A stretch of DNA of 64,000 nt from Candidatus Caldarchaeum subterraneum. Its GTDB lineage: Archaea; Thermoproteota; Nitrososphaeria_A; Caldarchaeales; Caldarchaeaceae. The position numbers were made by a program, and so were the translations under genes. Shown here piece by piece: positions 1 to 64,000 of the stretch. The notes under the pieces are model-generated. The model did not search any database, had not been told where the DNA came from, and worked only from the letters and a program-made list of their open reading frames with translations. Within the stretch, counting starts at the first letter, position 1. Every line of letters starts with the position of its first letter. The stretch is taken from positions 142,192 to 206,191 of the forward strand of contig CALHAG010000002.1 of the NCBI GenBank assembly GCA_937934305.1, given 5' to 3'.

Positions 1-1091
1 GCGCCTTCTAGGCCTGTCACCTGTCTGCCCAGCTCCGCTAAAGAGTATGCAAGCCCTCCAATCATGGGGGTGTCTAAGAACTCTGCGTTTGGTATCTGTC
101 TATAGGTGAGGAGCACCACTATGGGTCCTGTGACCGGCCCTGCGCCGAGGCAGTTGTCTGAGACCGGTAACCCATAGGAGTCGGATGTCTTGAGAAAATG
201 CCTGTCCAGCTTTGTTCTGCATGTCAGCGTCAGGGTTGAGCCCGCGGCCACCCATGTCTGGTAGGCGCCTTTTACGAGGATTTCTTGACCGTTTATGGTC
301 ACAGGCGCCTCAGCGCCCTCGGCGATTACGGTGAGCCTGTATTCCGTGGCGTAGTTGACCTTGGCTAGGCTGAGCAACTGCTTGGGTATGGGCTTATCCA
401 TTGGGAAGGTTTTATCGGCCACGGTGTATGACTGAGGTATTTTTCTCTCGTTGTCGCTTACCCTGACCGGCTCAGCATTTATTGTTGTGAATTGGTCAAG
501 CGGGTAATATTCGTCGAGGAACTTCACGTACGTGTAGTAGTAGGCGGTTAAGTTGACGGAGCCTGGCGGTAGCTTGATGGTTATCTCTGGCTGGGAGTAT
601 ATGTTTCCGAGAGCCTCCGCATAGAGATAGATGTATTTGTTCTCGCCCAATATTATCTCGGGTGGGAAAACATAGCTTATGGTTTCGCCCACCCTCGCTA
701 CCAGGGGACCGGGGCGGAGCTCTTTCGGCAGAGATATGTTGAGGACGGGGTTGACGACGGCTCTCTCTATCACCTCTCCGCCCGGTCCTGTGTAGAGCCT
801 CTCGAAGACTGCTTTAGCCTCAAAGTCTCCGTCGATGTAGAAGAAGAACGGGTTGGCGGAGGTGTAGTTGAACGGCATGCCTTTGCTGATTACCCATCCC
901 ATGAACCTGCAGTTGGTCGTCGGCCTAGCCTCTATCCTCACCTGCGCGCCGGCGGGGTATCTGCCTGCGCCGGCTATGGAGAGGATGCAGTCTGACGGCT
1001 CCCCTGTCAATGTAACGCTGTAGCTCTCCTGCGCGTAGACGGGGAACATCAATAGAAACATCAATATCGTGAACAACAGGACCTGCTTCAT
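1..1091 (-). CDS. Secreted hypothetical protein, partial; the N-terminus is in the window and the C-terminus runs off the left edge
   Basis: ATG at 1089-1091 on the minus strand, immediately downstream of the platform gene. I translated MKQVLLFTILMFLLMFPVYAQESYSVTLTG..., which has a signal-peptide-like N-terminus. I checked positions 1-300 in this frame by hand and found no stop. It is not in the ORF track because it is truncated at the edge. Confidence 0.45.
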   Translation of the reverse strand, partial: MKQVLLFTILMFLLMFPVYAQESYSVTLTGEPSDCILSIAGAGRYPAGAQVRIEARPTTNCRFMGWVISKGMPFNYTSANPFFFYIDGDFEAKAVFERLYTGPGGEVIERAVVNPVLNISLPKELRPGPLVARVGETISYVFPPEIILGENKYIYLYAEALGNIYSQPEITIKLPPGSVNLTAYYYTYVKFLDEYYPLDQFTTINAEPVRVSDNERKIPQSYTVADKTFPMDKPIPKQLLSLAKVNYATEYRLTVIAEGAEAPVTINGQEILVKGAYQTWVAAGSTLTLTCRTKLDRHFLKTSDSYGLPVSDNCLGAGPVTGPIVVLLTYRQIPNAEFLDTPMIGGLAYSLAELGRQVTGLEG

Positions 1092-1095
1092 GTCT

Positions 1096-2916
1096 CTACA
1101 CCTGGCTTGGGAACAATGTGGCTCTCACCAGCTCGGACATCAGGGGGACAGAGTAGTAGGCGGGTATGAACAGGAACGCTGTGATGGCTACTCTATGTAG
1201 GCCGAATGGATGAGAGTCTATGGCGTAGCTGATGGTCAGCGCCATCGTCGATGCCGCTATAATCATCATCAGGAAGCCCATGTCTATCATCTGGGCTGCG
1301 AGCTCGGGGCTTGGGTTGAAGCTCGGCCCTCCCTGCGGAGCCTCGGGAAGCTCAAGGTTTGTGCCGCCGAACGCTGTGCCGGCTATGAGTGGATGAACCA
1401 TGCCGAACATCATCGAGGCTATGAATGGCGTGGCGTATGTCAGGTATAGGAAGAGCTTGGTTCTACCTCTCTGGGCTTCTCTGGCGGCGCTGTAGTATGT
1501 CAACGCTGTAATAACCTTCTCCATTAGCTGGGGGCTTGCTCCCCCCAGCCTGTCCACCATGTCTATGAGCCAGAGAATCACGCGGGTGAGCCAGCTACGC
1601 GCGGTGGAGGCTGCATGGTATATTCCGAGGCCCATTGTCAGCCTTGTGGAGAACCCTTTGACGAATGCTTGGAAGTGCCGGCTGTACCGCTGTGCCGCGG
1701 CGGTCTTCAGGCTATGATACATGGTTTTCCCGGCTTTTCTCTCCTCGACCGCTATCCTCACAAACCGTTTCAGCTCCCTCTCAGCCTCTTCTATCTCACC
1801 CACCTGATGGCGCATGGATGCGTAGACAAGGAGAGCCGTGACGCCTACTCCCGCCGCTATTATGACTGGATACGGAACCGGTATACCCGCTGCCTGAACC
1901 ACATAAGCAATGGCGGCTGAAGCCGCGGCAACGGATAAAGCCTTCGCCAAGGTGGCCGTGTCTAGGGATATTCTATTAGGTATCTTCGGCATAGCGTTCC
2001 TGACTGCTAGCAGTAACACGAGGCCGAGGAACGGTGTGATGAAGGTGTTTAGAAGCACCATTCCCTGCGTGGATTCTCCGCCGACTATCACGGTGAGGCT
2101 CATCCCCAGAGGCAGTAGAACAAGTGCGGTGAAGAGGATTTCGATATAGGCGGCTATTGATGACGTGAATCTTTCAAACTTCTCTGTCATGTATTTCAGC
2201 GCCTCTTCCGCGAGGTCCTCCAGCGTAGACACCATGTCCCCGCCTGTTCTCCAGACGCTTGTCGTCGTCAGCAGCGCCCGGCTGAACTCTTCATGCGGTA
2301 TGGTTTCGGCGTGGGCTTCCACGCTCTTGACCGCCCCCACCCCTGCGAAGACCGCTTTCCGCTCAATCTCTGCAGCCTCTTTGCTGACCTGCTTAAAGAC
2401 ATCCGTCGCTTTTTTGACATGCTGCAGCGCCATGTAGATGGTGCCGCCGCAGTAGGCGACTATGCTGCTGAAAACCATGAAGAAGGGATACTCGGTGGAG
2501 AGGGCTGTCTTCCTGTTTGAGGCTGAGTTCGAGGCGGATAGCATCGTCATGAATATTGGAGCTGCCGCGGGGCCGAAGCCCGCTAAAACAAGCGGGTTAA
2601 AGGAATGTGTAAATAGCGAGATAAGCGCCACGGCCGCAATAACCAATACTGAGGCAATGGATGCGCCTATCGCCGACGATATTTTCTCCGCGAGCTCGTA
2701 GGAGGATACACGCTTCATCGAGGCCCTGGCCACTTTAACCGCGTATCCCTCAAATCTTGCCGAGAATTTTTTGCCAAGTGATGAGCCGGCGAAAGCGGCG
2801 ACAGGCGCTGTGACCGCTCCCACCATCATCGGAATATTTCCAGAAAAGACGGCTAAAGGCCCTATTATCCCGGCTGAGAGTGCTGGGATGATGGACATGA
2901 CTGTGCCGTCCTGCAT
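1096..2916 (-). CDS. Type IV pilus/archaellum-type assembly platform membrane protein (FlaJ/TadC/GspF-like, polytopic)
   Basis: 606 aa with multiple hydrophobic helices separated by charged cytoplasmic domains. Its start overlaps the stop of the upstream secretion ATPase (position 2916). Pairing a platform protein with a FlaI/PilB ATPase is the canonical type-IV-filament core. Confidence 0.6.
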   Translation of the reverse strand: MQDGTVMSIIPALSAGIIGPLAVFSGNIPMMVGAVTAPVAAFAGSSLGKKFSARFEGYAVKVARASMKRVSSYELAEKISSAIGASIASVLVIAAVALISLFTHSFNPLVLAGFGPAAAPIFMTMLSASNSASNRKTALSTEYPFFMVFSSIVAYCGGTIYMALQHVKKATDVFKQVSKEAAEIERKAVFAGVGAVKSVEAHAETIPHEEFSRALLTTTSVWRTGGDMVSTLEDLAEEALKYMTEKFERFTSSIAAYIEILFTALVLLPLGMSLTVIVGGESTQGMVLLNTFITPFLGLVLLLAVRNAMPKIPNRISLDTATLAKALSVAAASAAIAYVVQAAGIPVPYPVIIAAGVGVTALLVYASMRHQVGEIEEAERELKRFVRIAVEERKAGKTMYHSLKTAAAQRYSRHFQAFVKGFSTRLTMGLGIYHAASTARSWLTRVILWLIDMVDRLGGASPQLMEKVITALTYYSAAREAQRGRTKLFLYLTYATPFIASMMFGMVHPLIAGTAFGGTNLELPEAPQGGPSFNPSPELAAQMIDMGFLMMIIAASTMALTISYAIDSHPFGLHRVAITAFLFIPAYYSVPLMSELVRATLFPSQV

Positions 2917-4754
2917 CAGGCGACACCCGCCACTGTGTAGTAGCGCTGTTTGAGGAATTCGTGGTACTCGAGCGCGTCTGATATGTTTTTCTCGATTCCT
3001 TCGACGATTACCGCCGCCTTTCTCTCAATATCGGCTATTATCTTCTCCTCGGATGCCCCGAATCTATCGACCAGGATGTTGAGTTTAGCGCTCTTCTTGA
3101 AAGCTTCCTCGGGGCTGTCGGGTTCGAACGTGTCTGACGACTCCCTCCATCTAAACACCTGATGAATCCTGAAGCCGGTGGCTGAACTGTCTGGAACTAT
3201 CTCCGCTATCTCCATCATGCGCCTCAGCCTGCCGTTGGGTGTGTCGGTGTAGGACATTATGCCGCAGCCCCAGAAGAAGCTGAGCAGGCTCTCGCTGAGG
3301 TCGGCTTTTCTCAACATGATGGCGAGCCTGCTGAAGAAGGCTGAGGCGGAGTCGGCGTGGAACGTGAACCCTCCGCCATGGCCTGTGAAGGCGGCGTTCA
3401 ATAGATGGTATATCGCGTCCTCGCTTCTCACCTCGCCTACCACGATGTAGTCAGGCCTCATACGTAGAGCCATTTTTATCAGCTCGGCTTCTGTGACCTG
3501 CACTTCTCTAGCGGTCATCATGCTCGGCCTCTTCACGGTCATGGCTCTCCAGCCGCGGGCGGGCAGGTAGAGCTCGTACGTGTCCTCGATGGTGTAGAAC
3601 ATGCTGTTGGGGTGGAGGCATGCAAGCAATGCGTTGAAGAGGCTTGTCTTACCGCTTCCCGTGGGGCCGGCCAGCCCGACGATAGCCTTCTGCTCTAGAG
3701 CATACCATAGATAAGCAGCCATTAACGGCGATAGCACCCCGCTTTTGACCATATGTGGCAGGCTCCATGGCATGACGGCGAATTTTCTGATGGTGAATCC
3801 CGGGCCTCTAGCGGCTATGTCTCTGCCGAATATGCCTGCGAACCTGTCTCCGCTCGGTAAAGCGAAGTCGCCGTATGGCTTTGCGACTGTTAGCCCGTGC
3901 CCAACCGCGTGTGCGAGCTTGTTCATGAAGTCGTTTACTTCGTCGTCGTCTCTGAAGTAGGCGTTTGACCATAGCCAGCGGTAGTGGCTGAAGCTTCTAT
4001 GGTAGACCCCGATGTATAATCCCGGGCCTATGCAGTTGATGTCCTCGATTTCAGGGTCCTCGACCATGATGTTTAGCACACCGTATCCGAAAAGCTCTCT
4101 CGCGATGTAGTATGTGACCTTCGTCCTTGTCTCGTCGTTGTCTATCCCAAGTGTTTTGAGCGCTGAGCGTATATGGGGTTCGAGGGCTTGGCTCAGGTTT
4201 ATGCTGGCTTTCTTGACGACGACATCTGTTCTATGGCTTCTTTTTGAAAGCGTCGTGACAACGTCTTCGGGGATTTCAGCCTTCATGTAGATGTTCTCGA
4301 GGGCCATGCTGTATCCCAGTATATCCTCCGGCTCCAGCTCAGGCTCTGAGACGAAGTATCTGCCTGTCATCCCCTCGGCGGCTATCCTTATGCTGGCGAG
4401 GCCTATCCTGTAGCTCTTCAACGTGACCCCTGTCCCAGGGTCTCTTAGGACAAGCGGTATCCTGGCGGCTGAGGAGAGGAACCTCTCCAGTAGCTTGAGG
4501 CGTTCCTGAGCCTTGGCCAGTATCTTCTCCTCTTTCTTGTCGAGCTGCTTGGCTGGTAGCCTGATGACCGGTGGCGGAGCCGCGGGCTCCTTGTCCGCCT
4601 TATCCTGTTTACGTGTCTTCTTTGCCTCAGGCTCTATTGCTTCTACTGTTTTCGTTTTCAGCGACTCTCCGCAGTTGGGGCAATGTAGTAGCTGTATCCC
4701 TTCTTCCTCTATGATGGGGGGCAGTTTTTCGCCGCATGCTGGGCACTTATCCAC
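2916..4754 (-). CDS. Type II/IV secretion-family ATPase (FlaI/PilB/VirB11 family) with an N-terminal C4 zinc ribbon and a Lys/Glu-rich linker
   Basis: Walker A is GLAGPTGSGKTSLFNALL. Walker B-like is PDYIVVGEVRSEDA. The N-terminus carries CPACGEKL...CPNCGESL. The gene sits next to the platform gene and the pilin genes. Confidence 0.8.
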   Translation of the reverse strand: MDKCPACGEKLPPIIEEEGIQLLHCPNCGESLKTKTVEAIEPEAKKTRKQDKADKEPAAPPPVIRLPAKQLDKKEEKILAKAQERLKLLERFLSSAARIPLVLRDPGTGVTLKSYRIGLASIRIAAEGMTGRYFVSEPELEPEDILGYSMALENIYMKAEIPEDVVTTLSKRSHRTDVVVKKASINLSQALEPHIRSALKTLGIDNDETRTKVTYYIARELFGYGVLNIMVEDPEIEDINCIGPGLYIGVYHRSFSHYRWLWSNAYFRDDDEVNDFMNKLAHAVGHGLTVAKPYGDFALPSGDRFAGIFGRDIAARGPGFTIRKFAVMPWSLPHMVKSGVLSPLMAAYLWYALEQKAIVGLAGPTGSGKTSLFNALLACLHPNSMFYTIEDTYELYLPARGWRAMTVKRPSMMTAREVQVTEAELIKMALRMRPDYIVVGEVRSEDAIYHLLNAAFTGHGGGFTFHADSASAFFSRLAIMLRKADLSESLLSFFWGCGIMSYTDTPNGRLRRMMEIAEIVPDSSATGFRIHQVFRWRESSDTFEPDSPEEAFKKSAKLNILVDRFGASEEKIIADIERKAAVIVEGIEKNISDALEYHEFLKQRYYTVAGVA

Positions 4755-5460
4755 CCTGCTCCACCTCCCCAGCCGCTTCCTCTATCGACCAGGCCCCTCC
4801 ATATGGCACTACGCCGCTTACCTGTACGTCTTGTATGTGTCGGCCTTCTGAGTCAAGTATCTTGAATTGTAGGGTTATTTTGCCTACGTCTCTCATCCAG
4901 TTGACGAAGCTGTATAGGTCTGTGACGGGTACTATGACTGTGACGCTTGCTTCGAAGTTATTCGGCCTGATAACTATCCTGCCCTGTGAATCGGTTGGAA
5001 AACCATCCAATATCTCGGCTGACGTGGCTAGCCCAGGGGTCAGCACTATTACTTTTTCTCTAGGCGAGATGTAGCTGTTCTGTGTCCCAAGCTCTGTGAA
5101 CTTGACGATTATTGTCACGGATTTTTCGTTTGGCGGCGGGCATCCTTTAGGGATGTTGAGTGTCTCGTTTTCCTGTGGGGGCCCGCCTTTTATTCCGCAT
5201 GTATAGATGGCATAGGCGGAGAAGGGGGCTGGCTGATTGGTTTTCTGGACAGTTGTCGCCGCTATGGACACGGTTTGTGTTATGGTTTGTCCCTGGATGA
5301 CTGTTATTGTTTGAGAGGGTTTGGAGGCCGCTGGACTCGCTAGATATCCTAGGATAAATCCTGTTAGGAGGAAGACTGCTGCCGTGGCCGCCGCCGTCTT
5401 GAGATTTTTAGGACCAATACCGCCGCGGAACATGCCGCGGCTATGAAAACTATCGTCCAT
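4747..5460 (-). CDS. Membrane-anchored hypothetical protein in the pilus operon
   Basis: N-terminal hydrophobic segment KTAAATAAVFLLTGFILGYLA followed by a Thr/Gln-rich extracellular region. The ORF overlaps the upstream 914-aa gene by ~97 nt, so the true start is uncertain. Confidence 0.35.
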   Translation of the reverse strand: MDDSFHSRGMFRGGIGPKNLKTAAATAAVFLLTGFILGYLASPAASKPSQTITVIQGQTITQTVSIAATTVQKTNQPAPFSAYAIYTCGIKGGPPQENETLNIPKGCPPPNEKSVTIIVKFTELGTQNSYISPREKVIVLTPGLATSAEILDGFPTDSQGRIVIRPNNFEASVTVIVPVTDLYSFVNWMRDVGKITLQFKILDSEGRHIQDVQVSGVVPYGGAWSIEEAAGEVEQGG

Positions 5461-8108
5461 GTAGATAAAGGAATAACTATGGTTGCTTCTGTGGCGTCGG
5501 CTGCTAGGGCTGTCTCCCCTCCTCCCAATGGGCTTGAAGCCTTTATTGTTGTTTCGGTGGGGGGTGCCGCCGGCAGCTTGGCTTGGCCGTCATAGGCTGT
5601 GGTGGCCCTGATGTCGGGGTATATCCACGCCTCTGTGAAGGGCGCGGGAATGCCTAGCACGTCTACGGCCTTTATCCTCACCGTTTTCAGCCCTGTCCTG
5701 AGCCTGTATTCTCCCGGCCCCTGTATAGATACTGTCTGTTCTACGTTGACCTCTGCTTCACGGTACCTTATGGAGACGGTTCTCCATGTTCCGCTGTCTA
5801 TGTATGCCATGGGTGGGGTGTATACTCTCGTTTCCCCGCCTCCTTCGAGGACCACGTTGTCAGGCTCGGCCAGGTATCCTTCGCCAGCCTCCAAGGCCAT
5901 TGATACAAGGTACTGGGGCAGGTATTCTACGCGGATATGCATCGGCTTGCTGACCGTTATCAGCCACGACCCTGTCCTAGCCCCGTCCACGTAGACGGCT
6001 TTAAGCGCCAGCCTAGTGGCGTTCCCCAGCTCAACGGTCTCGGGAAGCCATCGCCTAACATCTATCGATGAGCCGTTCTCAACCCTCTCCTCAAAGCTCT
6101 TGACAACGCTATCTACACGTATTGTCTGGAGTATTCTCCACTCAACCTTGACAGTGGCTGGCTGTGTCAAGGTATACTTCACCATAGCCATGTTCCCCCG
6201 GCTTAGGGACTGGTTCCACGTGGCTAGGACAGCCCCGTCCTGACCATATACGGTCATGTTCCTCAGCTCCACCACTGTCCCGTTCCCGAACTCCTGAACA
6301 ATGGGCATGAGGGTGTAGAGGGTCTCATTGGCTGTGAAGTACTTCTCCTCACTCAGGATATACCTGCTCTCTATCCTCACCTTGTGCTGCCTCTCCCAGA
6401 TGGGCTTGAGGGTCAGCGGCTTGTCCACAACTATCTCGGTTCCGTTGTATCCCTCGAACCCCTTGAAAACAAGCCTTGTACCGTTTCCAAGGTCAACTAC
6501 ATCCTTCTCCGGATGTATCTGCACCGTTGAGCCCTTGTCAACCCAGACGCTCTTGAACAATCCGCTGTATAGGCCCTCAACCCTTACGAGGTACTGAGGC
6601 TTCCAAAGCCTGTCCACAAGGTTCATAGGCGATGTGACGTTCACCACAGCATCCTGCCCGCGCCAAACCATTCTCACATCCTCGGATAACTGGAAGGATT
6701 CAGCCGCCGGCGCGAGCTTCACGACACTTTTCCTCAGAGCCCATACGTGTTTGCCGTCGTGGTAAGCCCAGCCTGACACGGCTTCTACCTTGACAGGGCC
6801 AGCCTCAAGCCTATACGCCCTCTCAAACCTAAGCTCAGCCAAGAGCCTGTCCTTGAGGCTCTCGAAGCATAGGCTCTGACCATTCATGGTCAAGGCTGTG
6901 AAGTTATCCCAGCCGGGGCCTATGCCGTCGTAAATAAGTATACGGTATACATTGGATTCGTTGATGTAGGGCATGACGTACTTCAGCAGCTTTTTAGGCA
7001 CTAAGGTGTAAGTGTAGTAAGTCTGCGATGAGCCGCCTACTCTGGTGACCTCCTCGGTCAACGTAACCCTCTGAACATCGTATGAGTGGAGAACGAGCCT
7101 AGTCCCGTTACCATAGTCAGATACAAACGGGAGATTTTCGCCAGACTTATCCTTGAAAGGCTTGATACATAGCGTCTCGCGGTAAATACCTTCGGTGACG
7201 GTGATGGGTGCGATGGGATAGGATAGACTAATCCAACCCTCCCCCTCGTCAAAGACGTTGTAGTGATACACCCATACCTCACCCGGCATGCTTATAACAG
7301 TGAGGTTGCTGGGCGGGCTGAGCCAGCCGCCGCCAAACTTCAGCACATCGTCGGCGGAGGCGTTTCTTAGTGAGCTAAACCTAACAGCCAATGCGTAGAG
7401 AACAAATGTATCTGGTGGACCAAATATTGGATAAGGTCGCCAAGCGTCGCCGGGATACCAGCCGCCTATTCTGAACCCTCTCCAGTCAAAACCATATTGA
7501 TAGCTTCGTGGGTATCCATCGTTATGGCCGAGGCCTATGGCGTGGCCAAACTCATGAGATAAAAACGCAAGGTTGCCTAAAACCTTCACATATGGTTCCT
7601 CGAGAGTCGCAGAGATTGTGCAAGCACCGTTCCCGCAACGACGTGTGGGGTCTATAATTATGTCGGGTGTAGGTATTGTTTCGTTTACACCTTCTATGTA
7701 GAATTTGAACCTTATTTTTGGGAGGTGTCTAGCCCATTCATAGTGTTCTGCGGCGTATTGTAACGCGGCTTGCCACGTTCTAACCACCCTCGATGCAAAC
7801 AACACATGCTCCCAGCCATACTCTGTTTGGATGACCTTAATCCTACTATAATCAAGATACTCTATGGTGGTTCCGGGCCTGTACTTGAGCAGTATGTTGT
7901 ATGTGTATCCTCCGTCCTCCTCCACGGTCTGCCTCGGGTTCCACCACTGGTTTATGGGGAAAACCTCTATTCTCTGCGTCAGCCTATCTCCTTTGAAGTC
8001 GTTGACCCATGTCACCTCCCAGCCCGGGTACTGGAACTCTTCACCATGTATGGGCAGGAGGACAAACAGTATGCAGACGGTTGCAAGCGCTGCTAACGCA
8101 GCCCTCAT
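5364..8108 (-). CDS. Large secreted, C-terminally anchored surface protein with a metzincin-type zinc-metalloprotease motif
   Basis: N-terminal signal MRAALAALATVCILFVLLPIHG. LSHEFGHAIGLGHND matches the metzincin HExxHxxGxxH(D/N) zinc-binding consensus. The C-terminus is a hydrophobic helix followed by an RRRRPRQQ tail. Confidence 0.6.
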   Translation of the reverse strand: MRAALAALATVCILFVLLPIHGEEFQYPGWEVTWVNDFKGDRLTQRIEVFPINQWWNPRQTVEEDGGYTYNILLKYRPGTTIEYLDYSRIKVIQTEYGWEHVLFASRVVRTWQAALQYAAEHYEWARHLPKIRFKFYIEGVNETIPTPDIIIDPTRRCGNGACTISATLEEPYVKVLGNLAFLSHEFGHAIGLGHNDGYPRSYQYGFDWRGFRIGGWYPGDAWRPYPIFGPPDTFVLYALAVRFSSLRNASADDVLKFGGGWLSPPSNLTVISMPGEVWVYHYNVFDEGEGWISLSYPIAPITVTEGIYRETLCIKPFKDKSGENLPFVSDYGNGTRLVLHSYDVQRVTLTEEVTRVGGSSQTYYTYTLVPKKLLKYVMPYINESNVYRILIYDGIGPGWDNFTALTMNGQSLCFESLKDRLLAELRFERAYRLEAGPVKVEAVSGWAYHDGKHVWALRKSVVKLAPAAESFQLSEDVRMVWRGQDAVVNVTSPMNLVDRLWKPQYLVRVEGLYSGLFKSVWVDKGSTVQIHPEKDVVDLGNGTRLVFKGFEGYNGTEIVVDKPLTLKPIWERQHKVRIESRYILSEEKYFTANETLYTLMPIVQEFGNGTVVELRNMTVYGQDGAVLATWNQSLSRGNMAMVKYTLTQPATVKVEWRILQTIRVDSVVKSFEERVENGSSIDVRRWLPETVELGNATRLALKAVYVDGARTGSWLITVSKPMHIRVEYLPQYLVSMALEAGEGYLAEPDNVVLEGGGETRVYTPPMAYIDSGTWRTVSIRYREAEVNVEQTVSIQGPGEYRLRTGLKTVRIKAVDVLGIPAPFTEAWIYPDIRATTAYDGQAKLPAAPPTETTIKASSPLGGGETALAADATEATIVIPLSTWTIVFIAAACSAAVLVLKISRRRRPRQQSSS

Positions 8109-8172
8109 ACCTTGGACACATTATTCGCAGGAATATAAACGGAGAAGGCCTGAAAAAATGTATGGGTGTTTA

Positions 8173-10125
8173 TTAAAGGTCGCAGTCTGTGATTATTGTT
8201 GCACCCGGTGGAACATTGCATGTTATGGTGTTCCCGTTCTTGCTACATTGATACACTTCGTTCTTGCTATATGTCCCGGCTCCGGGCGCCACAAAGGCGT
8301 TGCATTTGCCTGGATTGCTTGTGCCAAAGGAGACGGATATGGAGTTCGGCGGCGGGCTATCGCATGGCACGTTTACTCCTAAGCCGCTGTTGGTCCATAC
8401 TTGGGTTCCTACGTCGCTGCTCTCGCATATGCCGACGACGTAGCTCTTCATGCATGGGGGCGAGCTGGGCGGCGGTGGCGGCGGTGGCAGCCGTTCAATT
8501 GTTCTGTCGTAGGTGTATACTGCTACTATGCCTAATGGGCGGTCTGCGTAAACCCTCAGCGTGCCGTTGGTGGAGTAGGCTACGATGTTGGTGGTGTTCC
8601 AGAGGTCTACGACCGCCACGTAAGCCAGCTTGTGGATGGCTGTTGAAAAGTAAGATGTTTCGACTAAGTAGTAGCTATAATAATTTCTCTCTACATAAAA
8701 CCGACTGTGCCACTCAAGTGTGGTCGGAAAACTCACCTCCCCATAGTACCTACGGGGCTGGGAGAGGTATGTGTACTGGACGTATACATCGACCGTGTTG
8801 CCTGAAACAACTGTATACGTAACCGTGAGCGGACTCCCGTTGTCGAGGGGGATGCTCACGTCCTGAGAGAGTGTTACCGAAGAGCTTCTGGAATTAGCAT
8901 CACTTATCGTCAGACTGACCGGGCTGGTGATGCCTCCATTAATGAGCCAATAATAACAATAACCACCCCATGAGTAGGAGCAGCTTGAGCTGGTGATTTT
9001 GACTGTTATTTTCCTGACTGTTATTGGGTAGCGGTCCGCGGGGAAGGTTATGTCCACGCTGCCTGCTCCGGTTAAGCCTGTTACCGATGCGGTGTCTGTA
9101 AGCGTATCTTGTACCAGATTGTCCATGTTCCGTAGGCTGTTTTCAGGGAAGAAGTACTCCTGCCCACCTACCGGGATAGCTCCTCTACCTCCATATCCAT
9201 TACATACACTTACCGTTTCATAGTTTACAGCCACGAATCGTGGGCCATAGTCAGAGGATGGTGTAGGGCGCCATATCGAAAACGGAGTATATGGGTCACT
9301 CCACGCTCTTCTATCGCATGGATCCCAATAACTTACCGACCCCTGTCTGTAGCCCTTTTTATATGTCATGGTGAACTGGGGTATCTTTATGACGGATGAG
9401 TCGGTGACGTTCACTATTCTATTGCTGGGGTCTTTGGCCTGTAGACCGGGTAGCAGACCCCACGACGGGAATGTAACGTCTTCTCTATACGCTCCTCTCG
9501 GGTAGGCTACGCCGGTGTATACTTTGATGGGCCAGTGGCTCGGGTTGTCTATTATGACTGTCGCCGTCCAACTGGTCAATGTTTGTGTGGTCTCGACCAC
9601 TGTTAGCGACTCGGTGGATGTTACCTGCGAGGTCAGAGTTGTTCTGCTGGTTTCATAGGCCGCCACCTCCACCACCGGCGGCGCGAGGTACCTGCTGCCG
9701 TACACTCTTCCCCTGAATGTTTTGAAGTAGGCTGCTGATAATGAGCTATAGGTGTCATCATATGTTCTGTATTCTTCTCCCGCTAATGTGGCGAAGGGCA
9801 TTGTCCTATACTGCTGTGGGCTAAGCTTCAACGTCTCGTTGAGCTTAACAGCCTTCACGACGCCGCCGGCCCTGTCGACAAGCACTATATCGGTTACCTC
9901 GAGCGCCACCTTGCCCGCGTTCCTCAGCGTAAGCAGCGTGTTGTTGGTTGACACGTCGCGGTAAACATAGGCGTGAAGCAGCTCAGACGACGCCTCAGCC
10001 TCTAGAGCAGACTCCCTAAGCTCAGCCGCCTTCACCGCGTAGACGTTTAGATACGTCAGCGACGCCGCCGAGAACCCGGCCAGCAGCACCAGAACCGTGA
10101 GCAAAGCGCTAACCGACGAGTTCAC
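8173..10125 (-). CDS. Large secreted protein with a poly-Pro linker and a C-terminal Cys-rich module (putative adhesin/tip protein)
   Basis: N-terminal hydrophobic leader MNSSVSALLTVLVLLAGFSAAS. Contains PPPPPPPSSPP. The last ~100 aa carry 8 Cys, suggesting a disulfide-knot-like domain. It is embedded between pilin-like genes. Confidence 0.5.
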   Translation of the reverse strand: MNSSVSALLTVLVLLAGFSAASLTYLNVYAVKAAELRESALEAEASSELLHAYVYRDVSTNNTLLTLRNAGKVALEVTDIVLVDRAGGVVKAVKLNETLKLSPQQYRTMPFATLAGEEYRTYDDTYSSLSAAYFKTFRGRVYGSRYLAPPVVEVAAYETSRTTLTSQVTSTESLTVVETTQTLTSWTATVIIDNPSHWPIKVYTGVAYPRGAYREDVTFPSWGLLPGLQAKDPSNRIVNVTDSSVIKIPQFTMTYKKGYRQGSVSYWDPCDRRAWSDPYTPFSIWRPTPSSDYGPRFVAVNYETVSVCNGYGGRGAIPVGGQEYFFPENSLRNMDNLVQDTLTDTASVTGLTGAGSVDITFPADRYPITVRKITVKITSSSCSYSWGGYCYYWLINGGITSPVSLTISDANSRSSSVTLSQDVSIPLDNGSPLTVTYTVVSGNTVDVYVQYTYLSQPRRYYGEVSFPTTLEWHSRFYVERNYYSYYLVETSYFSTAIHKLAYVAVVDLWNTTNIVAYSTNGTLRVYADRPLGIVAVYTYDRTIERLPPPPPPPSSPPCMKSYVVGICESSDVGTQVWTNSGLGVNVPCDSPPPNSISVSFGTSNPGKCNAFVAPGAGTYSKNEVYQCSKNGNTITCNVPPGATIITDCDL

Positions 10126-10131
10126 ACACCA

Positions 10132-11988
10132 TCACCATGGAAGGCAATACACCAAATACTTGACAATGACGCCGAATCCCACACCGGAGCCGCCTCCTCC
10201 GCCAGAGCTGCCTCCACCATCTCCGCCGCTCGATCCTCCGCCAGTCACAGGTACCGTAACAGAAACAGCCGTCACATCACATGTAGGAGGGGGGTTAAAC
10301 GTGCAGCTCTGACCGGGACCGCAGGAGCTGGTCGGGCCCATGTACACCCCTGACGGAGCGGGGGGCGATGGCGTGTAGATGTTGCATTCGACCTTGTCCA
10401 CGTAGTAGTACCTGTGAATTGTGTAGCTGTTCTCGGTGACTTGGAAGTGGTTGACGTAGACCGGGTTCTCCGGGCCGACTGTATAGGTTGGCAGGGCTGA
10501 TATCCGGGCCTGCCAAGCGTACCATGCGCGGTCTCCATAGGCGGTGGTGACGGGTGCTGTTCGTGTTGTCACCACCATATTGACCGGGTGGTGGGGATTG
10601 TCTCCCGGCCTGACGAACCTCGTCCCACTGTATAGGAGGGCGGCGGTGAAGGTTCCACGGTAATAGTTGTTGAATGTGAGTGCTGGGCCTGCCGGGTACA
10701 CACGAGTCCCGTATAATGTTGTGACATATTGCCTCCCCCATTCATCCCAGTCTGTTCTCACTGCTGTTGGCCATGTATATGTGGTTGGATAATGCGTCAT
10801 GGACACGTATTCTCCCTGCCGCATGTACGTGGCCGTGGGTGTGGGGTAGTTGGGCGGGGCGGGCTGTACATCTACTCTCCGCAGACTATACACCGCTGTG
10901 CATAATGAGTTGATTGCGGCTATGTTTATCGACACGATTAGGGACCTTGGCGCGTTTATGTTGGTGTAGTAGGTGCCTCTCTCCACGTAGACGGTTTTCG
11001 TGTCATCCGATGCGTCGGCCCAGCCGCCGGCAGGCTGCCAAGCCCATAGCAGGTAGTACCACCCGTTATAACCCCACGGCGGGACCTCCCACTGGACGTT
11101 TATGGCGTTTCTCCAGTCGGGTAATGGTGCTGACGGTGAGCCGTCCTCGGGGAGTCCTGTCACCGAGGCTGAGTAGTAGATGCCTCCTCCTGCAGGCAGC
11201 CCCCTCGCCAGTATGTTGATTTTCTCGAAGTGGTTTACGGCCCGTATGGTTGAGTAGGTTATAGGCGCTGGAGGGTTGAGGGTTATGGTCCTGTTCACGT
11301 AGAAGGTGTTGTTTATAGTGGTGAAGGATGGTACCTGCCATACTTCTGTGGTTGTGTAGTTGTATGTGGTTACGGTGGTTGCGCCTACTAGGTTGTCTTC
11401 GCGCGGGTAGCCCCATGTGCTGCCGAAGCTGTTGCCGGCGTCGGTGTATGCTATCAACGCCGCCATGTTGCCTGCGAGCTGTCGGAAGCTTGTGAAGCTG
11501 AGCCCTAGCTGCTCCGGGCTAAGCGTAACCTTTGTGCCCGGCGGAACAATTATCTGCCTGCTTATCTCTATGACTTGCCTGTTTTGGCTGGGCTGCGGCC
11601 TGTACACCGCCAGTAGCTTGGTTATGTTTGTCGGGAAGCCCCATGCGTTGACTATCGTTATTCTCGGTGGGCTGTTGATGTCTGAAGAGTTTTCGGCGTG
11701 GATGTATATGCGTATAAGCTCCTGGTCCTTGGCCGCCTGCCTCCTCAGCTCCTCCATCATCTGCCTGTTCTGGGCCGAGTACGTGTTTGAGACATAGGTT
11801 GTTGCGAGCACTCCTGCTGTGACTACAGCCATCACCATTATGGCCGCTATTACGCCGGATAACCCGGATGAGCTTTTCCTTTTCAAGGCATCAGAGAGAA
11901 AAAGAGCTGATGCATATAAGGCGATAAACCTCCCCGACCAATCTTGGTCAGGGAGGGGCATACACAGCTTCAACAAAATAATGGTCAT
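10132..11988 (-). CDS. Large pilin-like protein (class III signal peptide) with a Gly/Ser-rich C-terminal tail
   Basis: N-terminus KRKSSSG|LSGVIAAIMVMAVVTAGVL matches the archaeal prepilin (PibD) cleavage pattern G|[LIV]S shared by five neighbours. 618 aa with C-terminal GGGSSGGDGGGSSGGGGGSG. Confidence 0.55.
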   Translation of the reverse strand: MTIILLKLCMPLPDQDWSGRFIALYASALFLSDALKRKSSSGLSGVIAAIMVMAVVTAGVLATTYVSNTYSAQNRQMMEELRRQAAKDQELIRIYIHAENSSDINSPPRITIVNAWGFPTNITKLLAVYRPQPSQNRQVIEISRQIIVPPGTKVTLSPEQLGLSFTSFRQLAGNMAALIAYTDAGNSFGSTWGYPREDNLVGATTVTTYNYTTTEVWQVPSFTTINNTFYVNRTITLNPPAPITYSTIRAVNHFEKINILARGLPAGGGIYYSASVTGLPEDGSPSAPLPDWRNAINVQWEVPPWGYNGWYYLLWAWQPAGGWADASDDTKTVYVERGTYYTNINAPRSLIVSINIAAINSLCTAVYSLRRVDVQPAPPNYPTPTATYMRQGEYVSMTHYPTTYTWPTAVRTDWDEWGRQYVTTLYGTRVYPAGPALTFNNYYRGTFTAALLYSGTRFVRPGDNPHHPVNMVVTTRTAPVTTAYGDRAWYAWQARISALPTYTVGPENPVYVNHFQVTENSYTIHRYYYVDKVECNIYTPSPPAPSGVYMGPTSSCGPGQSCTFNPPPTCDVTAVSVTVPVTGGGSSGGDGGGSSGGGGGSGVGFGVIVKYLVYCLPW

Positions 11989-12745
11989 CCATTAACAGGT
12001 TGAGCGGGTTTAAGCCATATGTAACCGTGTCCCTGTAGCCTGTGAAGCTCACCTCCCAGTGCTTGAAAACATACTGCGTGTTACCTATCGTTATCGCCGG
12101 CTCCGCCTCTATACGGGCTATCTCATAGGGTGAGTAGTTGCGGTTTCCGGGAGGCGGGTTAACGGCTGACGAGCATGAGCCGCACACCTGCCTGCCAGAA
12201 CCGGTTTCCAGCAAAACCCTTATGTTGACCGTGTATACACCGGGTCTTTCAGGCGGGTCGCGCCCACATGGATAAACCTCGTCAGGCTCGACCCAGCTCC
12301 TCTGATAGGCTTTACCCACTGCGCCGCTGGAGAAGTGGATGACTATGCTCGTGTTGGCGTAGCCGTTGATAGACCTCGGCAGCCCCAGCCTCTCCAGCCT
12401 GATTATCCTACAGGCTCCGGCGTCGAATACCTCGTTTATTCTAGCCGACGTGACAGAGCCCATCCGGTCAACTAGGATATCGAGCAATGTGTCGCCCTCG
12501 CCGCTGTCTTCATGGATTAGGAGATATGCTTTCGGACTCCAGCCGGGAGGTATCCCCGGCATCAATGTGGCTCTCACCTCATGCTTGCCTCTGTCATATA
12601 ATTCCTCCAAGTTTCTCCTCGCCGTGAAAGTGTTTGAGAAGGCTGAGACAGAGAGATAGGCGGCTACGGTGGTCATCATGACTATGGCGAGGGCGAAGAC
12701 TATCACAGACGCTGAGGATACTCCCCGCCTCCTCATCTTGTCCAC
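11948..12745 (-). CDS. Type IV pilin-like protein (class III signal peptide)
   Basis: MDKMRRRG|VSSASVIVFALAIVMM. 265 aa. Confidence 0.55.
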   Translation of the reverse strand: MDKMRRRGVSSASVIVFALAIVMMTTVAAYLSVSAFSNTFTARRNLEELYDRGKHEVRATLMPGIPPGWSPKAYLLIHEDSGEGDTLLDILVDRMGSVTSARINEVFDAGACRIIRLERLGLPRSINGYANTSIVIHFSSGAVGKAYQRSWVEPDEVYPCGRDPPERPGVYTVNIRVLLETGSGRQVCGSCSSAVNPPPGNRNYSPYEIARIEAEPAITIGNTQYVFKHWEVSFTGYRDTVTYGLNPLNLLMDDHYFVEAVYAPP

Positions 12746-13134
12746 TCCTTTGTCAGGACATGAAGCGCTCCGGAAGATGTTTTAACAGCTAATGCCGAGC
12801 CGCTGGGTAGGCTGAAGACCTGCATCTGTCTAGGCGCTAATGTGGCGTTCCCCGACCATGCAAGGTTGGCGTCCACATATATCTGGATAACCGTGACAGG
12901 GTCTGGGCCGTCGTTAGCTATCCATGCTCTGCCGTCGCTGGCCCAGTAGACAAGCGTGAGCCTCTCAGATATCTTGACAGCCTGGTTTCCCGACTCTTTC
13001 TCAAAACCTGCCACGGCGGCGGATGTGTTTCTAGCGTATATTCCATAGGCAGCCAGGGCCACGGCTAATGCGACCAGCAGAGCCGCCGCCGCTGCCGCTG
13101 CCTCGCTTATCCCACTGCGGCTACGGTGAACCAT
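12733..13134 (-). CDS. Type IV pilin-like protein (class III signal peptide)
   Basis: MVHRSRSG|ISEAAAAAAALLVALAVALAA. 133 aa. Confidence 0.6.
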   Translation of the reverse strand: MVHRSRSGISEAAAAAAALLVALAVALAAYGIYARNTSAAVAGFEKESGNQAVKISERLTLVYWASDGRAWIANDGPDPVTVIQIYVDANLAWSGNATLAPRQMQVFSLPSGSALAVKTSSGALHVLTKEWTR

Positions 13135-13547
13135 GCTGAAGCACCCTCCACGGTCCTAACAGTTAGATAATATTTCTCGCCGAGGGTAACCGGTGCACAG
13201 CGATACGTGAACTCAACCGATTCAGATGGCTTCACATTGGTGGAGCCTCTCACATGCGTAAGCGTGCATACAGGGTTTCCCGCTCCCTGTATAGATAGAC
13301 CGGAATAGGTAACGGGCTCGGAGCCCTTGTTCGTCACCGAGAAGGTGAGGAGATAGCTGCTCCCCAATGCTCTGACGAGCTGGGCCGAGGAGATGGATAT
13401 GCTGTATGACTTGGAATGGGGGCCTAGCCAGCCGGAGGCCAGAGAGCCCACGAGGATTACAAGCGCGACACTCACTATAGCGAGCACCGCGACGGTTGCC
13501 GCGGGTGATAAACCCGAGACAACGCGTTGAGCCAAGCACATCACCAA
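13107..13547 (-). CDS. Type IV pilin-like protein (class III signal peptide)
   Basis: QRVVSG|LSPAATVAVLAIVSVALVIL. 146 aa. Confidence 0.6.
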   Translation of the reverse strand: MVMCLAQRVVSGLSPAATVAVLAIVSVALVILVGSLASGWLGPHSKSYSISISSAQLVRALGSSYLLTFSVTNKGSEPVTYSGLSIQGAGNPVCTLTHVRGSTNVKPSESVEFTYRCAPVTLGEKYYLTVRTVEGASAWFTVAAVG

Positions 13548-13563
13548 AAAAGGTGAGGAGGTT

Positions 13564-14034
13564 TTAGGTTACTGGAACAGAGCGCTGGTGGCTTGTGCTT
13601 CCCCCCGGGATGTTGCCGCTCACCCTGATGGTCAGCATGTCGCCGCGCCCTATGCCGGACGCCGCTGCACAGCCGCTCGCCGAGCCGCTGGAGCCCGGGT
13701 TAAGAGAGGCTGGGAAACCGCTCAATGGCACCGCTACAGGAGCGGTTTGAGCGGTTATGCTGGTGACAGGGCTTCCGCCGGTGTTCTTCACCTGCACCGT
13801 TACGCAGAGCTGCTGGCTTCCCAGCGGGCCCACCAAAGCCGCAGAGACATCTTCTATGATTATGCCTTCTTTTCTAGCCCATCCGCCAAGCTGGCCTCCC
13901 ACAATGCTTCCCACAAGGAGGGCGAGCGATACACCGACTATCACGAGAATCAGCACCACAACCGTCTCGCTTAGCCCCTTGCGGCTAAGGTTCTTGGATT
14001 TTCCAAAAAAATGAAGAGGGTTTTTAGCGGCCAT
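13564..14034 (-). CDS. Type IV pilin (class III signal peptide)
   Basis: LSRKG|LSETVVVLILVIVGVSLALLVGS is a textbook archaeal prepilin N-terminus. 156 aa. Confidence 0.7.
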   Translation of the reverse strand: MAAKNPLHFFGKSKNLSRKGLSETVVVLILVIVGVSLALLVGSIVGGQLGGWARKEGIIIEDVSAALVGPLGSQQLCVTVQVKNTGGSPVTSITAQTAPVAVPLSGFPASLNPGSSGSASGCAAASGIGRGDMLTIRVSGNIPGGSTSHQRSVPVT

Positions 14035-14050
14035 GGTTTCTCATCCCCGT

Positions 14051-14500
14051 TTAGGTGTGGGCTACCCCGGTCTTGGTGTCGCTTACTGTCTGTCCGTTGG
14101 GCGCGGTGCACTGAACCCTGAAAGTGTAGACATCGCCGAGAACCGTGCCCGCTACGTTGTCCGCGGTGAATGTCTGGCTTCTGCCAGCGGCTATGTCCTG
14201 GCTAGTCGGGTCGAATATAGCGCCTGGGAGGTTGATTGCGGTTACTTGGCAACCAGTTAGAACTGAGCCTCCTGCATTGCGCACATCTACTGTGATGAAG
14301 CCGTTGCCGTTTGTGTCAACTAGGATGTCCACCTTCTCTATGCTGACTTTTGGCGCGGCACCCCATCCGAAGAGGAAGCCGCCGGCGATGCTGGCTGCTA
14401 CAAGGGCTAGGGCTACGCCGACCACTAGGAGGATTAAGGCGAGGATGGGCCCGCTGAGCGCCTTGTTGTCGGGTTTCTTCACAAGGTTTTTCACTTTCAT
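14051..14500 (-). CDS. Type IV pilin (class III signal peptide), first gene of the pilus operon
   Basis: KKPDNKA|LSGPILALILLVVGVALALVAASIAGG. 149 aa. Confidence 0.65.
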   Translation of the reverse strand: MKVKNLVKKPDNKALSGPILALILLVVGVALALVAASIAGGFLFGWGAAPKVSIEKVDILVDTNGNGFITVDVRNAGGSVLTGCQVTAINLPGAIFDPTSQDIAAGRSQTFTADNVAGTVLGDVYTFRVQCTAPNGQTVSDTKTGVAHT

Positions 14501-14584
14501 GGCGTCTAAGACAACTAATCATCATGCATTTATTTCAATAATCTGATTAGGCTGAGGAGACTTCCTGTAGGGCCTTCGGAGAGG

Positions 14585-14870
14585 GTGAAGCTCAGACAAT
14601 GTTTATCAAGCCTATACGATATGTTGTGGTTAGAGCAGGCATGTATGGCTGCCCATATATGGTCAAACCCTATTCCCAGAAAGCCGAAATTTTGGCGAAT
14701 TAGGCCCGATTATCTGGTGACCGAAAATACCCGAAAAGTATTACCGCTTTTTGACCATATATGGTCAACCTGCCTCCGTAGAAGCGGGAAATTTCCGGGA
14801 ATTAGACCCAATTTCTTCCTGACCGAAATTATTCAAATCGTCATACCGGTTATTTGATTATATGCAGAGT
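14585..14870. repeat. Two tandem copies of a composite intergenic repeat unit (palindrome TTGACCATATATGGTCAA + GAAATTTYCGGGMATTAG box + GACCGAAAATACYCGAAAAGTATTAC hairpin box)
   Basis: Perfect 18-bp palindrome at 14749-14766 and a partial one at 14654-14666. The same unit recurs at 22262-22535, 36588-36720 (inverted), 56366-56440 and 56636-56760. Confidence 0.7.
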
Positions 14871-14883
14871 TGTTTCATAATAA

Positions 14884-15405
14884 GTGGTGAAGTGTAGAGG
14901 GTGCGGGGTTAGCCTGCCCCGTGATGCGCGGTACTGTTTCAACTGCGGCTCAAGGGTGGGTAGACGTGGGATACTCGCCAAGCTTGTGCCAATTTTCCTT
15001 GTAATAGCCCTGCTCATGTTAGCCTTGGGGAGCCCGTTGACTAACGGGGGCAACGTTGTGCTGGAGAGGGTTAGGGCTGCGGGGTTCAACGCAATGGTTG
15101 AGCGCGGCGGCTACGTGGCTGTAGTCGCCGACCATACATGGTCGGTTGTTGATTTCGTATCATTGGAGAAGGTGCTTAAAGAAATAGACGCGAGGTGGGT
15201 TATTCTTAGAAACATGGTTGAGCGCGGCGATGCCGACAAGGCTCAGAAGGTGGCGGACATGGTTAACGGACTAGAGGATGTTCGGGGTGTTTACAGAGAC
15301 GGTGGGCTGGTGATGGTGACGGTTAAGACACCCTCAGCGCAGCTTCTCCACATGATTTTCAAGCTTGCGGGGCAGGATGTGGCTCTGGTCATCAGGTTCT
15401 CCTAG
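14884..15405 (+). CDS. Zinc-ribbon membrane protein, hypothetical
   Basis: N-terminal CRGCG...CFNCG zinc ribbon, then one TM helix LVPIFLVIALLMLALG, then a soluble domain. Confidence 0.4.
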   Translation: MVKCRGCGVSLPRDARYCFNCGSRVGRRGILAKLVPIFLVIALLMLALGSPLTNGGNVVLERVRAAGFNAMVERGGYVAVVADHTWSVVDFVSLEKVLKEIDARWVILRNMVERGDADKAQKVADMVNGLEDVRGVYRDGGLVMVTVKTPSAQLLHMIFKLAGQDVALVIRFS

Positions 15406-15437
15406 CCTGTATACTGTTTTATCCCCCGTGGAATATC

Positions 15438-15896
15438 ATGGGCTGCATGAGCTATGTGGAGGTGCCCTTCGAGGTCTTGAAAGAACAGTGGAACACTTAC
15501 TATTTGGAGGATGGTGCGCGAATCAGGGCCCGTGTCATTCTTCTCAAGGTAATCCTTGAACCTGTGGATGACAATGTGAGGCTTAGGCTTGACGCAAACA
15601 ACATAATAGTTGTCAGCGCGCCTCCGAACCTATGCGGGGAGGCCGGCAGCCCTCTCACCATGGAGGAGATGCTGAGTTTTGCGCGGCATGGTGTCGCGGT
15701 GAAAGTGCTGAAGGCTGATGAGAGATACAATGTCTACAAAATCTTGCCCAGAGGACCGGTTTTCAAAACCAAGCTGGTCGCATCCGATATGGCATTCAGG
15801 CTGGTGAATAGATATGATGAGGATGGCCAGCCGGTTTACCTGCTCGGCACCACATTGGCTGTCATGATGCCGCATAACTATCATGTATTAGGCTGA
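15438..15896 (+). CDS. Hypothetical protein
   Basis: 152-aa ORF directly downstream and co-directional with the zinc-ribbon protein. No recognisable motif. Confidence 0.3.
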   Translation: MGCMSYVEVPFEVLKEQWNTYYLEDGARIRARVILLKVILEPVDDNVRLRLDANNIIVVSAPPNLCGEAGSPLTMEEMLSFARHGVAVKVLKADERYNVYKILPRGPVFKTKLVASDMAFRLVNRYDEDGQPVYLLGTTLAVMMPHNYHVLG

Positions 15897-15899
15897 AGG

Positions 15900-16223
15900 C
15901 TATGAGCGCCACCTAGCCAACGCCAGAGCAAGGCCTATCCCGGCGCCTACCACGAAGCCTAGTGCGCCGTAGGGGCGTGAAGCCAGCAGCCCCGCAAACA
16001 TCTCCAGCCCCTTCACAACAGCGTCTAAGATGTTTTCAGGAGTGATTGGGAGGCTCAAACCCATGAACGCGAGCGCCACCGGCGCAAGAAAAGCGGCCAC
16101 CAAACCTATCAGAATGATTTTCCACAGCCTGATAAGGGCGAGGCCTGTCCCGAACCCTATGAAAAACCATAGAATAGTGAGAATGGTCTCCCTCTCCGCA
16201 ACGACGTCGAGCAGGGAGGTCAT
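15900..16223 (-). CDS. Small membrane protein, hypothetical
   Basis: 107 aa with three hydrophobic helices. Confidence 0.3.
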   Translation of the reverse strand: MTSLLDVVAERETILTILWFFIGFGTGLALIRLWKIILIGLVAAFLAPVALAFMGLSLPITPENILDAVVKGLEMFAGLLASRPYGALGFVVGAGIGLALALARWRS

Positions 16224-16229
16224 CCGGAT

Positions 16230-16763
16230 TCATCCATACTTGATTAGATAAGCCATGTTAAGCGCTGAAGCCGCTGTCAACACGGCTCCAACCGCTATGA
16301 AAGCTGTTCTCCATCTTAGGTTCATGTATTTAGCGTCGCTGCTCCGCGGGGCGCCTGACAGGGCCACGGTTATCGAGAGGAGCAACGCGACCGTGGAGAC
16401 TGGTTTAAACCATTGCGAGAGAACGAGCGCGGCAACTGTGTATGCGATAGTCACCAAGGGCCCTGCAACCGCTCCCTTCAAAGCCTTACCCGGGTCCACG
16501 GGCTCGGGCACCCTAACCGCTCCGCCGAATGAGAATATGAAGCTCAGGGGCGACGCTATGACGGCGTTCACGCCCTGCTTTCTAAAAGCAGCCCTATGAC
16601 CAAGCTCATGGGCCAGAGGAGCCGAGGCCAACAAAAGCCATGCGAGAGCCAGCCCATCCGCGTCCATGAGCCAGGGAGTCCTAGCCACCATCATGGTCAG
16701 GAGTATGAGCGAGAAGAACGCCGACGACGCGAGAGTTATGATTATTGACCTAACCTCACTCAC
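16230..16763 (-). CDS. Putative intramembrane zinc metalloprotease-like protein (HExxH in a TM helix)
   Basis: Polytopic 177-aa protein with LAHELGHRAAF inside a hydrophobic segment. I did not find a second conserved LDG-type motif, so the assignment is weak. Confidence 0.35.
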   Translation of the reverse strand: MSEVRSIIITLASSAFFSLILLTMMVARTPWLMDADGLALAWLLLASAPLAHELGHRAAFRKQGVNAVIASPLSFIFSFGGAVRVPEPVDPGKALKGAVAGPLVTIAYTVAALVLSQWFKPVSTVALLLSITVALSGAPRSSDAKYMNLRWRTAFIAVGAVLTAASALNMAYLIKYG

Positions 16764-16989
16764 GGCTGGATATGCATCCGCCGTGGATAAAAAAATATAC
16801 CCATTTTCGGGCTGCTCTCACCCAGCGATGGTATCCGGATAAGCGTCTTCTGACCCCGCTCCTTATCGTGTTTTGGATGGAGTTCGTTCTCGTGTCTGAC
16901 GTGTTAGAAAATGTGAGAGATTCTGCGGGTACCCCTTCTCACCATCATGCCTCCTCTATTGTTTCAATGAGGAATGTGAGCCGTAAATC

Positions 16990-17006
16990 CTAGTTTTTTA
17001 AAGCTT
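16990..17006 (+). promoter_or_regulatory. Candidate archaeal TATA/BRE promoter for the R-M gene
   Basis: AGTTTTTTAAAGCTTAAAT lies ~30-45 nt upstream of the ATG at 17036. AT-rich TATA-like elements about 27 nt upstream of the start are typical of crenarchaeal promoters. Confidence 0.35.
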
Positions 17007-17035
17007 AAATCGCATAATCATTTTCATCAGCGTGG

Positions 17036-20000
17036 TTGAGTAGGGAAGCCGTATTTCAAGACAAGCTTAAGGAGCTTATTCAAGCTGCTTCTAAATTCCG
17101 ATTCGATGGTTTAGAGGTCTCTAGGGTTGAAAGGGACCATCCTGTAGATTCTAGGGAGGTGGACATAGCGGTATTCATTAGAGGGGGCTTGCCGTTCCTG
17201 CTCATAGAGACAAAGAAAAAAGCTGAGGGGAAAAGGGATAGGGGGCTTTTCGACCCCCTCGCTTTGGCGGTCGTAGGCCAGGCGATAAGCTACGCCGCTC
17301 TATATGGGAGAAGGGGACTTCACGTACCATATTTTGCCACCGCTAACCCAAAGTCAATCGCGGTTTTCAAAACACCTAAGGATTTGAACGAGTACGTGAA
17401 TTATGCGAAGATAGAGAAAAGAGACTACAGCAATGTAATTAGGCAAGAGAAGTTCAGCGACCTGATTAAAAACTATCTGATAATAAGAGAGGAGCTGAAG
17501 TTAACAGAGGAATACATCCAAAATCTGCTTGACAGATTAGCCAAAGACTTTCTAGAGAAAAGGGCTCTAAAAGTAGAGCTCTCTTTCGCTTTAATAAACC
17601 AGTTCAGGTCGTTTGTAGAGGACCTGAGTGAACAGTGTAGGGACTTGCTTGAGCTGAAAATGAAGGATGACCTCGCGTTAAAAACAGAACTTGATAAGAT
17701 GGAAAAAGAGCTGGGTTACAAGCCATCTTCAGAAGAGCTGGTCAGGATGATGTCCTATGTTTTGATGAACAAGCTGATATTTTACAAAGTATTGGAGGAG
17801 AAGTACAAACTACGTAGGTTGACGGATTTGGATACGTCTTCCAGTACAAGCTTCCGAGAGCAACTCTTAAAGTATTTTGATGAAGCCGTGAATGCCACTA
17901 AAGACTTCGAGCCAGTATTCAAGACAGGCATCTACGATATGCTCCCCATTCCCGACGACCCGAACGTCATGGAGAGAATCAACGACTTCATATCCTTTCT
18001 CGATAACGTAAAAGTCGAGGAGGTAGGAGACTTAGCTGGCTACATTTACGAAGAGCTGATACCCCCTGAAGAAAGGCACAGGCTAGGCCAGTTCTATACC
18101 CCTCCAGCTATATGCGAGCTGATAACCAAGTGGACCATAAGGAGTCCAGAAGATATTGTATTGGACCCTGGGTGCGGCAGCGGGGGCTTTCTCCTACAGG
18201 CCTATAGAAGGCTGCTTAAGCTCAAAACTGGCAGAGACGTTTTACCTGCATCAAAAGAAGTTCATGAAAGGATTTTAAATCAACTGTATGCTGTGGATAT
18301 CAACCCCTTCCCAGCCCATTTAACGGCGGTCAACCTCTCTATGAAGAACGTCAGGGCGCCATCGAGTCAGATGAACGTGATAGTCCAGGACTTTTTCTCA
18401 ATCATGCCCGGTCATGAACTCATATTACCGTACAGAATTAAGACGGCTGCAGGAGAGGTTGAGCGTAAAATTACGATGCCGAAAAAAGCGGACGCCATAG
18501 TGGGCAACCCTCCTTACACGAGATGGGTGGAGATTCCCGAGAAAACGAAGAAACAAGTCTTGGAGCGTCTAAGAAGGGGAAGGGACTTGATTGGTATGTA
18601 CGGCTTGACGCCTCAGGTATCCAGAGGGGTTGAGCCCGGAATATACACCTACTGGATAATGCATGCTACGGGCTTCCTCAAGGACGGGGGAAAGCTTGGA
18701 ATGATTATATCCAATCTATGGATGCAGACGGATTATGGGATAGGTTTCGGGAAGTTCCTATTGGATAACTATAAGGTAAAGGCGATTATAGACTTCACTC
18801 TCCGCCTCTTCACCGCACTCATTTCAACCTGTGTAATCCTTTTGGAGAAGGAAAAAAATCAAGAAAAGAGGCTTAACAACGAGGTGGTCTTCATCCACAT
18901 ACCTGGCACAATCGAGAGCGTGAACGTAGAAGAAATCCTTGAAGTAGTAGAGAGTAAGAAGTCGGATAAGTTCTACGTTAAAGTAATGAAGCAAGGCGAA
19001 ATACCTGCTGATAGAAAGTGGATGGACGTTTTCTTCGGGAAAAAGGAGGTCTACGAATCCAACCTTCTCGTGAAATTGAGTGAACTTTTCGACGCATCAT
19101 ACGGTAACATCAAATATCTCGTATTGGTCTCTACAGGTAAGTTAAGGGGGGTTCGAAACCCTGGTGCAAGTGAGTTCCATTATCTCACACCCTCAAAGGT
19201 CAAGGAATTCAAATTAGAGAAATATGCGTATCCTAATTCTGATTTAAAGGACGCTTTAATCTGGCCTGCAATAACGAGTGCGAGGCAGGCGGAGTTCTTC
19301 ACGTTTACGGAGGACGATTGGAAACAAATGTATGGGAATGATGAGAAGTGCTATATGTTTATAGGACATAAGCCGAGGAGCAAGCTACCTGAGGAGGTCA
19401 GGAAATATGTAAAGTGGGGAGAAACGGAATGTGTAACTAGGATTAGGGAGAGCAGAGGAGGAGGTAGGCTGGCTAACCAGACGGAGTCGGCTAAGGTTAG
19501 GGCTGGTTCGAAGGAGTTCTATGGCTGGTATGATTTGGGTGGAGTAGTTCCAGCACCTATATTTGCTATCTACCAAGCTTGGTACAAAACTAGGTTCATT
19601 TTGTGTAGATTTCCAGTAGCTATGTACCACGCATTAATAACCCTCGTGCCACGAAATAGTGTCTCTTTAAACGAGGAACAGGTAAACGCGCTTCTCGCTT
19701 ATTTGAATTCTTCATTCATACAATACTATGTAGAGACTCATGGACGGAGAAGCGGGGGTGGAATAATCGGTCTCGAAATCAACATCGCTAGGGACATGCC
19801 GGTTCTGGACGTCAGAAAACTAACTAAGGAGCAGGTCGAAAGCCTAGCCCATAAATTCGGCGAGCTTGAAGCCGAGGCGAGAAGAATAGGAGGGGCTTCA
19901 ATGAAGGAGCAGATAGAGAAGCTCAAACCAAAAATATATGAAATCGACCACATTATAGGCGAAATCCTAAGTTTAAAGCCGGAAGATGTGGAAGATATGC

Positions 20001-20182
20001 AGAAAACAGTTGAAGACTTGGTTGAAAGACGTATCATGGGAGCTAAGGAAGCTATGCCGGAATCCGTTAAAGGAGAAGCAGAATTAAGGATTAAACCACC
20101 CAAAAAAGCTAAAAGAAAAAAGGAGAAAAACGCAACAACAAAACAACTTGATGAATTCTTTGAAGGTTTACAGAGTAAATAA
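17036..20182 (+). CDS. Type IIG restriction-modification fusion enzyme: N-terminal PD-(D/E)xK nuclease plus gamma-class N6-adenine DNA methyltransferase plus C-terminal specificity region
   Basis: N-terminal EVDIAVFIRGGLPFLLIETKKK looks like a PD-ExK nuclease. Motif X/I is QFYTPPAICELITKW...LDPGCGSGGFLL. Motif IV is IVGNPPYTRW (NPPY). 1048 aa. The gene is much more AT-rich than its surroundings. Confidence 0.75.
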   Translation: MSREAVFQDKLKELIQAASKFRFDGLEVSRVERDHPVDSREVDIAVFIRGGLPFLLIETKKKAEGKRDRGLFDPLALAVVGQAISYAALYGRRGLHVPYFATANPKSIAVFKTPKDLNEYVNYAKIEKRDYSNVIRQEKFSDLIKNYLIIREELKLTEEYIQNLLDRLAKDFLEKRALKVELSFALINQFRSFVEDLSEQCRDLLELKMKDDLALKTELDKMEKELGYKPSSEELVRMMSYVLMNKLIFYKVLEEKYKLRRLTDLDTSSSTSFREQLLKYFDEAVNATKDFEPVFKTGIYDMLPIPDDPNVMERINDFISFLDNVKVEEVGDLAGYIYEELIPPEERHRLGQFYTPPAICELITKWTIRSPEDIVLDPGCGSGGFLLQAYRRLLKLKTGRDVLPASKEVHERILNQLYAVDINPFPAHLTAVNLSMKNVRAPSSQMNVIVQDFFSIMPGHELILPYRIKTAAGEVERKITMPKKADAIVGNPPYTRWVEIPEKTKKQVLERLRRGRDLIGMYGLTPQVSRGVEPGIYTYWIMHATGFLKDGGKLGMIISNLWMQTDYGIGFGKFLLDNYKVKAIIDFTLRLFTALISTCVILLEKEKNQEKRLNNEVVFIHIPGTIESVNVEEILEVVESKKSDKFYVKVMKQGEIPADRKWMDVFFGKKEVYESNLLVKLSELFDASYGNIKYLVLVSTGKLRGVRNPGASEFHYLTPSKVKEFKLEKYAYPNSDLKDALIWPAITSARQAEFFTFTEDDWKQMYGNDEKCYMFIGHKPRSKLPEEVRKYVKWGETECVTRIRESRGGGRLANQTESAKVRAGSKEFYGWYDLGGVVPAPIFAIYQAWYKTRFILCRFPVAMYHALITLVPRNSVSLNEEQVNALLAYLNSSFIQYYVETHGRRSGGGIIGLEINIARDMPVLDVRKLTKEQVESLAHKFGELEAEARRIGGASMKEQIEKLKPKIYEIDHIIGEILSLKPEDVEDMQKTVEDLVERRIMGAKEAMPESVKGEAELRIKPPKKAKRKKEKNATTKQLDEFFEGLQSK

Positions 20183-20280
20183 GCCATCAGTATTCCACGC
20201 AGGTGAATAAAGATTCGTATCCGGAGACTACCACTACCAACCACCAAAAATCTTAATACATCTTCTCCATAGATTAGGCA

Positions 20281-20568
20281 TTGTCCCAGGCAGATGAGCA
20301 TGTTGTGTATGTGGGCAATAATCATCCAGAGTATTATGTTAAGGAGATGAGGAAAGGCCTCGATAATGGCGCCAAGAGAATTATCCTCAGGGCTAGGGGA
20401 AGGGCAATCAGCAGAGCTGTCGACGTCTCGCAGGTGTCTTCAAGGATTCTAGGACTACGGGTCGACTCCATAAAAATCGACACAGAGAGGAAGAGGCTGA
20501 AGGATGGAAGAGAAATTGGCATAAGCACTATCGAGATAACTATGGAGGTCGCTACCCCCTCTCTATAG
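20281..20568 (+). CDS. alba: Alba (Sso10b-family) chromatin/nucleic-acid-binding protein
   Basis: AKRIILRARGRAISRAVDVSQVSSRIL...EIGISTIEITME matches the Alba KARGRAIS...STIEI signature. Confidence 0.85.
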   Translation: MSQADEHVVYVGNNHPEYYVKEMRKGLDNGAKRIILRARGRAISRAVDVSQVSSRILGLRVDSIKIDTERKRLKDGREIGISTIEITMEVATPSL

Positions 20569-20666
20569 AGGCCGCGGCTCCATGAGCTGTTACCAGAACT
20601 ACTCCGTCGAAAACCTCGGTTGTTCCAAAGTCAACGCCGACGCTCGCCTCCTACAAGACAAAGTCA

Positions 20667-21026
20667 TCAGTTTTTTCTCCAAACCCAGAGCCTACTGGTC
20701 AGATAATTTACCAGGGTTCCTGCAAAGATTCCGACAAGGTTGGAAAACAGGTAGAATATTCCCAGCTCCGTGAAGAGGTATAGGATGGCCAGGGACATGA
20801 TTGAGCCGGCAACCCTCGACACATGAAACTTAAGCATCCTCTCAAACACCCCAACCGATTCCGTTAAGTCTCTGAATGTCCAGCGCTCATTTAGAACAAA
20901 ATTGCTGATTATCGCGGCTTCTAGGCCTATGACCGCGGCGACCATGTATAGTCCCGCCCCGAGGACATAGCCTGTTAACAGGTATAGAATACCCGTGTTG
21001 ACTAGGATTCCCGAGCCTCCGACCAT
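20667..21026 (-). CDS. GtrA-like small membrane protein
   Basis: 119 aa with four TM helices, VGGSGILVNTGILYLL and IISNFVLNERWTFRD. This is typical of the GtrA family. Confidence 0.55.
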   Translation of the reverse strand: MVGGSGILVNTGILYLLTGYVLGAGLYMVAAVIGLEAAIISNFVLNERWTFRDLTESVGVFERMLKFHVSRVAGSIMSLAILYLFTELGIFYLFSNLVGIFAGTLVNYLTSRLWVWRKN

Positions 21027-21091
21027 GCAGAAAACCTGACGAGCTCGGCTCTGCTTAGCATATCAAAAAAAGGTGATGAGAGTTTGATGCT

Positions 21092-21679
21092 CTACCGTGC
21101 CGTGAGCTGGGCCCTTACCTCTCCGCTTGGAAACTTCTCCGTGTCTATCTGTATGTAGAGCGAGTTATGCATCAGCAGGGTCATGAACCCTTCAAAGTCC
21201 CCCGCCTCGACACCCTGTACGCCCTGTATCTCCTCAGCCTTCAGGTAAAGCGGCGGAACAACGTTGTATGTTATTTCGCCCCATGTCTTCGGCGGGCAGG
21301 CGGGCTTGTCTCCGCCTCCGCATAGCCAGACGATTACCGGCCCCGTCTGCCCCTGTTTACCCACCGCGATGTAGATTTTCGTTGGCGGCGAGCTCAGCCT
21401 CATCCACGAAAGCGTGTAGTACACCTCGTAGCCATAGTTTCCGTCTTCTCCCCTGACCCTTCTAGCGGTCATCTCTAGATGCGCCATGGCGTCGCTGTAC
21501 ACCGGGGGCACGACCTCGAAAGGCGTCAGAGTAACATTTATCCTAGTGCCTGTGTTGCCCAGCGGCAGGTATGGGGAGGAGGCGAATGCTGTTAGCATGA
21601 CTGCTACGGCGACGGTGGCAGCAAGCCCAGCTAGCCAGAAACCTTTCAACTTCATTGCATCAGAAGAATTTCGGGGCAT
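21092..21679 (-). CDS. Secreted hypothetical protein
   Basis: Signal-like N-terminus LKGFWLAGLAATVAVAVMLTAFASS. 195 aa. Confidence 0.4.
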   Translation of the reverse strand: MPRNSSDAMKLKGFWLAGLAATVAVAVMLTAFASSPYLPLGNTGTRINVTLTPFEVVPPVYSDAMAHLEMTARRVRGEDGNYGYEVYYTLSWMRLSSPPTKIYIAVGKQGQTGPVIVWLCGGGDKPACPPKTWGEITYNVVPPLYLKAEEIQGVQGVEAGDFEGFMTLLMHNSLYIQIDTEKFPSGEVRAQLTAR

Positions 21680-21702
21680 TCATTTATCTCGATAAAGAGA
21701 CG

Positions 21703-21990
21703 TTATTTCTTCCCAGTTTTCCGGGGCTCGAGGGTTATCTCCATCGTGCTTACGCTCACTTCTTTGTCTCCCTTGTTCAGCTTCTGTGTACCTATGTCGA
21801 CTTTGGATACCTGGATATGTGGGGCAAGTCTGGTGACAAGCTGGGACACGTTCACGGCATCGTTTATCCTAGCTCCACGCGCCTTCAGGATAACCGACTT
21901 GTACCCGCTTGCGAACGCAGCTATGCAGCCCAATGCGTAGAAGCTTATCCTCCTCTTACCTATCGGAATCTCGTGAACATCCTTTGTCAA
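21703..21990 (-). CDS. alba: Alba paralog (Sso10b-family)
   Basis: SVILKARGARINDAVNVSQLV...EVSVSTMEITLE. Second, divergent copy 1.1 kb from the first and in the opposite orientation. Confidence 0.85.
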   Translation of the reverse strand: MTKDVHEIPIGKRRISFYALGCIAAFASGYKSVILKARGARINDAVNVSQLVTRLAPHIQVSKVDIGTQKLNKGDKEVSVSTMEITLEPRKTGKK

Positions 21991-22261
21991 ACCTGAGCCA
22001 CCTCCATCTCGGGCAGACTTCCTCTGATTATAATCCTCCTATGCCTGCCCCCTTTAATCCGGCTGACCTCCAGAACATCAACCGTCCCCGTGTCGTGCCG
22101 AAGCCCGTCAACATAGTCCCGCATATGCTTTTTACACAGCTCCAGTATGACATGGGTTGTCAGGTTCTCAACCCTGTAGACAGCTCTTCGCCTGCAGCCA
22201 CCCGCCCACAGACAATGCATAACCCTACCTACGCCGGCTTGGATTAAACAGTATAGAACGG

Positions 22262-22535
22262 GTAAGTTGACCATATATGGTCAACCCCTCCCTGTAGAAA
22301 GCCGAAATTTTGGCGAATTAGGGCGCTGTAATACCTGACCGAAAATACTCAAAAAGTATTACGCCTAAGATAAATGCTTGACAATATATGGTCAACTCAC
22401 TTTCCCAGAAACCCGAAATTTCCGGGAATTAAGCCCAATTTATCCCTGACCGAAAATACTCGAAAAGTATTACCTCTGTTGACAAAATATGTTCAAACAC
22501 TTCTCTAGAAACCGGAGATGTTATTTGGCTGGAAT
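22262..22535. repeat. Two and a half tandem copies of the composite palindrome-containing repeat unit
   Basis: Palindromes at 22267-22284 (perfect), 22378-22395 (1 mismatch) and 22479-22496 (degenerate). Each is followed by the GAAATTTYSGG..ATTAG box and the GACCGAAAATACTCGAAAAGTATTAC box. Confidence 0.7.
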
Positions 22536-22537
22536 TA

Positions 22538-24616
22538 TCATCTTCTCGCAATCAGTTTTTTGAAAACGAGGACGGCGCCTATGGCGGCTATTCCGAAGAG
22601 GGCTAGGAGCTGTATGTCCGCTGGTAATGCTATGGGCTGGGCTTGTTGATTGCCTGTGCCGGGTTTAGCGATGTTGATGGCTATGCTGGTTGACCGGCCT
22701 TGGTACAGCAGGTTTACCGCAGCAGAGCCCTCTGGAGCCTCTGGATACGCTGAGAGCTCTAGTGAAGCCTTGGATGGGCATAGCGGGTCTAAAGTGGCTG
22801 AAAGTATTCGGGGATTCACCGATAGATACTGGCCTAGGCCTGTGGCTGATATGCTTATCTCAGCCTTGCCCGAGTACCCGTATCTCGGGAGAAGCGTGAG
22901 CTCGATTTTCCGCGACGAGCCTGAGAAGACATCCATGTTTCTCGGAGCCTTCACCTCGAAGAACGGGTTGGGGAGGCCTAGCTCAACCAGCCTGTAAACG
23001 GCTTTGGAGGTGGCTATGATAGCCGTGCGCTCATCTATCCATGCTATCGCCCTGACCTCCTCAGGCAGGGCTGTGGGAAGAACCGTGGCATTGTAGCCAT
23101 CATACATAACCAGCTCACCCTTCATGCCGCCTGCCAATGCATAGGCTCCCCGTGGGTTGACAGATACGGTTGTGAGTTTAGGCTTGCCTGCGACTTGAGA
23201 CTTTGTTATCGAGTCTTTCCTCAGGTAGACTACTTCTCCTGAGTCGGAGACGGCTATCGCACCACATGCCGTTGACTGTACGTCCACCAGCTTAGATTCC
23301 TGTTTAGAGACCCTTGTCTCAGGCCCAAGCATCACAGCCACCTTGTCTCCTACAGCGAATCCTCTGGTGACGGCTAGTAGGTTGTTTGTGGTTGGCTGCT
23401 CCGTGGAAAGCTCGCCTCCCCTACCCACCTCGGCTACTTTTCCTCCGGCGCCGACAAGTGTTACCCAGAGAGTGGAAGAAGGAGCTATGTCATTGAAGTC
23501 CTCGGCCCTGACAGCCGCCTGAACCGCCTTCAACTCACCCCTATCGAAAACCCATAGACCCTGCCTACCCAGGATAACTATGTCTCCGTAGACAAGCGCC
23601 ATCGCCTTCGGCTGGTCACCCATCAGATAGGCTGTGAAGACCCCGTCACGATAGTGGAGAAGCGAGCCTGTCTTCGATGCCACTAATACTCCTCCGCCGC
23701 CGTCCGAGACCGCTGCCGCATACTCCATCATAGGAGCCGCTAGCCTCCGCTCAACACCTTCTTCCACAATCGCTAGATAGCCTGAGGGGCCTACGGCAAC
23801 AAACGCTTCACCATAGGCCACTATGTCGCTAGCTTTCTGGAGAAGGTTGGCTACAGTGTATAGTTTACGGTCTATGACGTCGTAGAAGCTTACTAGCTGG
23901 TCTCTGTATAGGATGAAGCCCCTTGGAACAGGCTTCATTCCTGAGAACTGGCCGGGAAGCGTTAGGTTGCCGTCAACCATTAAGCCCTTGTCCGTGAGAA
24001 CCCACAGCCGGCCATTTATGTCATAGACATTAACCATCTTCATGTTTTTGTTCTCCATGAGCAGCTTTGACGAGCCTGTTTCAGGGTCGAGCGAAAGTAT
24101 CCTGCCTCCCGCCGCTACAAGGACCTCGGAGCCGCGCCACGTTATAGAGGACACGTCCGCCCCCACATCTATCGTCCGTGAGATGACGCCTCCGAGCCTG
24201 TAGATTAGAACCTCTGTCCGAGCCGCTATGGCCGCTGTTCCCCCGCTTAACGCGGCCCTCGACAAATCCTTCTGAGAAACCGTGTAAGACCTGTATGTTT
24301 CAGCATGTGGGTCTATCTCGGCTACCACTCCTTTAGCCCCTACCGCCACGCATATCCTCTCCATGCATGAGATGGAGAGGAGGTCGCTCTGCGACACGGA
24401 GAAAATAGACAACCTATCATGTCCCCATATCACGACAGAGCCTGACCTGCCCACCGCAACTACCCTATCCTGAGACAATGCGGCCGAGTAAAGGTCTCCA
24501 CCAATGGTCAGAGGCTCTATCCGGATTTTGAGAAACGGCTCCTCCGAGGCCGATACATGGGTAATCAATGTCGAGAAAAGCAGAGACAATGATATGAGAA
24601 AGACTATGCTCCTCAT
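22538..24616 (-). CDS. Secreted, C-terminally membrane-anchored surface protein (possible beta-propeller/repeat architecture)
   Basis: N-terminal signal MRSIVFLISLSLLFSTLITHVSA and C-terminal TM LLALFGIAAIGAVLVFKKLIARR. Gly/Val-rich repeats. Its start overlaps the stop of the upstream 833-aa gene. Confidence 0.45.
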   Translation of the reverse strand: MRSIVFLISLSLLFSTLITHVSASEEPFLKIRIEPLTIGGDLYSAALSQDRVVAVGRSGSVVIWGHDRLSIFSVSQSDLLSISCMERICVAVGAKGVVAEIDPHAETYRSYTVSQKDLSRAALSGGTAAIAARTEVLIYRLGGVISRTIDVGADVSSITWRGSEVLVAAGGRILSLDPETGSSKLLMENKNMKMVNVYDINGRLWVLTDKGLMVDGNLTLPGQFSGMKPVPRGFILYRDQLVSFYDVIDRKLYTVANLLQKASDIVAYGEAFVAVGPSGYLAIVEEGVERRLAAPMMEYAAAVSDGGGGVLVASKTGSLLHYRDGVFTAYLMGDQPKAMALVYGDIVILGRQGLWVFDRGELKAVQAAVRAEDFNDIAPSSTLWVTLVGAGGKVAEVGRGGELSTEQPTTNNLLAVTRGFAVGDKVAVMLGPETRVSKQESKLVDVQSTACGAIAVSDSGEVVYLRKDSITKSQVAGKPKLTTVSVNPRGAYALAGGMKGELVMYDGYNATVLPTALPEEVRAIAWIDERTAIIATSKAVYRLVELGLPNPFFEVKAPRNMDVFSGSSRKIELTLLPRYGYSGKAEISISATGLGQYLSVNPRILSATLDPLCPSKASLELSAYPEAPEGSAAVNLLYQGRSTSIAINIAKPGTGNQQAQPIALPADIQLLALFGIAAIGAVLVFKKLIARR

Positions 24617-27114
24617 TTCTTTAAGAGCGCCTCCGCTTTCTTCCTAGCTTTTGAGAAGAGCAGCAGAGCGGCTACAGCCACGCCGACCGCGACAAGCGGT
24701 GTGATGATTGTCTGTAGCTCAGCCAATGAAAGCGGCACACCTAAGACAGCGGCGACGGGTAAAGTGATGCTAGCCTCGTTCACGGGCTTGTCTAAAACAA
24801 CCTGCTTCTCTGCGCTCTTCGTCCCATAACTGGCGCGTATGATGTAGGCGCCTGAGGGAAGGTTGCTGAAAACCGCTTCGGCCCCGCTATGTTTAGCCAC
24901 AAGCCTTCCACCTCTCACAAGCTCTATCTCGACCTCGAGAGGAGAACCCAGCTCGTTGACAGCTTTCACCACAAGCCTAGTCAAAAGAATGGTTACCTTA
25001 GCGGGGGAGCCGGGGGTGAGGGTTCCAGTCGCCGCCTCAACCCCGTTGTACAGCACTCTGTAGGGGTAGCTGCGTATGGGGACCTGCTGGAAAACCGCTG
25101 AACCATCTGCGGCCGTGGCTGCTTTGGCTAAGCCTACAACCTCGGCCTCGGCGTTGGGTATAGGTGCTCCGCTCTGCTCGACAACCGTCACGACAGGCCT
25201 TGCTACATCGACTGTTATGGTTGTCTCAGAAGAGGCTATGCTGACCTGCCCCCTGAAGACCTCAGCCCCCATATACCTGACCGTGGCAGGGTATCCGCCC
25301 TCAGGGAGATAGGCTTGAGAAGGCTTGCCATCCTTTATCTGGAGACTTGTCGGCTTTCCAGACACCTCTATAGTTACTTCGCCTGATGCGAGAGGCTCAT
25401 CATCCCTCGTGGTCACCAAAATCTTGAGCGGATGAATCTTCAGCCTCACCTCTACGTCTGGAGAAGAGATGTCAACTGCTTCGTCGAAAACAGCGACGCC
25501 CATGTAGGTCACGCTTATCCTATACCGTCCAGCGGTTATGCCGTAGAGCGTCGCATAGCCGCCTGCCACGGAAAACTCTTCACCCTCTATGACGGCTTTC
25601 TCGACGGGGGCCGGCGACCCGTCCGAGGCCACCGGCTTGACTCTGGCGTCGAATATGGCTAGCCTCGCTTCATGCTCCCCATGGTTATCCGGTATGCTGA
25701 AGACATACCTGCCGACCTCGACATCTTTCTTTAACAGCCTGTTATAGGCCGTGGCTGACAAGATATACTCGCCTCTAGGCAGCATGGTGAAGACGGCTGT
25801 ATCCGAGGCGGTTACGGTCTCACCTGCTGGCTGAATGGTTACCGTAACATTTGTTCCAAGCCTTCTGCCGAGCGTGTCTCTTAGGTGAAGCACGATGTCT
25901 CCCACCTCAACTGTGGCCTCTAGCAAGCCGCCGGGGCTTGGTCTGGCGAGCGGCTCATCCACCGAAACGCTTCCCTGAAAAACCTTTACTCCACGCCAGT
26001 AAGCCTCCACCCTATACTGTCCCCTCGGCACGTTTCTGAAAACCGCAACAGCCTCGGAACGGGTGTCTGAGGCCTGCGCAATCTCCGCCACCTGTTTCAC
26101 GTTGCCAAGATACACCTCCGCTTCAACAGGTTTACCCGATAGAGACTTCACCTTCACATGGGCCTCGTAGAGCTTGTTCCTTATCACAGGGTTGGCTGCA
26201 AGGTCTGCGAGGACAGGGGAGAGCATATTGACCATCGTCTTCTCATTTGTGTAGGGAGAGTCATAAAGCACCGTCAACCTGTAAGCTCCTTCAGGTATCC
26301 TCTGTAGAAGAACAGCTCCTGAACCATTTGCCTTGAACACATACTGGCCCCCTGTCAAGCTGCTCTCCAACACAAGCGTTGCATTCGGAACCACGTTAAT
26401 CCCCCAGTAGTCAAGCAGTTGGACGACCATGGTCCTATAGCTCTGCACCATGACGTAGCCAAGGTCGGAGATTATTGTGAGGGGGCCCAAGGCTCTGCCG
26501 TCTGGCTGCCTATACGTAGCCTTCAAACGCAGCTCAGCCTTCAGCCTACCCGTGGGCGAGTCCTGAGGAGGCGCCACCGTCATGTTGAAGAACTTCTCAA
26601 CCTTCTCCAGAACAGCTCCCGAAGGCATATCCAATCTGGATATGGGGCTGTTGTAACCGGCCACCCATATCTCCAGCCTAGTTATGTTGAAGACCCCGTC
26701 TTCGAGGTTTTTCAGCTTGAGCATTGCCCAGCCTCTTCCACCAGCGTGTATGTCGCCCTGCCACATTGTGATTTCTGACACAATGTTCCAGAAGCCCTCC
26801 GTGGCTTTGAAGAGGCAGATGCTGAAGACCATGCCGGCTGTGAAACGGGCTTCTCCGCCCCTCGTCCTATACCCCTGCATCGAAACATAGTAGCTGTAAT
26901 CGCCGGCAGGTAGGTTGATATATGCATGCCCCGTGGCATTGGTTGACGCGACATCGGCAGATGCTCCACGCAGAACCGCTACAATGGCTCCTACAATCGG
27001 CGCCCCTGTCTCGCAATCCGTTACGTGGAAATAGAACCCTCTCCCAGCTTGGGCGAATACAACAGGTAGCAAAGCCATCACAGCAACAATGAAAACCAGG
27101 ATACGGGTCATCAA
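24613..27114 (-). CDS. Large secreted, C-terminally anchored surface protein with repeated beta-sandwich (CarboxypepD_reg/Ig-like) modules
   Basis: Signal MMTRILVFIVAVMALLPVVFAQA. Repeated ~80-aa segments. C-terminal TM plus KARKKAEALLKK tail. Confidence 0.45.
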   Translation of the reverse strand: MMTRILVFIVAVMALLPVVFAQAGRGFYFHVTDCETGAPIVGAIVAVLRGASADVASTNATGHAYINLPAGDYSYYVSMQGYRTRGGEARFTAGMVFSICLFKATEGFWNIVSEITMWQGDIHAGGRGWAMLKLKNLEDGVFNITRLEIWVAGYNSPISRLDMPSGAVLEKVEKFFNMTVAPPQDSPTGRLKAELRLKATYRQPDGRALGPLTIISDLGYVMVQSYRTMVVQLLDYWGINVVPNATLVLESSLTGGQYVFKANGSGAVLLQRIPEGAYRLTVLYDSPYTNEKTMVNMLSPVLADLAANPVIRNKLYEAHVKVKSLSGKPVEAEVYLGNVKQVAEIAQASDTRSEAVAVFRNVPRGQYRVEAYWRGVKVFQGSVSVDEPLARPSPGGLLEATVEVGDIVLHLRDTLGRRLGTNVTVTIQPAGETVTASDTAVFTMLPRGEYILSATAYNRLLKKDVEVGRYVFSIPDNHGEHEARLAIFDARVKPVASDGSPAPVEKAVIEGEEFSVAGGYATLYGITAGRYRISVTYMGVAVFDEAVDISSPDVEVRLKIHPLKILVTTRDDEPLASGEVTIEVSGKPTSLQIKDGKPSQAYLPEGGYPATVRYMGAEVFRGQVSIASSETTITVDVARPVVTVVEQSGAPIPNAEAEVVGLAKAATAADGSAVFQQVPIRSYPYRVLYNGVEAATGTLTPGSPAKVTILLTRLVVKAVNELGSPLEVEIELVRGGRLVAKHSGAEAVFSNLPSGAYIIRASYGTKSAEKQVVLDKPVNEASITLPVAAVLGVPLSLAELQTIITPLVAVGVAVAALLLFSKARKKAEALLKK

Positions 27115-27157
27115 GGTTGAACCAGGTCTTCAAGCATAAAAACAGATGAGGCCTATT

Positions 27158-28207
27158 CTATACCTGTCTATGGTTTAAACCAATCGGAGCAGCCCTGTAA
27201 ACAGTCATCCACATGCCTATGAGTGCCGCAGCCCTTAGAAGAGACATGGTCTGGGGAGGGGTCCAAGGCATTATTGGAGAGTCTGTGGCGAACCATGTCA
27301 GGATGATTCCAGCGTTAGCGGCTTCCAAAAGAGGTAGCCATAGCCAAAGCCGGGTATTAGCCGCGATTAACGGTATGAGCCAGAGAACCATCTGCGGAGT
27401 AAACGTTGGCGAGCCTATGAGAAACCCTGAAAGCACGAGAAAAGCCTTGGACTCATACGATGCCGATGCGCCATAGGCCCTGAAAACGAGAATAGCCGCT
27501 GTGAGAAAACCTAGGAACTTGGAGGATGGTGAGAAGGGGTTGTTTGACAGCCAGATAATCCAAGAGTTTTCAAGGCCCCAAGATGCATGGAAAGATAGAA
27601 AGTCGGGCAGCCATCTAGGGTTTAGCAGGAGAACAGGCAGCCAGAAAGGCAGAGCGCCGGCGATGAAGTGGAAAAGGACGTGAAGACGCCTCCTCCACTC
27701 ATTCACTTCGGCCAATAAAATGGGGAGAAGCAGAACAGTGAAGAGCTTAACCGAGAAGCCCAGCCCGAGGAAAAATGCTGAGACACCTATTCTGCCACGG
27801 GTGTATGCTAGTAGCGAGGCTATTAGAAAAACCGACAAAAAATGGTCAAAGTTATAGACCCCGTAAAGCACCATGCTGGGAGCTATGATGAATAATGAGG
27901 CGGTTAATCCTGCAAACCTTTTCAGAGTCAACGCAATACCTATGTATGCTGGCAGACTCAGAAGCGAGAACACCACGTAGTAGCCGACGAGCCCACCTCC
28001 ACCCAGCATTCTAGAAACATACGTGATGAGGCATGAGGCGGGAGGATACTCGAAGAAATACTGGAGACAAGGAATAAGGCTGGCTTGGAGACGCGGCTCA
28101 CGATGCCAGAACGAGACGATGTCGCTGTAAACGCTGCCCTCAACCATTGGATGATGGATGTAGAAGCTAATCAGCCAGCTAGAGAAAGCCATAGCCAATA
28201 CAAGCAA
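27158..28207 (-). CDS. Polytopic membrane protein, possible GT-C-type glycosyltransferase/mannosyltransferase-like
   Basis: 349 aa with ~9 TM helices and W/L/P-rich loops. Upstream of the surface-protein genes. Assigned from topology only. Confidence 0.3.
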   Translation of the reverse strand: MLVLAMAFSSWLISFYIHHPMVEGSVYSDIVSFWHREPRLQASLIPCLQYFFEYPPASCLITYVSRMLGGGGLVGYYVVFSLLSLPAYIGIALTLKRFAGLTASLFIIAPSMVLYGVYNFDHFLSVFLIASLLAYTRGRIGVSAFFLGLGFSVKLFTVLLLPILLAEVNEWRRRLHVLFHFIAGALPFWLPVLLLNPRWLPDFLSFHASWGLENSWIIWLSNNPFSPSSKFLGFLTAAILVFRAYGASASYESKAFLVLSGFLIGSPTFTPQMVLWLIPLIAANTRLWLWLPLLEAANAGIILTWFATDSPIMPWTPPQTMSLLRAAALIGMWMTVYRAAPIGLNHRQV

Positions 28208-28327
28208 ATCATCTAATCACCTCACCACGAATTCAAACAATCCTTCTCAGCCATTTAAGAGAAAAACTGGATGTGAGAGACAGTATTCATCTAAGGATAT
28301 ATTTAGGTCATTTATCTATGAAAAGAC

Positions 28328-29959
28328 ATGGATTTCTTGCTTGGAGATTTGATGCCAAAGCTTGAACAAGGGGAGTACATTGTCCCCGACATACAGAGGC
28401 CTTTTGTGTGGCGGAACAACCAGATACTTGAGCTCGCGGATTCTATTTATAACCGTTTCCCGATAGGGTCGATATGCGTTGCCGAGATACCGCCACAGGT
28501 GCGGGATGAGCTGGAGTCAATTTTCAGGCCAATCGCAGATGACATGAGTATGAAGAACGGTCGCTACATACTAATAGATGGGAGGCAGAGGCTGACATCA
28601 CTCCTCCTGATAAAGCATGGTGAAATCAAAATCAACAACGAGGTAAAGCGGATTAACCTTCTATTCGATGCGTTGAATGAGAAATTCGTTCTCGGACGGG
28701 GCAAGGCAAGGCCAAGCAGTTATACTTACAGCGTAGCAGAGGTTTTGCAGGTAAACGACCTTTCTGAAATTTCTGAATCTTATCAGAAACTGCCCGAGCA
28801 GACGCCGAAAATAACTCAAAACCTGATGAGGCTTTGGACAAACTTCTACCACTATAGAGTCACCTTCATGGAGGTATCGGTAAACTGGAACGTGATTGAC
28901 CATCTCGAGCCTTTCGAGAGAATATCGAGAATGTTTGTGGCGTTGAACAGGCAGGGCACCAAGGTGAAGCTACACGACCTCGTCCTAGCTCTCCTTTCCG
29001 GCAAAATCATACGTGAACAGGGTAGGAGGTTTAGGGACCAGTTTGAAGATTTGCTGAATCGTCTGCAAAACAGGGGCTATGATGTCGACGCCCCGCCGCT
29101 TATACGGGCCTACCTAGCAATCTCAACCGGTCAGATAAAGTTTAAGCAGGCTCTAGCTGAGCTGGAGAAACATAATGCAGAGACATTACTCGGATATCTA
29201 AACAGTACATCGGAGGCTTTCCAAAGGGTTTTAGACATATTCCAGGAATACGGTGCCAGGCCCAAGTTCCTAGTATCACACTACCTTCCCGTCATGCCAG
29301 CCATAATTATGCATAACAGGTATCTAACGCCGAAAAAACAGGTTGACAAGAAGTTTAAACATGAACTGCTTAGATGGCTTGTGCTTGCATCATTCGAGGG
29401 CAGATATACCGGGAGACTAGAAAGCGACCTGCTAGAAGATTTGGAATCTGTGAAGGATGGTTGGGATATTAAACGCTTGATTGAAAACCTAAAGGTTAAG
29501 GAGCTATTGCCCGACTATTTAGAGCAGGAGTTTTCCAACGAGCATCGAACCCTATTATCCATTCTCCTCAAATTCTCTAATGCCCGTGACTTGGTTCACA
29601 GAGATTGGAGCACCAACGATAATCTGAAAACAAGTAAGATATGGGAGCTAGGCGACGAGAATATAAACGAGCATCATATCTTCCCACAATATCTTTTCAA
29701 AAAGAAGCTCTTGGACCCGGAGCTGGAGAATGATGCAGCTAACATTACATTTCTCTCACAACACACCAATAAAGCATTGAGAGACAAGGAGCCGTCAGAT
29801 TATCTCCCCAAACTCTACGAAGAAGACGCCTCCATGCTAGAGGAACACTGTATCCCACTTGAGTCCGAGCTATGGAAACGCGAAAACTATGGAGAATTCT
29901 TGAAGGAGAGAAGGAAGATTATACTCGACAGATGGAACAAATTCCTAGCGTTTATTTAA
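28328..29959 (+). CDS. GmrSD-family Type IV (modification-dependent) restriction endonuclease-like protein (DUF262 + DUF1524)
   Basis: N-terminal YIVPDIQRPFVWRNNQILELADSIYNRFPIGSI matches the DUF262 DGQQR-type signature. C-terminal NEHHIFPQYLF matches the DUF1524 His-Me finger. AT-rich relative to neighbours. Confidence 0.75.
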   Translation: MDFLLGDLMPKLEQGEYIVPDIQRPFVWRNNQILELADSIYNRFPIGSICVAEIPPQVRDELESIFRPIADDMSMKNGRYILIDGRQRLTSLLLIKHGEIKINNEVKRINLLFDALNEKFVLGRGKARPSSYTYSVAEVLQVNDLSEISESYQKLPEQTPKITQNLMRLWTNFYHYRVTFMEVSVNWNVIDHLEPFERISRMFVALNRQGTKVKLHDLVLALLSGKIIREQGRRFRDQFEDLLNRLQNRGYDVDAPPLIRAYLAISTGQIKFKQALAELEKHNAETLLGYLNSTSEAFQRVLDIFQEYGARPKFLVSHYLPVMPAIIMHNRYLTPKKQVDKKFKHELLRWLVLASFEGRYTGRLESDLLEDLESVKDGWDIKRLIENLKVKELLPDYLEQEFSNEHRTLLSILLKFSNARDLVHRDWSTNDNLKTSKIWELGDENINEHHIFPQYLFKKKLLDPELENDAANITFLSQHTNKALRDKEPSDYLPKLYEEDASMLEEHCIPLESELWKRENYGEFLKERRKIILDRWNKFLAFI

Positions 29960-30079
29960 ATGGCATTTTCTAATAGGGCTTGCCTTCACCACTGTCGGTG
30001 TAGTGCTGATACGTCTTGGAATGAAGAGGTAACGTTACGCCTGTTTACTGAGGATGCATCACCAAGCAAGCGCCTCCTT

Positions 30080-31027
30080 TTATCTTCGAATAGGTGGCTG
30101 TCTCGGAGGCCGCCACACATCACCGGCACGGTCAGCCTCAACCACCCTATATCTCTCGTCAACCCCCATAATCCATGCGAGGTGGTTGCCCAGCCTCAGC
30201 AGCAGAGTGTGAGGCGTCTGATGCAGCCAAACCATGCCGTTCACCTTCATTATGCCTAGGAGGCATGTTGACATTATGCGGAAGTAGGGGCTGTTGTCTA
30301 AACTGCTGGCTAACTTGATTTTCACCGCTATTAGGTAGATTACCTCGTTCTCATCCCCCCGGTCCACCTTATCCAGTATCTGAACCCCGGCTCTCCTTAT
30401 ACGAAGCATCTTCTCCAACTCCTTCGGAGGCCGGTAAAATATGAGCGTCCTCTTGGAGCTGTCGTACTCGAGCGAGTAAAACCGTCGAAACAGGGTCGTG
30501 TATTCGGTCTTAAGCCTAATCCCATAAAGTTCCAGCTCCTTTGCAAAAGTTTCTCTGGTGAGCAATAGAGGGTCGTTAGATTCTCTACCTATTCTCCCGA
30601 TAAACCTTCCATGTAGAAGAAAAACCAATTCGTCTTCAGTCACGGGAATAAACCTAAACTGCTTGCCGCAGCATTCGCATCGCACAATCCTGTAACATGT
30701 AAACCCCACAACCCGCCCATCCTCCATAAGCAGTTTATAGGGCCTAACTCTATAGAACGAGTGAGGGCCGACTGGATAAAGCCACGCGTTCACCCATCTT
30801 CTCAAACGCCGTGTAGATAATTCACCTATAAGCCCGCTGAACAGAACAAGGGCAGGGATGTATAATGGCGTTAAGAGCATGTAAAGAACAGGGTGTAACA
30901 CTAACATCGATGGTGTAGGAAGAAAGACGTATATGAGTAATCCAACTGTGATAGAGGCTGCGAGCCATACATAAAACGGCGCCAGCATAACATACCATGG
31001 ACGATGGATGAGCTTGACTATGCTCAA
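30080..31027 (-). CDS. Membrane protein with a cytoplasmic Cys-containing C-terminal domain, hypothetical
   Basis: N-terminal 3-4 TM helices, then CYRIVRCECCGKQF. Confidence 0.3.
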   Translation of the reverse strand: MSIVKLIHRPWYVMLAPFYVWLAASITVGLLIYVFLPTPSMLVLHPVLYMLLTPLYIPALVLFSGLIGELSTRRLRRWVNAWLYPVGPHSFYRVRPYKLLMEDGRVVGFTCYRIVRCECCGKQFRFIPVTEDELVFLLHGRFIGRIGRESNDPLLLTRETFAKELELYGIRLKTEYTTLFRRFYSLEYDSSKRTLIFYRPPKELEKMLRIRRAGVQILDKVDRGDENEVIYLIAVKIKLASSLDNSPYFRIMSTCLLGIMKVNGMVWLHQTPHTLLLRLGNHLAWIMGVDERYRVVEADRAGDVWRPPRQPPIRR

Positions 31028-31425
31028 TCAGAGACGGGCCTCCCGAGGTACCTGTCCAGGTTCTTTATGAAATCCTCCCTATCAAACTCCCTTACACGTG
31101 ACAATACATAGGCGCCGGGTGGAATAGTGAGAGGCATATGCTCAGGATGCTCCAAAACAGACTCCTCCTTCACCAAGACGTAGACCTGCCCGTTGGCGGA
31201 GTATGCCTCGTATCTTCCGACCAGCCTGTGAACATTACCTGTCTCGCCCTTTACAGCCACCTCCGCAACCCTTTCACCATTCCTTGGAACATGGAACGGG
31301 TGGATACGTCTCAAAAGAACATCGCCCTGCCGATAAACCAGCATACATCCGCAGACGACGCCACGCATATAAACAGATAAGGGCAGACGCATCATGTATG
31401 ATTGGGTTACAGGTTTGAGGGACAT
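31024..31425 (-). CDS. Hypothetical protein
   Basis: 133-aa ORF whose stop overlaps the start of the downstream gene. Confidence 0.3.
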   Translation of the reverse strand: MSLKPVTQSYMMRLPLSVYMRGVVCGCMLVYRQGDVLLRRIHPFHVPRNGERVAEVAVKGETGNVHRLVGRYEAYSANGQVYVLVKEESVLEHPEHMPLTIPPGAYVLSRVREFDREDFIKNLDRYLGRPVSD

Positions 31426-31507
31426 AACAATAAACCATTCTACAGCCGGCTAAAATCACTCACTTAAATTAATCAAATGCTTATATATCTACTGAAGGCT
31501 TGTAAGA

Positions 31508-32080
31508 TTGTTGAAGTTAAGCCTGATGAAGACTATTTTTCTATCTATCACATTAGTATTGATTGTTTTCGTCATTGTTTGGGTCACTCAATATAGTTAT
31601 GAGTCGGTTGAAGTTAGAACATTTTCGGAGCCAATAACTATAACACAAACGACCTTCATTAGGACAAGCTTCACTAAAGAAGGACATGGCTCTGTGTCTG
31701 GAAGGGACCTGAGTGAAGTAGCCGAGGCGGTTCATTTAGGTCCTATCAAAGCAGGAAGTGAGGTTTCCGTTAAAGTTATGGCATCGAATCCTGTATTGGT
31801 GCTCGTTACAGACACGGGTAGCGCCATCCTTTTCGACCTTTCGGGAGCCTATAGTGAAGAATATATCCTAGCAAGTGGATTGGGAACAGATGTGGATGTA
31901 AAATTGTTAATTACTGAGGATGGGAATTACTCCGTTGTAATTGGAAAAACTGCAGGCAATTACGGGGCCAGTTTTGTGGTGCAAGCCACGATTGTGGGGC
32001 TGCGCGAAACCACTATAACTACAACCACAGAAACTATGATAACCACAACTATAACCACTACAAAGAAACTTTTCTCATAG
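31508..32080 (+). CDS. Secreted/anchored hypothetical protein with a C-terminal poly-Thr tract
   Basis: N-terminal TM/signal IFLSITLVLIVFVIVWV. C-terminal TTITTTTETMITTTITTTKK. AT-rich gene. Confidence 0.35.
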   Translation: MLKLSLMKTIFLSITLVLIVFVIVWVTQYSYESVEVRTFSEPITITQTTFIRTSFTKEGHGSVSGRDLSEVAEAVHLGPIKAGSEVSVKVMASNPVLVLVTDTGSAILFDLSGAYSEEYILASGLGTDVDVKLLITEDGNYSVVIGKTAGNYGASFVVQATIVGLRETTITTTTETMITTTITTTKKLFS

Positions 32081-32153
32081 TAGACCAACGTTTCAACCCT
32101 CTAAAAGAAGGAAGGCAAAGTCGTCAGAAAAATATGATGGATAGAGCTTCTAT

Positions 32154-32777
32154 TTAGGTGACCTTCTCCACGGTGAGTTCCCAGTTGCAATTAGCAGAGA
32201 CTATTCTTATGTACCAATTGCCGGGTGGGATTGCTGCGGCGTAGAACTCGAACGTGCCCTGCTCCTCATCAACTGACCCGCGCTTATAGAAGATATCCTC
32301 ACCCACTCCATACAAGTACCACCACAATGCAACATAACGGAGGTTGGCTCTAGCGTTTATGGTGATTTTTATCTTCAGGTCCGAAGTTGCCTCTAGCGTA
32401 AAAGGCTGCGTCTCCTTATCGCCGCTACCCCTATCTCTAACCAACACAGTTCCAGAAACAGCAGGATAAACTGTTGACACCACTGTCGTGGTCGAAGTCG
32501 TGGTTAATGTGGCTGTGGTCTTGACGGTGGAGACGCTGGTGGTGGTTGAGGTCAACGTGGTCCGCATGGTGACAAAAAATGTGGTGAACCGTTGGAGCGT
32601 CTGGTATGAGGTCACAGTTACAGGTAGAGTTGTTGTCACGGGTTTAGTCTCTGTGCTTGTGCTTGTAACCGTATAAGTCTGGACCATGGTTCTAGTGAAG
32701 GCTAACGAGCCGCTTAAGAAACCAGCCAACAACCCTATAACAAGTAATAGGATAGGGAAAAACCTCAGAATGCTCAT
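32154..32777 (-). CDS. Secreted protein with a long Thr/Ser/Val-rich (likely O-glycosylated) linker
   Basis: Signal MSILRFFPILLLVIGLLAGFLSGSLA, then a ~100-aa T/S/V low-complexity stretch, then a C-terminal globular domain. Confidence 0.4.
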   Translation of the reverse strand: MSILRFFPILLLVIGLLAGFLSGSLAFTRTMVQTYTVTSTSTETKPVTTTLPVTVTSYQTLQRFTTFFVTMRTTLTSTTTSVSTVKTTATLTTTSTTTVVSTVYPAVSGTVLVRDRGSGDKETQPFTLEATSDLKIKITINARANLRYVALWWYLYGVGEDIFYKRGSVDEEQGTFEFYAAAIPPGNWYIRIVSANCNWELTVEKVT

Positions 32778-33288
32778 AATGTAGTTGGGATTTCGCGAGG
32801 TTTAAGCTTTTCAAAGAATGAATATTCTCTCATCTCACAGAGACACATAGGGGGCTGTCGTTGGTTATCATGAATACCTGGCTCATCATTTCTGGCCTAA
32901 ACAATTTTTATTCATCGGCTATTGATTATGCTCCATGAGCAAGCAGAAGAAAGTCCTCAAGGTGTTGCCTTCTCTGCCTCCGTCCGCGTTCTCAAGCCTT
33001 TTCCCAAACTTCTGTATACAGGTCTCGACCTCCTCTCTCGAGGAGCTTTCGACCGACGCAAGAAAGTATGATGACGTCATTGTCTATATCAGGCATTCGC
33101 CGACGGTTAAACTGTTGGAGAAATGGTTGCCAAGGTTCATGGTCGGGGATTCCGCGGAGGTCGGCGGAGAAAGGTTCTATGTTGTCTCAGCTCCGCAGAG
33201 AACTCCGGTCTCGGGACAAGACGTTCCAGTAGACGAGAAAAATGTACTGGTTCTGAGATGCGTGGCTGCGAAAGGTATCTGGCTTTGA

Positions 33289-34536
33289 CTATTTTTCGTC
33301 AAGGTAGTCTACAGGCAGGGCGAATCCTGAGCCTGTTTCGATGTCTAGGTATATTTTTTCTCCGCTCCATTTTCTGGGCTCGGTCCCGATGTGGATTATC
33401 GCTCTTCTGTCCCCTAGTCTGATGCTTTTTTTTCTGAGTAAGAGCAGGTGGTTAGGCCCCTCGCCCCAGACTTTTCGAAGCATTTTTGCGAAGAAAGAGT
33501 ACGACCTTGCGGCTAGAATGGTTGGGAAAAGGTCTTGGGGCGGGAGGATTCTTCTATATCTCGGCCTCTCCCCCTCATACCATAGCCAGAGATAGAGGCC
33601 TTCACCGCATAGTTTGGCGGCTTTTATCAGCAGTGGATAGTATTCTCCGGCCAGCTCCTCCAGAGCCTGAAACGCTTCTTCACTCTCTATTCTGTAGAGG
33701 TTTTCGCCAACTTTTGTGCCGTAGGTCTGTATCTTGACTATTGCTGCTCTGCCTCTGCTGTCGGGGACGACTCCATCACGCTCTCTATATATGCTGAGCA
33801 CTTCGCCGAAACGCTGGTCATACGGGGTAATGTATCCCAGATGCATATGCGTGGCTGGAGTCTTCGCACCTGAGCTGAAGTACACGCCTAGTGTTCCCGG
33901 CAGAAGCAGCGGGGACAGCATCTGGATAGGGTATCCTGTCCTCCTGTAGACAGAGGCCGCGTAGCCGTTCACGAGGCCCGCAAGCCTCAGATAATCGCCG
34001 TGAGATATTTTCCGGAACTTCTCAGCCATCTTCTCGGGGATACCGAGATAAGCCACATCTAATCTATCCGGTTTCTCGAGGTTAACATAATCTGTGAACC
34101 TGCCGCCTTCCTCCGCGTCGTCGAGCCTGATAAAAACACTATGATAGGGGCTTACAGTGTTTACCCAATGAGACATCTTGACATGTATCTGCCCCTCTAT
34201 GCGGTAGAGGAGAGGCGTTGGATTATTCATCCAATAGACTGGGTCAGGCGCGTTAACCACCTCGCCTGAGGCTTTCATGAACCTGATAAAGTCCTCGCCT
34301 TTGACGGGGAGTTGGCTCTCCTCCTCACCAAGGTCTTCGAAAAACTTGGCCACCAGAGCGTCCTCAAACCCCTGGTCGATAAGAGACTCGATGAACTTCA
34401 CGGTCTGCGCCAGAGCTGCAAGGTTCATGGCATGATACTGTGCACCGGGATATCCTTGTCTAAGAGTCTCCTCATACCATCCCAGCTCTTTTTGATGCAT
34501 TCGGAGTAATCTAGAGAGCTTAACCACAATAGCCAA
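33289..34536 (-). CDS. Hypothetical cytoplasmic protein (415 aa)
   Basis: Long ORF with no motif I can recognise. Confidence 0.35.
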   Translation of the reverse strand: MAIVVKLSRLLRMHQKELGWYEETLRQGYPGAQYHAMNLAALAQTVKFIESLIDQGFEDALVAKFFEDLGEEESQLPVKGEDFIRFMKASGEVVNAPDPVYWMNNPTPLLYRIEGQIHVKMSHWVNTVSPYHSVFIRLDDAEEGGRFTDYVNLEKPDRLDVAYLGIPEKMAEKFRKISHGDYLRLAGLVNGYAASVYRRTGYPIQMLSPLLLPGTLGVYFSSGAKTPATHMHLGYITPYDQRFGEVLSIYRERDGVVPDSRGRAAIVKIQTYGTKVGENLYRIESEEAFQALEELAGEYYPLLIKAAKLCGEGLYLWLWYEGERPRYRRILPPQDLFPTILAARSYSFFAKMLRKVWGEGPNHLLLLRKKSIRLGDRRAIIHIGTEPRKWSGEKIYLDIETGSGFALPVDYLDEK

Positions 34537-34579
34537 TTCACATAAACCATCTCATGCCAACGTAAAAATGCTTTCTGGC

Positions 34580-35710
34580 CTAGAAGCTCACTAGACCAAA
34601 GCGTCCATAGCTCAAACCCATGTTAGCGACAAGAAGAGCTATCGAGAGGCCCGAGAGGTAGTAGATGGCTGGGTTGACATGTCTGAAGCCCACGCGCTCG
34701 AGCAAAGCCCTCAGCATCAACTCGCCGTCGAGCATCTTTATCGGCAGCATGTTGAAGACCGCGACCCCTAGCGAGACAAGCTGCAGCCAGAAAAACACCT
34801 TGAAAACAACCTGGGAAATGAACGGCGGGGAATCAAACCTAGCCTGTACAAAGGGCTCCACATCAGCCACGCCCAGGGACCTGAGAACACTTGCGAGGTT
34901 CATCTCCCTCCCAACATGCTTTGGGTCAACGCTGTAGACCCTCTCCCCTCTATCAGTCTCCAGCTTTATCTCTGGGCGAAGAGTGATTGTTTTCATGATG
35001 GTCGAGCTCCGGACAGGCATGTCGTCTATGCTCTTCACCACCTCCCCCACCTGCACCACGGAGCCTGCGTCTATCTCGGAAACATAGAGGCCTGTCTCAG
35101 CCATTGTGAAGAATGATAATAGACAGGCTACGGCAACTAATCCGATGAAGAGGTTGGCGAAGGAGCCGGCGGCGGCTATCCTCATCCGCGCCCCGGGGCT
35201 AGCTGATTTGAAGGCTTTCTCATCAGGCTGCACGAATCCGCCGGGAAAAACAAATGCGAGAAACACGCCGGAGGACTTTACCGGAATACCCTCCAGCCTA
35301 GCTACCACTCCATGCATCCCCTCGTGAGTGGCCAGCACTATGACCAGCGCGATGAGTAGGTAGGGCAGGTTCTGTGGCTTGATGGTTATGCCGGGGATGA
35401 GGGGGAGGACAACGTTGCGGATAGAGGCTTCAGCAGGCCTGAACAGGTATGTGGAGAGGTTGTTGGAGAGCAGGTAGAAGGCGAAAAACATCATGCCGAA
35501 CCCAGCTATGACAGCAATCCTTGAAACAATTCTCCACAGCCTAGGCGAGGCCGACAGAATTCGGTCAAAAATACTCTGCAACGAGTAGAGGTGTAGGATG
35601 ACGAGGAAGGGATAAACCTGAAGCCTTCCACCTCTATACCTGCGTATAATGAGGGACGCCACTAACCAGACAACAGCCAATATTATGAATGCTTCTATCA
35701 CCGAATTCAT
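34580..35710 (-). CDS. Site-2 protease (M50 family) intramembrane zinc metalloprotease with a PDZ domain
   Basis: LATHEGMHGVVA is an HExxH in a TM helix. Polytopic. The central soluble domain (GSVVQVGEVVKSIDDMPV) is PDZ-like. Confidence 0.7.
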   Translation of the reverse strand: MNSVIEAFIILAVVWLVASLIIRRYRGGRLQVYPFLVILHLYSLQSIFDRILSASPRLWRIVSRIAVIAGFGMMFFAFYLLSNNLSTYLFRPAEASIRNVVLPLIPGITIKPQNLPYLLIALVIVLATHEGMHGVVARLEGIPVKSSGVFLAFVFPGGFVQPDEKAFKSASPGARMRIAAAGSFANLFIGLVAVACLLSFFTMAETGLYVSEIDAGSVVQVGEVVKSIDDMPVRSSTIMKTITLRPEIKLETDRGERVYSVDPKHVGREMNLASVLRSLGVADVEPFVQARFDSPPFISQVVFKVFFWLQLVSLGVAVFNMLPIKMLDGELMLRALLERVGFRHVNPAIYYLSGLSIALLVANMGLSYGRFGLVSF

Positions 35711-35732
35711 CTAAGCATCACACCCATCGTGG

Positions 35733-36299
35733 CTAGAAAGACAGCAGCTCCTCCATCGCGAAGCTCAGCATGTCGTAAGATTGCTCACCTGCTAGCATAC
35801 GTACAACGACTCCTTCAGGTGATATGAAGAAGTACGTTGGAGTCCCTCTCACACCATAGTCGAGAAACGTCTTCATGTCTGGGTCGTAGACAGATGTCCA
35901 GCTTATGCCATGTTTCTGGATGAATTCAGCAGACTTCTCTGGAGTTGTCCCCTGACTGCCTAAAACCGTTAGAAAGACCACCCTGTCACCATATTCTTGA
36001 TGCAGTTTCTTAACCGATGGCGCCATGTTGTTACAGTGTGGGCACCATTCGAACACAAACTCGATAAAAACAGGCTTACCTCTCAGGCTTGAGAAAGATA
36101 ATGTTCTGCCGGTTAAGCCATTGGCATCAAGCACCTCCAGCGTGAAGTCTGGAGCGCTGGTTCCCATGCTGCCCACCTGTGTCGGCGCCTGCGCTGGCAT
36201 CTGAGGAGGCGTCAGCATGAGAAAGATGATGAGGAAAGCGAGCAATGCGGCGGGCATGAAAGCCAGGTACCTAGTTTTCCCATGAGCTTTCTTAGGCAT
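35733..36299 (-). CDS. Membrane-anchored thioredoxin-fold thiol:disulfide oxidoreductase (TlpA/ResA-like)
   Basis: N-terminal TM followed by the FEWCPHCNNMAP CxxC active site. Confidence 0.7.
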   Translation of the reverse strand: MPKKAHGKTRYLAFMPAALLAFLIIFLMLTPPQMPAQAPTQVGSMGTSAPDFTLEVLDANGLTGRTLSFSSLRGKPVFIEFVFEWCPHCNNMAPSVKKLHQEYGDRVVFLTVLGSQGTTPEKSAEFIQKHGISWTSVYDPDMKTFLDYGVRGTPTYFFISPEGVVVRMLAGEQSYDMLSFAMEELLSF

Positions 36300-36587
36300 A
36301 CGGTATCCAAGGGCTGGGATGGATTTATCACGATAAGCTTTTAAGGCCAGCCTCAGCCCGCATCATGTGTTAGAAACCCTGACACATAGAAGACGAAACG
36401 GGAAAAAGCTGCTTAGTCCATACGCCAACGGATTCGGATACTGTTCAATGTGTAGAGAATATTATCCTGCGTATGAGGAGACATGCATATACCACAAAAT
36501 CAGGCTTCGGCTACGGGCGAGAACAAGGACAAAGAAAGAATATCCAAGAATAGTTGTGGAGTAATCCAAGAAAGTTCCGGAGCTTTA

Positions 36588-36720
36588 TAGGATGTACCAA
36601 ACCATACATGTTCGGAAAAGGTAATACTTACCAAGTAATTTTGGTCAGGGAGAAATCGGGCCTAATTCCTCAAAATTTTGGCTTTCTACGGAGGCGGGTT
36701 GACCATATATGGTCAACGCC
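36588..36720. repeat. Inverted-orientation copy of the composite palindrome-containing repeat unit
   Basis: GTAATACTTACCAAGTAATTTTGGTCAGG...GGCCTAATTC...CAAAATTTTGGCTTTC...TTGACCATATATGGTCAA, with a perfect palindrome at 36699-36716. It lies at the 3' end of the 15-gene array. Confidence 0.65.
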
Positions 36721-37522
36721 GGCTTCGGCTAGACTTGTTCTCGGGTGGAGAGCGGCGTGCTATGATGGTTAGCACGGTCATAGCCTGCTGTAGGTCGCCT
36801 CCATGCGCGTATCTAGCTACTCTCAGCACGTCTCTGGCGCTTCTGAAACCGTTGGCCCACATGGTTCTGGCTAGTGTTTTAGCCGACTGTTCGTCGAAGC
36901 CATGTTCCACGAATATTCGGAGAGCCACTTTCTCGAAGTCTCCAGCGTCGTATTGAGGCAGGTACAGTATCATGAAGCGGTCAAGGACTTCTGGAGGAAT
37001 CTTTTCGAGGTAGTTGGCGGTGGCCATGACCGTGGCGAGGCATGTTTTCTCGGCCTCGATGTTTCCTTTTAGTACAGTTATCCGCCCTGTCTGCATCAGG
37101 CTGAGCAATACGTCGTAGTCCGTCTTCCCCATCTTGTCCAGCTCATCTATCAGGACCAGCTCTATTTGGTCCCCGGCCATCAGCAACTTGTTCCGTAGAC
37201 CGGCTTTGCTTACTTGGCTGCCCAGCAGGAAGAGCCGCTTCTCCTGAGGCACCTCTTTCTCAACCGATAACAGCAGCATTGTTTTCGCTATTCCCGGCGG
37301 GCCGGCGAGCAGGACATGTATCCTCTGGTCTATGTTTGTCAGAATCGTCCGCCTCATCATCTCCATGCTCCGCTCCAGCACTATCTTCACGTCGTCAAAG
37401 CCCTCAACCATCTTGAAGTTCTGCCCCTCATAGCGTAGAGGAACCTGTGAAATAGCTGGAGCGGGGGAAGGTTTCTCCCTCTCCGGCTTCCCTCTCCTGA
37501 GAAAATCAAAGAGCGGCGGCAT
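36713..37522 (-). CDS. MoxR-like AAA+ ATPase (small)
   Basis: Walker A LLAGPPGIAKTMLL fits the GxPGxAKT MoxR-type P-loop. Walker B is ELVLIDELDKM. 269 aa. Confidence 0.5.
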   Translation of the reverse strand: MPPLFDFLRRGKPEREKPSPAPAISQVPLRYEGQNFKMVEGFDDVKIVLERSMEMMRRTILTNIDQRIHVLLAGPPGIAKTMLLLSVEKEVPQEKRLFLLGSQVSKAGLRNKLLMAGDQIELVLIDELDKMGKTDYDVLLSLMQTGRITVLKGNIEAEKTCLATVMATANYLEKIPPEVLDRFMILYLPQYDAGDFEKVALRIFVEHGFDEQSAKTLARTMWANGFRSARDVLRVARYAHGGDLQQAMTVLTIIARRSPPENKSSRSRR

Positions 37523-38138
37523 TCACCACCTCCTCCACCATCACAACCTCTTTCCCGACTAAGGTATCCATGGATTTCTCCAGATATATGGTCAGGTATC
37601 TGCCGCTTCTGCTGGTTCTGAGGACGACCGCCGGGTCAAGAGTTTGACCAAAATGCCCCCTTAGCTGCCACGATGTGATAATCACTGTCGCGCCCTGCCC
37701 GGTCAGAGAGCGGATAAAGTGGTTGAAGACGGCGTGTTTCTCACGCGCGTAGCCCGGGTTCTCGAGGTATAGCAGGTGGAACGGGGCTGAGGCGCTGTCT
37801 ACAACCACGAGGACTAGAGGAGGGTTTAGGTAACGGAGCCTGCTGTTTATCTCTGCGAGCTTCTCTAGGAACGGGTTAACCTCGTGGCACTCGTAGTAAG
37901 CGACGCCCTTTGGAGGCGATGTAATCTTCGACTCCGTGTCGAGGTAGAAGACCACGCCTCCCCGAGAAGAAAACAGCTTAGAAGATGCTATGCAGATGCT
38001 TGTCTTGAGGCTCGCTGGAGGGCCGTAGACCACATTAACCCTTCCTACCGGCCAGCCCCCCGCGAGCAGGCTGTCTAGCCTCTCGACCCCCGTCGGTATC
38101 TTCATCTGAGGCAACCACAACAGCCTCTTCTTCGACAA
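37506..38138 (-). CDS. KaiC/RadB-like RecA-superfamily ATPase (single domain)
   Basis: RVNVVYGPPASLKTSICIASS is a Walker A. VVFYLDTES is the KaiC-like motif. 210 aa. Confidence 0.55.
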   Translation of the reverse strand: MSKKRLLWLPQMKIPTGVERLDSLLAGGWPVGRVNVVYGPPASLKTSICIASSKLFSSRGGVVFYLDTESKITSPPKGVAYYECHEVNPFLEKLAEINSRLRYLNPPLVLVVVDSASAPFHLLYLENPGYAREKHAVFNHFIRSLTGQGATVIITSWQLRGHFGQTLDPAVVLRTSRSGRYLTIYLEKSMDTLVGKEVVMVEEVVNAAAL

Positions 38139-39006
38139 GCCTCCGCCTCATCTCGTTCTCAAGCCGCGTAGGCTTAGCCCCCTGCGCCGGGACTAGGCCT
38201 CTATCGGTTAGGCGCATGTACAACCCTATGTTGTCAGGCTTTTCTCGATGAGCCTCGATGACGAAAAACCTGAGGTCGCCCTGTAGCCTCCAAATCCTCG
38301 CTATTACTTTAGCTATGTATCCAAGAAAACGGCCGCCGATGTAGTCTTCACCATAGGTCCCCAACACGATGTCCAAATCTCTGACGTCTATGAGGCCTTT
38401 TTTCGCAGCCTTCTCAAGCTCCCTGATTTGATGCTGCTCGAAAGCCTTCTTAGCCTTGGACGCGCTCCATGAGGTGAAAAGAACCGTGGCTCCGCTGTTT
38501 TTTGCATAGTTTAGCAAGGTCTTGGTCTGAAGCTCCAGCTTACCCATAAGCTCTCTGGCCACAGACCCCACATGCTCCGTTGGCGCGTTCATGACACGCT
38601 GGTGATAATGCCAAGCTATGGAATCGATAACAAACATTCCAACCTCCGCTTTTTTCACAAGCCCTCCCCATTCATCCATGACGATTTTATGCTGTTCAGA
38701 CAGCTCCCCGGCTTGATAGATAAGCACATTCGAGATGAGCCTGTGTATCAGCTCCTGCTTCACACCCATCGCCGCCGCTAGATTGTATAGCCTAAGCTGG
38801 CTGACGCCGCCTGACTCCGTATCCAGGTAAAGGATTTGCCGGCCTTCTTCAGCAACCTTCAACGCGGCCTGCATAGCGAAAGTGGTTTTACCGGCTTTCT
38901 GGCTGCCGTATATCAGGGCTAAGCCCGCCCGCGGCAGGCCATACATGAGCTCGTCCAGCTCAGGCACGCCGGTTGTCCTGTAGAAGCGGCGAATCATCTC
39001 CTCCAT
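38035..39006 (-). CDS. KaiC-like RecA-superfamily ATPase
   Basis: LALIYGSQKAGKTTFAMQAAL is a Walker A. QILYLDTESGG is present. Walker B-like is GMFVIDSIA. 323 aa. Confidence 0.6.
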   Translation of the reverse strand: MEEMIRRFYRTTGVPELDELMYGLPRAGLALIYGSQKAGKTTFAMQAALKVAEEGRQILYLDTESGGVSQLRLYNLAAAMGVKQELIHRLISNVLIYQAGELSEQHKIVMDEWGGLVKKAEVGMFVIDSIAWHYHQRVMNAPTEHVGSVARELMGKLELQTKTLLNYAKNSGATVLFTSWSASKAKKAFEQHQIRELEKAAKKGLIDVRDLDIVLGTYGEDYIGGRFLGYIAKVIARIWRLQGDLRFFVIEAHREKPDNIGLYMRLTDRGLVPAQGAKPTRLENEMRRRLVEEEAVVVASDEDTDGGREARQPARGGLAGRKG

Positions 39007-39007
39007 G

Positions 39008-40138
39008 TCATTCTTCCTCTGGTTTCCAAATGTCCTTGTTCGGGAAACCGCATTCCAAACATGCTACAGGAGCCCCGTGCGCCAACCCTCTCAGAACAGA
39101 GGAGCAGCTTGGGCATAGAAGCACCCGAACATTGTCAAGCGGCGGGTTGAGGTTTACGACTGGATAATAGGAGGGGAAGGGTGAGGTGTCCGCGGATATT
39201 AGCTTCATGAAGGCTCTCGGGTTTCTCGGGATGCTCAGGATTGCTTCAGGGCGTTTGAGCACTTCATGCAGATACGGTCCCTGCTTCACGGCTTTGAAGA
39301 GGTGCGGCCGCCAATCCAGCATCTTTACAGCTTCTTCGGGGCTCGGCAGCGGCTCACGCCGCTCCTCCACAGGCTGAGAACCGGTGTCTTGTTTCTTGTC
39401 TTCAGGCTTTGCTTTTAGACGCTTCACCGCTTGGAAAAACTTCGTGGCAGTTGTTTTCTTGACTCCGTTGACGAGGTGTTTTTCCTTAGACCGCCTATCC
39501 ACCACATGTATGCCCTCTTCTTCAAGCAGCTTTCTGGCGTCGAATCTCTCGACCATTGAGCGAACAGTTTCGAAAGGCAGGTTAAGCGATTCTGCCACTT
39601 TTCTCCATGAGCCGAGGAATTTATGGAGAGCGACTAGGCCTTCATAGAACTCCTCCTCGCTTAGAGGCAGTGTCTTGCCTTCGTCGCTTAATGCCCAGAG
39701 AAGGGCCTCCTTATCGCTTAAATCGAAAACATAGCAAGGTATCTCCTGTATCCCTGCTATGCGTGCGGCTTCGACACGGCGGGACCCTCTGACCACTCCA
39801 TATGTCCCATCTGGAAGCGGCCTGACGGCCACTGCTGAGACGAAGCCATGTTTAACTATGTCTTCCACCAACGGTTTCAGGTCACCAAGATTCTCTCTCG
39901 GGTTCATTGGGTCTTTCACTAGCTTGCTCAACGGCAGGGTTACGAGCTTAGGCTCGATTACCTGACCCATCATATTATTGCTCTTCGGAGGTATATTAAA
40001 GGAGTCTGGGCCATTTTCGGTCATCTCTCTCTCACCACCTCCAGTACACGGGCAGCCGTGGATTGACCAATTATTTTCGCCAAATGTTCGGTGGATATCC
40101 GGCGGAGGTCTTCCACCCTCCTGATACCAGCGTTCCAT
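39008..40138 (-). CDS. ParB-like nuclease-domain protein with a C-terminal zinc ribbon
   Basis: VRPLPDGTYGVVRGSRRVEAARIAG matches the ParB/Srx GxRRxxAA box. C-terminal CPSCSSVL...CLECGFPN. The likely true start is the ATG at 40024, which would give an ATGA overlap with the hel308 stop. Confidence 0.55.
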   Translation of the reverse strand: MERWYQEGGRPPPDIHRTFGENNWSIHGCPCTGGGEREMTENGPDSFNIPPKSNNMMGQVIEPKLVTLPLSKLVKDPMNPRENLGDLKPLVEDIVKHGFVSAVAVRPLPDGTYGVVRGSRRVEAARIAGIQEIPCYVFDLSDKEALLWALSDEGKTLPLSEEEFYEGLVALHKFLGSWRKVAESLNLPFETVRSMVERFDARKLLEEEGIHVVDRRSKEKHLVNGVKKTTATKFFQAVKRLKAKPEDKKQDTGSQPVEERREPLPSPEEAVKMLDWRPHLFKAVKQGPYLHEVLKRPEAILSIPRNPRAFMKLISADTSPFPSYYPVVNLNPPLDNVRVLLCPSCSSVLRGLAHGAPVACLECGFPNKDIWKPEEE

Positions 40139-42063
40139 AGAGCCCTGGCCCTGACCCTTCCTATGCCCGGCAGCGAGCAGAGCGGGAGCAGCTCCTCTCT
40201 CACGCCATGCTTGATTCTTTCAGACAATACTAGGAAGGTTTTAGATGCCTGTCGCCGGCCGACCATGGCCGCAAGCTCCGAAGCAGCCTGAGCTATCCAA
40301 GAACCTGATTCGCTGAGGACATATATGTCCCCCGGAGCTGCTCCGAACCGGCTCTCTATAGTGGACTCCCCCATCTCCTCCACCCATGCCTTGAGGACAC
40401 TGGCTTTGGCGATGGCTGGGCCGTCGAAGTCTCCGTAGTCCCTGAACCAGTCGAGGGCAGGCTGTATATGGGATAGAAGCTCGATGTCGGGTGTGGAGCA
40501 GATGGTCAGGAGCGCAACGTCGTCAGCCTTCGGACCTGCTTTCTCAACATCCTCAAGCCTCGAAAGGATTATACGGGCCGACAGTGGGTCGATGTAGAGG
40601 TCCGCAACCCTCTTACCCAGCCTCGTCGCCCTCCATCCTCCGCCATCATGTTTTATGAACTTGGCCGCTTCGAGGTAAGACAATGCGCTGTCAACCTTTT
40701 CCATCAAGCCGCTATCCTGCCGCGACGCCAAGGTTTTCTCGAAGAAAGCCACAAGCTCATTATGGTCTGAGAAACCGCTTGATACAAGCCCCAGCGTATG
40801 AAACCTGAGCCTCCTCTGGTCGGAGAGCCTGCTTACAATCGGCTCAAGCTGCCCATGAACATATCTCCTCATCATCTCATTCCTCTGCCTAGAATTCTTC
40901 GCAATAATCACAGCCAGCCCCTCTTTATCGAAGCCAGGCCTCCCAGCTCGGCCGCATAACTGCTTATACTCCATCACGGACATATCTTCCCCACCTCGTT
41001 TGACATCGGGTATTATGACGGCTCGCGCAGGCAGGTTGACTCCGGCGGCCAGCGTAGGCGTCGCGACTATTGCCTTCAGCAACCCCGCACGGAAAGCATC
41101 CTCAACAGCTTTCCGCTGATGCGGATACAGCCCGGCGTGATGGAAGGCTGTGCCACGTCTAATGTATCTGGCTAGACGCGTGGAGCAGTCTCCCCCATCG
41201 TATACTGTTTCAGCCAAAGCCGAGAGCTGAGCAGCCTCTCCCCCAACTACTCTAAGGGCCGAGGCGAGGTCGTCAGCAATTCCTTCAGCGGCCCTTCTAC
41301 TAGAAGCGAATACCAGCACCTGCCCACCGATTGATACAATGTTTAGGACAAGGTTCTTCACCGGGTCGCTGCTCAGCCTAGGCAGCCTCTCGGATGAGCC
41401 GTCGGAGAAGAATAGCTCGTCCCTGTCTTGCTGATACACGGCTTCTCGGAGGGGCACGGGCCTCCAGCTCGAGGAAACTATGTCGGCGCCAGTATACTCA
41501 GCCAGGTCCTCGACGTTTCTAATGGTCGCGCTCAGCAAAAGAAACTGGGCATTCGGAAGCTCGGTTAACAAACGTGTTATAAGCACTTCAAGGGTTGAGC
41601 CTCTTTCCTCAGCCGCCAACATGTGTACCTCGTCTACCACAACAAGTGAAGTGGATTTGACCCATGAGGCGCTGTGCCTCAGCATGCTGTCCATCTTCTC
41701 ATTTGTCGAGACCACGATGTCGTAGCCTCTAAGCCACTCCTCAGGCTGGTCATAGTCCCTGCTGACGGCGGCCACCTTGTATCTATCGCCGAAAAGCTCC
41801 TCGAAAAACTGCTTCTTCTCACTGGTTATGGCTCTCAGAGGAGAAAGGTAAACCACTCTGCCTCCCCTATCCAAATGCTTGGACGCAGCCAAAGCAGCTA
41901 GAAGAGTTTTGCCGCTCGCCGTCGGAGTGGCCACCAGCAGGTTGCGGCCGTCCAGCAACCCTTTGGAAACGGCTTCAGCCTGAGGCGGGTACAGAGCCTC
42001 GACACCTATGCCCCGCAGCTTATCCACCAAGTAAGAAGGTATGGGGAGCTGGTTCACCATCAC
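40021..42063 (-). CDS. hel308: Hel308/Hjm-family Ski2-like DNA helicase
   Basis: Motif I is LLVATPTASGKTL. Motif II is VVDEVHMLAAEERGSTLEVLITRL. Motif III is LLSATIRNVEDLAEY. Motif VI is QLCGRAGRPGFDKEG. C-terminal HhH LPGIGRVRARALWNAGIRRVEDL. N-terminal ...RGIGVEALYPPQAEA is Hel308-typical. Confidence 0.85.
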   Translation of the reverse strand: MMVNQLPIPSYLVDKLRGIGVEALYPPQAEAVSKGLLDGRNLLVATPTASGKTLLAALAASKHLDRGGRVVYLSPLRAITSEKKQFFEELFGDRYKVAAVSRDYDQPEEWLRGYDIVVSTNEKMDSMLRHSASWVKSTSLVVVDEVHMLAAEERGSTLEVLITRLLTELPNAQFLLLSATIRNVEDLAEYTGADIVSSSWRPVPLREAVYQQDRDELFFSDGSSERLPRLSSDPVKNLVLNIVSIGGQVLVFASSRRAAEGIADDLASALRVVGGEAAQLSALAETVYDGGDCSTRLARYIRRGTAFHHAGLYPHQRKAVEDAFRAGLLKAIVATPTLAAGVNLPARAVIIPDVKRGGEDMSVMEYKQLCGRAGRPGFDKEGLAVIIAKNSRQRNEMMRRYVHGQLEPIVSRLSDQRRLRFHTLGLVSSGFSDHNELVAFFEKTLASRQDSGLMEKVDSALSYLEAAKFIKHDGGGWRATRLGKRVADLYIDPLSARIILSRLEDVEKAGPKADDVALLTICSTPDIELLSHIQPALDWFRDYGDFDGPAIAKASVLKAWVEEMGESTIESRFGAAPGDIYVLSESGSWIAQAASELAAMVGRRQASKTFLVLSERIKHGVREELLPLCSLPGIGRVRARALWNAGIRRVEDLRRISTEHLAKIIGQSTAARVLEVVRER

Positions 42064-42674
42064 TCGGCGACCACCTCAGGCCTTGACCAACCCAGCTCCG
42101 GAAGCTCCATGACCTCAACCATCCTAGCGTCTACGCTTTCGCCGGGCAGGAAGGAGAGGACCTTGGCGTAGAGGTTGCCCAGCATATCTCTAGAAAGGGA
42201 CACCACCTCTCCGACGTAGTAGGTTCTGCCGCCGCATTCAAGCTTTTTACCAGCGACGCTACATGGCCCAACCAAGGATTCATGGCTGTATGGATCCCTC
42301 CAGAAGACAACGGGCCTACCGGTTTCCCCACATCCAAGGCATGAATAGTCTTTCTGCAGAGATGTTTCTAGAACGGCTCCGCACTCTCTACATTTCATGG
42401 CCCAGAGACAGGGTAGGCGCCGGAAGATGCTGGGTTTTCCGCGGAAATGCTTAACCAGGTCATATTCCCTGCTGTTGATGAGAAGCCATAAAGAGCCTTC
42501 CCTGTCGATGTAGACGCGTTCCAGCTCGGGTAACGGAAGCCCGAGAGCGGGCTGGATACCGTGGGACGCCAGCTTCTCCCTGATTTTCTTATTGTGGACA
42601 ATAAAGTCCACGTACCGGTCTCTGTATATCCATGACGTGAAAGGCCCCACCATGAACCTGCCCAGCCTAGCCAT
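42060..42674 (-). CDS. Zinc-ribbon hypothetical protein, coupled to hel308
   Basis: CRECGAVL...CLGCGETG. Its stop overlaps the hel308 start. Confidence 0.35.
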   Translation of the reverse strand: MARLGRFMVGPFTSWIYRDRYVDFIVHNKKIREKLASHGIQPALGLPLPELERVYIDREGSLWLLINSREYDLVKHFRGKPSIFRRLPCLWAMKCRECGAVLETSLQKDYSCLGCGETGRPVVFWRDPYSHESLVGPCSVAGKKLECGGRTYYVGEVVSLSRDMLGNLYAKVLSFLPGESVDARMVEVMELPELGWSRPEVVAE

Positions 42675-44901
42675 CGCCGCTCACCTCTTCCGACAAATTC
42701 TGGTCAGCAAGCGTCTCCGAGAAGACCGCCACACGCTCGGCCAAGCTGATTAACAGCTCCGCCGCATCAGCCATCCTCTTCCTATCCTCCTCGGAGACCG
42801 GCTGGCCGTCCGCAACCTGTTTAGAGAGCCTCTTCGCCTCAATGTTTGCAGCATATAGTTTCCTAGCCTCTTCCTCAGATATCTTGAGAACACCTCTTTC
42901 AGCCGCTTTGGCTGCGAGGTCGGGTAAATGCCCCTTCTCCTCTCCGAGAAGCTTCTTGAGAGAGGTGACGGCGGCCTTGTACGCTATGCCAACAGCGGCT
43001 AGGCTATCGCCTCTGAGCAGGTGTTTCCTAGCCCTCGCCACAAGCGTGTCAACATCATGTATCTCGCGGGGTTTGCGCTGCTGCGTGTAGGAGCCGAGGC
43101 CCGTCTGCAAAGCGATGGCGGGCTGCGCCGAGCTCCCGCCAGCCTCGTCACTTGTTTTCTCCTCCCTCGACTTCGACTCCCAGTCCTTGAGGGCCTGCTC
43201 GCCCAGAGCCGTTAAACCCAGCACGCCGCCGGGGTCCACCATGAGGTATTGTTTCTCGAGAAGCATTTTCAAAGCCTTCCCAGCCTCGGGAAACAATTGG
43301 GAGACCGAGTCCGAGGTGGGTGACTGCAGCCTCTTCACCGTTCGAAGCAGGCTGTAGCAATGCTCGGCATAGTCTGCGAAATCGGCGTAGAGAAGCGTGT
43401 CGCGATAGGCTCCGAGCAGCTCCTCCCTTAGAAGCGATATTTTTCTCTCGGCCTCGGCTTCTAGAGCCTTCAGGTCGCATACAGGGGACTGGAGAAGCTC
43501 TCCCTCGAAAAGGTAGCTGCGGCCATCCGGTGTAGCCCGTGTATAGACCAGGGCGTATCCAACCGGTATAGACGAGGGGTTGACCTCGACACCTATTCTC
43601 TCCGACAGCTCCCTTCTAACATGGGACGGGCCTCTCGTGACAATATATGTCCCAGCCAAGTCGAGAAGCTCGGGAGCAAGCAACCCGGTGCTGCTGGATA
43701 TCACGAATCCTCCACAGCCCCTAAGCCTCTCCACCGTCTTCAGAGTCCTCAGCCACACATGCCTAGCATCGTATGGCAGAAGCTGCAGCTCCGGTAGGCC
43801 CAGCTCAGCGCTGTCAAAAACTATGACACAGCCTTGGAAGAGGCGGGGAGCATCGTAGAGCAGGTACATGCCTATGAAGAGCTGGCTGGCTTGGCTGAGG
43901 TTTCGAAGGTCTATCACCAACTGCTGCCAATCGCCTGCGAAGAGCTTGTCAGGCTCCGGATAGCCCTCTCCAAAGAACTGCGTCAACATGCCGAGTGCGT
44001 CTTTCAGCCTAGCCGAGCCCGTGGGCCCATACTCGGCGACAAGCTTGTCTACGTCGTCGGGCAACACCCTTGAGCCTCTAAACTTCTCCAGAAACCGTAT
44101 CACCATCCCAGCCTCAGCCGTGTCAAGCCCAGCGGCCACGGCAAGGGGCACAGCGATGTTCTCGGCCCAGCGCCTCAGACCGAACTTGTCGGAGGAAGAG
44201 GGCTTGAGAACATTGATGGAGGTTTTTCCAAGCGGTACATAATGTGTCTTGGCATGTGATGCAGCCATGTATGGTGAGCCTATCACCACCACTCTCCGGC
44301 CAAGTTTCAGCATCGCGTCGACGAGAACCCGGGCGGCGGGTATCGAGGCTTCGCCGAACACTATTACGCCGCTGTCGAACGCCTGTCTGTATATACAGCC
44401 TCTCGAGCGGCCAAACCATCCACCGGGCCTAGACACTATGCATACATCAGCTTTCTTGGGGGAATCCTGTATAACCTGGCTACCCTGCTTAGACACCACA
44501 GGGGATGGTTTAGAGCCTTTCCCCACCGCTATGCTGCGTGTGGCTGTGACAGGGGCGCTTGTTTTTGTAAAGCTTTTCACAGCCAATAAGCCTGCCAAGC
44601 CGCCTATGAGGAAGGCTAGCAACATGCCTGCAGCGGGTCCAGCGATTAGAGAGGCTCCTGTTACAAGCAAAGCCGCCAGCGACAGCGCGGCGAACGGCGC
44701 AATGAATCTCCTGAAAAAGCCTGTAAATGTTCTGACGCCGGAGAAGATAACCCATCCCCCGGGCAGCAATATGGTGACGACAACCAGAAGCAGTAGGGCG
44801 ACTATGCCTATTAGCGCGAGCTGTGCGAGAATCGGCTGGACAACCATGAAGCCTAGGCCGCCAAGTATGAAGGCGAGGATATCTCTAGAATTCATGCCCA
44901 A
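42667..44901 (-). CDS. Membrane-anchored P-loop NTPase-like protein with a degenerate Walker A (putative inactive HerA/VirD4-like paralog)
   Basis: Three N-terminal TM helices. A P-loop-like VVVIGSPYMAASHAKT lacks the GK[ST] lysine context. Walker B-like is CVIVFDSAELG. 744 aa. Confidence 0.4.
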   Translation of the reverse strand: MGMNSRDILAFILGGLGFMVVQPILAQLALIGIVALLLLVVVTILLPGGWVIFSGVRTFTGFFRRFIAPFAALSLAALLVTGASLIAGPAAGMLLAFLIGGLAGLLAVKSFTKTSAPVTATRSIAVGKGSKPSPVVSKQGSQVIQDSPKKADVCIVSRPGGWFGRSRGCIYRQAFDSGVIVFGEASIPAARVLVDAMLKLGRRVVVIGSPYMAASHAKTHYVPLGKTSINVLKPSSSDKFGLRRWAENIAVPLAVAAGLDTAEAGMVIRFLEKFRGSRVLPDDVDKLVAEYGPTGSARLKDALGMLTQFFGEGYPEPDKLFAGDWQQLVIDLRNLSQASQLFIGMYLLYDAPRLFQGCVIVFDSAELGLPELQLLPYDARHVWLRTLKTVERLRGCGGFVISSSTGLLAPELLDLAGTYIVTRGPSHVRRELSERIGVEVNPSSIPVGYALVYTRATPDGRSYLFEGELLQSPVCDLKALEAEAERKISLLREELLGAYRDTLLYADFADYAEHCYSLLRTVKRLQSPTSDSVSQLFPEAGKALKMLLEKQYLMVDPGGVLGLTALGEQALKDWESKSREEKTSDEAGGSSAQPAIALQTGLGSYTQQRKPREIHDVDTLVARARKHLLRGDSLAAVGIAYKAAVTSLKKLLGEEKGHLPDLAAKAAERGVLKISEEEARKLYAANIEAKRLSKQVADGQPVSEEDRKRMADAAELLISLAERVAVFSETLADQNLSEEVSGDG

Positions 44902-45232
44902 TCCTCCTCGGCTCCCTCCTCTTTCTCCGCCTAGCTAGGGCAAGCATGCTGGCAAACAGGGTGGCTAAGGGCAAAGTGACCACGAGCATCGAAGGGTTGA
45001 CAACAGCCGTAGCCATCGCCGTGAAGACGATGATGTAGAAAACAGACTTGGCCGATAGAATCCCTTTGCCAACCTCGTCAGCACCCTGCTCTTCTCCATG
45101 TTTCCTCCGTGGAGGAGCTCTTGTCTGGGCTTCATGATAATCAGGCTCATATGCCGGCGGCTGCGATGCCATGCTCTCGTAAATCCTCTGGTTGATAATG
45201 TATTCATCCAAATAGCTGTCATCAGATGACAT
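44885..45232 (-). CDS. Small membrane protein, hypothetical
   Basis: 115 aa with one central TM (VFYIIVFTAMATAVV). Overlaps both neighbours by 11-17 nt. Confidence 0.3.
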   Translation of the reverse strand: MSSDDSYLDEYIINQRIYESMASQPPAYEPDYHEAQTRAPPRRKHGEEQGADEVGKGILSAKSVFYIIVFTAMATAVVNPSMLVVTLPLATLFASMLALARRRKRREPRRIGHEF

Positions 45233-47387
45233 ATTGCTTCATCTCCTCGAAATGCTTCAGCAATAGAATTCCGGGAATAGTCTTCTTATACCTCGTTCCA
45301 TCCATCCAAACTAGGCCATACTTGATGTAGTCATGAATGGAGGACTTGTCTTTCCAATTGCGGCAGAACCTGACAGCCACCGATGTGGGCAGTTTTCTAA
45401 GAATCTCGGCAGCCTCCTTGTTGATGGTTCTCTTTATCGCTAACTCTTTAGCGGCTATAACGTTGGACAGAAGCTCAAACTCCTCCGGGTCAAATTCTTG
45501 TGTATCGGTTTTTCTAGTCTCCTGCTTCTCTTCTACAGGTTCTTCTCCCGTGTTCGTTGCCTTGACTAAAGTCCTCTCCTTTGTCTCCTTTTCCTGTTTC
45601 TTCTTTTCAACATGTTTTCCGAGACAGCGACCATCGCTGGTCAGCACTCTGCCGCATTCGCTGCATGGCTTCGGCAGCCCGGGAGCCTTGTCTCCGCCAA
45701 GTTTCTCCCTCCGCATTTTGAAGATATAGCCATCCACGATGATTCTGGCCGGGTCTTGCCGGGACAGTGTCCTTATCCTCGCCGGCGTGACGAACCTGAT
45801 GTATGCCTCGCCTATCCCCAGCTCTGTTATCACGCGTCTGATGCTCTCGGGCGAGGTTTGGGAAAGAACCCACACATCCTCTGGAGAGGAGGTGTTGAAC
45901 ACGACCCACCGGTAGCAGGACTGTCTAATTCCGTCGGCTATGTCCGACAGCCTCTGCGTGACAAGAATCAACGCGACGGCGTAGCTTCTAGCGGTTCTGG
46001 CTATGTCTTCGAGCTTGCTACGGCTCCCCGAGTCCCTGCCGCCTCTGAGCTGGATAGGCTTGGTGACTAGGTACGCCTCGTCTATGACGACCACGACAGG
46101 CTTTTCTCTAGTGAAAGCCAGCGGCCCACGTTTCAGCATCATCTTGGCAAGCTTCCTAAGCAGGAACTCTAGGACTATTGCTCTGGTTTTCTCGTTCACA
46201 TCAGCCATGTTGAGCACCACGAGAGAGGGGCCATCCGCCGCAAACAATGGGCTATAGAGGTCGGAGACGCCGTAGGCATCTGTTTTAAAGACCGTCTTCA
46301 GGTCATACATCTTGTCGTAGATGCCTTCTATGGCGTCTTTGGTCTGCGGCCCATACTTCAGCTTCCCCTCCATTATTTCCCTCTCCACCTTCTCCAGTTT
46401 ATCCATCAGGTTTTCATACGTCAACTCGATGTTGGCGTGGCGCAGCTCGGCGTAGGCCACTCTGATGAAGTGAGCCTGCTTAGAGCCAACCTCCTCCAGA
46501 ACAGATATGCTGTCCATGAGGTCCTCAACCATCTGAGGCTCCGTCTCCCCCTCAAGGGCCTTGAACGGGTCTATGCCCGTGTGTGAGACCATGTAAATAG
46601 CCGCTCTCCCGTCGTCCACGTATCCGAGCTTGTAAAACGCTTCGGTGAAGTCGCCTTTGACATCGAAGAGCAAAACCTTGTAGCTCCCCATTAGCTGGGT
46701 GACTAGGCTAAACACTGTAGTTGTCTTGCCCGCCCCGCTCGCGCCAGCTATTATCATGTGCGGGTTGAACTCCCGCTCGCTCACGACCGGGGAATACCTC
46801 AGCTCTATGTTTCCGGGAATGGTGCGTACGAGGATATGGGTCTTGAGCTGAGCATCTTCATTGGTTTCGCGGTAGGGCTGCTCAACCATTCTCACGCTTT
46901 TGGAGACGGTGCCGAGGACGGCTGAGGACTCCTTGTTACCGGTTTCGACGTCTCTTCTAACCCTTCTGATTGTTGATGCCTGCTCAGCCACCGCGACTAT
47001 CGACGCTATGGTCGTCACCATCGGTATCGAGGGGAGGTTGGCTAGGACGATTGTGAAGGCTTTATGATATTCGAGCTGGGCGAAAACGGCTGCGATAACT
47101 AGGTCCAGCACAAGGCTTAGTATGAAGTAGTAGGCGCCCAAGCTCTTGGCGGCATACGCTATCGGAGCCGCGATGGAGGCGGGTCCCGAGCCTATCGGCC
47201 CCCAAGCCATCAAAGCCAGCATGATGGCGAAAAACACTCTGCCGACAATGAGTGCGCGAAGGCTCTTGACGGGCTTTATCTCAGGCGCGTTGCCTTCCCT
47301 AACCATGTAAAGGAATATGAAGGCTAGGATGTAGTTTAGGGCAAGGGCCGATGCTCCTAGGAAAGTTATCTCCATGTCACCATACAC
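45222..47387 (-). CDS. Membrane-anchored HerA/FtsK/VirD4-like P-loop ATPase with a C-terminal zinc ribbon
   Basis: N-terminal ~150-aa polytopic region. Walker A is MIIAGASGAGKTTTVFSL. Walker B is PVVVVIDEAYLV. C-terminal CSECGRVLTSDGRC. Confidence 0.6.
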   Translation of the reverse strand: MYGDMEITFLGASALALNYILAFIFLYMVREGNAPEIKPVKSLRALIVGRVFFAIMLALMAWGPIGSGPASIAAPIAYAAKSLGAYYFILSLVLDLVIAAVFAQLEYHKAFTIVLANLPSIPMVTTIASIVAVAEQASTIRRVRRDVETGNKESSAVLGTVSKSVRMVEQPYRETNEDAQLKTHILVRTIPGNIELRYSPVVSEREFNPHMIIAGASGAGKTTTVFSLVTQLMGSYKVLLFDVKGDFTEAFYKLGYVDDGRAAIYMVSHTGIDPFKALEGETEPQMVEDLMDSISVLEEVGSKQAHFIRVAYAELRHANIELTYENLMDKLEKVEREIMEGKLKYGPQTKDAIEGIYDKMYDLKTVFKTDAYGVSDLYSPLFAADGPSLVVLNMADVNEKTRAIVLEFLLRKLAKMMLKRGPLAFTREKPVVVVIDEAYLVTKPIQLRGGRDSGSRSKLEDIARTARSYAVALILVTQRLSDIADGIRQSCYRWVVFNTSSPEDVWVLSQTSPESIRRVITELGIGEAYIRFVTPARIRTLSRQDPARIIVDGYIFKMRREKLGGDKAPGLPKPCSECGRVLTSDGRCLGKHVEKKKQEKETKERTLVKATNTGEEPVEEKQETRKTDTQEFDPEEFELLSNVIAAKELAIKRTINKEAAEILRKLPTSVAVRFCRNWKDKSSIHDYIKYGLVWMDGTRYKKTIPGILLLKHFEEMKQYVI

Positions 47388-47901
47388 CTCTTCTCAAGAC
47401 ATACACCATGCTGCTGACCATTGCGCTGAAGCTGGTCACGGCGACGAAGGTCCACAGCCTGCTCTCCACGTTGAAAACCCGCTCCACAACGTCTCCATGG
47501 CTGGTCTCCATCCTCACTATGAACGTGGCCCTCGGGTAGGAGAATATGCGCCAAGAGGTTTCAGCGACACCTGATTCATCTGTGGAAACCTCTATAGATT
47601 CTCTAAACTCGGCATACTGTATCCTCAGCCTAGTGTTCGCAACGGGTCTGCAGACCGATGCATCCATTATTGTTGTCCCGTTGTCGAGAACCTTCCAGCA
47701 CCTCCCCCCGCTTCCAACCAGGTCTTCCACAACCAGTATCCGGAAAGTATATGGCCATAGGAAGTGAGCCTCCTGGGTTCTGTCGAAGAAGATTACGACC
47801 TTGGTGGGGTTGAAGCCGTCGGTGTTTTCATCGCCTATAGCCAGTGGCGCGGCCAGAGCCAGCAGCGCCAGAGACAATAGAAGAAGGTTAAGCGGTTTCA
47901 T
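47377..47901 (-). CDS. Secreted hypothetical protein
   Basis: Signal MKPLNLLLLSLALLALAAPLAIG. 174 aa. Embedded between the two ATPase genes. Confidence 0.35.
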   Translation of the reverse strand: MKPLNLLLLSLALLALAAPLAIGDENTDGFNPTKVVIFFDRTQEAHFLWPYTFRILVVEDLVGSGGRCWKVLDNGTTIMDASVCRPVANTRLRIQYAEFRESIEVSTDESGVAETSWRIFSYPRATFIVRMETSHGDVVERVFNVESRLWTFVAVTSFSAMVSSMVYVLRRGVW

Positions 47902-50683
47902 ACAGCATCTCCCTCCTGCTCATCCTCCTGCTCACCAGGGCCCTCTTGTCAGGCTCTATGCGGAAGAACAGCGGCCTGGGGTCGACGCTCCACTTGAGGA
48001 AGGCCTCGCCTGTCCCGAAGCCCTCCAGCCTCCTCCTCTCCTCGTCTGTCAGGTTAAGCAGCCTCTGGGCGTTCAGGGCCTCGCCCGGGTTACCGTAGCC
48101 GAAGGCAATCGTTGTGGAAACGAGTGCCGCCACGGTCGGGACACCTCTTCTCTTAGCCATGTCAGCCTCCTGAAGCAGGTCGTCGAGCAGATGCGTTATC
48201 ATGACGTAGCTGGTGCCGAACTTTCTCTCCTCCCTGAGGTGGGTACCGAGAGGGACTTCGCCGGCTTTTCCCAGCAAGAACTTGTGGCCCTCGTCGATTA
48301 TCACCATAAGCCTCACACCCTCCTTAACCTCTTGGCTGAGCATGTAATCATGTATGTGCTCGAGAATGCTCCAAGTGATTAGCCTCTGCATGTCGTCGCT
48401 CATACGCACCTGCCCGCCGCCAGACTGGGCGCGGAAACTCACTATCACGACACCTCCCTCCACCAGCAAATCCTTCAACATCACATCGGTCCTATCAAGC
48501 GCGAAAGCGCCCTCCGCATAGGGCCTCAGCCTCCTCTCTAGGTCAAGCAGCAGCGTTACGGCTGCGTCGAGCTCAGGCGAGCCTCCCCGCGAGATAACCA
48601 GCTTCTCAGCCTCTCTTCTCCTCCACGCAACATATGCATAGAGCTGGGCCATAGTACATTTAGACAGGTTCTCATCCCTCCATGTGGAGGGGTCTGAGTC
48701 ATCAACTCCGCCTATCCTCTTGTACATCAGCTTAAGCCCTTGGTAGAGTATGCTGGATTGGGTGGGCTGAAGCGGTATAGCATTGGGCAAAACCGCGTCC
48801 ACGAATCTGCTTATCCTCTGCTCGGGCGCTAGGCCTGAGAGAAGCAACGGGTTGTATTTCTTGTTGCAGAGGTCTACGACGGTGACCTTCAAGCCCATGG
48901 AGCGGAGCTCGTCAGCCTCGGCGGCGTATTCTCCGGCCGGGTCTATTATGATGACGGCGGGAGGCTTCCCCGTGCCAGAGTATTTGCTGAGGCCATCTAT
49001 CCTGAAGAGCAGCGTCTTTATCAGGGTGGACTTGCCGGTGCCGGGCGAGCCTAGCACAAGCATATGCGGGTTATGCAGCATCGACGGGTTCCAGTACACA
49101 GGCCTGCCATACTCGTCTCTGCCGAGGTATACGCCGTCCTTGGGCATTATTGGCCGGCGTCTGAAAGCCAGCGGGCTGACGGCCACGAAGTCCCTCGTCA
49201 ACGCTTTGACAACCGGTATCGGGTTGGGGTCGAAGACGGCTCTACGCGGCTGAGGAAGGTACATGAACCTGTGGCACAGCGCCGCTCCCCAGCCGTCTCC
49301 AACCACCTTTGTCGTGAAATTCATTGTGTCGAGGAGGCTGCGGGCCTCGTGAAGCTCCTTATCCAGCTTATCCAACTCTCTCCAGGAAACGTCTCCCGAG
49401 GCTCTAGCCCTAACCTCTACAACAAGGCTCATCAGGTAGGGCCTCTCCCCATGAGTTATTCTATCCGCCACATTCATGCTGCGGCCCGCTTTCAAGTAGC
49501 CGGACACGGCGCCGCCGACCTGAGCATCCATGCCGTACAGGTCAGCCCTTGCCATGGCGAGCTTGATTGTGTCGCCCACGGGCTGGGGAACTATGTGGAG
49601 AACAACCCTGAAGTCTTTGAGGGTGTAGATGAGGTTGTTGAAAGATGCGAGATACATGGCCAGCCTCCGCTCAATGTCTTCGGATGACAGGTCTCTGTTG
49701 TTGTTTCCAGTGACGGATAGATACTTCGATGCAATGGTCTCGCCATTGACGCGTCTAACCAATACGCCGTCCTCAAGGATGGAGTATTCCCCGCCTCCAA
49801 GGCTCCAGTGGGTATGTCTACCGGACAGCTTGCAGGTGGCTTTGGATACGCTGTTCGCCGCCCTGACGGTTAGTAGGAGGCCGATTATCCCGCTGATGAG
49901 GATTGTTGTCCCCAGTATTCCCAGCCCCGTGCTGAGCATTGATGTAAACAATGTCGCAAACGATGCGCTGCCGAGGATTATCACATGGTGCTTGGAGGGC
50001 TTGTAGGCGGCCTCGTCGCTGACGGCTATTTGATGACCCATGTATGACGCGTCGTCTATCACAACCGTTCCAATGCCTTCCATGCTTGTTGCAAGCGTTT
50101 TAGCAGCGGCCTCGACAGCGTGTACAGCGCCCTCCTCATCGCCCTCAACCACCTCGGAGTAGAGAACTATGTACGCGTATTCTCCTTGAGGCGACCTATC
50201 GATGATAAGCTTCGCCTCAACGTCGGCGAGGCCCTCTACAGCCTTCACCATTCTATCTAGTAGAAGCATCCTCTCATGCGCCGTCGTTGTTTCATAGTTT
50301 TTCTGCACGTCGGCTATCTTCAGCATCTTGACGGCGTAGCCTCTGCGCCTCCTCCTATCCTCGAAGAGCAGGGTTACTTCGCCGGGTTTTCTGGGGCCCT
50401 CGAAGAGCCTTATCTTGGTGGGCACACGCAGAGAATATGGGATATCAGGTGCGACGGCGAACCAGAAAGCCGTGGATGGAACGTTTTTCCTAAGGTATCC
50501 GACGGCGGCTGGATAGCTTCTCCTAGCGGCCAGCAGGGCTAGAAACACCGCCGGAAACAGGATAGCCATGTAGGGGGTATACGGAGCCAGTTGAGGGCTT
50601 AAGCCTATTATAGCTAATGTAACCAGTATAAGCCCGCCGAAGAAAAGCGGCCCGATGCCCAGAACCTTAGCAAGAACCCCCAT
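47888..50683 (-). CDS. VirB4/TrbE/CedB-like conjugation-type ATPase with N-terminal TM helices
   Basis: Walker A HMLVLGSPGTGKSTLIKTLL in the C-terminal half. Walker B is RLMVIIDEGHKFL. N-terminal hydrophobic helices. 931 aa. Confidence 0.65.
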   Translation of the reverse strand: MGVLAKVLGIGPLFFGGLILVTLAIIGLSPQLAPYTPYMAILFPAVFLALLAARRSYPAAVGYLRKNVPSTAFWFAVAPDIPYSLRVPTKIRLFEGPRKPGEVTLLFEDRRRRRGYAVKMLKIADVQKNYETTTAHERMLLLDRMVKAVEGLADVEAKLIIDRSPQGEYAYIVLYSEVVEGDEEGAVHAVEAAAKTLATSMEGIGTVVIDDASYMGHQIAVSDEAAYKPSKHHVIILGSASFATLFTSMLSTGLGILGTTILISGIIGLLLTVRAANSVSKATCKLSGRHTHWSLGGGEYSILEDGVLVRRVNGETIASKYLSVTGNNNRDLSSEDIERRLAMYLASFNNLIYTLKDFRVVLHIVPQPVGDTIKLAMARADLYGMDAQVGGAVSGYLKAGRSMNVADRITHGERPYLMSLVVEVRARASGDVSWRELDKLDKELHEARSLLDTMNFTTKVVGDGWGAALCHRFMYLPQPRRAVFDPNPIPVVKALTRDFVAVSPLAFRRRPIMPKDGVYLGRDEYGRPVYWNPSMLHNPHMLVLGSPGTGKSTLIKTLLFRIDGLSKYSGTGKPPAVIIIDPAGEYAAEADELRSMGLKVTVVDLCNKKYNPLLLSGLAPEQRISRFVDAVLPNAIPLQPTQSSILYQGLKLMYKRIGGVDDSDPSTWRDENLSKCTMAQLYAYVAWRRREAEKLVISRGGSPELDAAVTLLLDLERRLRPYAEGAFALDRTDVMLKDLLVEGGVVIVSFRAQSGGGQVRMSDDMQRLITWSILEHIHDYMLSQEVKEGVRLMVIIDEGHKFLLGKAGEVPLGTHLREERKFGTSYVMITHLLDDLLQEADMAKRRGVPTVAALVSTTIAFGYGNPGEALNAQRLLNLTDEERRRLEGFGTGEAFLKWSVDPRPLFFRIEPDKRALVSRRMSRREMLYETA

Positions 50684-50687
50684 GCTT

Positions 50688-51089
50688 TCACCTCCTCATC
50701 TTCACAACCAGCGCCACGGCGAAGGTGGACACGCCCACGATTAACGCGGCGAGCAGATGACCACTTATAGCCAGAACACCTGTGAACACGCCGCCGATTA
50801 TCAGGTATTTGCGCAGGCCAGCGTCGTAGGACACTTTCCTAGACGAGGGGCGCCTGCCACCTTTCTTGAGCAGGTCGACGGGCCTGCCGTTTTCATCCCT
50901 GATGTATGGGTCGTCGGGGTCTCTCGGCGTAGCCTCCTCCTCTCTTCGCCAGCCTCTCCTCAAGCCAAACTCATCTTCCTCACTCATTTTTCTCCTCACC
51001 ATTTTTCTTGTTTGAATTCTCCCCAGCCTGCCTCCATTCGGGAGGCATCTGGGACTCGGTATCGCCCACATCATTCTCCTTTTTTCCAA
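50688..51089 (-). CDS. Small C-terminally TM-anchored protein (VirB3-like position immediately upstream of the VirB4-like gene)
   Basis: C-terminal TM YLIIGGVFTGVLAISGHLLAALIVGVSTFAVALVV. The likely real start is the internal MSEEDEF, because the annotated N-terminus overlaps the upstream gene. Confidence 0.3.
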   Translation of the reverse strand: MEKRRMMWAIPSPRCLPNGGRLGRIQTRKMVRRKMSEEDEFGLRRGWRREEEATPRDPDDPYIRDENGRPVDLLKKGGRRPSSRKVSYDAGLRKYLIIGGVFTGVLAISGHLLAALIVGVSTFAVALVVKMRR

Positions 51090-54000
51090 AGTCTCCCCAA
51101 CTCATGTGTTCCGAAACATCCTGCGGCTCGGCGCTGGGCTCGCTTCCCGCCGTCCACCACGGCACCTTGAACTCGCCATCTGATTCGGAGCCAACCCGTT
51201 CAACAAAAGAGGCAGCGTCCTCCCTCTTTCCCAGAGAGTCGGCTACGCTGAAGAACTCGTCCAGAGTCCTCGGGTCATCGGCACCGGAGAAAATCTTCTC
51301 CCTGAGGCTATCCATGTACTGCTGCTGGGCCTCGGCCACGCCGGGGTCCGGCTGATAATCCGCTGGAGAGACATCGTAGCCCTTCGCCGGAGCAGCATGG
51401 GACATGCGCGCCCCCATCTCCTCCATCACTTTCATGAACTCGTCCAGCTCGTTCTTCGACACCTCGTAGGTCCCCATGTTCGTCTCCACGACAACCCTGT
51501 CGCCGCCGTCCACGAGGTTGGTGAGCCTGAAGTCAGGGTCATACGGGTTGGCGACAATCCACATATACTCGCCGATTCTCTCCTCGAATCTTCTAAAGTC
51601 CTCGGGCGTGCCGTAGGACCTGTGCATGTCGTAGGCGTGTTTGACGTCCGATGGGTCTCCTCCATAGTCATGCTGCTTTATGACGGGCTGCTCAGCCGTC
51701 CCCGCTGGGTGAAGTATGCCGGTCCTGAACTCAGGAACATAGGCAGGCGTCACCAACGGCCTAACGCCCTCGGGGGTGAAGGGGTTGTTATCCGCGGCGA
51801 GGCTGAACGCCGCCGGAGCCCTTATCTTTCCGTCGAGCTGGTCAGATATGTATCCGAAGAAGGCGCCGGCGCTTACATGGCCTGAGGCTGACAGCCTCGT
51901 GCTCATCCAGTCAGCAGCCTTCCCAACCGTTGGGGAGAGGATGCCCTCGACAAGGGATGCGCCAACAACGTGTTTGCCGAAGTCGCTTTTCGCGAAGCTG
52001 TCAACCAAGGCAATTCTCTCCGACATTGTTGAGGACTTGAGCATGTTTGCGAAGCCTTGCGCCACCTTCTCTGGACGCGCCTCAACCATCCTGCTCTGCT
52101 TAGCCCATCCTATCAAGAGGTCAGCCTTACGCATGGCCTCCTCCTGTGAATAGCCTTTCATCATGAGCCTCTCCGCATAGGCGTTTCTCACGGCTTCGGC
52201 GAACTTCGGGTCGCTTCTGACAGCGGACATGGCGACATTGGCGGTGTAGCTCCTTGTCATCACTCCGAGAACCAGCCTCTCAGCCCTTGCGACAATGCCT
52301 CTCTTGCCCTCAAGCTCCCGCTTCTTGTCCAGCATCCGCTCCATGACGCCGGAGAACCTTGTCCTCTCAGCGAATTTTTCCCACGACGCCCTGTTCCTCT
52401 CCCTCGCCTCTGTGGCGGCTTTGAGAAGCTGGTTCTCCTGCCTCCTCTGAATCCATCTAGCGATAAAGTCCACCCGGGACATCCGCTTAACCGCTGAAGC
52501 ATATGTTGTGAAGAACTTGGCCGCATGAGTGATGTTGCCAACCTTTGAGAAGAAGAAATGCATCATCACGCTTTGACCACCTACAAGCGACTGGAAAGTA
52601 TCTATGATGAGGGCTAGAAGACCAACAGCGATGCCTATGGCGAACGCCTGCCCTATCAATTCAGAGAGAGGCTTCAGAATAGCGACGCTCCCCGACCCAA
52701 CCATCAGGATGGGCAGAGTAGATATCGGAATATTGCTTCCAGCATACGCTCCATACGCGTTTCTGTAAAACGTCTCCGAAATGGTTCTGGCGAGAGGAAT
52801 GTTGGTGTCGAACACTGTGGCGTTAGTCTCCCAGTTCTGCTCCCTGTATGTGAGGAGGGCTGCGTTTATTCTCCGTGTAGCCTCATGACTAGGCCCATCC
52901 CTGTAAAGCCCCTGCCTAAAGTTCTGGTACCTAGCCCACTCGCCTCTAAAATTGTCCACGGAAATGCCTAGAATATTGTCGGGCACGTAGCCTCCCGACG
53001 CGAGCTGCCGAGTATACTCCCTGTCCTCGTCGAACTTGTGCCACTCTACCGGAGGCAGGTAAGGCATGGACTCGGAGGCCGTGAAGATGACCCTGAAGCT
53101 GTAGCTTAGGCTGTCGGGGACCTCTGGATAGCCGTCGTAGCTATCCCTTATGATTGTCTGGTTAGCTGTCACGAAGACTTTCTTCTGCTGGGTTGGGGCA
53201 TTCAATTCAAGAGGCTCGTTGCGGTCGATTGCTTCTACGCTCTGCGGCAGAGTGTAGGGGCCGTATCCATCTATGAAGCCCGCCGCCATAATCTCCTCGA
53301 AGCTTGAATCCAGAACGGTATGGTTCCATGTAGGTGGGTTTGATGTGGACGGCCTAAACTCGTAACTCCATGATGGTGTGCCGAGGCGTCTCTCGCATAC
53401 GTCGGTGCCGTTGACCGGGCCTCCATATATCGGGTCTATATGCCAGCAGACATCATAGTCATCCATGTTGAGGTAGACGAAGTATACGCTCTTGTTTCCG
53501 CTATAGTCGCCGCGGGTGTAGTAGTGCCAGCGCCAACAAGTCTCGGTGGTGGAGGAGTTGCCATCGGTCTCGCATGTGTATGTCTCGTTAACCGCCCACC
53601 TAAGCTCCCTCACCTTGGGCAGGGTTATACCATATATGTTCAGGTCCTCTTTCTTGGTTCCCCATGGCTGCTCCGTGAACCAGACGAAGGTTGTGTTCCT
53701 GTTGGCGGCCACCATCCAGAGACTTGTCTCGTTGTACAGGCTCGTGGACCTCCAGAAACTTTCCCACCTCTCTTTCCAAATCAGGTACGGGTTGCAAGAG
53801 ATTGAGCCATCGTCCCATCCGCCGAAGAAGAACTCCCGGTCAGGGTCAGTTCCGGTGCAGGCCATGGCGCTAGGGTCAGGGTCCTCGGGAACCTTGTGAA
53901 CTGTTATGTTGCGTGGAGAAGTGTCGTAGAGGGTCACCCACATGTTCAGGAACCAGACGCGCCTCGCGTAGGTGCCGTTAATCAGGGACATGCGGTAGCC

Positions 54001-55077
54001 CTCATCATAGGCGTTGTAGTATCCTCCGCCACCTGTGTCAAATATGGTCTTCTGAGGAGTCTTCAAAACATCTCTCATTATTTCTATTATTTGTTCGCAG
54101 GTCAGGTTGCCTCCGCGGGGCAGGTTAGCGCATACCTTGTCCCTATCTATCTCAGGAGGCTGAGTAAACTCGGCTGTTAGAAACGGGTACCACAATGTGT
54201 CGTTCTCCCTGTCATAAACCGTGTACCTCACGCCTCCCTCCATTTCGCCAACGCTCCTGCTGGCTATGCTAAGCTTCTGGATATCAGCGGCCTCCATGAT
54301 GCTGTTCTCAGCATAGCCCGGCGGAGGAGAAGCGGCTACAATGGCTACTGGGAGAGCGATGGTGAGGGTTGCACCGAGAACCATGAAGGTTTTGCCGACG
54401 CGCCTAGCGAAGGGTATCGCGAAAAGTACCAGGCCTATGGTGAATATGGCTGGGGCTACGAACTTAGCGAAGGACACGAATGCCACAACCCCCTCCATGA
54501 AGAGGACCACGCCGCTAAGCACCTTCGCTATAAACTGCAGCATGGCGAAGACGGCTCCGAAGATGAAGCTCGCTATCGCTGAGAGAAGTATTCCCACGCC
54601 CGATATCCAAGCCGGCAGAAGAGCCAGCATCATGATTGACTGGAGGGTGCCGAGAGCTATCGCCGCGTATGAAACCGCCTTCATCCACTCGAAAGCCATG
54701 TCCCTGCTGGCGCGAGCGGATGCGATGGCGTCGTCGAAGGTGGCTGTAAGCGGGAAACTGTATCCAAGGGAATGTAGGTAGCTTGAGACAATTGGTTTGA
54801 TGAGAGCTATGCTTCCTACAACGGCTAGAACCGCCACGGTTGACCAGCTATGCATCATCGCTGTGAAGCCCCAGCGCCTGAACTGGAGAATCGGGAGCCT
54901 GAACAATGCTATGCCAGAGGCATACACCAGCGCAGCCAAGCCGAAAACAATCTCAGCCTCCATAGCCATCACCCAAACCCGAGCGAAGCAGCCACCCCGC
55001 CTATGCCCTTTGAAAGGGCCGCGGCCGCAGCCGTCACTATCCCCCATCCCGCCAGCGAGCCTAACGCGAACCTCCAC
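50980..55077 (-). CDS. Giant (1365 aa) membrane protein: N-terminal polytopic domain (VirB6/CedA-like?) plus ~1000-aa extracellular W/Y/N-rich domain
   Basis: ~7 TM helices in the first ~330 aa, then ASPPPGYAENS, followed by many NxT/S sequons (NDTL, NGTY, NITV, NETS, NRTT, NGTD...). The likely real start is the internal MAMEAEIVFGL. Confidence 0.5.
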   Translation of the reverse strand: MEVRVRLAGGMGDSDGCGRGPFKGHRRGGCFARVWVMAMEAEIVFGLAALVYASGIALFRLPILQFRRWGFTAMMHSWSTVAVLAVVGSIALIKPIVSSYLHSLGYSFPLTATFDDAIASARASRDMAFEWMKAVSYAAIALGTLQSIMMLALLPAWISGVGILLSAIASFIFGAVFAMLQFIAKVLSGVVLFMEGVVAFVSFAKFVAPAIFTIGLVLFAIPFARRVGKTFMVLGATLTIALPVAIVAASPPPGYAENSIMEAADIQKLSIASRSVGEMEGGVRYTVYDRENDTLWYPFLTAEFTQPPEIDRDKVCANLPRGGNLTCEQIIEIMRDVLKTPQKTIFDTGGGGYYNAYDEGYRMSLINGTYARRVWFLNMWVTLYDTSPRNITVHKVPEDPDPSAMACTGTDPDREFFFGGWDDGSISCNPYLIWKERWESFWRSTSLYNETSLWMVAANRNTTFVWFTEQPWGTKKEDLNIYGITLPKVRELRWAVNETYTCETDGNSSTTETCWRWHYYTRGDYSGNKSVYFVYLNMDDYDVCWHIDPIYGGPVNGTDVCERRLGTPSWSYEFRPSTSNPPTWNHTVLDSSFEEIMAAGFIDGYGPYTLPQSVEAIDRNEPLELNAPTQQKKVFVTANQTIIRDSYDGYPEVPDSLSYSFRVIFTASESMPYLPPVEWHKFDEDREYTRQLASGGYVPDNILGISVDNFRGEWARYQNFRQGLYRDGPSHEATRRINAALLTYREQNWETNATVFDTNIPLARTISETFYRNAYGAYAGSNIPISTLPILMVGSGSVAILKPLSELIGQAFAIGIAVGLLALIIDTFQSLVGGQSVMMHFFFSKVGNITHAAKFFTTYASAVKRMSRVDFIARWIQRRQENQLLKAATEARERNRASWEKFAERTRFSGVMERMLDKKRELEGKRGIVARAERLVLGVMTRSYTANVAMSAVRSDPKFAEAVRNAYAERLMMKGYSQEEAMRKADLLIGWAKQSRMVEARPEKVAQGFANMLKSSTMSERIALVDSFAKSDFGKHVVGASLVEGILSPTVGKAADWMSTRLSASGHVSAGAFFGYISDQLDGKIRAPAAFSLAADNNPFTPEGVRPLVTPAYVPEFRTGILHPAGTAEQPVIKQHDYGGDPSDVKHAYDMHRSYGTPEDFRRFEERIGEYMWIVANPYDPDFRLTNLVDGGDRVVVETNMGTYEVSKNELDEFMKVMEEMGARMSHAAPAKGYDVSPADYQPDPGVAEAQQQYMDSLREKIFSGADDPRTLDEFFSVADSLGKREDAASFVERVGSESDGEFKVPWWTAGSEPSAEPQDVSEHMSWGDFGKKENDVGDTESQMPPEWRQAGENSNKKNGEEKNE

Positions 55078-55811
55078 ATCTTCATCAAAGTGTTGTTTTC
55101 AGGGTTGAGGAGCCACGCAACCAAGTCGAAGACGTTCTGCGGATTGGGTAGAACAAAGTCAGCCAGACTACATGCGTTTGCCTCTCCGGCTCCGCATGCG
55201 AGCAACCCTATAGCGGGTATGTAGGGCCCTGCGGCCACGAAAGCTATTGAAGCCGCTATAAACCATGCGCCTATTCCCCTGAGCTTTCCTCCGGGGACAG
55301 CCAGCAGGGCCACGCCAAGGGGAGCGAGGACCACTGCTAGCGAGCCGAAGACCGTTAAAAACACCATCAAGGTGAAGCTTGTTATAAGCGTCACGGAGAG
55401 GGCTAGACCCGGCAGAGAGGCGATTACGCTAAAGATGTTGGCTATCGCCGGCCCCACTATAGGTATCAGAGCGGTCCCCATTCCTATCCCCGTAATGATG
55501 GCCAGCAGCGAGAAGGCCTTATTGCCTACAGTCAAATACAGCGTTGGAAGGTCAGAACACTCAATCCTCGGAGCGGCTATAGAAGATGAAACAATATTGA
55601 TTAAACCATTGATAGAATTGGCTACGCCTAGGACGGCTACGACGCCGGCAGCCACGAGGCTGTATGAGATTAGGTGACCGCCCCATGAGCTGCCGCTTCC
55701 GCCCGGCAAAGGGGTTCTATGCAGGGCTAAGCCAACCGCATAGCCCAGGCTGACAAGGGCCCAGGCGACGGCGGCGTATTCACCCAACCCCGCGTAGGTA
55801 CAGCTAATCAT
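54969..55811 (-). CDS. Polytopic membrane protein (CedA/VirB6-like candidate)
   Basis: 280 aa with ~7 hydrophobic helices. Sits between the pilin candidate and the giant membrane protein. Confidence 0.4.
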   Translation of the reverse strand: MISCTYAGLGEYAAVAWALVSLGYAVGLALHRTPLPGGSGSSWGGHLISYSLVAAGVVAVLGVANSINGLINIVSSSIAAPRIECSDLPTLYLTVGNKAFSLLAIITGIGMGTALIPIVGPAIANIFSVIASLPGLALSVTLITSFTLMVFLTVFGSLAVVLAPLGVALLAVPGGKLRGIGAWFIAASIAFVAAGPYIPAIGLLACGAGEANACSLADFVLPNPQNVFDLVAWLLNPENNTLMKMWRFALGSLAGWGIVTAAAAALSKGIGGVAASLGFG

Positions 55812-55848
55812 CTAAACCGCCTCAAAAAAAGGAGGGGGGATGTGGTGT

Positions 55849-56373
55849 TCAACTTGGCACGTCCCAGGGACCGCCTATAGGTATAGACGAGCCCTGCCCT
55901 GACGCTGCCACAGCCACGTCGGCTGCGAATTTTATGATGTAGAGGCCCAGCGCGGTCAGCCCGCCGACTATCAGCGCGCTGTCAATCAGTTGTCCGGCGC
56001 CCTCCTTGGTCCTGTGAGACCCTAGAGGCAGGAACTTTATCGCTATCCCCGCGCCCAGCAGAGCCATCGCAATCAGCAGGAGAAGCTGCTGAAACCCTTG
56101 CAACGGCTCCCTAATCAAGTTTGCAACCCCTCCCGCGCCCGCTGCGTGAACCGTCTGAGACGCCAGAGCCGTCGCCGCCAGTTGCACAGCCGTCAATGCC
56201 GCAGGCCTGAGCCGTGCCAACACCTTTCCCATTCTCCAAGCCTTGTGGGTTTTCATGGTCGCTTCGAGACCGTCTCCGAACATGATAATAGATAAACTTT
56301 TGGTGGCAAACCTGAACGAGAACTGAACGAAAGTTGAACGTAAGTTGAACGAGGAGAAACTATTTTCGGTCAA
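55849..56373 (-). CDS. VirB2/TrbC/CedA1-like pilin candidate; the probable true start is the ATG at 56256
   Basis: From the internal Met: MKTHKAWRMGKVLARLRPAALTAVQLAATALA (signal-like), then two hydrophobic helices separated by a short charged loop (GSHRTKEGAG). The annotated N-terminal 39 aa read through the promoter/repeat region. Confidence 0.4.
   Translation of the reverse strand: MTENSFSSFNLRSTFVQFSFRFATKSLSIIMFGDGLEATMKTHKAWRMGKVLARLRPAALTAVQLAATALASQTVHAAGAGGVANLIREPLQGFQQLLLLIAMALLGAGIAIKFLPLGSHRTKEGAGQLIDSALIVGGLTALGLYIIKFAADVAVAASGQGSSIPIGGPWDVPS
56282..56300 (-). promoter_or_regulatory. Candidate TATA-like promoter for the 15-gene minus-strand array
   Basis: The minus strand reads AAAAGTTTATCTATTATCATG ~27-45 nt upstream of the ATG at 56256. 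It lies immediately next to the TGAACG array. Confidence 0.3.
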
Positions 56374-56481
56374 GGTATCTGTGAAGTGGCTGAATTTTGG
56401 CGAATTAGGCTGACCATAATTACTCGGCCGTCGTTCAATTCTCGTTCAGTTTACGTTCAACTTTGCCACCAAAAATTTATA
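56295..56481. repeat. ~55-bp inverted repeat (arms 56295-56354 and 56428-56481) carrying TGAACG boxes at exact 11-bp phasing
   Basis: Left arm TTTTGGTGGCAAACCTGAACGAGAACTGAACGAAAGTTGAACGTAAGTTGAACG has TGAACG at 56313, 56324, 56335 and 56346. Right arm CGTTCAATTCTCGTTCAGTTTACGTTCAACTTTGCCACCAAAAA has CGTTCA at 56432, 56443 and 56454. A third direct copy of the right arm is at 56880-56934. Confidence 0.7.
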
Positions 56482-56635
56482 TAGGGTTCTTCATGATGTC
56501 AACTAGGCTATTTAAAGGTAAATGGTTAATGCCATGTAAAAAATCGGCTTATTTCGCCATAACTCGCCAATCCAGAAGAAATGGTGGAAGAGACGGAAAA
56601 AGCCCAGTTTTAGTGGATTGACGTAATGCAAGCTC

Positions 56636-56760
56636 GTTTTTGACAATATTTGGTCAACCCCCATCCGTGGAGAGGCGAAATTTCCGGGAATTAGGGCGGA
56701 TTATATGTTGACCGAAATTAGTCAGAGTTTGGTATTACGCCCCGTTTCTAGAGCCTAGAG
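56636..56760. repeat. Copy of the composite palindrome-containing repeat unit (degenerate palindrome TTGACAATATTTGGTCAA)
   Basis: TTGACAATATTTGGTCAACCCCCATCCGTGGAGAGGCGAAATTTCCGGGAATTAGGGCGGATTATATGTTGACCGAAATTAGTCAGAG. Confidence 0.6.
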
Positions 56761-56879
56761 AGGATGAGTTTCGGGTCTTTAAGTCTACGGATTCCGCAAA
56801 ACAGACAAATATTAAGACATTTGACGAAAAAATGGATATGATGAGTGATGGTTTTAGACGGTGACCGAAATTACTCAGC

Positions 56880-56934
56880 CGTCGTTCAAATCACGTTCAA
56901 TTCTCGTTCAAGTTTGCCACCAAAAATTTATAAG
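56880..56934. repeat. Direct repeat of the right arm (CGTTCA x3 at 11-bp phasing + TTTGCCACCAAAAATTTATA)
   Basis: ~90% identical to 56428-56481. CGTTCA at 56882, 56893 and 56904. Confidence 0.65.
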
Positions 56935-56989
56935 CCATCAGTTTTGAGACAGTCCCAGACCAAGCCCTTAACCGAGGGGTTTGGTCCCA

Positions 56990-57410
56990 TAAACCCTACG
57001 TGAAATACCGATGAGGCCCTGTTGCGGCAGGGCTGAGCTGGAGAGGCGCATGCGGAGCGTCCCGTGACGGGGTTCGTCAGATACCTCGTCACCCGAGGGC
57101 TGGGAGCCGGCATGCCTGGCCCAAGGCCCCGGACACTCACGTAGGGTGTGCCGAAGCCGGCGATGCATAGGTGCTGCGGACGCTTGGTAGAGGGGCACCC
57201 CCGCCACCGAAGCGACCAACGGACCCACAAGGCTTGGAGGTGGATGCAGGGATGCCCCATAGGGAGGAGAATAAGCCTCCTTATAGGGCTTCCCACCCTC
57301 TCCAACGCCTACGAGAAGAGCTACCGGTGACTATAAGGGGTACTAACGGGACTGGTGACATGCGGTGTCCGGTGACCTATGTAGGTCTCCGAAGTGACTA
57401 AGGGGCAGGC
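56990..57410. ncRNA. GC-rich hairpin-dense non-coding segment (candidate structured RNA of unknown class)
   Basis: No coherent ORF; the tracks show only Arg/Pro-rich spurious frames. There are many local hairpins (GCCCTGttgcggCAGGGC, CCCGtgaCGGG, GGCATGCC). A 10-bp perfect inverted repeat CCCTACGTGA (56993) / TCACGTAGGG (57141) closes a ~140-nt domain. I compared it to RNase P and SRP RNA motifs and the resemblance was partial and inconsistent. Confidence 0.25.
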
Positions 57411-57490
57411 TTAGGGGTTGGATAGATTATCCAAGAGGGCTCTAAGGAGACGGCTGAGGTGTTGGATAGATTATCCAAGGGGGTTGGATG
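57408..57490. repeat. Three copies of the palindrome TTGGATAGATTATCCAA spaced 44 and 22 bp apart (iteron/operator-like)
   Basis: Copies at 57408-57424, 57452-57468 and 57474-57490 (the third is TTGGATGGATTATCCAA). Each is flanked by G-runs. The spacings are multiples of 11 bp. Confidence 0.7.
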
Positions 57491-57916
57491 GATTATCCAA
57501 GGGGCTGGCTACGACAACTTGGGGGTGGCTAAGGGGTTGGTAACAAGAATTGTTCTAACCCATTAGAACCCTCTACCATGCGTGTAATGGGCTTCCGCGC
57601 CCGGGCTGACCATGCGCCCAAAAGGCCTCCGAAAAGGGAAATCCCCGGAACCGCAGCAGGGGAGAAGAGGCCGAAGACATGGCAACAGACCCGGGACAAG
57701 GGGGAGAACGGTTGGCTGACTCTCCCCGCCATCCCGGAGCCCACTCCCGGGAAACTCTTCCCGGCAACGCCCGTTCACGCGGGCGGGGGGCTCAACAACA
57801 CATGCCCCCCGAAGATGCCAGAAGAAAGGCCGGGATGGGCTCCGGCCATCGACGACAGGCGGGGGGAGAACTCCCCGGTGGCCCGCCGGGGAGGAGGTGA
57901 AAAGAATGAAGAGGAG

Positions 57917-58165
57917 TTGTTAGCACTCATAAACGGTGGCGCCATTGGGTCACAAATTGCTTCTGCTATACGCGAGATTGTGATGCTGGTGTTCGAAATC
58001 TTGACGCCGATTGTCAACATCCTAGGTGTCGCCATGATTGCGATAGGACTGTTGATTGCATTGGGATTGAGACAAGAGTTTTTGGGGTTCCGCTTGGTAA
58101 TTGGTGGAGCCTTAGCACTGGCCACAGTCCACTTGATTGTACCGCTACTGCTTACATACATCTGA
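57917..58165 (+). CDS. Small two-helix membrane protein (VirB2/CedA1-like pilin-like); uncertain start (TTG 57917 or ATG 57983)
   Basis: ...MLVFEILTPIVNILGVAMIAIGLLIALGLRQEFLGFRLVIGGALALATVHLIVPLLLTYI has two hydrophobic helices around a short charged loop. A GGAGGAGGTGA Shine-Dalgarno-like run sits upstream of the TTG. The long annotated N-terminus (57578 onward) is low-complexity and probably not translated. Confidence 0.3.
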   Translation: MLALINGGAIGSQIASAIREIVMLVFEILTPIVNILGVAMIAIGLLIALGLRQEFLGFRLVIGGALALATVHLIVPLLLTYI

Positions 58166-58599
58166 CGACTTCGATTGACCAACCCAACCCCCCTCCTTTT
58201 TTTCCATGGAGGCTTTCTCCCCCCTCTCTCTTTTCCTCTTTCCCCGCCCGCGAGGGCGGAGCCTCTTTGACTCCCCGAGTCCGGGAGGCGCCGCCCTTGT
58301 GGGGGAGAGGGGCGGAAGCCTCCCGGCGGGAGGGGATGGCGAGCGAGTTCCAACGCATCTGGGGGAACGAGACTAACTATATCCGCGCCCAGAGACGTCA
58401 CCGCCGCGGTGAACGCGGCGATGGGGAGTGGATGGAGTTAGTCTCGTTCCTACTAAACCAGCTTTTCTGAGTTTCTGAGCTGGCTGCTCAACGCCAGCCA
58501 GCCAAACACCCCTAATTTTTTTCCCTTGTCAAATAACTTCTACGCCTGAAACATGGCGTCCACCCCGTTTAATGATTGTGGGGTGGCGGGGGTGGTTGG

Positions 58600-58870
58600 C
58601 TGGCTCGCGCCTGGCTCCATGCGCATGTGCTGGAGCTGCGTAGTCCTTGCGCATGTGCGGGTCTATGCATCCTGCGCCCTATACACCGGCCATCCCCGCA
58701 GGGTCTTGCGCATGTGCAGGCCCTGTGATGAGCTCGCGCATGAGCGGCTCCGGTGTATGGGGGGCCTGCTCGCGTATGTGCGGCGGGCGCGGCCACTTGC
58801 GCATGTGCAGTGGCTGCCGCAGGCAGGCGCTTGAGGCGGGTGACAGGTGTGTCTCCTGCGCCATGTGTCT
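58600..58870. repeat. Cluster of seven GCGCATGTGC-like 10-mers arranged as three doublets (27-28 bp within a doublet)
   Basis: Copies at 58621, 58649, 58708, 58736 (GCGCATGAGC), 58772 (GCGTATGTGC) and 58799, plus a weaker one at 58858. All three forward frames and several reverse frames are open, which is typical of a GC-rich non-coding repeat. Confidence 0.55.
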
Positions 58871-59596
58871 GCCGGACTTGCCCGTGAGCGGTCCGCATAC
58901 ATGTGGGGAGCCTTCCTGCCCGTGCGCGGTTGGCTCCAGCGGGAGACACCCAAGCAGACGACATACAGACGATGTTCAGAGGTTGTTCAGATGCTCCGCC
59001 AGAGGAGTTCAGGAGCCATCTTATCCGTGGGAGAGGCATGGTGTCTCTTCCATGGGTTTACTCTATCAGGGCGCCATGGAGGCGTTTTGATGGAGAGGCT
59101 CCTAGCCCTGTTGGCGGAGACAGGTGAACAATGGTTTACTGATGTTTCGAGGATTGACACTGGTTCTATGGATTAAGCAACCGATTCAATAACACCTTGG
59201 AGATACAGGGGTTCATGGTATTCTGATGAGCATCAGATGATATGTGGCTGAAAAGGTCCGATGATTCTAGATATCTACGATGGTCTCAACAGGTCTCTAA
59301 TAAACGCCGACAAAAACAGGTCAAGAAACATCGACGACACTTAGCACCTCCCTCGGCGGGCCATACCTCGGGAACAGGGGCTGGGAGGATGCGGAGACTC
59401 TCCCGGGCCGCATAGGCCCGCCTCCCCACAAAAACACGGGGAGGTGAAAAAGAAATGAGGTCTGTATCCTCCTTCCCCTGGATCCCGGGGGTAAGGTCGC
59501 CCACTGGGCATTTGACCAGGGACCGCCTGCGGCCTGTGTTCCCGAGGGCCGTGGGCGGACTCTGCCCATCGGGGAGAGGAAGAGAGGTGTAGAGCG

Positions 59597-59773
59597 ATGA
59601 CTAGTAGAATGCTGGGGCCAGCATTAATAGCCGTTGCCTTGGTTCATGCAATCAACGCAATCATCGAGGGGCGGATATTCGAAGGCGTACTGCTGGTTGT
59701 CCTTGGTCTTGCTGGCGGACTTTACGTCGAGTACTTGTTTGCGAAGCTCCAAGAGAAGCCCCGACGGGTCTAA
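59597..59773 (+). CDS. Small (58 aa) two-helix membrane protein immediately upstream of the VirD4/HerA-like ATPase
   Basis: ATG at 59597. MTSRMLGPALIAVALVHAINAIIEGRIFEGVLLVVLGLAGGLYVEYLFAKLQEKPRRV. Below the ORF-track size cutoff. A GGGAGAGGAAGAGAGG purine-rich run lies upstream. Confidence 0.3.
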   Translation: MTSRMLGPALIAVALVHAINAIIEGRIFEGVLLVVLGLAGGLYVEYLFAKLQEKPRRV

Positions 59774-59787
59774 GAGGGTGTGCAGGC

Positions 59788-61216
59788 ATGTGGGCTAGAG
59801 TTTTTGTGACACTGATAATCATCTTTGGCTTCATGGCTTACGCCTATGTTGCCGCGCTGAATGCTGCCACCCAACTATACAACAGAGGTATACTGAAGAC
59901 CCCACCACCTGCTTTAATCAACGTTGCGGATTTGACATGGGGGTCTATCATGGTGGTTTCAGCGATAGTCGTCATCACGCTAATCATCTCATTAGCGATG
60001 GCTATCTCTAGGTCACGGCGGTTGCTCGGAATAATCCCCGTCAACGATTTCCGAAGACACCTGCTGCTACTCGGACCCACTGGGTCCGGGAAAACAAACG
60101 CAGCCAAGAAGGCTATATCGCTGGCTATCCGCAGAGGTGTCAAGGTCATCGTCATCGACTGGAAAGCCCTCTCCTCCCCGCCAATATTTTTACATCTCTC
60201 ACGGGACGTCTGTAGAGTCGCATGGTGGAGCTGGGAGGGCCCAGAGAGGTGAATACGTTAACTTCGTCAAGGGAGCCACCGTTATCCGGAAGGTGAATCC
60301 GTGGGACAACGGAGGCTACACAGCGCGTCAGAGAGCTGTAATCGCTGTCGAAATGCTACGAGAAATCACCAGAGACATCGCTGACGTTTCTTCAGCATCT
60401 TCCGCAGTTCTCCTCCGAGAATTAATCAAGCTCTACGGAAAGGGGGTTCCGAAGAGCTCCGATGTCGTCAACAGGCTCGAGGAATTTTTCAGGACGGCGA
60501 TGATGGAGAGGCGTCTCGCAGAGGCTAACATGGCAGCGGCTTTGCTGCGGAGGCTGCAGTGGCTTGTCATCGATGAACAAAGAACAACAAAAAACGTCAT
60601 GGGTTCTGACGCCATTGTTATCTATGACCTATCAGAAATCCACAGCGTTTACTTGAAAACGTTATATGCGTTGACAGTGTTTCACAAAAACTACTACGAA
60701 GCTATGAGAGAGGGGTTGACAAACAGGCTGACGACTCTTCTGGTGGCCGAGGAATGCCAGAACTATGTCCACCCTCGACGTTTCGATGAACCACCCTCTC
60801 TTGGTGAGAGGGTGGTCAACGAGCTCAGAGGTTATGGCGTAGGAGTTCTGATGATATCGCCCGACCCGCTACAGATACCGATTCATTTACCACGTGATGT
60901 TGGCGCTGTGGCTTGCTTCGGAGCGCAGGCAGTTCCCGACTTCATCAGAGACATGCTGAGGGTGCTTCCACGTCAGCCAAAGATGGGAGAAGCCATCGTC
61001 TACCACAACGGCAGAATCAAGACAGCTAGGCCTCCGAAGAGGCCTCCTAAGACAATAGACCTGAAGACTGAGACAAAGGAGGTGATTGAAGAGGCTAAGC
61101 CTGAGGAGGCTGTCGAAACTCCTGCTACAATTCAACAACCTCAGGCGGAGGATGCTCAGACAAACCCGATAGAGCAGGAAGAGCCTTTGGAGGAGGCCCA
61201 GAGAGGCTCGAAATAG
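59788..61216 (+). pseudogene. Frameshifted membrane-anchored VirD4/TraG/HerA-like P-loop ATPase (two overlapping ORFs, 59788-60252 and 60137-61216)
   Basis: ORF 1 has two N-terminal TM helices plus Walker A LLLLGPTGSGKTNAAKK and then VKVIVIDWKA. ORF 2 (+1 frame) continues with a Walker B-like TLLVAEECQNYVHP. The frames overlap at 60137-60252 and there is a TATTTTT run at ~60190-60198. Confidence 0.5.
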
Positions 61217-61469
61217 AGAGCCGGGGAAACCTCCTCTAAGGTTCGAAGAAGACGAAGAACCCGAGACTGAAGAAGAACAGCCAGAAACTGAGGAGCTGGA
61301 GGCTGAGGCCCCGCATGGGCGCATACCCCCACGGGAGGGAGTCCCGCCAAGATGATGTGGTGGTGGCTGTGGGCGCCCCGGGAGAGCCGAGCCTCCAACA
61401 CCTCAGCAAACAGCAGAGGCTGTTCCAGAAGAGTCTGCTGAGGGCTTCCCCCTCCACGGCCACATAGTC

Positions 61470-62021
61470 GTGGAGGAAGAGGGGGCCCTACGATGCGTCA
61501 GATGTCATGCCTCGGTATCTCTGACCGAGGCGCCGACATTGGCGGAGATGCGATGTAGTAACGATGACAGCAAGAACAATGAGGTGTTGAAGTGTCAAGC
61601 CTGCAGAAGGCCGGCCACTCAAAAGCTTCCGCTAATTAACTTCAAGGGGGAGTTCGAGGACTTCAATGCATGCGATGCCTGCTCTAATGACTACCTTAGA
61701 CTGTTACGTCAGGGGCCTTCCCTTGGTCATGGCAAGGGAAGACTACCGCCAGACAGCTACTACTTCGACTCTCTCCGAACCGTTTTCCAGAGGCTTGGCG
61801 GGGTTTTCCCATGTCCTGCTTGCGATGAATTCTTCGACGACTTGCACTCTGTGGTCAAACATTTCTATGATAAACACCACGACAAACCACGGTCATTAGA
61901 GATGGACATTGATGGGGTGCCGGTCCTGAGGACATGGCAGTACATCTGGTGCAAGAGGTGTTTGAAGTGGTTCGAGAACGAACGTCACTTCCGCTCCCAC
62001 ATCAGAGAGCACATGGGGTGA
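61470..62021 (+). CDS. C2H2-type zinc-finger protein (plus N-terminal CxxC pairs)
   Basis: CPACDEFFDDLHSVVKHFYDKHH and CKRCLKWFENERHFRSHIREH. N-terminal CVRCH...CQACRRP. Confidence 0.5.
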   Translation: MEEEGALRCVRCHASVSLTEAPTLAEMRCSNDDSKNNEVLKCQACRRPATQKLPLINFKGEFEDFNACDACSNDYLRLLRQGPSLGHGKGRLPPDSYYFDSLRTVFQRLGGVFPCPACDEFFDDLHSVVKHFYDKHHDKPRSLEMDIDGVPVLRTWQYIWCKRCLKWFENERHFRSHIREHMG

Positions 62022-62425
62022 AGTCATTGAAGTTCAGCGGCAAAGTTTACGTGGACGGTAGAGGGCGACTCAAGATAGTCTTCAACAAACCCGTCCCACG
62101 TGGGAGGGCGACCCTGATACTGACGAAGGTGGACGGTAAAACCGCTGAAATCCGATTCGATACAACCATTACCAATAACGACTTTAAGAGACTCAAATGC
62201 AAAATTCCACCGTTCCCGGGGCTGAGGCCCGGGGCGGTGGTCGAGGGGTTCATCGAAGACGAGCTAAGATGCCGATGGTGCGGAGCCAAGTGCTCCGCGC
62301 TTATCAACAACCTCTGCGACCATTGTTTCGAGGTATTCTACAGCCCCTACAAACCCCTTCTCTATGAAGGGTTGGGGATGGCTGACGTAGACCATCGGCC
62401 AAAAACCCCAACCTCCGGGCGGTGA
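61934..62425 (+). CDS. Hypothetical protein; overlaps the 3' end of the zinc-finger gene in another frame, so the start is uncertain
   Basis: 163-aa ORF with a CRWCGAKCSALINNLCDHC Cys cluster. Possibly a programmed or accidental frame change relative to the upstream gene. Confidence 0.25.
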   Translation: MAVHLVQEVFEVVRERTSLPLPHQRAHGVKSLKFSGKVYVDGRGRLKIVFNKPVPRGRATLILTKVDGKTAEIRFDTTITNNDFKRLKCKIPPFPGLRPGAVVEGFIEDELRCRWCGAKCSALINNLCDHCFEVFYSPYKPLLYEGLGMADVDHRPKTPTSGR

Positions 62426-62464
62426 CCCGGGCTAGCAAACCGGGCGCCCCCGGCTATTTTTTCC

Positions 62465-63439
62465 ATGGGGCGTGTCCCGTCGGGAGAGCTCCCGGCGGGG
62501 CATGCGCCCCTTGGCCGGGAGGCTCCCTCAGAGGGCCGCTCCGGAGGTAAGAGAATGGATGAGAAATGGCGTAGACATCTGCCGGTGGTCTATGTGCCGT
62601 GGTGGGATTATGATGACCTTCTCGAGGTTGTCGTCGAGGATGAAGAGATTGCTGGATTCTATGTTGTCTACTGCTGGTTCTACTGGAGCCATGACTGGAG
62701 GATACCAACACTTGATAGGCCGGAATATGAGCCGCTAGCGATAGCTTATAGAGATGGAGTGGCTATAATGGCCTTCTGGCGTCCCCATGATAGACTTAAG
62801 TACGGTGCCCCACTACGTGATGACGGTAGACCTATTGTCTACGTCTCGCCTTTTGGGCATCCGCCGAGGGCGACGAGGTCTTGGGCGATACTATCCATGC
62901 TTGCTGAGCCGCTGATAACCTTCAACATCCACATCTTCCATAGAAAGGTCGAGTGGGAGAAGTTCGTCTACGGCCATCCGCCTGATAGTGCAGACATCTG
63001 GAAGGGGCGGAGCTTCAAAGAGTTCGTTAGACTATGCTTGTCAAGGCCTGAAACAGATAAAAACACCGTCAGCAAAGGTTGGCTTGGGAAGTTGCTGAGG
63101 TTTCTCTGGCACATCACAATGGCCTCACGAGCGGCCAGAAGAGGAGACTTGAAAACCTTCTACAGACGGCTCATAAAAGCCTTCCTGACGATGCCCTCAA
63201 GCTATCGGATGACGACCCTAGGCTGCGAAACCGTTAAAGACATACTAGGCGCCAAATACTACCTGAGCAATAACATAGAGATGGACCAGCGTCTCAGAGA
63301 GAAGATGACATGGAAATACAGCCCATTAACCCTGCTCACCACATTACCAGAACTATTCGCGGAACTCTTCGAAAAACCACATACAGAATGCTTCGAGAGA
63401 CACCTCAAAGACCTCAGAGACATATCGAAAACAGCTTAA
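62465..63439 (+). CDS. Hypothetical protein (likely real start at MDEKWRRH, ~62555)
   Basis: Long ORF. The N-terminal 30 aa are Gly/Arg/Pro-rich and probably untranslated. No recognisable motif. Confidence 0.35.
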   Translation: MGRVPSGELPAGHAPLGREAPSEGRSGGKRMDEKWRRHLPVVYVPWWDYDDLLEVVVEDEEIAGFYVVYCWFYWSHDWRIPTLDRPEYEPLAIAYRDGVAIMAFWRPHDRLKYGAPLRDDGRPIVYVSPFGHPPRATRSWAILSMLAEPLITFNIHIFHRKVEWEKFVYGHPPDSADIWKGRSFKEFVRLCLSRPETDKNTVSKGWLGKLLRFLWHITMASRAARRGDLKTFYRRLIKAFLTMPSSYRMTTLGCETVKDILGAKYYLSNNIEMDQRLREKMTWKYSPLTLLTTLPELFAELFEKPHTECFERHLKDLRDISKTA

Positions 63440-63810
63440 CCCAAACCCTTTTTCCCAAACCACATGGTCCCGTCTGGGGTTTTCCCTGGGCGGGGCCATG
63501 TGGCTCCGCTCCGGGGGAGGCTCCATGATGGGTTGCGGCGTCCAACGCCCCTGTGACATGCCCCGAGGCGTGTGAGCGCGTAGGGGATGAGGGGCGAGGG
63601 CCTGGCCGCACAATCCATGTGGAGGCCGGGGTCTTTTTCCAGTCCCCTGACCCTCGGGCGCCATGCAGAGGGTTTGAGAGAGGTGTGGCTGAACACCGTG
63701 TCCCTATTCCCCTCATCTGGGAGGGGTGTCGGGATGCGGCTAGTAGGCCATGCTTCCTCAAATTCCTCTGCGTGGTTGTCGGAAAAAGGGGCTGGGGAGG
63801 TGATTTGAAG

Positions 63811-64000
63811 ATGGAGTTCCTAGTTTCGCTATTTACTGACAAAGAGCTTTTGAAAAAACTGCTGACCCCAAAGGTTGTCATTAATGATTATGGTTACACG
63901 ATTGTTCCGGCTAGGCTTGAATGCAGCCACTGTGAGCAGAAACTGCCTGTGAGGGAACCGGGAGGCTTTGCCCTCTTTGACACGGAGGGGACTCTATGGG
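63811..64000 (+). CDS. Hypothetical protein, partial (3' end runs off the right edge)
   Basis: ATG at 63811 preceded by GGGGAGGTGATTTGAAG, a Shine-Dalgarno-like GGAGGTGA 8 nt upstream. The frame stays open to the window edge. It contains CSHCEQ. Confidence 0.35.
   Translation, partial: MEFLVSLFTDKELLKKLLTPKVVINDYGYTIVPARLECSHCEQKLPVREPGGFALFDTEGTLW

What the first reader, a model, noticed from the sequence alone, without database searches (positions are those of the whole stretch)
36713..42674. Hel308 helicase, ParB-like nuclease, two KaiC/RadB-like ATPases and a MoxR-like ATPase apparently in one transcription unit with the DNA-transfer genes
From 56256 down to 36713 every adjacent gene pair is separated by 4 nt or less, or overlaps by 4-17 nt, including ATGA overlaps at hel308/204-aa and ParB-like/hel308. 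This suggests a ~19.5-kb, 15-gene co-transcribed unit.

Hel308 is normally regarded as a housekeeping fork-repair helicase. Its tight coupling to a putative DNA-import apparatus, together with a ParB-fold nuclease and RecA-superfamily ATPases, suggests a dedicated module that processes and recombines incoming DNA.

Such a transfer-plus-processing unit has not, to my knowledge, been described for Ced/Ted systems.
Basis: inference. Interest (0 to 1): 0.7.

Follow-up and report, generated by a model that had tools for sequence, protein, structure and literature searches.

The report
DNA-transfer operon with its own Hel308
A hot-spring archaeon (Caldarchaeum) carries a 15-gene operon in which a conjugation-like DNA-transfer machine is fused to a private second copy of the Hel308 repair helicase plus RecA-like and MCM-like motors, giving the first concrete candidates for how such archaeal machines handle the DNA they move.

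Summary
Fifteen minus-strand genes (56256-36713) are packed with overlaps or gaps of 4 nt or less at 12 of 14 junctions. The exceptions are a conserved 37-nt gap with an oligo-T tract after the pilin gene, and a 71-nt KaiC1/KaiC2 overlap.

The upstream half is a distant Ced/Ted/type-IV-secretion-like apparatus in a Caldarchaeales (Aigarchaeota) genome.

The Hel308 is not the housekeeping enzyme. It belongs to a separate clade, 44% identical to the MCM-linked housekeeping Hel308, which two MAGs of the same organism also encode. Every sampled member of that clade (9 locus types, down to 43% identity) sits at the same position behind VirB4-like, VirD4-like and a ~700-aa pseudo-ATPase gene, followed by RadB/KaiC-like ATPases. 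ParB and the last ATPase are variable.

The "MoxR-like" ATPase is an MCM/RuvB-like AAA+ core. The "ParB nuclease" looks like a ParB/KorB-type DNA-binding protein.

Best reading: a dedicated module that processes transferred DNA for recombination. Transfer direction, and whether this is a host system or an integrative conjugative element (ICE), remain open. I found no published description. Verdict: a new variant of a known kind.

The parts
55849..56256 (-). Putative VirB2/CedA1/TedC-like pilin (135 aa). It has a signal-peptide-like N-terminus followed by two hydrophobic helices.
   Evidence: Topology from the translation. The single-sequence AF2 model gives three helices but low confidence. 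No sequence or fold match was found. It is the first gene of the unit and is followed by a conserved oligo-T tract.
54969..55811 (-). CedA/CedE/VirB6-like polytopic membrane protein (280 aa).
   Evidence: NCBIfam hits to CedA (E 8.5e-8) and CedE (4.3e-7), both far below the curated cut-offs.
50980..54969 (-). Large protein (~1329 aa) with an N-terminal multi-TM region, no known domain.
   Evidence: No Pfam or NCBIfam hit. Conserved at this position in L004, L005, L007, L097, L102-L105.
50688..50987 (-). Small protein (~99 aa) with a C-terminal TM helix, in a VirB3-like position.
   Evidence: Translation and junctions. Conserved position in relatives.
47888..50683 (-). VirB4/CedB-like ATPase (931 aa).
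   Evidence: Pfam DUF87 and AAA_10. NCBIfam CedB is the best hit (E 1.5e-19), followed by VirB4-like families.
47377..47901 (-). Secreted or membrane-anchored protein of 174 aa, function unknown.
   Evidence: Conserved position in all relatives.
45222..47375 (-). VirD4/CedD/TraG-like coupling-type ATPase (717 aa). It has N-terminal TM helices, a HerA/FtsK P-loop and a C-terminal zinc ribbon.
   Evidence: Pfam DUF87, HerA_C, TrwB_AAD_bind, FtsK_SpoIIIE. NCBIfam CedB 1.6e-10, VirB4, CedD 6.5e-5.
44885..45232 (-). Small protein (115 aa) with a C-terminal TM helix.
   Evidence: Conserved position in relatives.
42667..44895 (-). Membrane-anchored protein of 742 aa, probably an inactivated paralogue of the VirD4-like ATPase (Walker A lost).
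   Evidence: hhalign of A3 against A4 gives probability 62% and E 7.5e-5 over the P-loop region. No Pfam hit. Present directly or nearly directly upstream of hel308 in all nine locus types.
42060..42674 (-). 204-aa beta-rich protein with a CxxC...CxxC zinc ribbon, translationally coupled to hel308. Function unknown and restricted to Caldarchaeum.
40021..42060 (-). Transfer-system-specific Hel308 paralogue (679 aa) with all helicase motifs intact.
   Evidence: Pfam. NCBIfam Hel308 models score 523-656 bits, below the equivalog cut-offs of 887-1216. Invariant motifs. Separate clade from the housekeeping Hel308. Locus contexts.
39008..40024 (-). ParB/Spo0J/KorB-type protein (338 aa). It combines a ParB_N domain (DPMNPR and GSRRxEAAR motifs), an HTH and a C-terminal zinc ribbon. 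Variable component.
   Evidence: Pfam ParB_N 5e-12. NCBIfam parB_part, Noc, PRTRC ParB. Motif conservation. Absent from clades 2 and 3.
38035..39006 (-). RadB/KaiC-like RecA-superfamily ATPase 1 (323 aa) with intact Walker A and B motifs.
   Evidence: NCBIfam RadB 2.7e-26 (below cut-off). Pfam AAA_25 and KaiC.
37506..38105 (-). RadB/KaiC-like ATPase 2 (199 aa). Its Walker A is degenerate (GPPASLKT). It overlaps gene 1 by 71 nt.
   Evidence: NCBIfam RadB N-terminus 3.3e-10. Alignment. Junctions.
36713..37522 (-). Stand-alone MCM/RuvB-like AAA+ core ('mini-MCM', 269 aa). It has Walker B IDELDKM and an arginine finger DRF, and lacks the OB/zinc N-domain.
   Evidence: Pfam MCM 6.7e-12. The best PDB hits are MCM chains, then RuvB. 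It hits host MCM genes at 26-35% identity. Alignment.
55824..55830 (-). Oligo-T tract (T7) in the 37-nt gap after the pilin gene. Candidate attenuator or partial terminator.
   Evidence: It is the only run of 6 or more T on the coding strand of the unit. Conserved in L102-L104.
56289..56932 (.). Promoter/operator region. It holds three copies of a 50-70-nt element (TATA-like box, TTTTTGGTGGCAAA, then 3-4 TGAACG repeats at 11-nt spacing) at 56289-56340 (inverted), 56411-56481 and 56862-56932.
   Evidence: 7 pattern matches against 0.06 expected. Repeat families D1 and I1-I5. Conserved in L102 and L103.
56636..56742 (+). Copy of a dispersed ~105-nt repeat unit that begins with the palindrome TTGACAATATTTGGTCAA, upstream of the operon.
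36616..36720 (-). Inverted copy of the same ~105-nt unit. Its palindrome GTTGACCATATATGGTCAAC overlaps the stop codon of the last gene and can form an RNA hairpin.
   Evidence: The same unit follows the last gene in L001, L003, L005, L007 and L008.

Best explanation
The region is the cytoplasmic DNA-handling half of one conserved operon. That operon encodes a distant Ced/Ted-like, type-IV-secretion-related DNA-transfer machine in a Caldarchaeales archaeon.

Shown:
- The operon carries its own Hel308 paralogue, distinct from the MCM-linked housekeeping Hel308 that the same organism also has.
- This paralogue and one or two RadB/KaiC-like RecA-family ATPases are constant parts of this family of transfer loci.
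- They always lie directly behind the VirB4-like, VirD4-like and pseudo-ATPase genes. The start of hel308 overlaps the preceding gene.

Inferred mechanism:
- Single-stranded DNA leaving the membrane ATPases on the cytoplasmic side is taken by the 3'-5' Hel308 translocase. Hel308/HELQ enzymes strip RPA and anneal strands.
- The RadB-like paralogues then hand the DNA to RadA.
- The MCM/RuvB-like AAA+ ring extends the heteroduplex by branch migration.
- The result would be transfer-coupled homologous recombination in the recipient. This is functionally parallel to ComFA, RadA/Sms and ComM in bacterial transformation, and to the HELQ, RAD51-paralogue and MCM8-9 network in eukaryotes.
- The ParB-like protein, a variable component, most likely acts like KorB or ParB. 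It would bind the TTGAC...GTCAA palindromes that bracket the operon and regulate or mark the locus, rather than cut DNA.
For: Operon structure:
- Junctions are tight.
- No TATA-like box lies within 120 nt of any internal start, while TATA-like boxes sit upstream of the pilin gene.
- Only one run of 6 or more T occurs, and it lies after the pilin gene.

Ced/T4SS affinity.

Synteny:
- Gene order is conserved in L004-L008, where Hel308 is 67-78% identical.
- It is also conserved in clade 2 (L009/L010, L013/L014, 47-48% identity) and clade 3 (L097-L101, 43-44% identity).
- A decayed locus, L105, keeps hel308 remnants at the same place.

Paralogy:
- The NJ tree splits transfer-linked Hel308 from housekeeping Hel308.
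- The housekeeping copy lies in a GINS-MCM-Hel308 context, and MCM lies upstream of hel308 in about 30 other archaeal loci.
- None of the 80 housekeeping loci has VirB4, VirD4, KaiC, ParB, u204 or u744 homologues.
- Both copies occur in the same NCBI MAG submissions. The accessions are MEM0461197 and MEM0461041 in one, and MEM0477394 and MEM0477196 in the other. Both clusters also report the same longest-contig length of 156,617 bp. The two proteins are 44% identical.

Catalytic motifs are intact.

Established knowledge:
- Hel308/HELQ strips RPA and anneals DNA. HELQ binds the RAD51 paralogues BCDX2 and interplays with MCM8-9 (PMC13623763).
- The DNA-processing partners of Ced and Ted are unknown, and archaea have no known relaxase (PMC9905601, PMC11823120).

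ParB and palindromes:
- ParB motifs.
- Palindromes flank the operon and differ between species whose ParB has diverged. ParB-less loci lack them.
Against: - There are no expression data. T5 tracts inside the genes occur at the chance level (8 observed against 6.5 expected), so internal termination is not excluded.
- In L004, L007 and L008 hel308 and parB are 95-150 nt apart.
- The direction of transfer is unknown. A VirB4 plus VirD4 pair is also the hallmark of exporting conjugative elements.
- One MAG carries two diverged copies of the whole system.
- The reference Ca. C. subterraneum genome shows up only in the housekeeping cluster. This fits an accessory or mobile island.
- ParB and the mini-MCM are missing from some clades, so they cannot be essential to a common mechanism.
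- No physical interaction has been tested.
- All Ced-family hits lie far below the curated cut-offs.
Confidence: 0.55

Rival explanations
1. The locus is, or derives from, an integrative conjugative element or integrated plasmid. In this reading Hel308, ParB, the RadB-like ATPases and the mini-MCM form the donor-side module, a relaxase-free functional substitute for the relaxosome and/or a replication-partition module. ParB would bind the palindromes or iterons (oriT- or parS-like). Hel308 and/or the MCM-like motor would unwind the DNA. The VirD4-like ATPase would then export it.
For: - A VirB4 plus VirD4 pair with ParB is the signature of Sulfolobus conjugative plasmids and thaumarchaeal ICEs (PMC6563490, PMC5797428).
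- MCM genes are often captured by archaeal mobile elements.
- Two diverged copies of the system occur in each of the MAGs GCA_038858685.1 and GCA_038845135.1.
- The reference C. subterraneum genome is seen only in the housekeeping Hel308 cluster.
- The locus is bracketed by inverted copies of a repeat unit, and an iteron-like array lies upstream of the pilin gene.
- The neighbourhood is rich in defence genes and varies between strains.
- One locus, L105, is decaying.
Against: - The 64-kb window has no integrase, no tRNA gene and no att-like long direct repeat flanking the cluster.
- The GC content of the operon (0.53-0.57) equals that of the flanks.
- There is no replication initiator or primase.
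- There is no match to IMG/VR and no close match to known plasmids.
- The flanking repeat unit also occurs at two unrelated intergenic sites, so it is a dispersed genomic repeat and not an element terminus.
- The same downstream genes (Trx, M50, 415 aa; CarboxypepD_reg protein) recur in relatives. This suggests a fixed chromosomal site.
Confidence: 0.3
2. The six genes form an anti-phage or anti-plasmid defence cassette (a Hachiman-like helicase with ATPases) that merely sits next to the transfer genes within a defence island.
For: - Hel308 hits the HamB helicase models of PADLOC (E 4e-49).
- Defence genes lie nearby: a type IIG restriction-modification gene and GmrSD in the window, PLD nuclease and BrxL-like genes in relatives.
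Against: - The HamB hits cover only the generic SF2 core. Full-length matches are to archaeal Hel308, including domains 4 and 5.
- There is no HamA, and no other PADLOC component matches.
- Translational coupling to the transfer genes, and the fixed position behind them, hold across three clades.
Confidence: 0.05
3. The adjacency is coincidental. An ordinary housekeeping hel308 and ordinary recombination genes happen to lie downstream of transfer genes.
For: Hel308 and RadB are normal archaeal repair genes.
Against: - The housekeeping Hel308 is a different gene in a different, widely conserved context (MCM-Hel308).
- It co-exists with this copy in MAGs of the same organism.
- Linkage to the transfer genes holds down to 43% identity.
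Confidence: 0.02

Closest known systems
Ced system of Sulfolobales/Desulfurococcales (CedA, CedA1/A2, CedB, CedD, CedE)
   Same: - It has a polytopic CedA/VirB6-like protein, a small two-helix pilin-like protein, and two HerA/FtsK-type ATPases (VirB4-like and VirD4-like).
- The best NCBIfam hits of three window proteins are Ced models.
- It is a DNA-transfer machine with no relaxase.
   Different: - All scores lie far below the equivalog cut-offs (32 against 330 bits, 70 against 700 bits).
- The phylum is different (Caldarchaeales, Nitrososphaerota).
- The genes form one 15-gene operon with additional large membrane proteins and a third, inactivated ATPase paralogue.
- It carries Hel308, RadB-like, MCM-like and ParB genes, which are not reported for Ced.
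Ted system of Thermoproteales (TedA, TedB, TedC, TedD with neighbouring ParA, Rad50, HerA-like)
   Same: - The pilin has a Sec-type signal peptide, as TedC does.
- The transfer genes are clustered with DNA-repair-type genes, which has already led others to propose coupling of import and recombination (PMC9905601, PMC11823120).
   Different: - The repair-type partners differ. Here they are a Hel308 paralogue, RadB/KaiC-like ATPases, a mini-MCM and a ParB-type protein, instead of Rad50, ParA/MinD and HerA-like.
- The partners are translationally coupled to the transfer genes.
- The pilin has no detectable sequence similarity to TedC.
Integrative conjugative elements of Nitrososphaerota (Nitrosocaldus ICE-1/ICE-2 and the other thaumarchaeal ICEs described in PMC6563490)
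   Same: - They belong to the same phylum-level lineage.
- They carry a VirB4 plus VirD4 pair, VirB6-like and VirB2-like genes and a ParB-like protein, and lack a relaxase.
   Different: - Those ICEs have integrases, att sites in tRNA genes, a TFIIB-ParB pair, non-syntenic conjugation genes and varied replication modules (primase-S3H, Orc1, UvrD-like SF1, topoisomerase IA).
- No integrase, att site or tRNA is seen here. The order is strictly syntenic. The helicase is a Hel308 paralogue.
Cytoplasmic DNA-processing set of bacterial natural transformation (ComFA, DprA/RecA, RadA/Sms, ComM). This is a functional analogy drawn from general knowledge.
   Same: It combines an SF2 helicase-like translocase at the uptake channel, RecA-family/KaiC-like hexameric ATPases, and an MCM/Mg-chelatase-type AAA+ branch-migration motor, all acting on imported ssDNA.
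   Different: - There is no orthology.
- The membrane machine here is T4SS-like, not ComEC-like.
- The analogy is untested.
KorB of IncP plasmid RK2 / ParB-parS (analogy for the ParB-like gene, drawn from general knowledge)
   Same: It is a ParB_N protein with a GxxRxxA motif and an HTH, encoded within a transfer locus. Palindromic sites sit at operon borders and at other promoters.
   Different: - It has an extra C-terminal zinc ribbon.
- Binding to the palindromes has not been shown.
- The gene is absent from two of the three clades.

Membership tests
Ced/Ted DNA-transfer systems | VirB6-like polytopic membrane protein (CedA/TedA) | tested here: inconclusive
   The 280-aa protein hits NCBIfam CedA (E 8.5e-8, 32 bits against a cut-off of 330) and CedE. 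It is a distant relative, not an equivalog.
Ced/Ted DNA-transfer systems | VirB2-like pilin (CedA1/TedC) | tested here: inconclusive
   The topology fits: a signal peptide followed by two hydrophobic helices. There is no PDB sequence hit to 8DFT/8DFU-type chains, no NCBIfam hit, and the low-confidence model finds nothing with Foldseek.
Ced/Ted DNA-transfer systems | VirB4/HerA-like ATPase (CedB/TedB) plus VirD4-like ATPase (CedD/TedD) | tested here: met
   There are two DUF87/HerA-type ATPases, and the 717-aa one has N-terminal TM helices. CedB is the best NCBIfam hit for the 931-aa protein (1.5e-19). The 717-aa protein hits CedB and CedD. Homology is met at superfamily level only, because the scores lie below the equivalog cut-offs.
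Ced/Ted DNA-transfer systems | Imports chromosomal DNA and is induced by DNA damage | not testable with these tools
   This needs transfer assays or transcriptomics.
Archaeal Hel308/Hjm helicase | SF2 core motifs, ratchet domain 4 and HhH domain 5 along the full length | tested here: met
   Pfam DEAD, Helicase_C, Helicase_dom4_arc and HHH_5. Full-length NCBIfam alignments. Invariant motifs.
Archaeal Hel308/Hjm helicase | Orthology to the housekeeping enzyme (equivalog score, MCM-linked context) | tested here: not met
   It scores 656, 524 and 523 bits against cut-offs of 887, 1216 and 1200. It falls in a separate clade. Its context differs. A second, housekeeping copy exists in MAGs of the same organism.
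Integrative conjugative element | Integrase and flanking att direct repeats (often in a tRNA gene) | tested here: not met
   The 64-kb window has no integrase domain in any ORF scanned, no tRNA gene and no long direct repeat pair bracketing the cluster. The window may not reach the ends of an element.
Integrative conjugative element | VirB4 and VirD4 ATPase pair with mating-pore genes | tested here: met
ParB/Spo0J/KorB CTP-dependent DNA-binding proteins | ParB_N domain with the conserved NPR and GxxRxxA motifs, plus an HTH | tested here: met
   ParB_N 46 bits (cut-off 26). DPMNPR and GSRR(V/L)EAAR are conserved in 5 homologues, and an HTH-like segment follows. CTP binding itself was not tested.
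ParB/Spo0J/KorB CTP-dependent DNA-binding proteins | Cognate palindromic parS/operator sites | tested here: inconclusive
   TTGACCATATATGGTCAA-type palindromes flank the operon and differ between species whose ParB has diverged. ParB-less loci lack them. The sample is only 4 loci against 4, and binding was not tested.
   AAA_3 scores 24.4 bits, below its cut-off of 27. MCM scores 45.4 bits, above its cut-off of 23.3. The top PDB hits are MCM and RuvB.
MCM replicative helicase | N-terminal OB/zinc domain, AAA+ core and winged helix | tested here: not met
   Only the AAA+ core is present, in 269 aa. NCBIfam MCM scores 27 bits against a cut-off of 940. It is MCM-like, not an MCM.
RadB recombination mediator | Equivalog-level match to RadB | tested here: not met
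   TIGR02237 scores 92.8 bits against a cut-off of 172.4 for KaiC1. For KaiC2 only the N-terminus matches. Both are RecA-superfamily proteins and RadB is the nearest named family.

The most novel reading that the evidence does not exclude
The Hel308 paralogue, the RadB-like pair and, where present, the MCM-like motor are the long-sought cytoplasmic DNA-processing machinery of relaxase-less archaeal T4SS-type DNA transfer. They would dock on the VirD4-like and pseudo-ATPase ring and couple translocation of ssDNA directly to RadA-dependent recombination. This would be an archaeal counterpart of ComFA/RadA/ComM and of the HELQ, RAD51-paralogue and MCM8-9 network. Hel308 and the mini-MCM would have been captured together from the host's adjacent mcm-hel308 gene pair. 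The ParB-type protein would use dispersed TTGAC...GTCAA palindromes as KorB/parS-like control or loading sites that also link the nearby type IV pilus operon into one regulon.
Probability: 0.3. Interest if true: 0.85.

Novelty: new variant of a known kind. Interest (0 to 1): 0.62.

Why it matters
How archaeal Ced/Ted-type machines and archaeal conjugative elements prepare and receive DNA is an open question. No relaxase is known, and the published systems list only membrane parts, ATPases, and loosely linked Rad50, ParA and HerA genes.

This locus family gives a defined, conserved and translationally coupled set of candidate DNA-processing enzymes that can be tested biochemically. The tests are protein-protein contacts with the VirD4-like ATPases, RPA stripping and annealing, and branch migration.

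It also shows that Hel308, usually treated as a single-copy fork-repair helicase, has a specialised paralogue lineage devoted to horizontal DNA transfer. It extends Ced/Ted-like systems to Caldarchaeales.

Practical impact is limited because the hosts are uncultured.

Tried and rejected
1. **Genome-collection scan with a Hel308 alignment.** It was useless for finding both copies in one genome, but useful as a negative control and for showing the MCM-hel308 synteny.
2. **Same-genome second copy.** This was settled indirectly through consecutive NCBI protein accessions and an identical longest-contig length, not by reading a whole genome.
4. **Pilin.** There is no PDB sequence hit. The single-sequence AF2 model is poor and Foldseek found nothing meaningful.
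5. **742-aa protein.** There is no Pfam or PDB match. The only signal is a weak hhalign link to the VirD4-like P-loop.
6. **Known mobile elements.** No relatives were found in IMG/VR. Only remote DUF87 or generic helicase hits were found in PLSDB plasmids.
7. **Other negative searches.** Rfam found nothing. PHROGs and Pfam on the upstream ORFs found no integrase or regulator.
8. **Promoter and terminator scan.** The sigma-70 promoter / intrinsic-terminator tool was not used because it does not apply to archaea. T5 tracts are at the chance level, so they are uninformative.
9. **Defence-system reading.** Rejected because the PADLOC hits are generic helicase-core matches.

Full report
**Origin and layout**

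The window comes from a Caldarchaeum (Aigarchaeota/Caldarchaeales, Nitrososphaerota) metagenome-assembled genome. The Hel308 protein is identical to UniRef A0A7J3G6Y4 'Caldiarchaeum subterraneum' and to NCBI MAG proteins labelled Candidatus Caldarchaeum sp.. Fifteen minus-strand ORFs fill 56256-36713.

**Observation check**

With start codons chosen by conservation, the 14 junctions are +37, -1, -8, +4, -14, +1, -11, -11, -8, -1/-4, -4, +1, -71 and -17 nt. A 413-nt gap follows before the next gene.

- The pilin gene is followed by a 37-nt gap. It contains the only run of 6 or more T on the coding strand (T7 at 55824-55830). The C-rich/oligo-T/GAGG arrangement is conserved in three related loci. 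This is the usual look of an attenuator behind a highly expressed pilin gene.
- The hel308/204-aa junction is GTGATG rather than ATGA.
- KaiC2 keeps its conserved N-terminal IPTGVERLD motif only if it starts at 38105. That start overlaps KaiC1 by 71 nt. The overlap is 53-74 nt in relatives.

No TATA-like hexamer lies within 120 nt upstream of any internal start, whereas strong TATA-like boxes lie upstream of the pilin gene. T5 tracts inside the genes occur at the chance rate (8 against 6.5 expected), so they say nothing either way.

**Gene identities in the finding**

- **Hel308.** It has the full archaeal architecture (DEAD, Helicase_C, domain 4, HHH_5) and all motifs. It scores below every NCBIfam Hel308 equivalog cut-off.
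- **ParB-like protein.** It has a ParB_N domain with conserved DPMNPR and GSRRxEAAR motifs, an HTH-like segment and a conserved C-terminal zinc ribbon. Its best named relatives are partition ParB, Noc and PRTRC ParB. Nothing points to a nuclease.
- **The two RecA-superfamily proteins.** Both are closest to RadB. The first has intact Walker motifs. The second has a degenerate Walker A in this clade.
- **The last gene.** It is not MoxR-like. Its only specific Pfam family above cut-off is the MCM P-loop domain. It has an MCM-type Walker B (IDELDKM) and a DRF arginine finger, and its top PDB hits are MCM and then RuvB. It lacks the MCM N-terminal domain.
- **The 204-aa protein.** It is restricted to 7 Caldarchaeum clusters. 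It folds as a beta-rich zinc-ribbon protein with no structural neighbour.

**Upstream genes**

The upstream genes are distantly Ced/T4SS-like. The 280-aa membrane protein hits CedA and CedE. The 931-aa ATPase hits CedB best, followed by VirB4-like families. The 717-aa TM-ATPase hits CedB, VirB4 and CedD. The 742-aa protein is probably an inactivated paralogue of the VirD4-like ATPase.

**Is the Hel308 the housekeeping one? No.**

- Database hits show a break between 63% identity and above, and 49% and below.
- An NJ tree of 117 hits splits them into a housekeeping superclade and a second superclade of three clades.
- Housekeeping members lie in a GINS-MCM-Hel308 context.
- In 80 housekeeping loci from other archaea, about 30 have MCM directly upstream. 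None has homologues of VirB4, VirD4, KaiC, ParB, u204 or u744.
- Every sampled member of the second superclade sits behind VirB4-like, small, VirD4-like, small and ~700-750-aa genes, and is followed by KaiC/RadB-like genes. This covers:
  - clade 1: L004-L008, 67-78% identity;
  - clade 2: L009/L010 and L013/L014, 47-48% identity;
  - clade 3: L097-L101, 43-44% identity.
- A locus found through its VirB4 (L105) has frameshifted remnants of hel308 and of the 700-aa gene at the same place.
- The gene before hel308 overlaps it by 4 nt in 7 of 7 relatives.
- ParB occurs only in clade 1. The mini-MCM occurs in clades 1 and 2, and one clade-3 lineage carries a BrxL-type AAA+ instead.

Both Hel308 copies co-exist. 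In two NCBI MAG submissions the transfer-linked Hel308 (MEM0461197, MEM0477394) and a 711-aa housekeeping Hel308 (MEM0461041, MEM0477196) are 156 and 198 accession numbers apart. The housekeeping protein is in the same 90% cluster as the reference Ca. C. subterraneum protein. Both clusters report the same longest-contig length of 156,617 bp. The two proteins are 44% identical.

**Literature**

- Ted loci are reported with HerA-like/TedD, ParA/MinD and Rad50 neighbours, and a link between import and recombination has been proposed (PMC9905601, PMC11823120).
- Ced gained CedD and CedE in 2025.
- Thaumarchaeal ICEs carry VirB4/VirD4 with ParB+TFIIB and assorted helicases (PMC6563490, PMC5797428).
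- No paper combined Hel308 with VirB4 in this sense, or CedB with Aigarchaeota.
- A 2026 Hel308/HELQ review never uses the words operon or conjugation. That review does state that Hel308/HELQ strips RPA and anneals ssDNA, that HELQ binds the RAD51 paralogue complex, and that it interplays with MCM8-9. This is the same triad of activities encoded here.

**Mechanism**

- *Shown:* this is a conserved operon-like unit with a dedicated Hel308 paralogue and RecA-family ATPases as constant parts.
- *Inferred:* these proteins act on the transferred strand at the cytoplasmic face of the ATPases and feed it into RadA-dependent recombination, with the MCM/RuvB-like ring extending heteroduplexes.
- *Alternative:* the same proteins could prepare ssDNA for export in a donor.

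I favour the recombination/recipient reading (about 0.55) because of three points:

- the RadB-like pair;
- the HELQ/RAD51-paralogue precedent;
- the absence of integrase, att sites, tRNA genes, replication initiator or compositional contrast in 64 kb.

The ICE/donor reading (about 0.3) is kept alive by three observations:

- the VirB4 plus VirD4 pair;
- two diverged copies in one MAG;
- absence of the locus from the reference-genome entries, together with the variable, defence-rich surroundings.

**Cis elements**

- Upstream of the pilin gene are three copies of a 50-70-nt element. Each has a TATA-like box, TTTTTGGTGGCAAA and 3-4 TGAACG repeats at 11-nt spacing. There are 7 matches against 0.06 expected. 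The element is conserved in a relative whose proteins are only about 70% identical.
- A ~105-nt repeat unit starting with the palindrome TTGACCATATATGGTCAA brackets the operon in inverted orientation, at 56636-56742 and 36720-36616. The second copy overlaps the last stop codon.
- The same unit occurs at the head of the type IV pilus operon (14.6 kb) and at 22.3 kb.
- The unit follows the last gene in five related loci, with varying copy number.
- The palindrome differs in species whose ParB has diverged and is missing from ParB-less loci. This is a hint of a KorB/ParB-operator relationship, not more.

**Verdict**

It is a new variant of the Ced/Ted/archaeal-conjugation kind.

Noticed in passing
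window 14645-14853, 22263-22500, 36616-36720 (minus orientation), 56636-56742: A dispersed ~105-nt intergenic repeat unit. It consists of the palindrome GTTGACCATATATGGTCAAC, then CCGAAATTTCGG-GAATTAGG, then TGACCGAAAATACTC...GTATTAC. Copies sit at the head of the type IV pilus operon, at 22.3 kb, and in inverted orientation at both ends of the transfer operon. Copy number differs between strains whose Hel308 proteins are 100% identical (L001 and L003 have two copies after the last gene).
   Followed up: partly
window 56289-56340, 56411-56481, 56862-56932: Three copies of an iteron-like element (TATA-like box, TTTTTGGTGGCAAA, TGAACG repeats every 11 nt), one of them inverted, upstream of the pilin gene. 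The element is conserved in L102 and L103. It could be an operator array or an oriT-like site.
   Followed up: partly
window 1096-14500 (minus strand): A type IV pilus locus lies about 22 kb from the transfer operon. It has a T2SSF-like membrane protein at 1096-2916, a T2SSE-like ATPase with a zinc ribbon at 2916-4754, and several large and small proteins with no hits. The pairing recalls Ups pili with Ced in Sulfolobales, and the locus shares the ~105-nt repeat unit at its promoter side.
   Followed up: partly
L015-L094 (about 30 loci), L011, L012, L095: In many Thermoproteota, Bathyarchaeia, Nitrososphaeria and Methanomethylicia genomes the housekeeping hel308 lies immediately downstream of mcm (GINS-MCM-Hel308 in Caldarchaeales). 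The transfer locus pairs a Hel308 paralogue with an MCM-like AAA+ core, which suggests joint capture of that gene pair.
   Followed up: partly
L009 and L013 (GCA_038858685.1, contigs 12 and 3); L010 and L014 (GCA_038845135.1): One Nitrososphaerota MAG carries two diverged full copies of the related transfer-plus-Hel308 locus. In the two copies the MCM-like and KaiC-like genes are in swapped order.
   Followed up: partly
L105:9425-12400: A related locus (VirB4 52% identical) has its ~700-aa gene split and only frameshifted fragments of hel308. This is either a decaying copy or an assembly error in a Logan contig.
   Followed up: partly
window 33289-36299 (minus strand): A membrane-anchored thioredoxin/ResA-like protein, an M50 intramembrane protease and a 415-aa protein of unknown function recur downstream of the operon in L004, L005 and L007, with variable insertions, but not in L008. 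They may be accessory parts (pilin or surface-protein maturation) or just conserved neighbours.
   Followed up: partly
window 17036-20182 and 28328-29959: A type IIG restriction-modification enzyme (N6_Mtase/Eco57I/MmeI-like, 1048 aa) and a GmrSD-family endonuclease lie in stretches of lower GC (0.45-0.49). Relatives carry PLD nuclease, DEAD helicase, methylase, GmrSD or BrxL genes instead. The region behaves as a variable defence island next to the operon.
   Followed up: no
window 59788-61216 (+): A HerA/DUF87-type P-loop ORF of 154 aa overlaps a 359-aa ORF in another frame. This may be a frameshifted HerA-like ATPase gene. The ORFs that follow (61470-63439) have no hits.
   Followed up: no
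window 57398-57507 and 58618-58835: Two short tandem or direct repeat arrays in the region upstream of the operon. One has 44-nt units containing GGATAGATTATCCAAG. The other has three CTTGCGCATGTGC-containing 40-nt units about 90 nt apart.
   Followed up: no
window 37506-38138 / 38035-39006: There is a conserved long overlap (71 nt here, 53-74 nt in relatives) between the two RadB/KaiC-like genes. The low-complexity C-terminal tail of the first gene is read in another frame as the conserved N-terminus of the second.
   Followed up: yes

What the first reader, a model, noticed from the sequence alone, without database searches (positions are those of the whole stretch)
42667..56373. Ced/Ted-like (conjugation-related) DNA-transfer apparatus with three TM-anchored P-loop NTPases and a giant membrane protein
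Nine tightly packed minus-strand genes encode a VirB2/TrbC-like two-helix pilin candidate, a ~7-TM CedA/VirB6-like protein and a 1365-aa polytopic protein with a ~1000-aa glycosylation-sequon-rich ectodomain. They also encode a VirB3-like small TM protein and a VirB4/TrbE/CedB-like ATPase (Walker A in the C-terminal half).

A secreted protein follows, then a second HerA/FtsK/VirD4-like ATPase with a C-terminal zinc ribbon, a small TM protein, and a paralog with a degenerate P-loop.

This gene content resembles the archaeal DNA-import systems (Ced of Sulfolobales, Ted of Pyrobaculum) and bacterial T4SS cores. However, the second ATPase, the pseudo-ATPase and the giant ectodomain protein are not part of the minimal described sets. 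This may be a distinct variant of archaeal DNA-exchange machinery.
Basis: partly seen in the sequence, partly recalled or inferred. Interest (0 to 1): 0.8.

Follow-up and report, generated by a model that had tools for sequence, protein, structure and literature searches.

The report
Archaeal conjugation-like DNA-transfer and recombination operon
A hot-spring archaeon (Caldarchaeales, formerly Aigarchaeota) carries a conserved operon for a conjugation-type DNA-transfer machine joined to DNA-recombination genes; it is related to the known Ced and Ted DNA-exchange systems but has an architecture I did not find described.

Summary
The nine minus-strand genes are real and conserved in order in at least 10 other loci.

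**Components tested**
- The 931-aa ATPase is a full-length VirB4. Its AlphaFold model matches R388 TrwK over about 940 columns (E=4e-18).
- The 280-aa protein is CedA/VirB6-like.
- The pilin candidate has a weak but specific match to the Aeropyrum CedA1 pilin.
- The N-terminal membrane domain of the giant protein is a second CedA-like paralogue (hhalign E=8e-7).
- The 721-aa protein is an active HerA/VirD4-like ATPase.
- The 744-aa protein has a HerA/TrwB fold but has lost Walker A and the catalytic glutamate in every family member.

- The ectodomain is about 530 aa, not about 1000 aa.
- "VirB3-like" is unsupported.
- Second ATPases are already described for Ced (CedD) and for Ted loci.
- The operon does not stop at 42667. 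It continues through a Cys-rich protein, a Hel308-like helicase, ParB, two RadB-like proteins and an AAA+ ATPase to 36713.

**Distribution and open question**
- Pilin through Hel308 and a RadB-like gene recurs in the same order in a Thermosphaera MAG.
- The host is Ca. Caldarchaeum.
- The locus lies in a 64-kb island-like stretch with no integrase, relaxase or tRNA.
- Chromosomal exchange versus ICE self-transfer is unresolved.

Verdict: a new variant of a known kind.

The parts
56289..56351 (-). Promoter-like module of the operon: a TATA-like box (TTTGCCACCAAAAGTTTATCTA on the minus strand) about 33-44 nt upstream of the pilin ATG, preceded by four CGTTCA hexamers at 11-nt spacing
   Evidence: There are 7 matches to CGTTCA-N5-CGTTCA, all within 56313-56910, against 0.18 expected by chance. 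The same motif lies upstream of the pilin gene in L001. Promoter function is inferred.
55849..56256 (-). Pilin candidate (135 aa): Sec-type signal peptide (...TVHA|AG), then two hydrophobic helices joined by a basic loop (LPLGSHRTKEGAG), with an invariant C-terminal GPWxxP motif
   Evidence: Alignment A2. The top PDB hit of its profile is 8dfu_B, the A. pernix CedA1 pilin (E=0.46). hhalign against a CedA1 fragment gives E=2.1e-4 and against the N-terminus of the 7-TM protein E=3.2e-4. The Thermosphaera ortholog matches at E=5.8e-10. No hit to TedC (8DFT) appeared.
54969..55811 (-). CedA/TedA/VirB6-like polytopic membrane protein (280 aa, about 7 TM)
   Evidence: NCBIfam CedA 8.5e-8, CedE 4.3e-7 and CedA1 3.2e-4, all far below the curated cut-offs. 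The N-terminal residues 9-69 of its profile hit the CedA1 pilin 8dfu_B at E=3.1e-5, as published for CedA. Hydropathy.
50980..54969 (-). Giant membrane protein (1329 aa): N-terminal CedA/VirB6-like 6-TM domain, a sequon- and Cys-rich ectodomain of about 530 aa, 2 TM segments, and a C-terminal region of about 530 aa that is probably cytoplasmic
   Evidence: hhalign of A7 residues 5-209 against A3 residues 12-197: probability 91.6%, E=8.4e-7. Topology and sequons. All 19 homologs are 'hypothetical' proteins. No Pfam, NCBIfam or PDB hit. The Thermosphaera ortholog matches at E=1.4e-13.
50688..50987 (-). Small tail-anchored protein (99 aa): charged N-terminal region plus a C-terminal hydrophobic segment; function unknown
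   Evidence: Alignment A8 and hydropathy. No family hit. Only its position directly upstream of VirB4 resembles VirB3.
47888..50683 (-). Full-length VirB4-type ATPase (931 aa) with an N-terminal TM hairpin (1-54) and an internal hydrophobic helical hairpin (about 232-282); Walker A GSPGTGKST, Walker B VIIDEGH
   Evidence: Pfam DUF87 and AAA_10. NCBIfam CedB 1.5e-19 and VirB4-like CD1110 1.6e-9. AlphaFold2 model with pLDDT 79.6. Foldseek top hits are TrwK/VirB4 of R388 (8rtd_O E=4.2e-18, about 940 aligned columns), then the VirB4 C-terminal domain 4ag5 (TM-score on target 0.75), then DndH and HerA.
47377..47901 (-). Surface-anchored protein (174 aa): N-terminal signal or TM segment, extracellular domain with 2 Cys and 1 sequon, C-terminal TM anchor
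   Evidence: Hydropathy. Conserved in all loci at 28-76% identity. No family hit.
45222..47387 (-). TM-anchored (4 TM) active HerA/VirD4-like ATPase (721 aa); Walker A GASGAGKTT, Walker B VVIDEAY; Cys cluster at 575-588
   Evidence: Pfam DUF87 5e-15, HerA_C and TrwB_AAD_bind 3.4e-6. NCBIfam HerA_antiphage 1.4e-16, CedB 1.6e-10, VirB4 1.2e-8 and CedD 6.6e-5. hhalign against the VirB4 family gives E=6.6e-15. Motif conservation.
44885..45232 (-). Small membrane protein (115 aa) with a C-terminal hydrophobic stretch that may form a TM hairpin
   Evidence: Hydropathy. Conserved in most loci that cover this position. No family hit.
42667..44901 (-). TM-anchored (about 4 TM) pseudo-ATPase (742-744 aa) with a HerA/FtsK/TrwB fold and helical C-terminal domains
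   Evidence: AlphaFold2 model with pLDDT 78.3. Foldseek: Sso HerA 4d2i E=2.4e-8, DndH-C, TrwB coupling protein about 5e-6, VirB4 C-terminal domain. The P-loop position reads G-E-A-S-I-P and the Walker B position reads F-D-S-A-E in all 26 family members, so no Lys, no Ser/Thr and no catalytic Glu. Sequence profiles against the active paralogue are not significant.
42060..42674 (-). Cys-rich (two CxxC pairs) 204-aa soluble protein; its start overlaps the end of the pseudo-ATPase gene by 8 nt
   Evidence: Conserved at 39-75% identity in L001, L003, L006 and L012-L014. No family hit.
40021..42063 (-). Hel308-family DNA helicase paralogue (680 aa)
   Evidence: Pfam DEAD, Helicase_C, Helicase_dom4_arc and HHH_5. 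NCBIfam PRK02362 658 bits (cut-off 887) and Hel308 524 bits (cut-off 1200). Syntenic in L001, L003, L006, L012-L014 and in Thermosphaera L015 at 46% identity.
39008..40138 (-). ParB N-terminal-domain protein
   Evidence: Pfam ParB_N 5e-12. Present in L001, L003 and L006 but absent from the L012/L014 group.
38035..39006 (-). RadB/KaiC-like RecA-superfamily ATPase (323 aa)
   Evidence: NCBIfam RadB 2.7e-26 (92.8 bits, cut-off 172). Pfam AAA_25 and KaiC ATPase. Syntenic in L001, L003 and L012-L014. In L015 a RecA-family gene follows Hel308 in the same position, but it matched the second RadB-like protein (37506-38138), not this one.
37506..38138 (-). Second, shorter RadB-like protein
   Evidence: NCBIfam RadB 2.4e-10. 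Conserved in L001, L012 and L014. The partial RecA-family gene after Hel308 in L015 matches it at 40% identity over 60 aa.
36713..37522 (-). AAA+ ATPase (MCM/RuvB-like P-loop domain), last gene of the tight array; a 413-nt gap follows
   Evidence: Pfam MCM 6.7e-12 and AAA. Coordinates. Conservation elsewhere was not seen, because the fetched loci end before this point.
59788..61216 (+). Divergently placed, TM-anchored CedD/TraD-like ATPase split into two ORFs (59788-60252 and 60137-61216)
   Evidence: NCBIfam CedD 3.4e-8 for the Walker A part and 4.4e-8 for the C-terminal part, plus SXT_TraD 3e-6. The split occurs at the same place in the independent assembly L009 and, as an in-frame stop, in L003.
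56411..56932 (+). Two further copies of the CGTTCA-iteron plus TATA module (56411-56481 and 56862-56932), facing the plus strand
   Evidence: Their targets are unknown.

Best explanation
This is a T4SS-derived, conjugation-type DNA-translocation machine of the same kind as the archaeal Ced and Ted systems. It is encoded as one long operon in a Ca. Caldarchaeum (Caldarchaeales, formerly Aigarchaeota) genome.

**Shown by tool results**
- A signal-peptide-bearing, two-helix pilin related to CedA1.
- Two CedA/VirB6-like membrane proteins, one of them giant with a glycosylatable ectodomain.
- A full-length membrane-anchored VirB4.
- A membrane-anchored active HerA/VirD4-like ATPase and a conserved catalytically dead paralogue.
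- Directly appended genes for a Hel308-like helicase, a ParB-like protein, RadB-like proteins and an AAA+ ATPase.

**Inferred mechanism**
- The pilin is cleaved by signal peptidase and polymerised by VirB4 on a platform of CedA-like proteins, forming a lipid-containing conjugative-type pilus or channel.
- The giant paralogue presents its ectodomain for cell-cell contact or partner recognition. Its large cytoplasmic tail may dock the ATPases.
- The HerA/VirD4-like hexamer, possibly mixed with or regulated by the dead paralogue, pumps DNA through the channel.
- Hel308 and the RadB-like proteins process the transferred DNA and feed it into homologous recombination.

I judge the most likely biological role to be intercellular exchange of chromosomal or island DNA coupled to recombination, that is, a Ced/Ted-like function. 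The direction of transfer is unknown.
For: **Component identities**
- VirB4.
- CedA-like 7-TM protein.
- Giant protein as a CedA paralogue.
- Pilin related to CedA1 and to the N-terminus of the 7-TM protein.
- Active HerA/T4CP-like ATPase.
- Pseudo-ATPase.

**Operon structure**
- Fifteen genes from 56256 to 36713 overlap or nearly abut.

**Coupling to recombination genes**
- Hel308-like and RadB-like genes are syntenic in every locus that extends far enough: L001, L003, L006 and L012-L014.
- The same order, pilin through Hel308 and a RecA-family (RadB-like) gene, is kept in a Thermosphaera (Desulfurococcales) MAG. There VirB4 is only 33% identical.

**Against self-transfer functions**
- No integrase, relaxase, Rep or transposase was found among about 50 ORFs in the 64-kb window, and no tRNA.

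**Chromosomal setting**
- The L003 copy lies inside a 702-kb contig.

**Literature parallel**
- Ted loci likewise carry HerA-like and Rad50 genes, which was taken as a link to recombination (PMC9905601).
- Ced needs a second, VirD4-like ATPase (CedD) and a CedA paralogue (CedE) (PMC11823120, PMC11868833).

**Possible partner pilus**
- A type IV pilus locus with a UpsF-like membrane protein lies 28 kb away in the same window.
Against: - No function was tested, and the direction and substrate of transfer are unknown.
- The pilin match to CedA1 is weak (E=0.46 against the PDB, about 2e-4 pairwise), and no pilin structure was predicted.
- The whole 64-kb window lacks housekeeping genes. It carries restriction-modification, GmrSD and ParB genes and many genes with no family match, so it looks like a genomic island.
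- Related loci have Cdc6-like genes and transposases nearby.
- Distribution is patchy. Only 3 species-representative genomes matched and only 22 cluster representatives reached E<=1e-30.
- A Desulfurococcaceae MAG protein at 52% identity suggests horizontal transfer.
- Thaumarchaeal ICEs have much the same gene content: VirB4, VirD4, VirB6, VirB2, ParB, TadC, FlaI and pilins (PMC6563490, PMC5797428).
Confidence: 0.5

Rival explanations
1. The genes are the conjugation module of an integrative conjugative element, or of an immobilised remnant of one. It would resemble the ICEs of thermophilic Nitrososphaerota and would transfer the island itself. Hel308, ParB and the RadB-like proteins would then replace the missing relaxase and DNA-processing functions.
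For: - The 64-kb window has no housekeeping genes.
- It contains restriction-modification and GmrSD defence genes, ParB, an MCM-like AAA+ ATPase, a type IV pilus locus and many genes with no family match.
- GC content is heterogeneous.
- Against another population (L010), identity jumps sharply from about 62% to 100% at about 61,290, marking an island or recombination boundary.
- Identity among orthologous loci is mosaic.
- Distribution is patchy and crosses orders.
- Cdc6-like and transposase genes lie next to related loci.
- Published thaumarchaeal ICEs carry VirB4, VirD4, VirB6, VirB2, ParB, TadC, FlaI and pilins, lack relaxases, and some lack an integrase (PMC6563490, PMC5797428).
Against: - No integrase, tRNA target, attachment-site repeat, Rep/primase or TFIIB was found in the window (and the Pfam scans). 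All published thaumarchaeal ICEs encode TFIIB.
- The tight and deeply conserved fusion with Hel308-like and RadB-like recombination genes is not part of the gene content those papers describe for ICEs.
- VirB4 identity falls roughly with host distance: 57% to Ca. Terraquivivens and 33% to Thermosphaera. This is compatible with old vertical inheritance.
- There is no close relative on any PLSDB plasmid (at most 29% identity over at most 34% of the query).
Confidence: 0.35
2. It is a T4SS-like machine that builds an adhesive or bundling pilus, or secretes proteins, with no role in DNA transfer.
For: - The giant ectodomain protein and the 174-aa surface protein suggest surface functions.
- Some bacterial T4SSs secrete proteins (general knowledge).
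Against: - Operonic coupling to a DNA helicase, ParB, RadB-like recombinase paralogues and DNA-pump-type ATPases.
- As far as I know, every archaeal relative characterised so far (Ced, Ted, Sulfolobus conjugative plasmids) is linked to DNA transfer (PMC9905601 and general knowledge).
Confidence: 0.07
3. It is a HerA-based anti-phage defence system.
For: - The two active ATPases give weak hits to the HerA_antiphage, DndH and mad8 models.
- Defence genes lie elsewhere in the window.
Against: - The hits cover only the generic ATPase domain and score far below the curated cut-offs.
- No Sir2, DUF4297, NurA or Dnd partner genes are present.
- The other seven proteins (pilin, CedA-like proteins and others) have no PADLOC hit.
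- The best fold match of the 931-aa protein is full-length VirB4.
Confidence: 0.02

Closest known systems
[quoted passage not shown]
   Same: - The 7-TM protein's best family hit is CedA.
- The pilin's only PDB-level similarity is to A. pernix CedA1.
- The N-terminus of the 7-TM protein resembles the pilin, as published for CedA and CedA1.
- The best NCBIfam hit of the main ATPase is CedB.
- There is a second CedA paralogue (compare CedE) and extra VirD4/HerA-like ATPases (compare CedD). The split upstream gene's best hit is CedD.
- A type IV pilus locus with a UpsF-like membrane protein lies nearby.
   Different: - All scores are 5-10 times below the NCBIfam equivalog cut-offs.
- The ATPase is a full-length VirB4 of 931 aa, not the 590-aa CedB carrying part of the N-terminal domain (PMC11868833).
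- The pilin has a cleavable signal peptide, whereas CedA1 is unprocessed.
- There is no CedA2.
- The second CedA paralogue is a 1329-aa giant.
- A pseudo-ATPase is present.
- All genes lie in one operon together with Hel308-like and RadB-like genes.
- The host is Caldarchaeales (class Nitrososphaeria).
Ted system (Thermoproteales exchange of DNA: TedA, TedB, TedC; Beltran et al. 2023, PMC9905601)
   Same: - It uses a full VirB4-type ATPase, which the paper calls VirB4-like.
- It has a signal-peptide-processed VirB2-like pilin.
- It has a 7-TM CedA/VirB6-like protein.
- Its loci commonly include a HerA-like ATPase and recombination genes such as Rad50.
   Different: - No similarity to the TedC pilin (PDB 8DFT) was detected at E<=10.
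- Gene order differs: in Ted loci VirB4 lies upstream of tedC and tedA.
- No giant paralogue, pseudo-ATPase or Hel308/RadB module is described for Ted.
- The recombination partners differ (Rad50 and ParA versus Hel308, RadB-like and ParB).
- The host order differs.
Integrative conjugative elements of Nitrososphaerota/Thaumarchaeota (for example Ca. Nitrosocaldus ICE-1 and ICE-2; PMC5797428, PMC6563490)
   Same: - The host phylum is the same.
- They carry a VirB4 and VirD4-like ATPase pair, VirB6-like and VirB2-like proteins, and ParB.
- Type IV pilus genes (TadC/UpsF-like, FlaI-like, pilins) occur in the same region.
- They have no relaxase and sit in an island-like context.
   Different: - No integrase, attachment sites, tRNA target, TFIIB or replication module was found here.
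- A Hel308 and RadB-like module is present here.
- No direct sequence comparison with those ICE proteins was possible.
Bacterial conjugative T4SS (R388 Trw, VirB/D4) and extended-VirB6 proteins
   Same: - The VirB4 fold includes the N-terminal domain.
- The TrwB-like fold of the pseudo-ATPase.
- A VirB2-like two-helix pilin with a signal peptide.
- A polytopic VirB6-class protein with a large hydrophilic extension, as in extended-VirB6 or TraG-type proteins (general knowledge).
   Different: - No VirB7-10 outer-membrane core, VirB8, VirB11, VirB1 or relaxase is present.
- The ATPases are themselves membrane-anchored.
- Sequence identity is only 10-13%.

Membership tests
T4SS (VirB4-based conjugation-type machinery) | VirB4 ATPase with both the characteristic N-terminal domain and the RecA-like C-terminal domain | tested here: met
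   The AlphaFold2 model (pLDDT 79.6) has full-length TrwK/VirB4 of R388 as top Foldseek hits (E=4e-18, about 940 aligned columns). The VirB4 C-terminal domain 4ag5 matches with a target TM-score of 0.75. Pfam DUF87 and AAA_10.
T4SS (VirB4-based conjugation-type machinery) | VirB6-class polytopic channel protein | tested here: met
   The 280-aa protein hits NCBIfam CedA and CedE. The giant protein's N-terminus is homologous to it. The link from CedA to VirB6 rests on PMC9905601 and was not retested here.
T4SS (VirB4-based conjugation-type machinery) | VirB2-like pilin (signal peptide plus a two-helix hairpin) | tested here: inconclusive
   Topology and signal peptide fit. The best PDB hit is the CedA1 pilin, but only at E=0.46; pairwise hhalign gives 2e-4. 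No structure was predicted.
T4SS (VirB4-based conjugation-type machinery) | Type IV coupling protein (VirD4/TrwB: N-terminal TM segments plus a nucleotide-binding domain) | tested here: inconclusive
   The 721-aa protein has 4 TM segments and an active P-loop domain. It scores better to HerA/DUF87 than to TrwB_AAD_bind (3.4e-6). The pseudo-ATPase model matches TrwB at about 5e-6 but HerA better. The split upstream gene hits CedD and TraD.
T4SS (VirB4-based conjugation-type machinery) | Relaxase | tested here: not met
   No relaxase family appeared among the ORFs of 120 aa or more in the window. Relaxases are also absent from archaeal conjugative plasmids and ICEs (PMC6563490).
T4SS (VirB4-based conjugation-type machinery) | VirB3 | tested here: inconclusive
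   The 99-aa protein upstream of VirB4 has no family hit and is tail-anchored. The N-terminal TM hairpin of the VirB4-like protein (residues 1-54) could be a fused VirB3 equivalent. This was not tested.
Ced system | CedA, CedA1, CedB, CedD and CedE orthology (NCBIfam equivalog cut-offs) | tested here: not met
   CedA scores 32 bits against a cut-off of 330. CedB scores 70 against 700. CedD scores 22-33 against 600. CedE scores 30 against 400. CedA1 scores 21 against 100. The proteins are homologous but not orthologous at that level.
Ced system | CedB-type ATPase of about 590 aa with a partial VirB4 N-terminal domain, complemented by CedD | tested here: not met
   The ATPase here is 931 aa and aligns to full-length VirB4.
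Ced system | Unprocessed CedA1 pilin, and CedA2 | tested here: not met
   The pilin has a Sec-type signal peptide with a conserved xHA cleavage-like site. No CedA2 hit was found.
Ced system | DNA-damage (UV) induction and DNA import | not testable with these tools
   This needs transcriptomics and genetics in a cultured host.
Ted system | TedC pilin homology | tested here: not met
   The pilin profile did not hit 8DFT (P. calidifontis TedC) at E<=10, whereas it did hit 8DFU.
Ted system | TedA (7-TM) and TedB (VirB4) orthology | not tested
   TedA and TedB sequences or profiles were not available in the tools. Only the kind of component matches.
Archaeal ICE (Nitrososphaerota type) | Integrase and flanking attachment-site direct repeats, usually at a tRNA gene | tested here: not met
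   There is no integrase Pfam hit, no tRNA, and no repeat of 15 nt or more linking the 61.3-kb boundary to the rest of the window. The element could extend beyond the window.
Archaeal ICE (Nitrososphaerota type) | TFIIB homologue next to ParB | tested here: not met
   ParB_N is present, but no TFIIB hit appeared in any scanned ORF.
Archaeal ICE (Nitrososphaerota type) | VirB4 and VirD4-like ATPase pair, VirB6, pilins, TadC and FlaI in an island | tested here: met

The most novel reading that the evidence does not exclude
This could be a third, distinct family of archaeal DNA-exchange systems, beside Ced and Ted. In it a T4SS-like transporter is hard-wired in one operon to its own recombination module: a Hel308 paralogue plus RadB-like proteins.

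Its distinctive parts would be a giant VirB6/CedA paralogue acting as a partner-recognition and docking subunit, and a conserved dead ATPase acting as a regulatory subunit of the DNA pump.

The mosaic allele pattern and the sharp 62%-to-100% identity boundary would then reflect diversifying, 'mating-type'-like replacement of the locus by the very recombination it promotes.

The system would be old in thermophilic Thermoproteota, being shared by Caldarchaeales and Thermosphaera.
Probability: 0.3. Interest if true: 0.8.

Novelty: new variant of a known kind. Interest (0 to 1): 0.62.

Why it matters
- According to PMC9905601 and my own reading, mechanistic knowledge of DNA exchange between archaeal cells rests mainly on two systems, Ced and Ted.
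- This locus would extend T4SS-derived DNA transfer to Caldarchaeales and, from the Thermosphaera locus, possibly to some Desulfurococcales.
- It shows a full VirB4, not the split CedB/CedD solution, combined with Ced-like membrane parts. That informs how Ced, Ted and conjugative T4SS diverged.
- It offers three concrete, testable additions: a giant VirB6/CedA paralogue, a conserved pseudo-ATPase of the HerA/TrwB fold, and a dedicated Hel308 and RadB-like module. The last would physically link DNA transport to recombination.
- It also offers a candidate regulatory motif: CGTTCA iterons at 11-nt spacing next to a TATA box.

Tried and rejected
- **Pilin against the PDB.** phmmer of the pilin ORF found nothing relevant. 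Only a profile reached CedA1, and only weakly.
- **744-aa versus 721-aa family.** BLASTP and two hhalign runs were not significant. Paralogy could be supported only at fold level.
- **Giant protein.** It has no Pfam, NCBIfam, PADLOC, PHROG or PDB sequence hit. Its ectodomain and C-terminal region remain unassigned.
- **Pilin against the giant's N-terminus.** hhalign was not significant.
- **Possible second pilin.** The two-helix C-terminus of ORF 57578-58165 (+) looked like a second pilin, but it has no support from hhalign or the PDB.
- **Genomic context beyond the window.** Look-ups of proteins near the window ends returned only short contigs.
- **Attachment sites.** A search for repeats linking the 61.3-kb boundary to the rest of the window found nothing of 15 nt or more.
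- **RNA families.** Rfam found nothing at gathering thresholds in the window, and only sub-threshold chance-level hits in 56380-59800.
- **Plasmids.** PLSDB holds only distant ATPase-domain matches.
- The afdb50 fold library was unavailable.
- **Defence-system and viral readings.** Both were rejected. Only generic ATPase-domain hits appeared.

Full report
**1. Observation**

The window region 42667-56373 holds nine minus-strand ORFs, as described. They overlap or nearly abut, with junctions from a 17-nt overlap to a 37-nt gap.

All nine are conserved in the same order in loci from other assemblies:
- L001, at 80% VirB4 identity.
- L003, at 83%, lying inside a 702-kb contig of a Nitrososphaerota MAG.
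- L004, a Ca. Caldarchaeum MAG, at 76%.
- L006, at 67%, and L012-L014, at 63%.
- L005, Ca. Terraquivivens tikiterensis, at 57%.
- L002, L007 and L008, at 52-57%.

The nearest database proteins are annotated Ca. Caldarchaeum sp., so the host is a Caldarchaeales (formerly Aigarchaeota) archaeon.

Ortholog alignments shift three start codons. The pilin starts at 56256 (135 aa), the giant protein at 54969 (1329 aa) and the small protein at 50987 (99 aa).

**2. Component identities**

*The 931-aa protein.*
- It carries Pfam DUF87 and AAA_10. Its best NCBIfam hits are CedB (1.5e-19) and VirB4-like conjugal ATPases, with no hit to any T2SSE or archaellum family.
- An AlphaFold2 model built from 28 homologs has a mean pLDDT of 79.6.
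- Its top Foldseek hits are 13 chains of full-length TrwK/VirB4 from the R388 T4SS (best E=4.2e-18, about 940 aligned columns). The VirB4 C-terminal domain of Thermoanaerobacter follows (target TM-score 0.75), and only then DndH and HerA.
- It is therefore a full VirB4, with both the N-terminal and C-terminal domains. It is not the shortened CedB type described in PMC11868833.
- It also has an N-terminal TM hairpin (residues 1-54) and an internal hydrophobic helical hairpin at about 232-282.

*The 280-aa protein.*
- It hits NCBIfam CedA (8.5e-8), CedE and CedA1, all far below the curated cut-offs.
- The N-terminal residues 9-69 of its profile hit PDB 8dfu_B at E=3.1e-5. PMC9905601 identifies 8DFU as the Aeropyrum pernix CedA1 pilus.
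- This reproduces the published relation that the CedA N-terminus resembles CedA1.

*The pilin candidate.*
- It has a Sec-type signal peptide with a conserved xHA site, two hydrophobic helices, a basic loop and an invariant C-terminal GPWxxP.
- The best PDB hit of its profile, among 177,635 sequences, is again CedA1, but only at E=0.46.
- Pairwise hhalign gives 2.1e-4 to CedA1 and 3.2e-4 to the N-terminus of the 7-TM protein.
- TedC (8DFT) was not hit.
- I regard the pilin assignment as probable, not proven.

*The giant protein.*
- It has no family or PDB hit, and all 19 of its homologs are 'hypothetical' proteins.
- Its N-terminal six-TM domain (residues 5-209) is homologous to the 7-TM CedA-like protein (hhalign probability 91.6%, E=8.4e-7).
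- It is therefore a second, hugely extended CedA/VirB6 paralogue. This is conceptually like CedE, the CedA paralogue of Sulfolobales (PMC11868833), and like extended-VirB6 proteins of bacteria (general knowledge).
- Hydropathy and sequon mapping give an ectodomain of about 530 aa holding 13 of its 14 sequons and all 8 Cys. Two TM segments follow, then a C-terminal region of about 530 aa that is probably cytoplasmic.

*The 721-aa protein.*
- It has four N-terminal TM segments and an intact HerA/FtsK-type ATPase domain (DUF87 5e-15, HerA_C, TrwB_AAD_bind, CedB 1.6e-10, CedD 6.6e-5).
- Its ATPase domain is homologous to that of the VirB4 family (hhalign E=6.6e-15).
- Walker A and Walker B are conserved throughout the family. 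The CxxC..C cluster is present only in close relatives.

*The 744-aa protein.*
- Sequence methods could not link it to the ATPases.
- Its AlphaFold2 model (pLDDT 78.3) matches Sulfolobus HerA (E=2.4e-8), DndH-C, the TrwB coupling protein (about 5e-6) and the VirB4 C-terminal domain.
- At the strand-loop-helix P-loop position every family member reads G-E-(A/E/G)-(S/A)..., with no Lys and no Ser/Thr. The Walker B position reads F-D-(S/G)-A-E.

*The three small proteins.*
- The 99-aa, 174-aa and 115-aa proteins are conserved membrane or surface proteins with no detectable homologs outside this system.
- 'VirB3-like' rests only on gene position.

**3. The system is larger than reported**

The tight gene array continues downstream of 42667:
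- a Cys-rich 204-aa protein;
- a Hel308-family helicase paralogue (PRK02362 658 bits, below its 887 cut-off);
- a ParB_N protein;
- a RadB-like ATPase (2.7e-26);
- a second, short RadB-like protein;
- an MCM/RuvB-like AAA+ ATPase ending at 36713, where a 413-nt gap follows.

The 204-aa protein, Hel308 and RadB-like genes are syntenic in every related locus that reaches that far. ParB is present in only some.

Upstream, on the other strand, lies a TM-anchored ATPase whose best hit is CedD (also TraD). It is split into two ORFs at the same point in the window, in an independent assembly (L009) and in L003, where the break is an in-frame stop.

Immediately upstream of the pilin gene is a TATA-like box preceded by four CGTTCA hexamers at 11-nt spacing. 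Two more copies of this module face the other way. There are 7 motif matches against 0.18 expected, and the motif is also present upstream of the L001 pilin gene.

**4. Breadth**

- A HMMER profile search of 1.84 billion cluster representatives found only 22 proteins at E<=1e-30. The whole family at 50% identity or more collapses to a single representative.
- More distant full-length relatives come from Caldarchaeales, Thermosphaera and Methanomethylicaceae MAGs.
- In the Thermosphaera MAG (L015) the order is the same: pilin, 7-TM protein, giant protein, small protein, VirB4, small protein, HerA-like protein, two large proteins, Hel308, RecA-family protein.
- Homology there was confirmed for the pilin (5.8e-10), the 7-TM protein (6.8e-11), the giant protein (1.4e-13), VirB4 (33% identity), the HerA-like ATPase (29% identity over about 320 aa), the pseudo-ATPase (26% over its N-terminal region), Hel308 (46%) and the second RadB-like protein (40% over 60 aa).
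- The Methanomethylicaceae locus (L016) is not syntenic beyond VirB4.
- The multi-gene architecture is therefore a conserved unit across at least two distant orders.

**5. Mobile element or domesticated system?**

*For an island or ICE.*
- The 64-kb window contains no housekeeping gene or tRNA.
- It holds a type IIG restriction-modification gene, GmrSD, many genes with no family match, a full type IV pilus locus and lower-GC segments.
- Related loci are flanked by Cdc6-like genes, a restriction enzyme and transposases.
- Identity to another population (L010) jumps from about 62% to 100% at about 61,290.
- Identity among orthologous loci is mosaic. Against L003, the giant protein is 87% and VirB4 83% identical, but the pilin is 46% and the 115-aa protein 36%.
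- Published thaumarchaeal ICEs have very similar content and lack relaxases (PMC6563490, PMC5797428).

*Against an ICE.*
- No integrase, attachment-site repeat, Rep or TFIIB was found (and the Pfam scans).
- The conserved block carries recombination genes, not replication or integration genes.
- VirB4 divergence roughly tracks host distance.
- There is no close plasmid relative.
- PMC9905601 used a similar association (HerA, Rad50) to argue that Ted serves chromosomal DNA exchange.

I favour a Ced/Ted-like exchange-plus-recombination function (0.5) over ICE self-transfer (0.35). The two readings are not exclusive. An integrated conjugative plasmid has been reported to drive high-frequency chromosomal gene transfer in Sulfolobus islandicus (PMC9899855, title and abstract only).

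**6. Mechanism (inferred)**

- Signal peptidase cleaves the pilin.
- VirB4, anchored by its own TM hairpins, assembles the pilin on a platform of CedA-like proteins.
- The giant paralogue exposes a glycosylated ectodomain for cell-cell contact or recognition. Its cytoplasmic tail may dock the ATPases.
- The active HerA/VirD4-like ATPase translocates DNA, possibly together with or regulated by the dead paralogue.
- Hel308 and the RadB-like proteins unwind the DNA and channel it into recombination.
- ParB may bind or mark the DNA.
- Only the component identities and the synteny are shown. Every functional step is inference.

**7. Comparison and novelty**

The system works like Ced and Ted, but it fails orthology-level membership in Ced:
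- all NCBIfam scores are 5-10 times below the cut-offs;
- the ATPase is a full VirB4, not a CedB-type protein;
- the pilin is processed;
- there is no CedA2.

It shows no detectable similarity to TedC, and its gene order differs from that of Ted loci.

My literature searches found no description of this system. The one mention was a VirB4 gene listed as unique to one Caldarchaeales clade in a pangenome analysis (PMC10547907).

I rate it a new variant of a known kind. The kind is archaeal T4SS-derived DNA-transfer machinery. The variant features are:
- a giant VirB6/CedA paralogue;
- a conserved pseudo-ATPase;
- up to four FtsK/HerA-superfamily proteins;
- an operonic Hel308 and RadB-like module.

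Noticed in passing
window 1096-14500 (-): A complete archaeal type IV pilus locus. It has a UpsF-like membrane protein (NCBIfam UpsF 1.7e-47, below cut-off), a FlaI/BasE-like ATPase, large unknown surface proteins, and at least five ORFs with class-III-signal-like N-termini. It could be the aggregation partner of the DNA-transfer system, as Ups is for Ced.
   Followed up: partly
window 16000-34000: A lower-GC stretch (0.45-0.50 against about 0.55) carrying a type IIG restriction-modification enzyme (17036-20182; N6_Mtase/Eco57I), a GmrSD-family nuclease (28328-29959), a CHRD protein and large CarboxypepD_reg-domain surface proteins. It looks like a defence and surface island inserted between the pilus locus and the transfer operon.
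   Followed up: partly
window 56289-56351 (-), 56411-56481 (+), 56862-56932 (+): Three copies of a module of about 70 nt: three or four CGTTCA hexamers at 11-nt spacing followed by TTTGCCACCAAAAATTTATA (TATA-like). One copy faces the pilin operon and two face the plus strand, where no clear gene follows. The motif also lies upstream of the pilin gene in L001. This is a candidate shared operator and promoter.
   Followed up: partly
window 57398-57507: Three copies of the palindrome TTGGATAGATTATCCAA at 22/44-nt spacing, just upstream of the plus-strand ORF 57578-58165. This is a possible transcription-factor binding array.
   Followed up: no
window 57578-58165 (+): An ORF whose C-terminal 85 aa or so form two hydrophobic helices joined by a short charged loop. 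It is 60% identical in L003. It looks like a second pilin or CedA2-like protein, but no homology could be shown.
   Followed up: yes
window 56960-57400 and 58400-59500: GC-rich stretches with only implausible ORFs. 57672-59498 is 78% identical at nucleotide level to L003, and 57009-57201 (inside the first stretch) is about 77% identical to L003. There is no Rfam match. They may be unannotated genes or structured RNA. An assembly break in L009 falls at 59035.
   Followed up: partly
window 59788-61216 (+); L003 2-1126 (-); L009: The CedD/TraD-like ATPase is interrupted right after VIVIDWKA. The break is a frameshift in the window and in L009, and an in-frame stop in L003. The conserved break point suggests a genuinely split ATPase or a recoding site, not a random pseudogene.
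   Followed up: partly
window about 61,290; L010: Nucleotide identity to a contig from another metagenome (JGI 3300038392) jumps from about 62% on the left to 100% on the right (61,300-63,480). This is a sharp recombination or island boundary just downstream of the CedD-like gene.
   Followed up: yes
L001, L003 versus window: Identity is mosaic within the operon. L003 is closer than L001 for the giant protein, VirB4 and Hel308. It is much more distant for the pilin, the 99-aa, 174-aa and 115-aa proteins, the HerA-like protein and ParB. This implies recombination between divergent alleles.
   Followed up: partly
L012 3-3820: In one 135-kb contig the giant gene is called as two pieces (331 and 894 aa). 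A DDE transposase and a restriction endonuclease lie downstream of the operon. A Cdc6/Orc1-like gene and a DUF8156 gene flank both L012 and L014.
   Followed up: no
window 34580-36299 (-): A ResA/DsbE-like thiol-disulfide oxidoreductase (with a weak hit to F-type TrbB) and an M50 peptidase lie just beyond the operon. They could serve the Cys-rich ectodomain or pilin processing. This is speculative.
   Followed up: no
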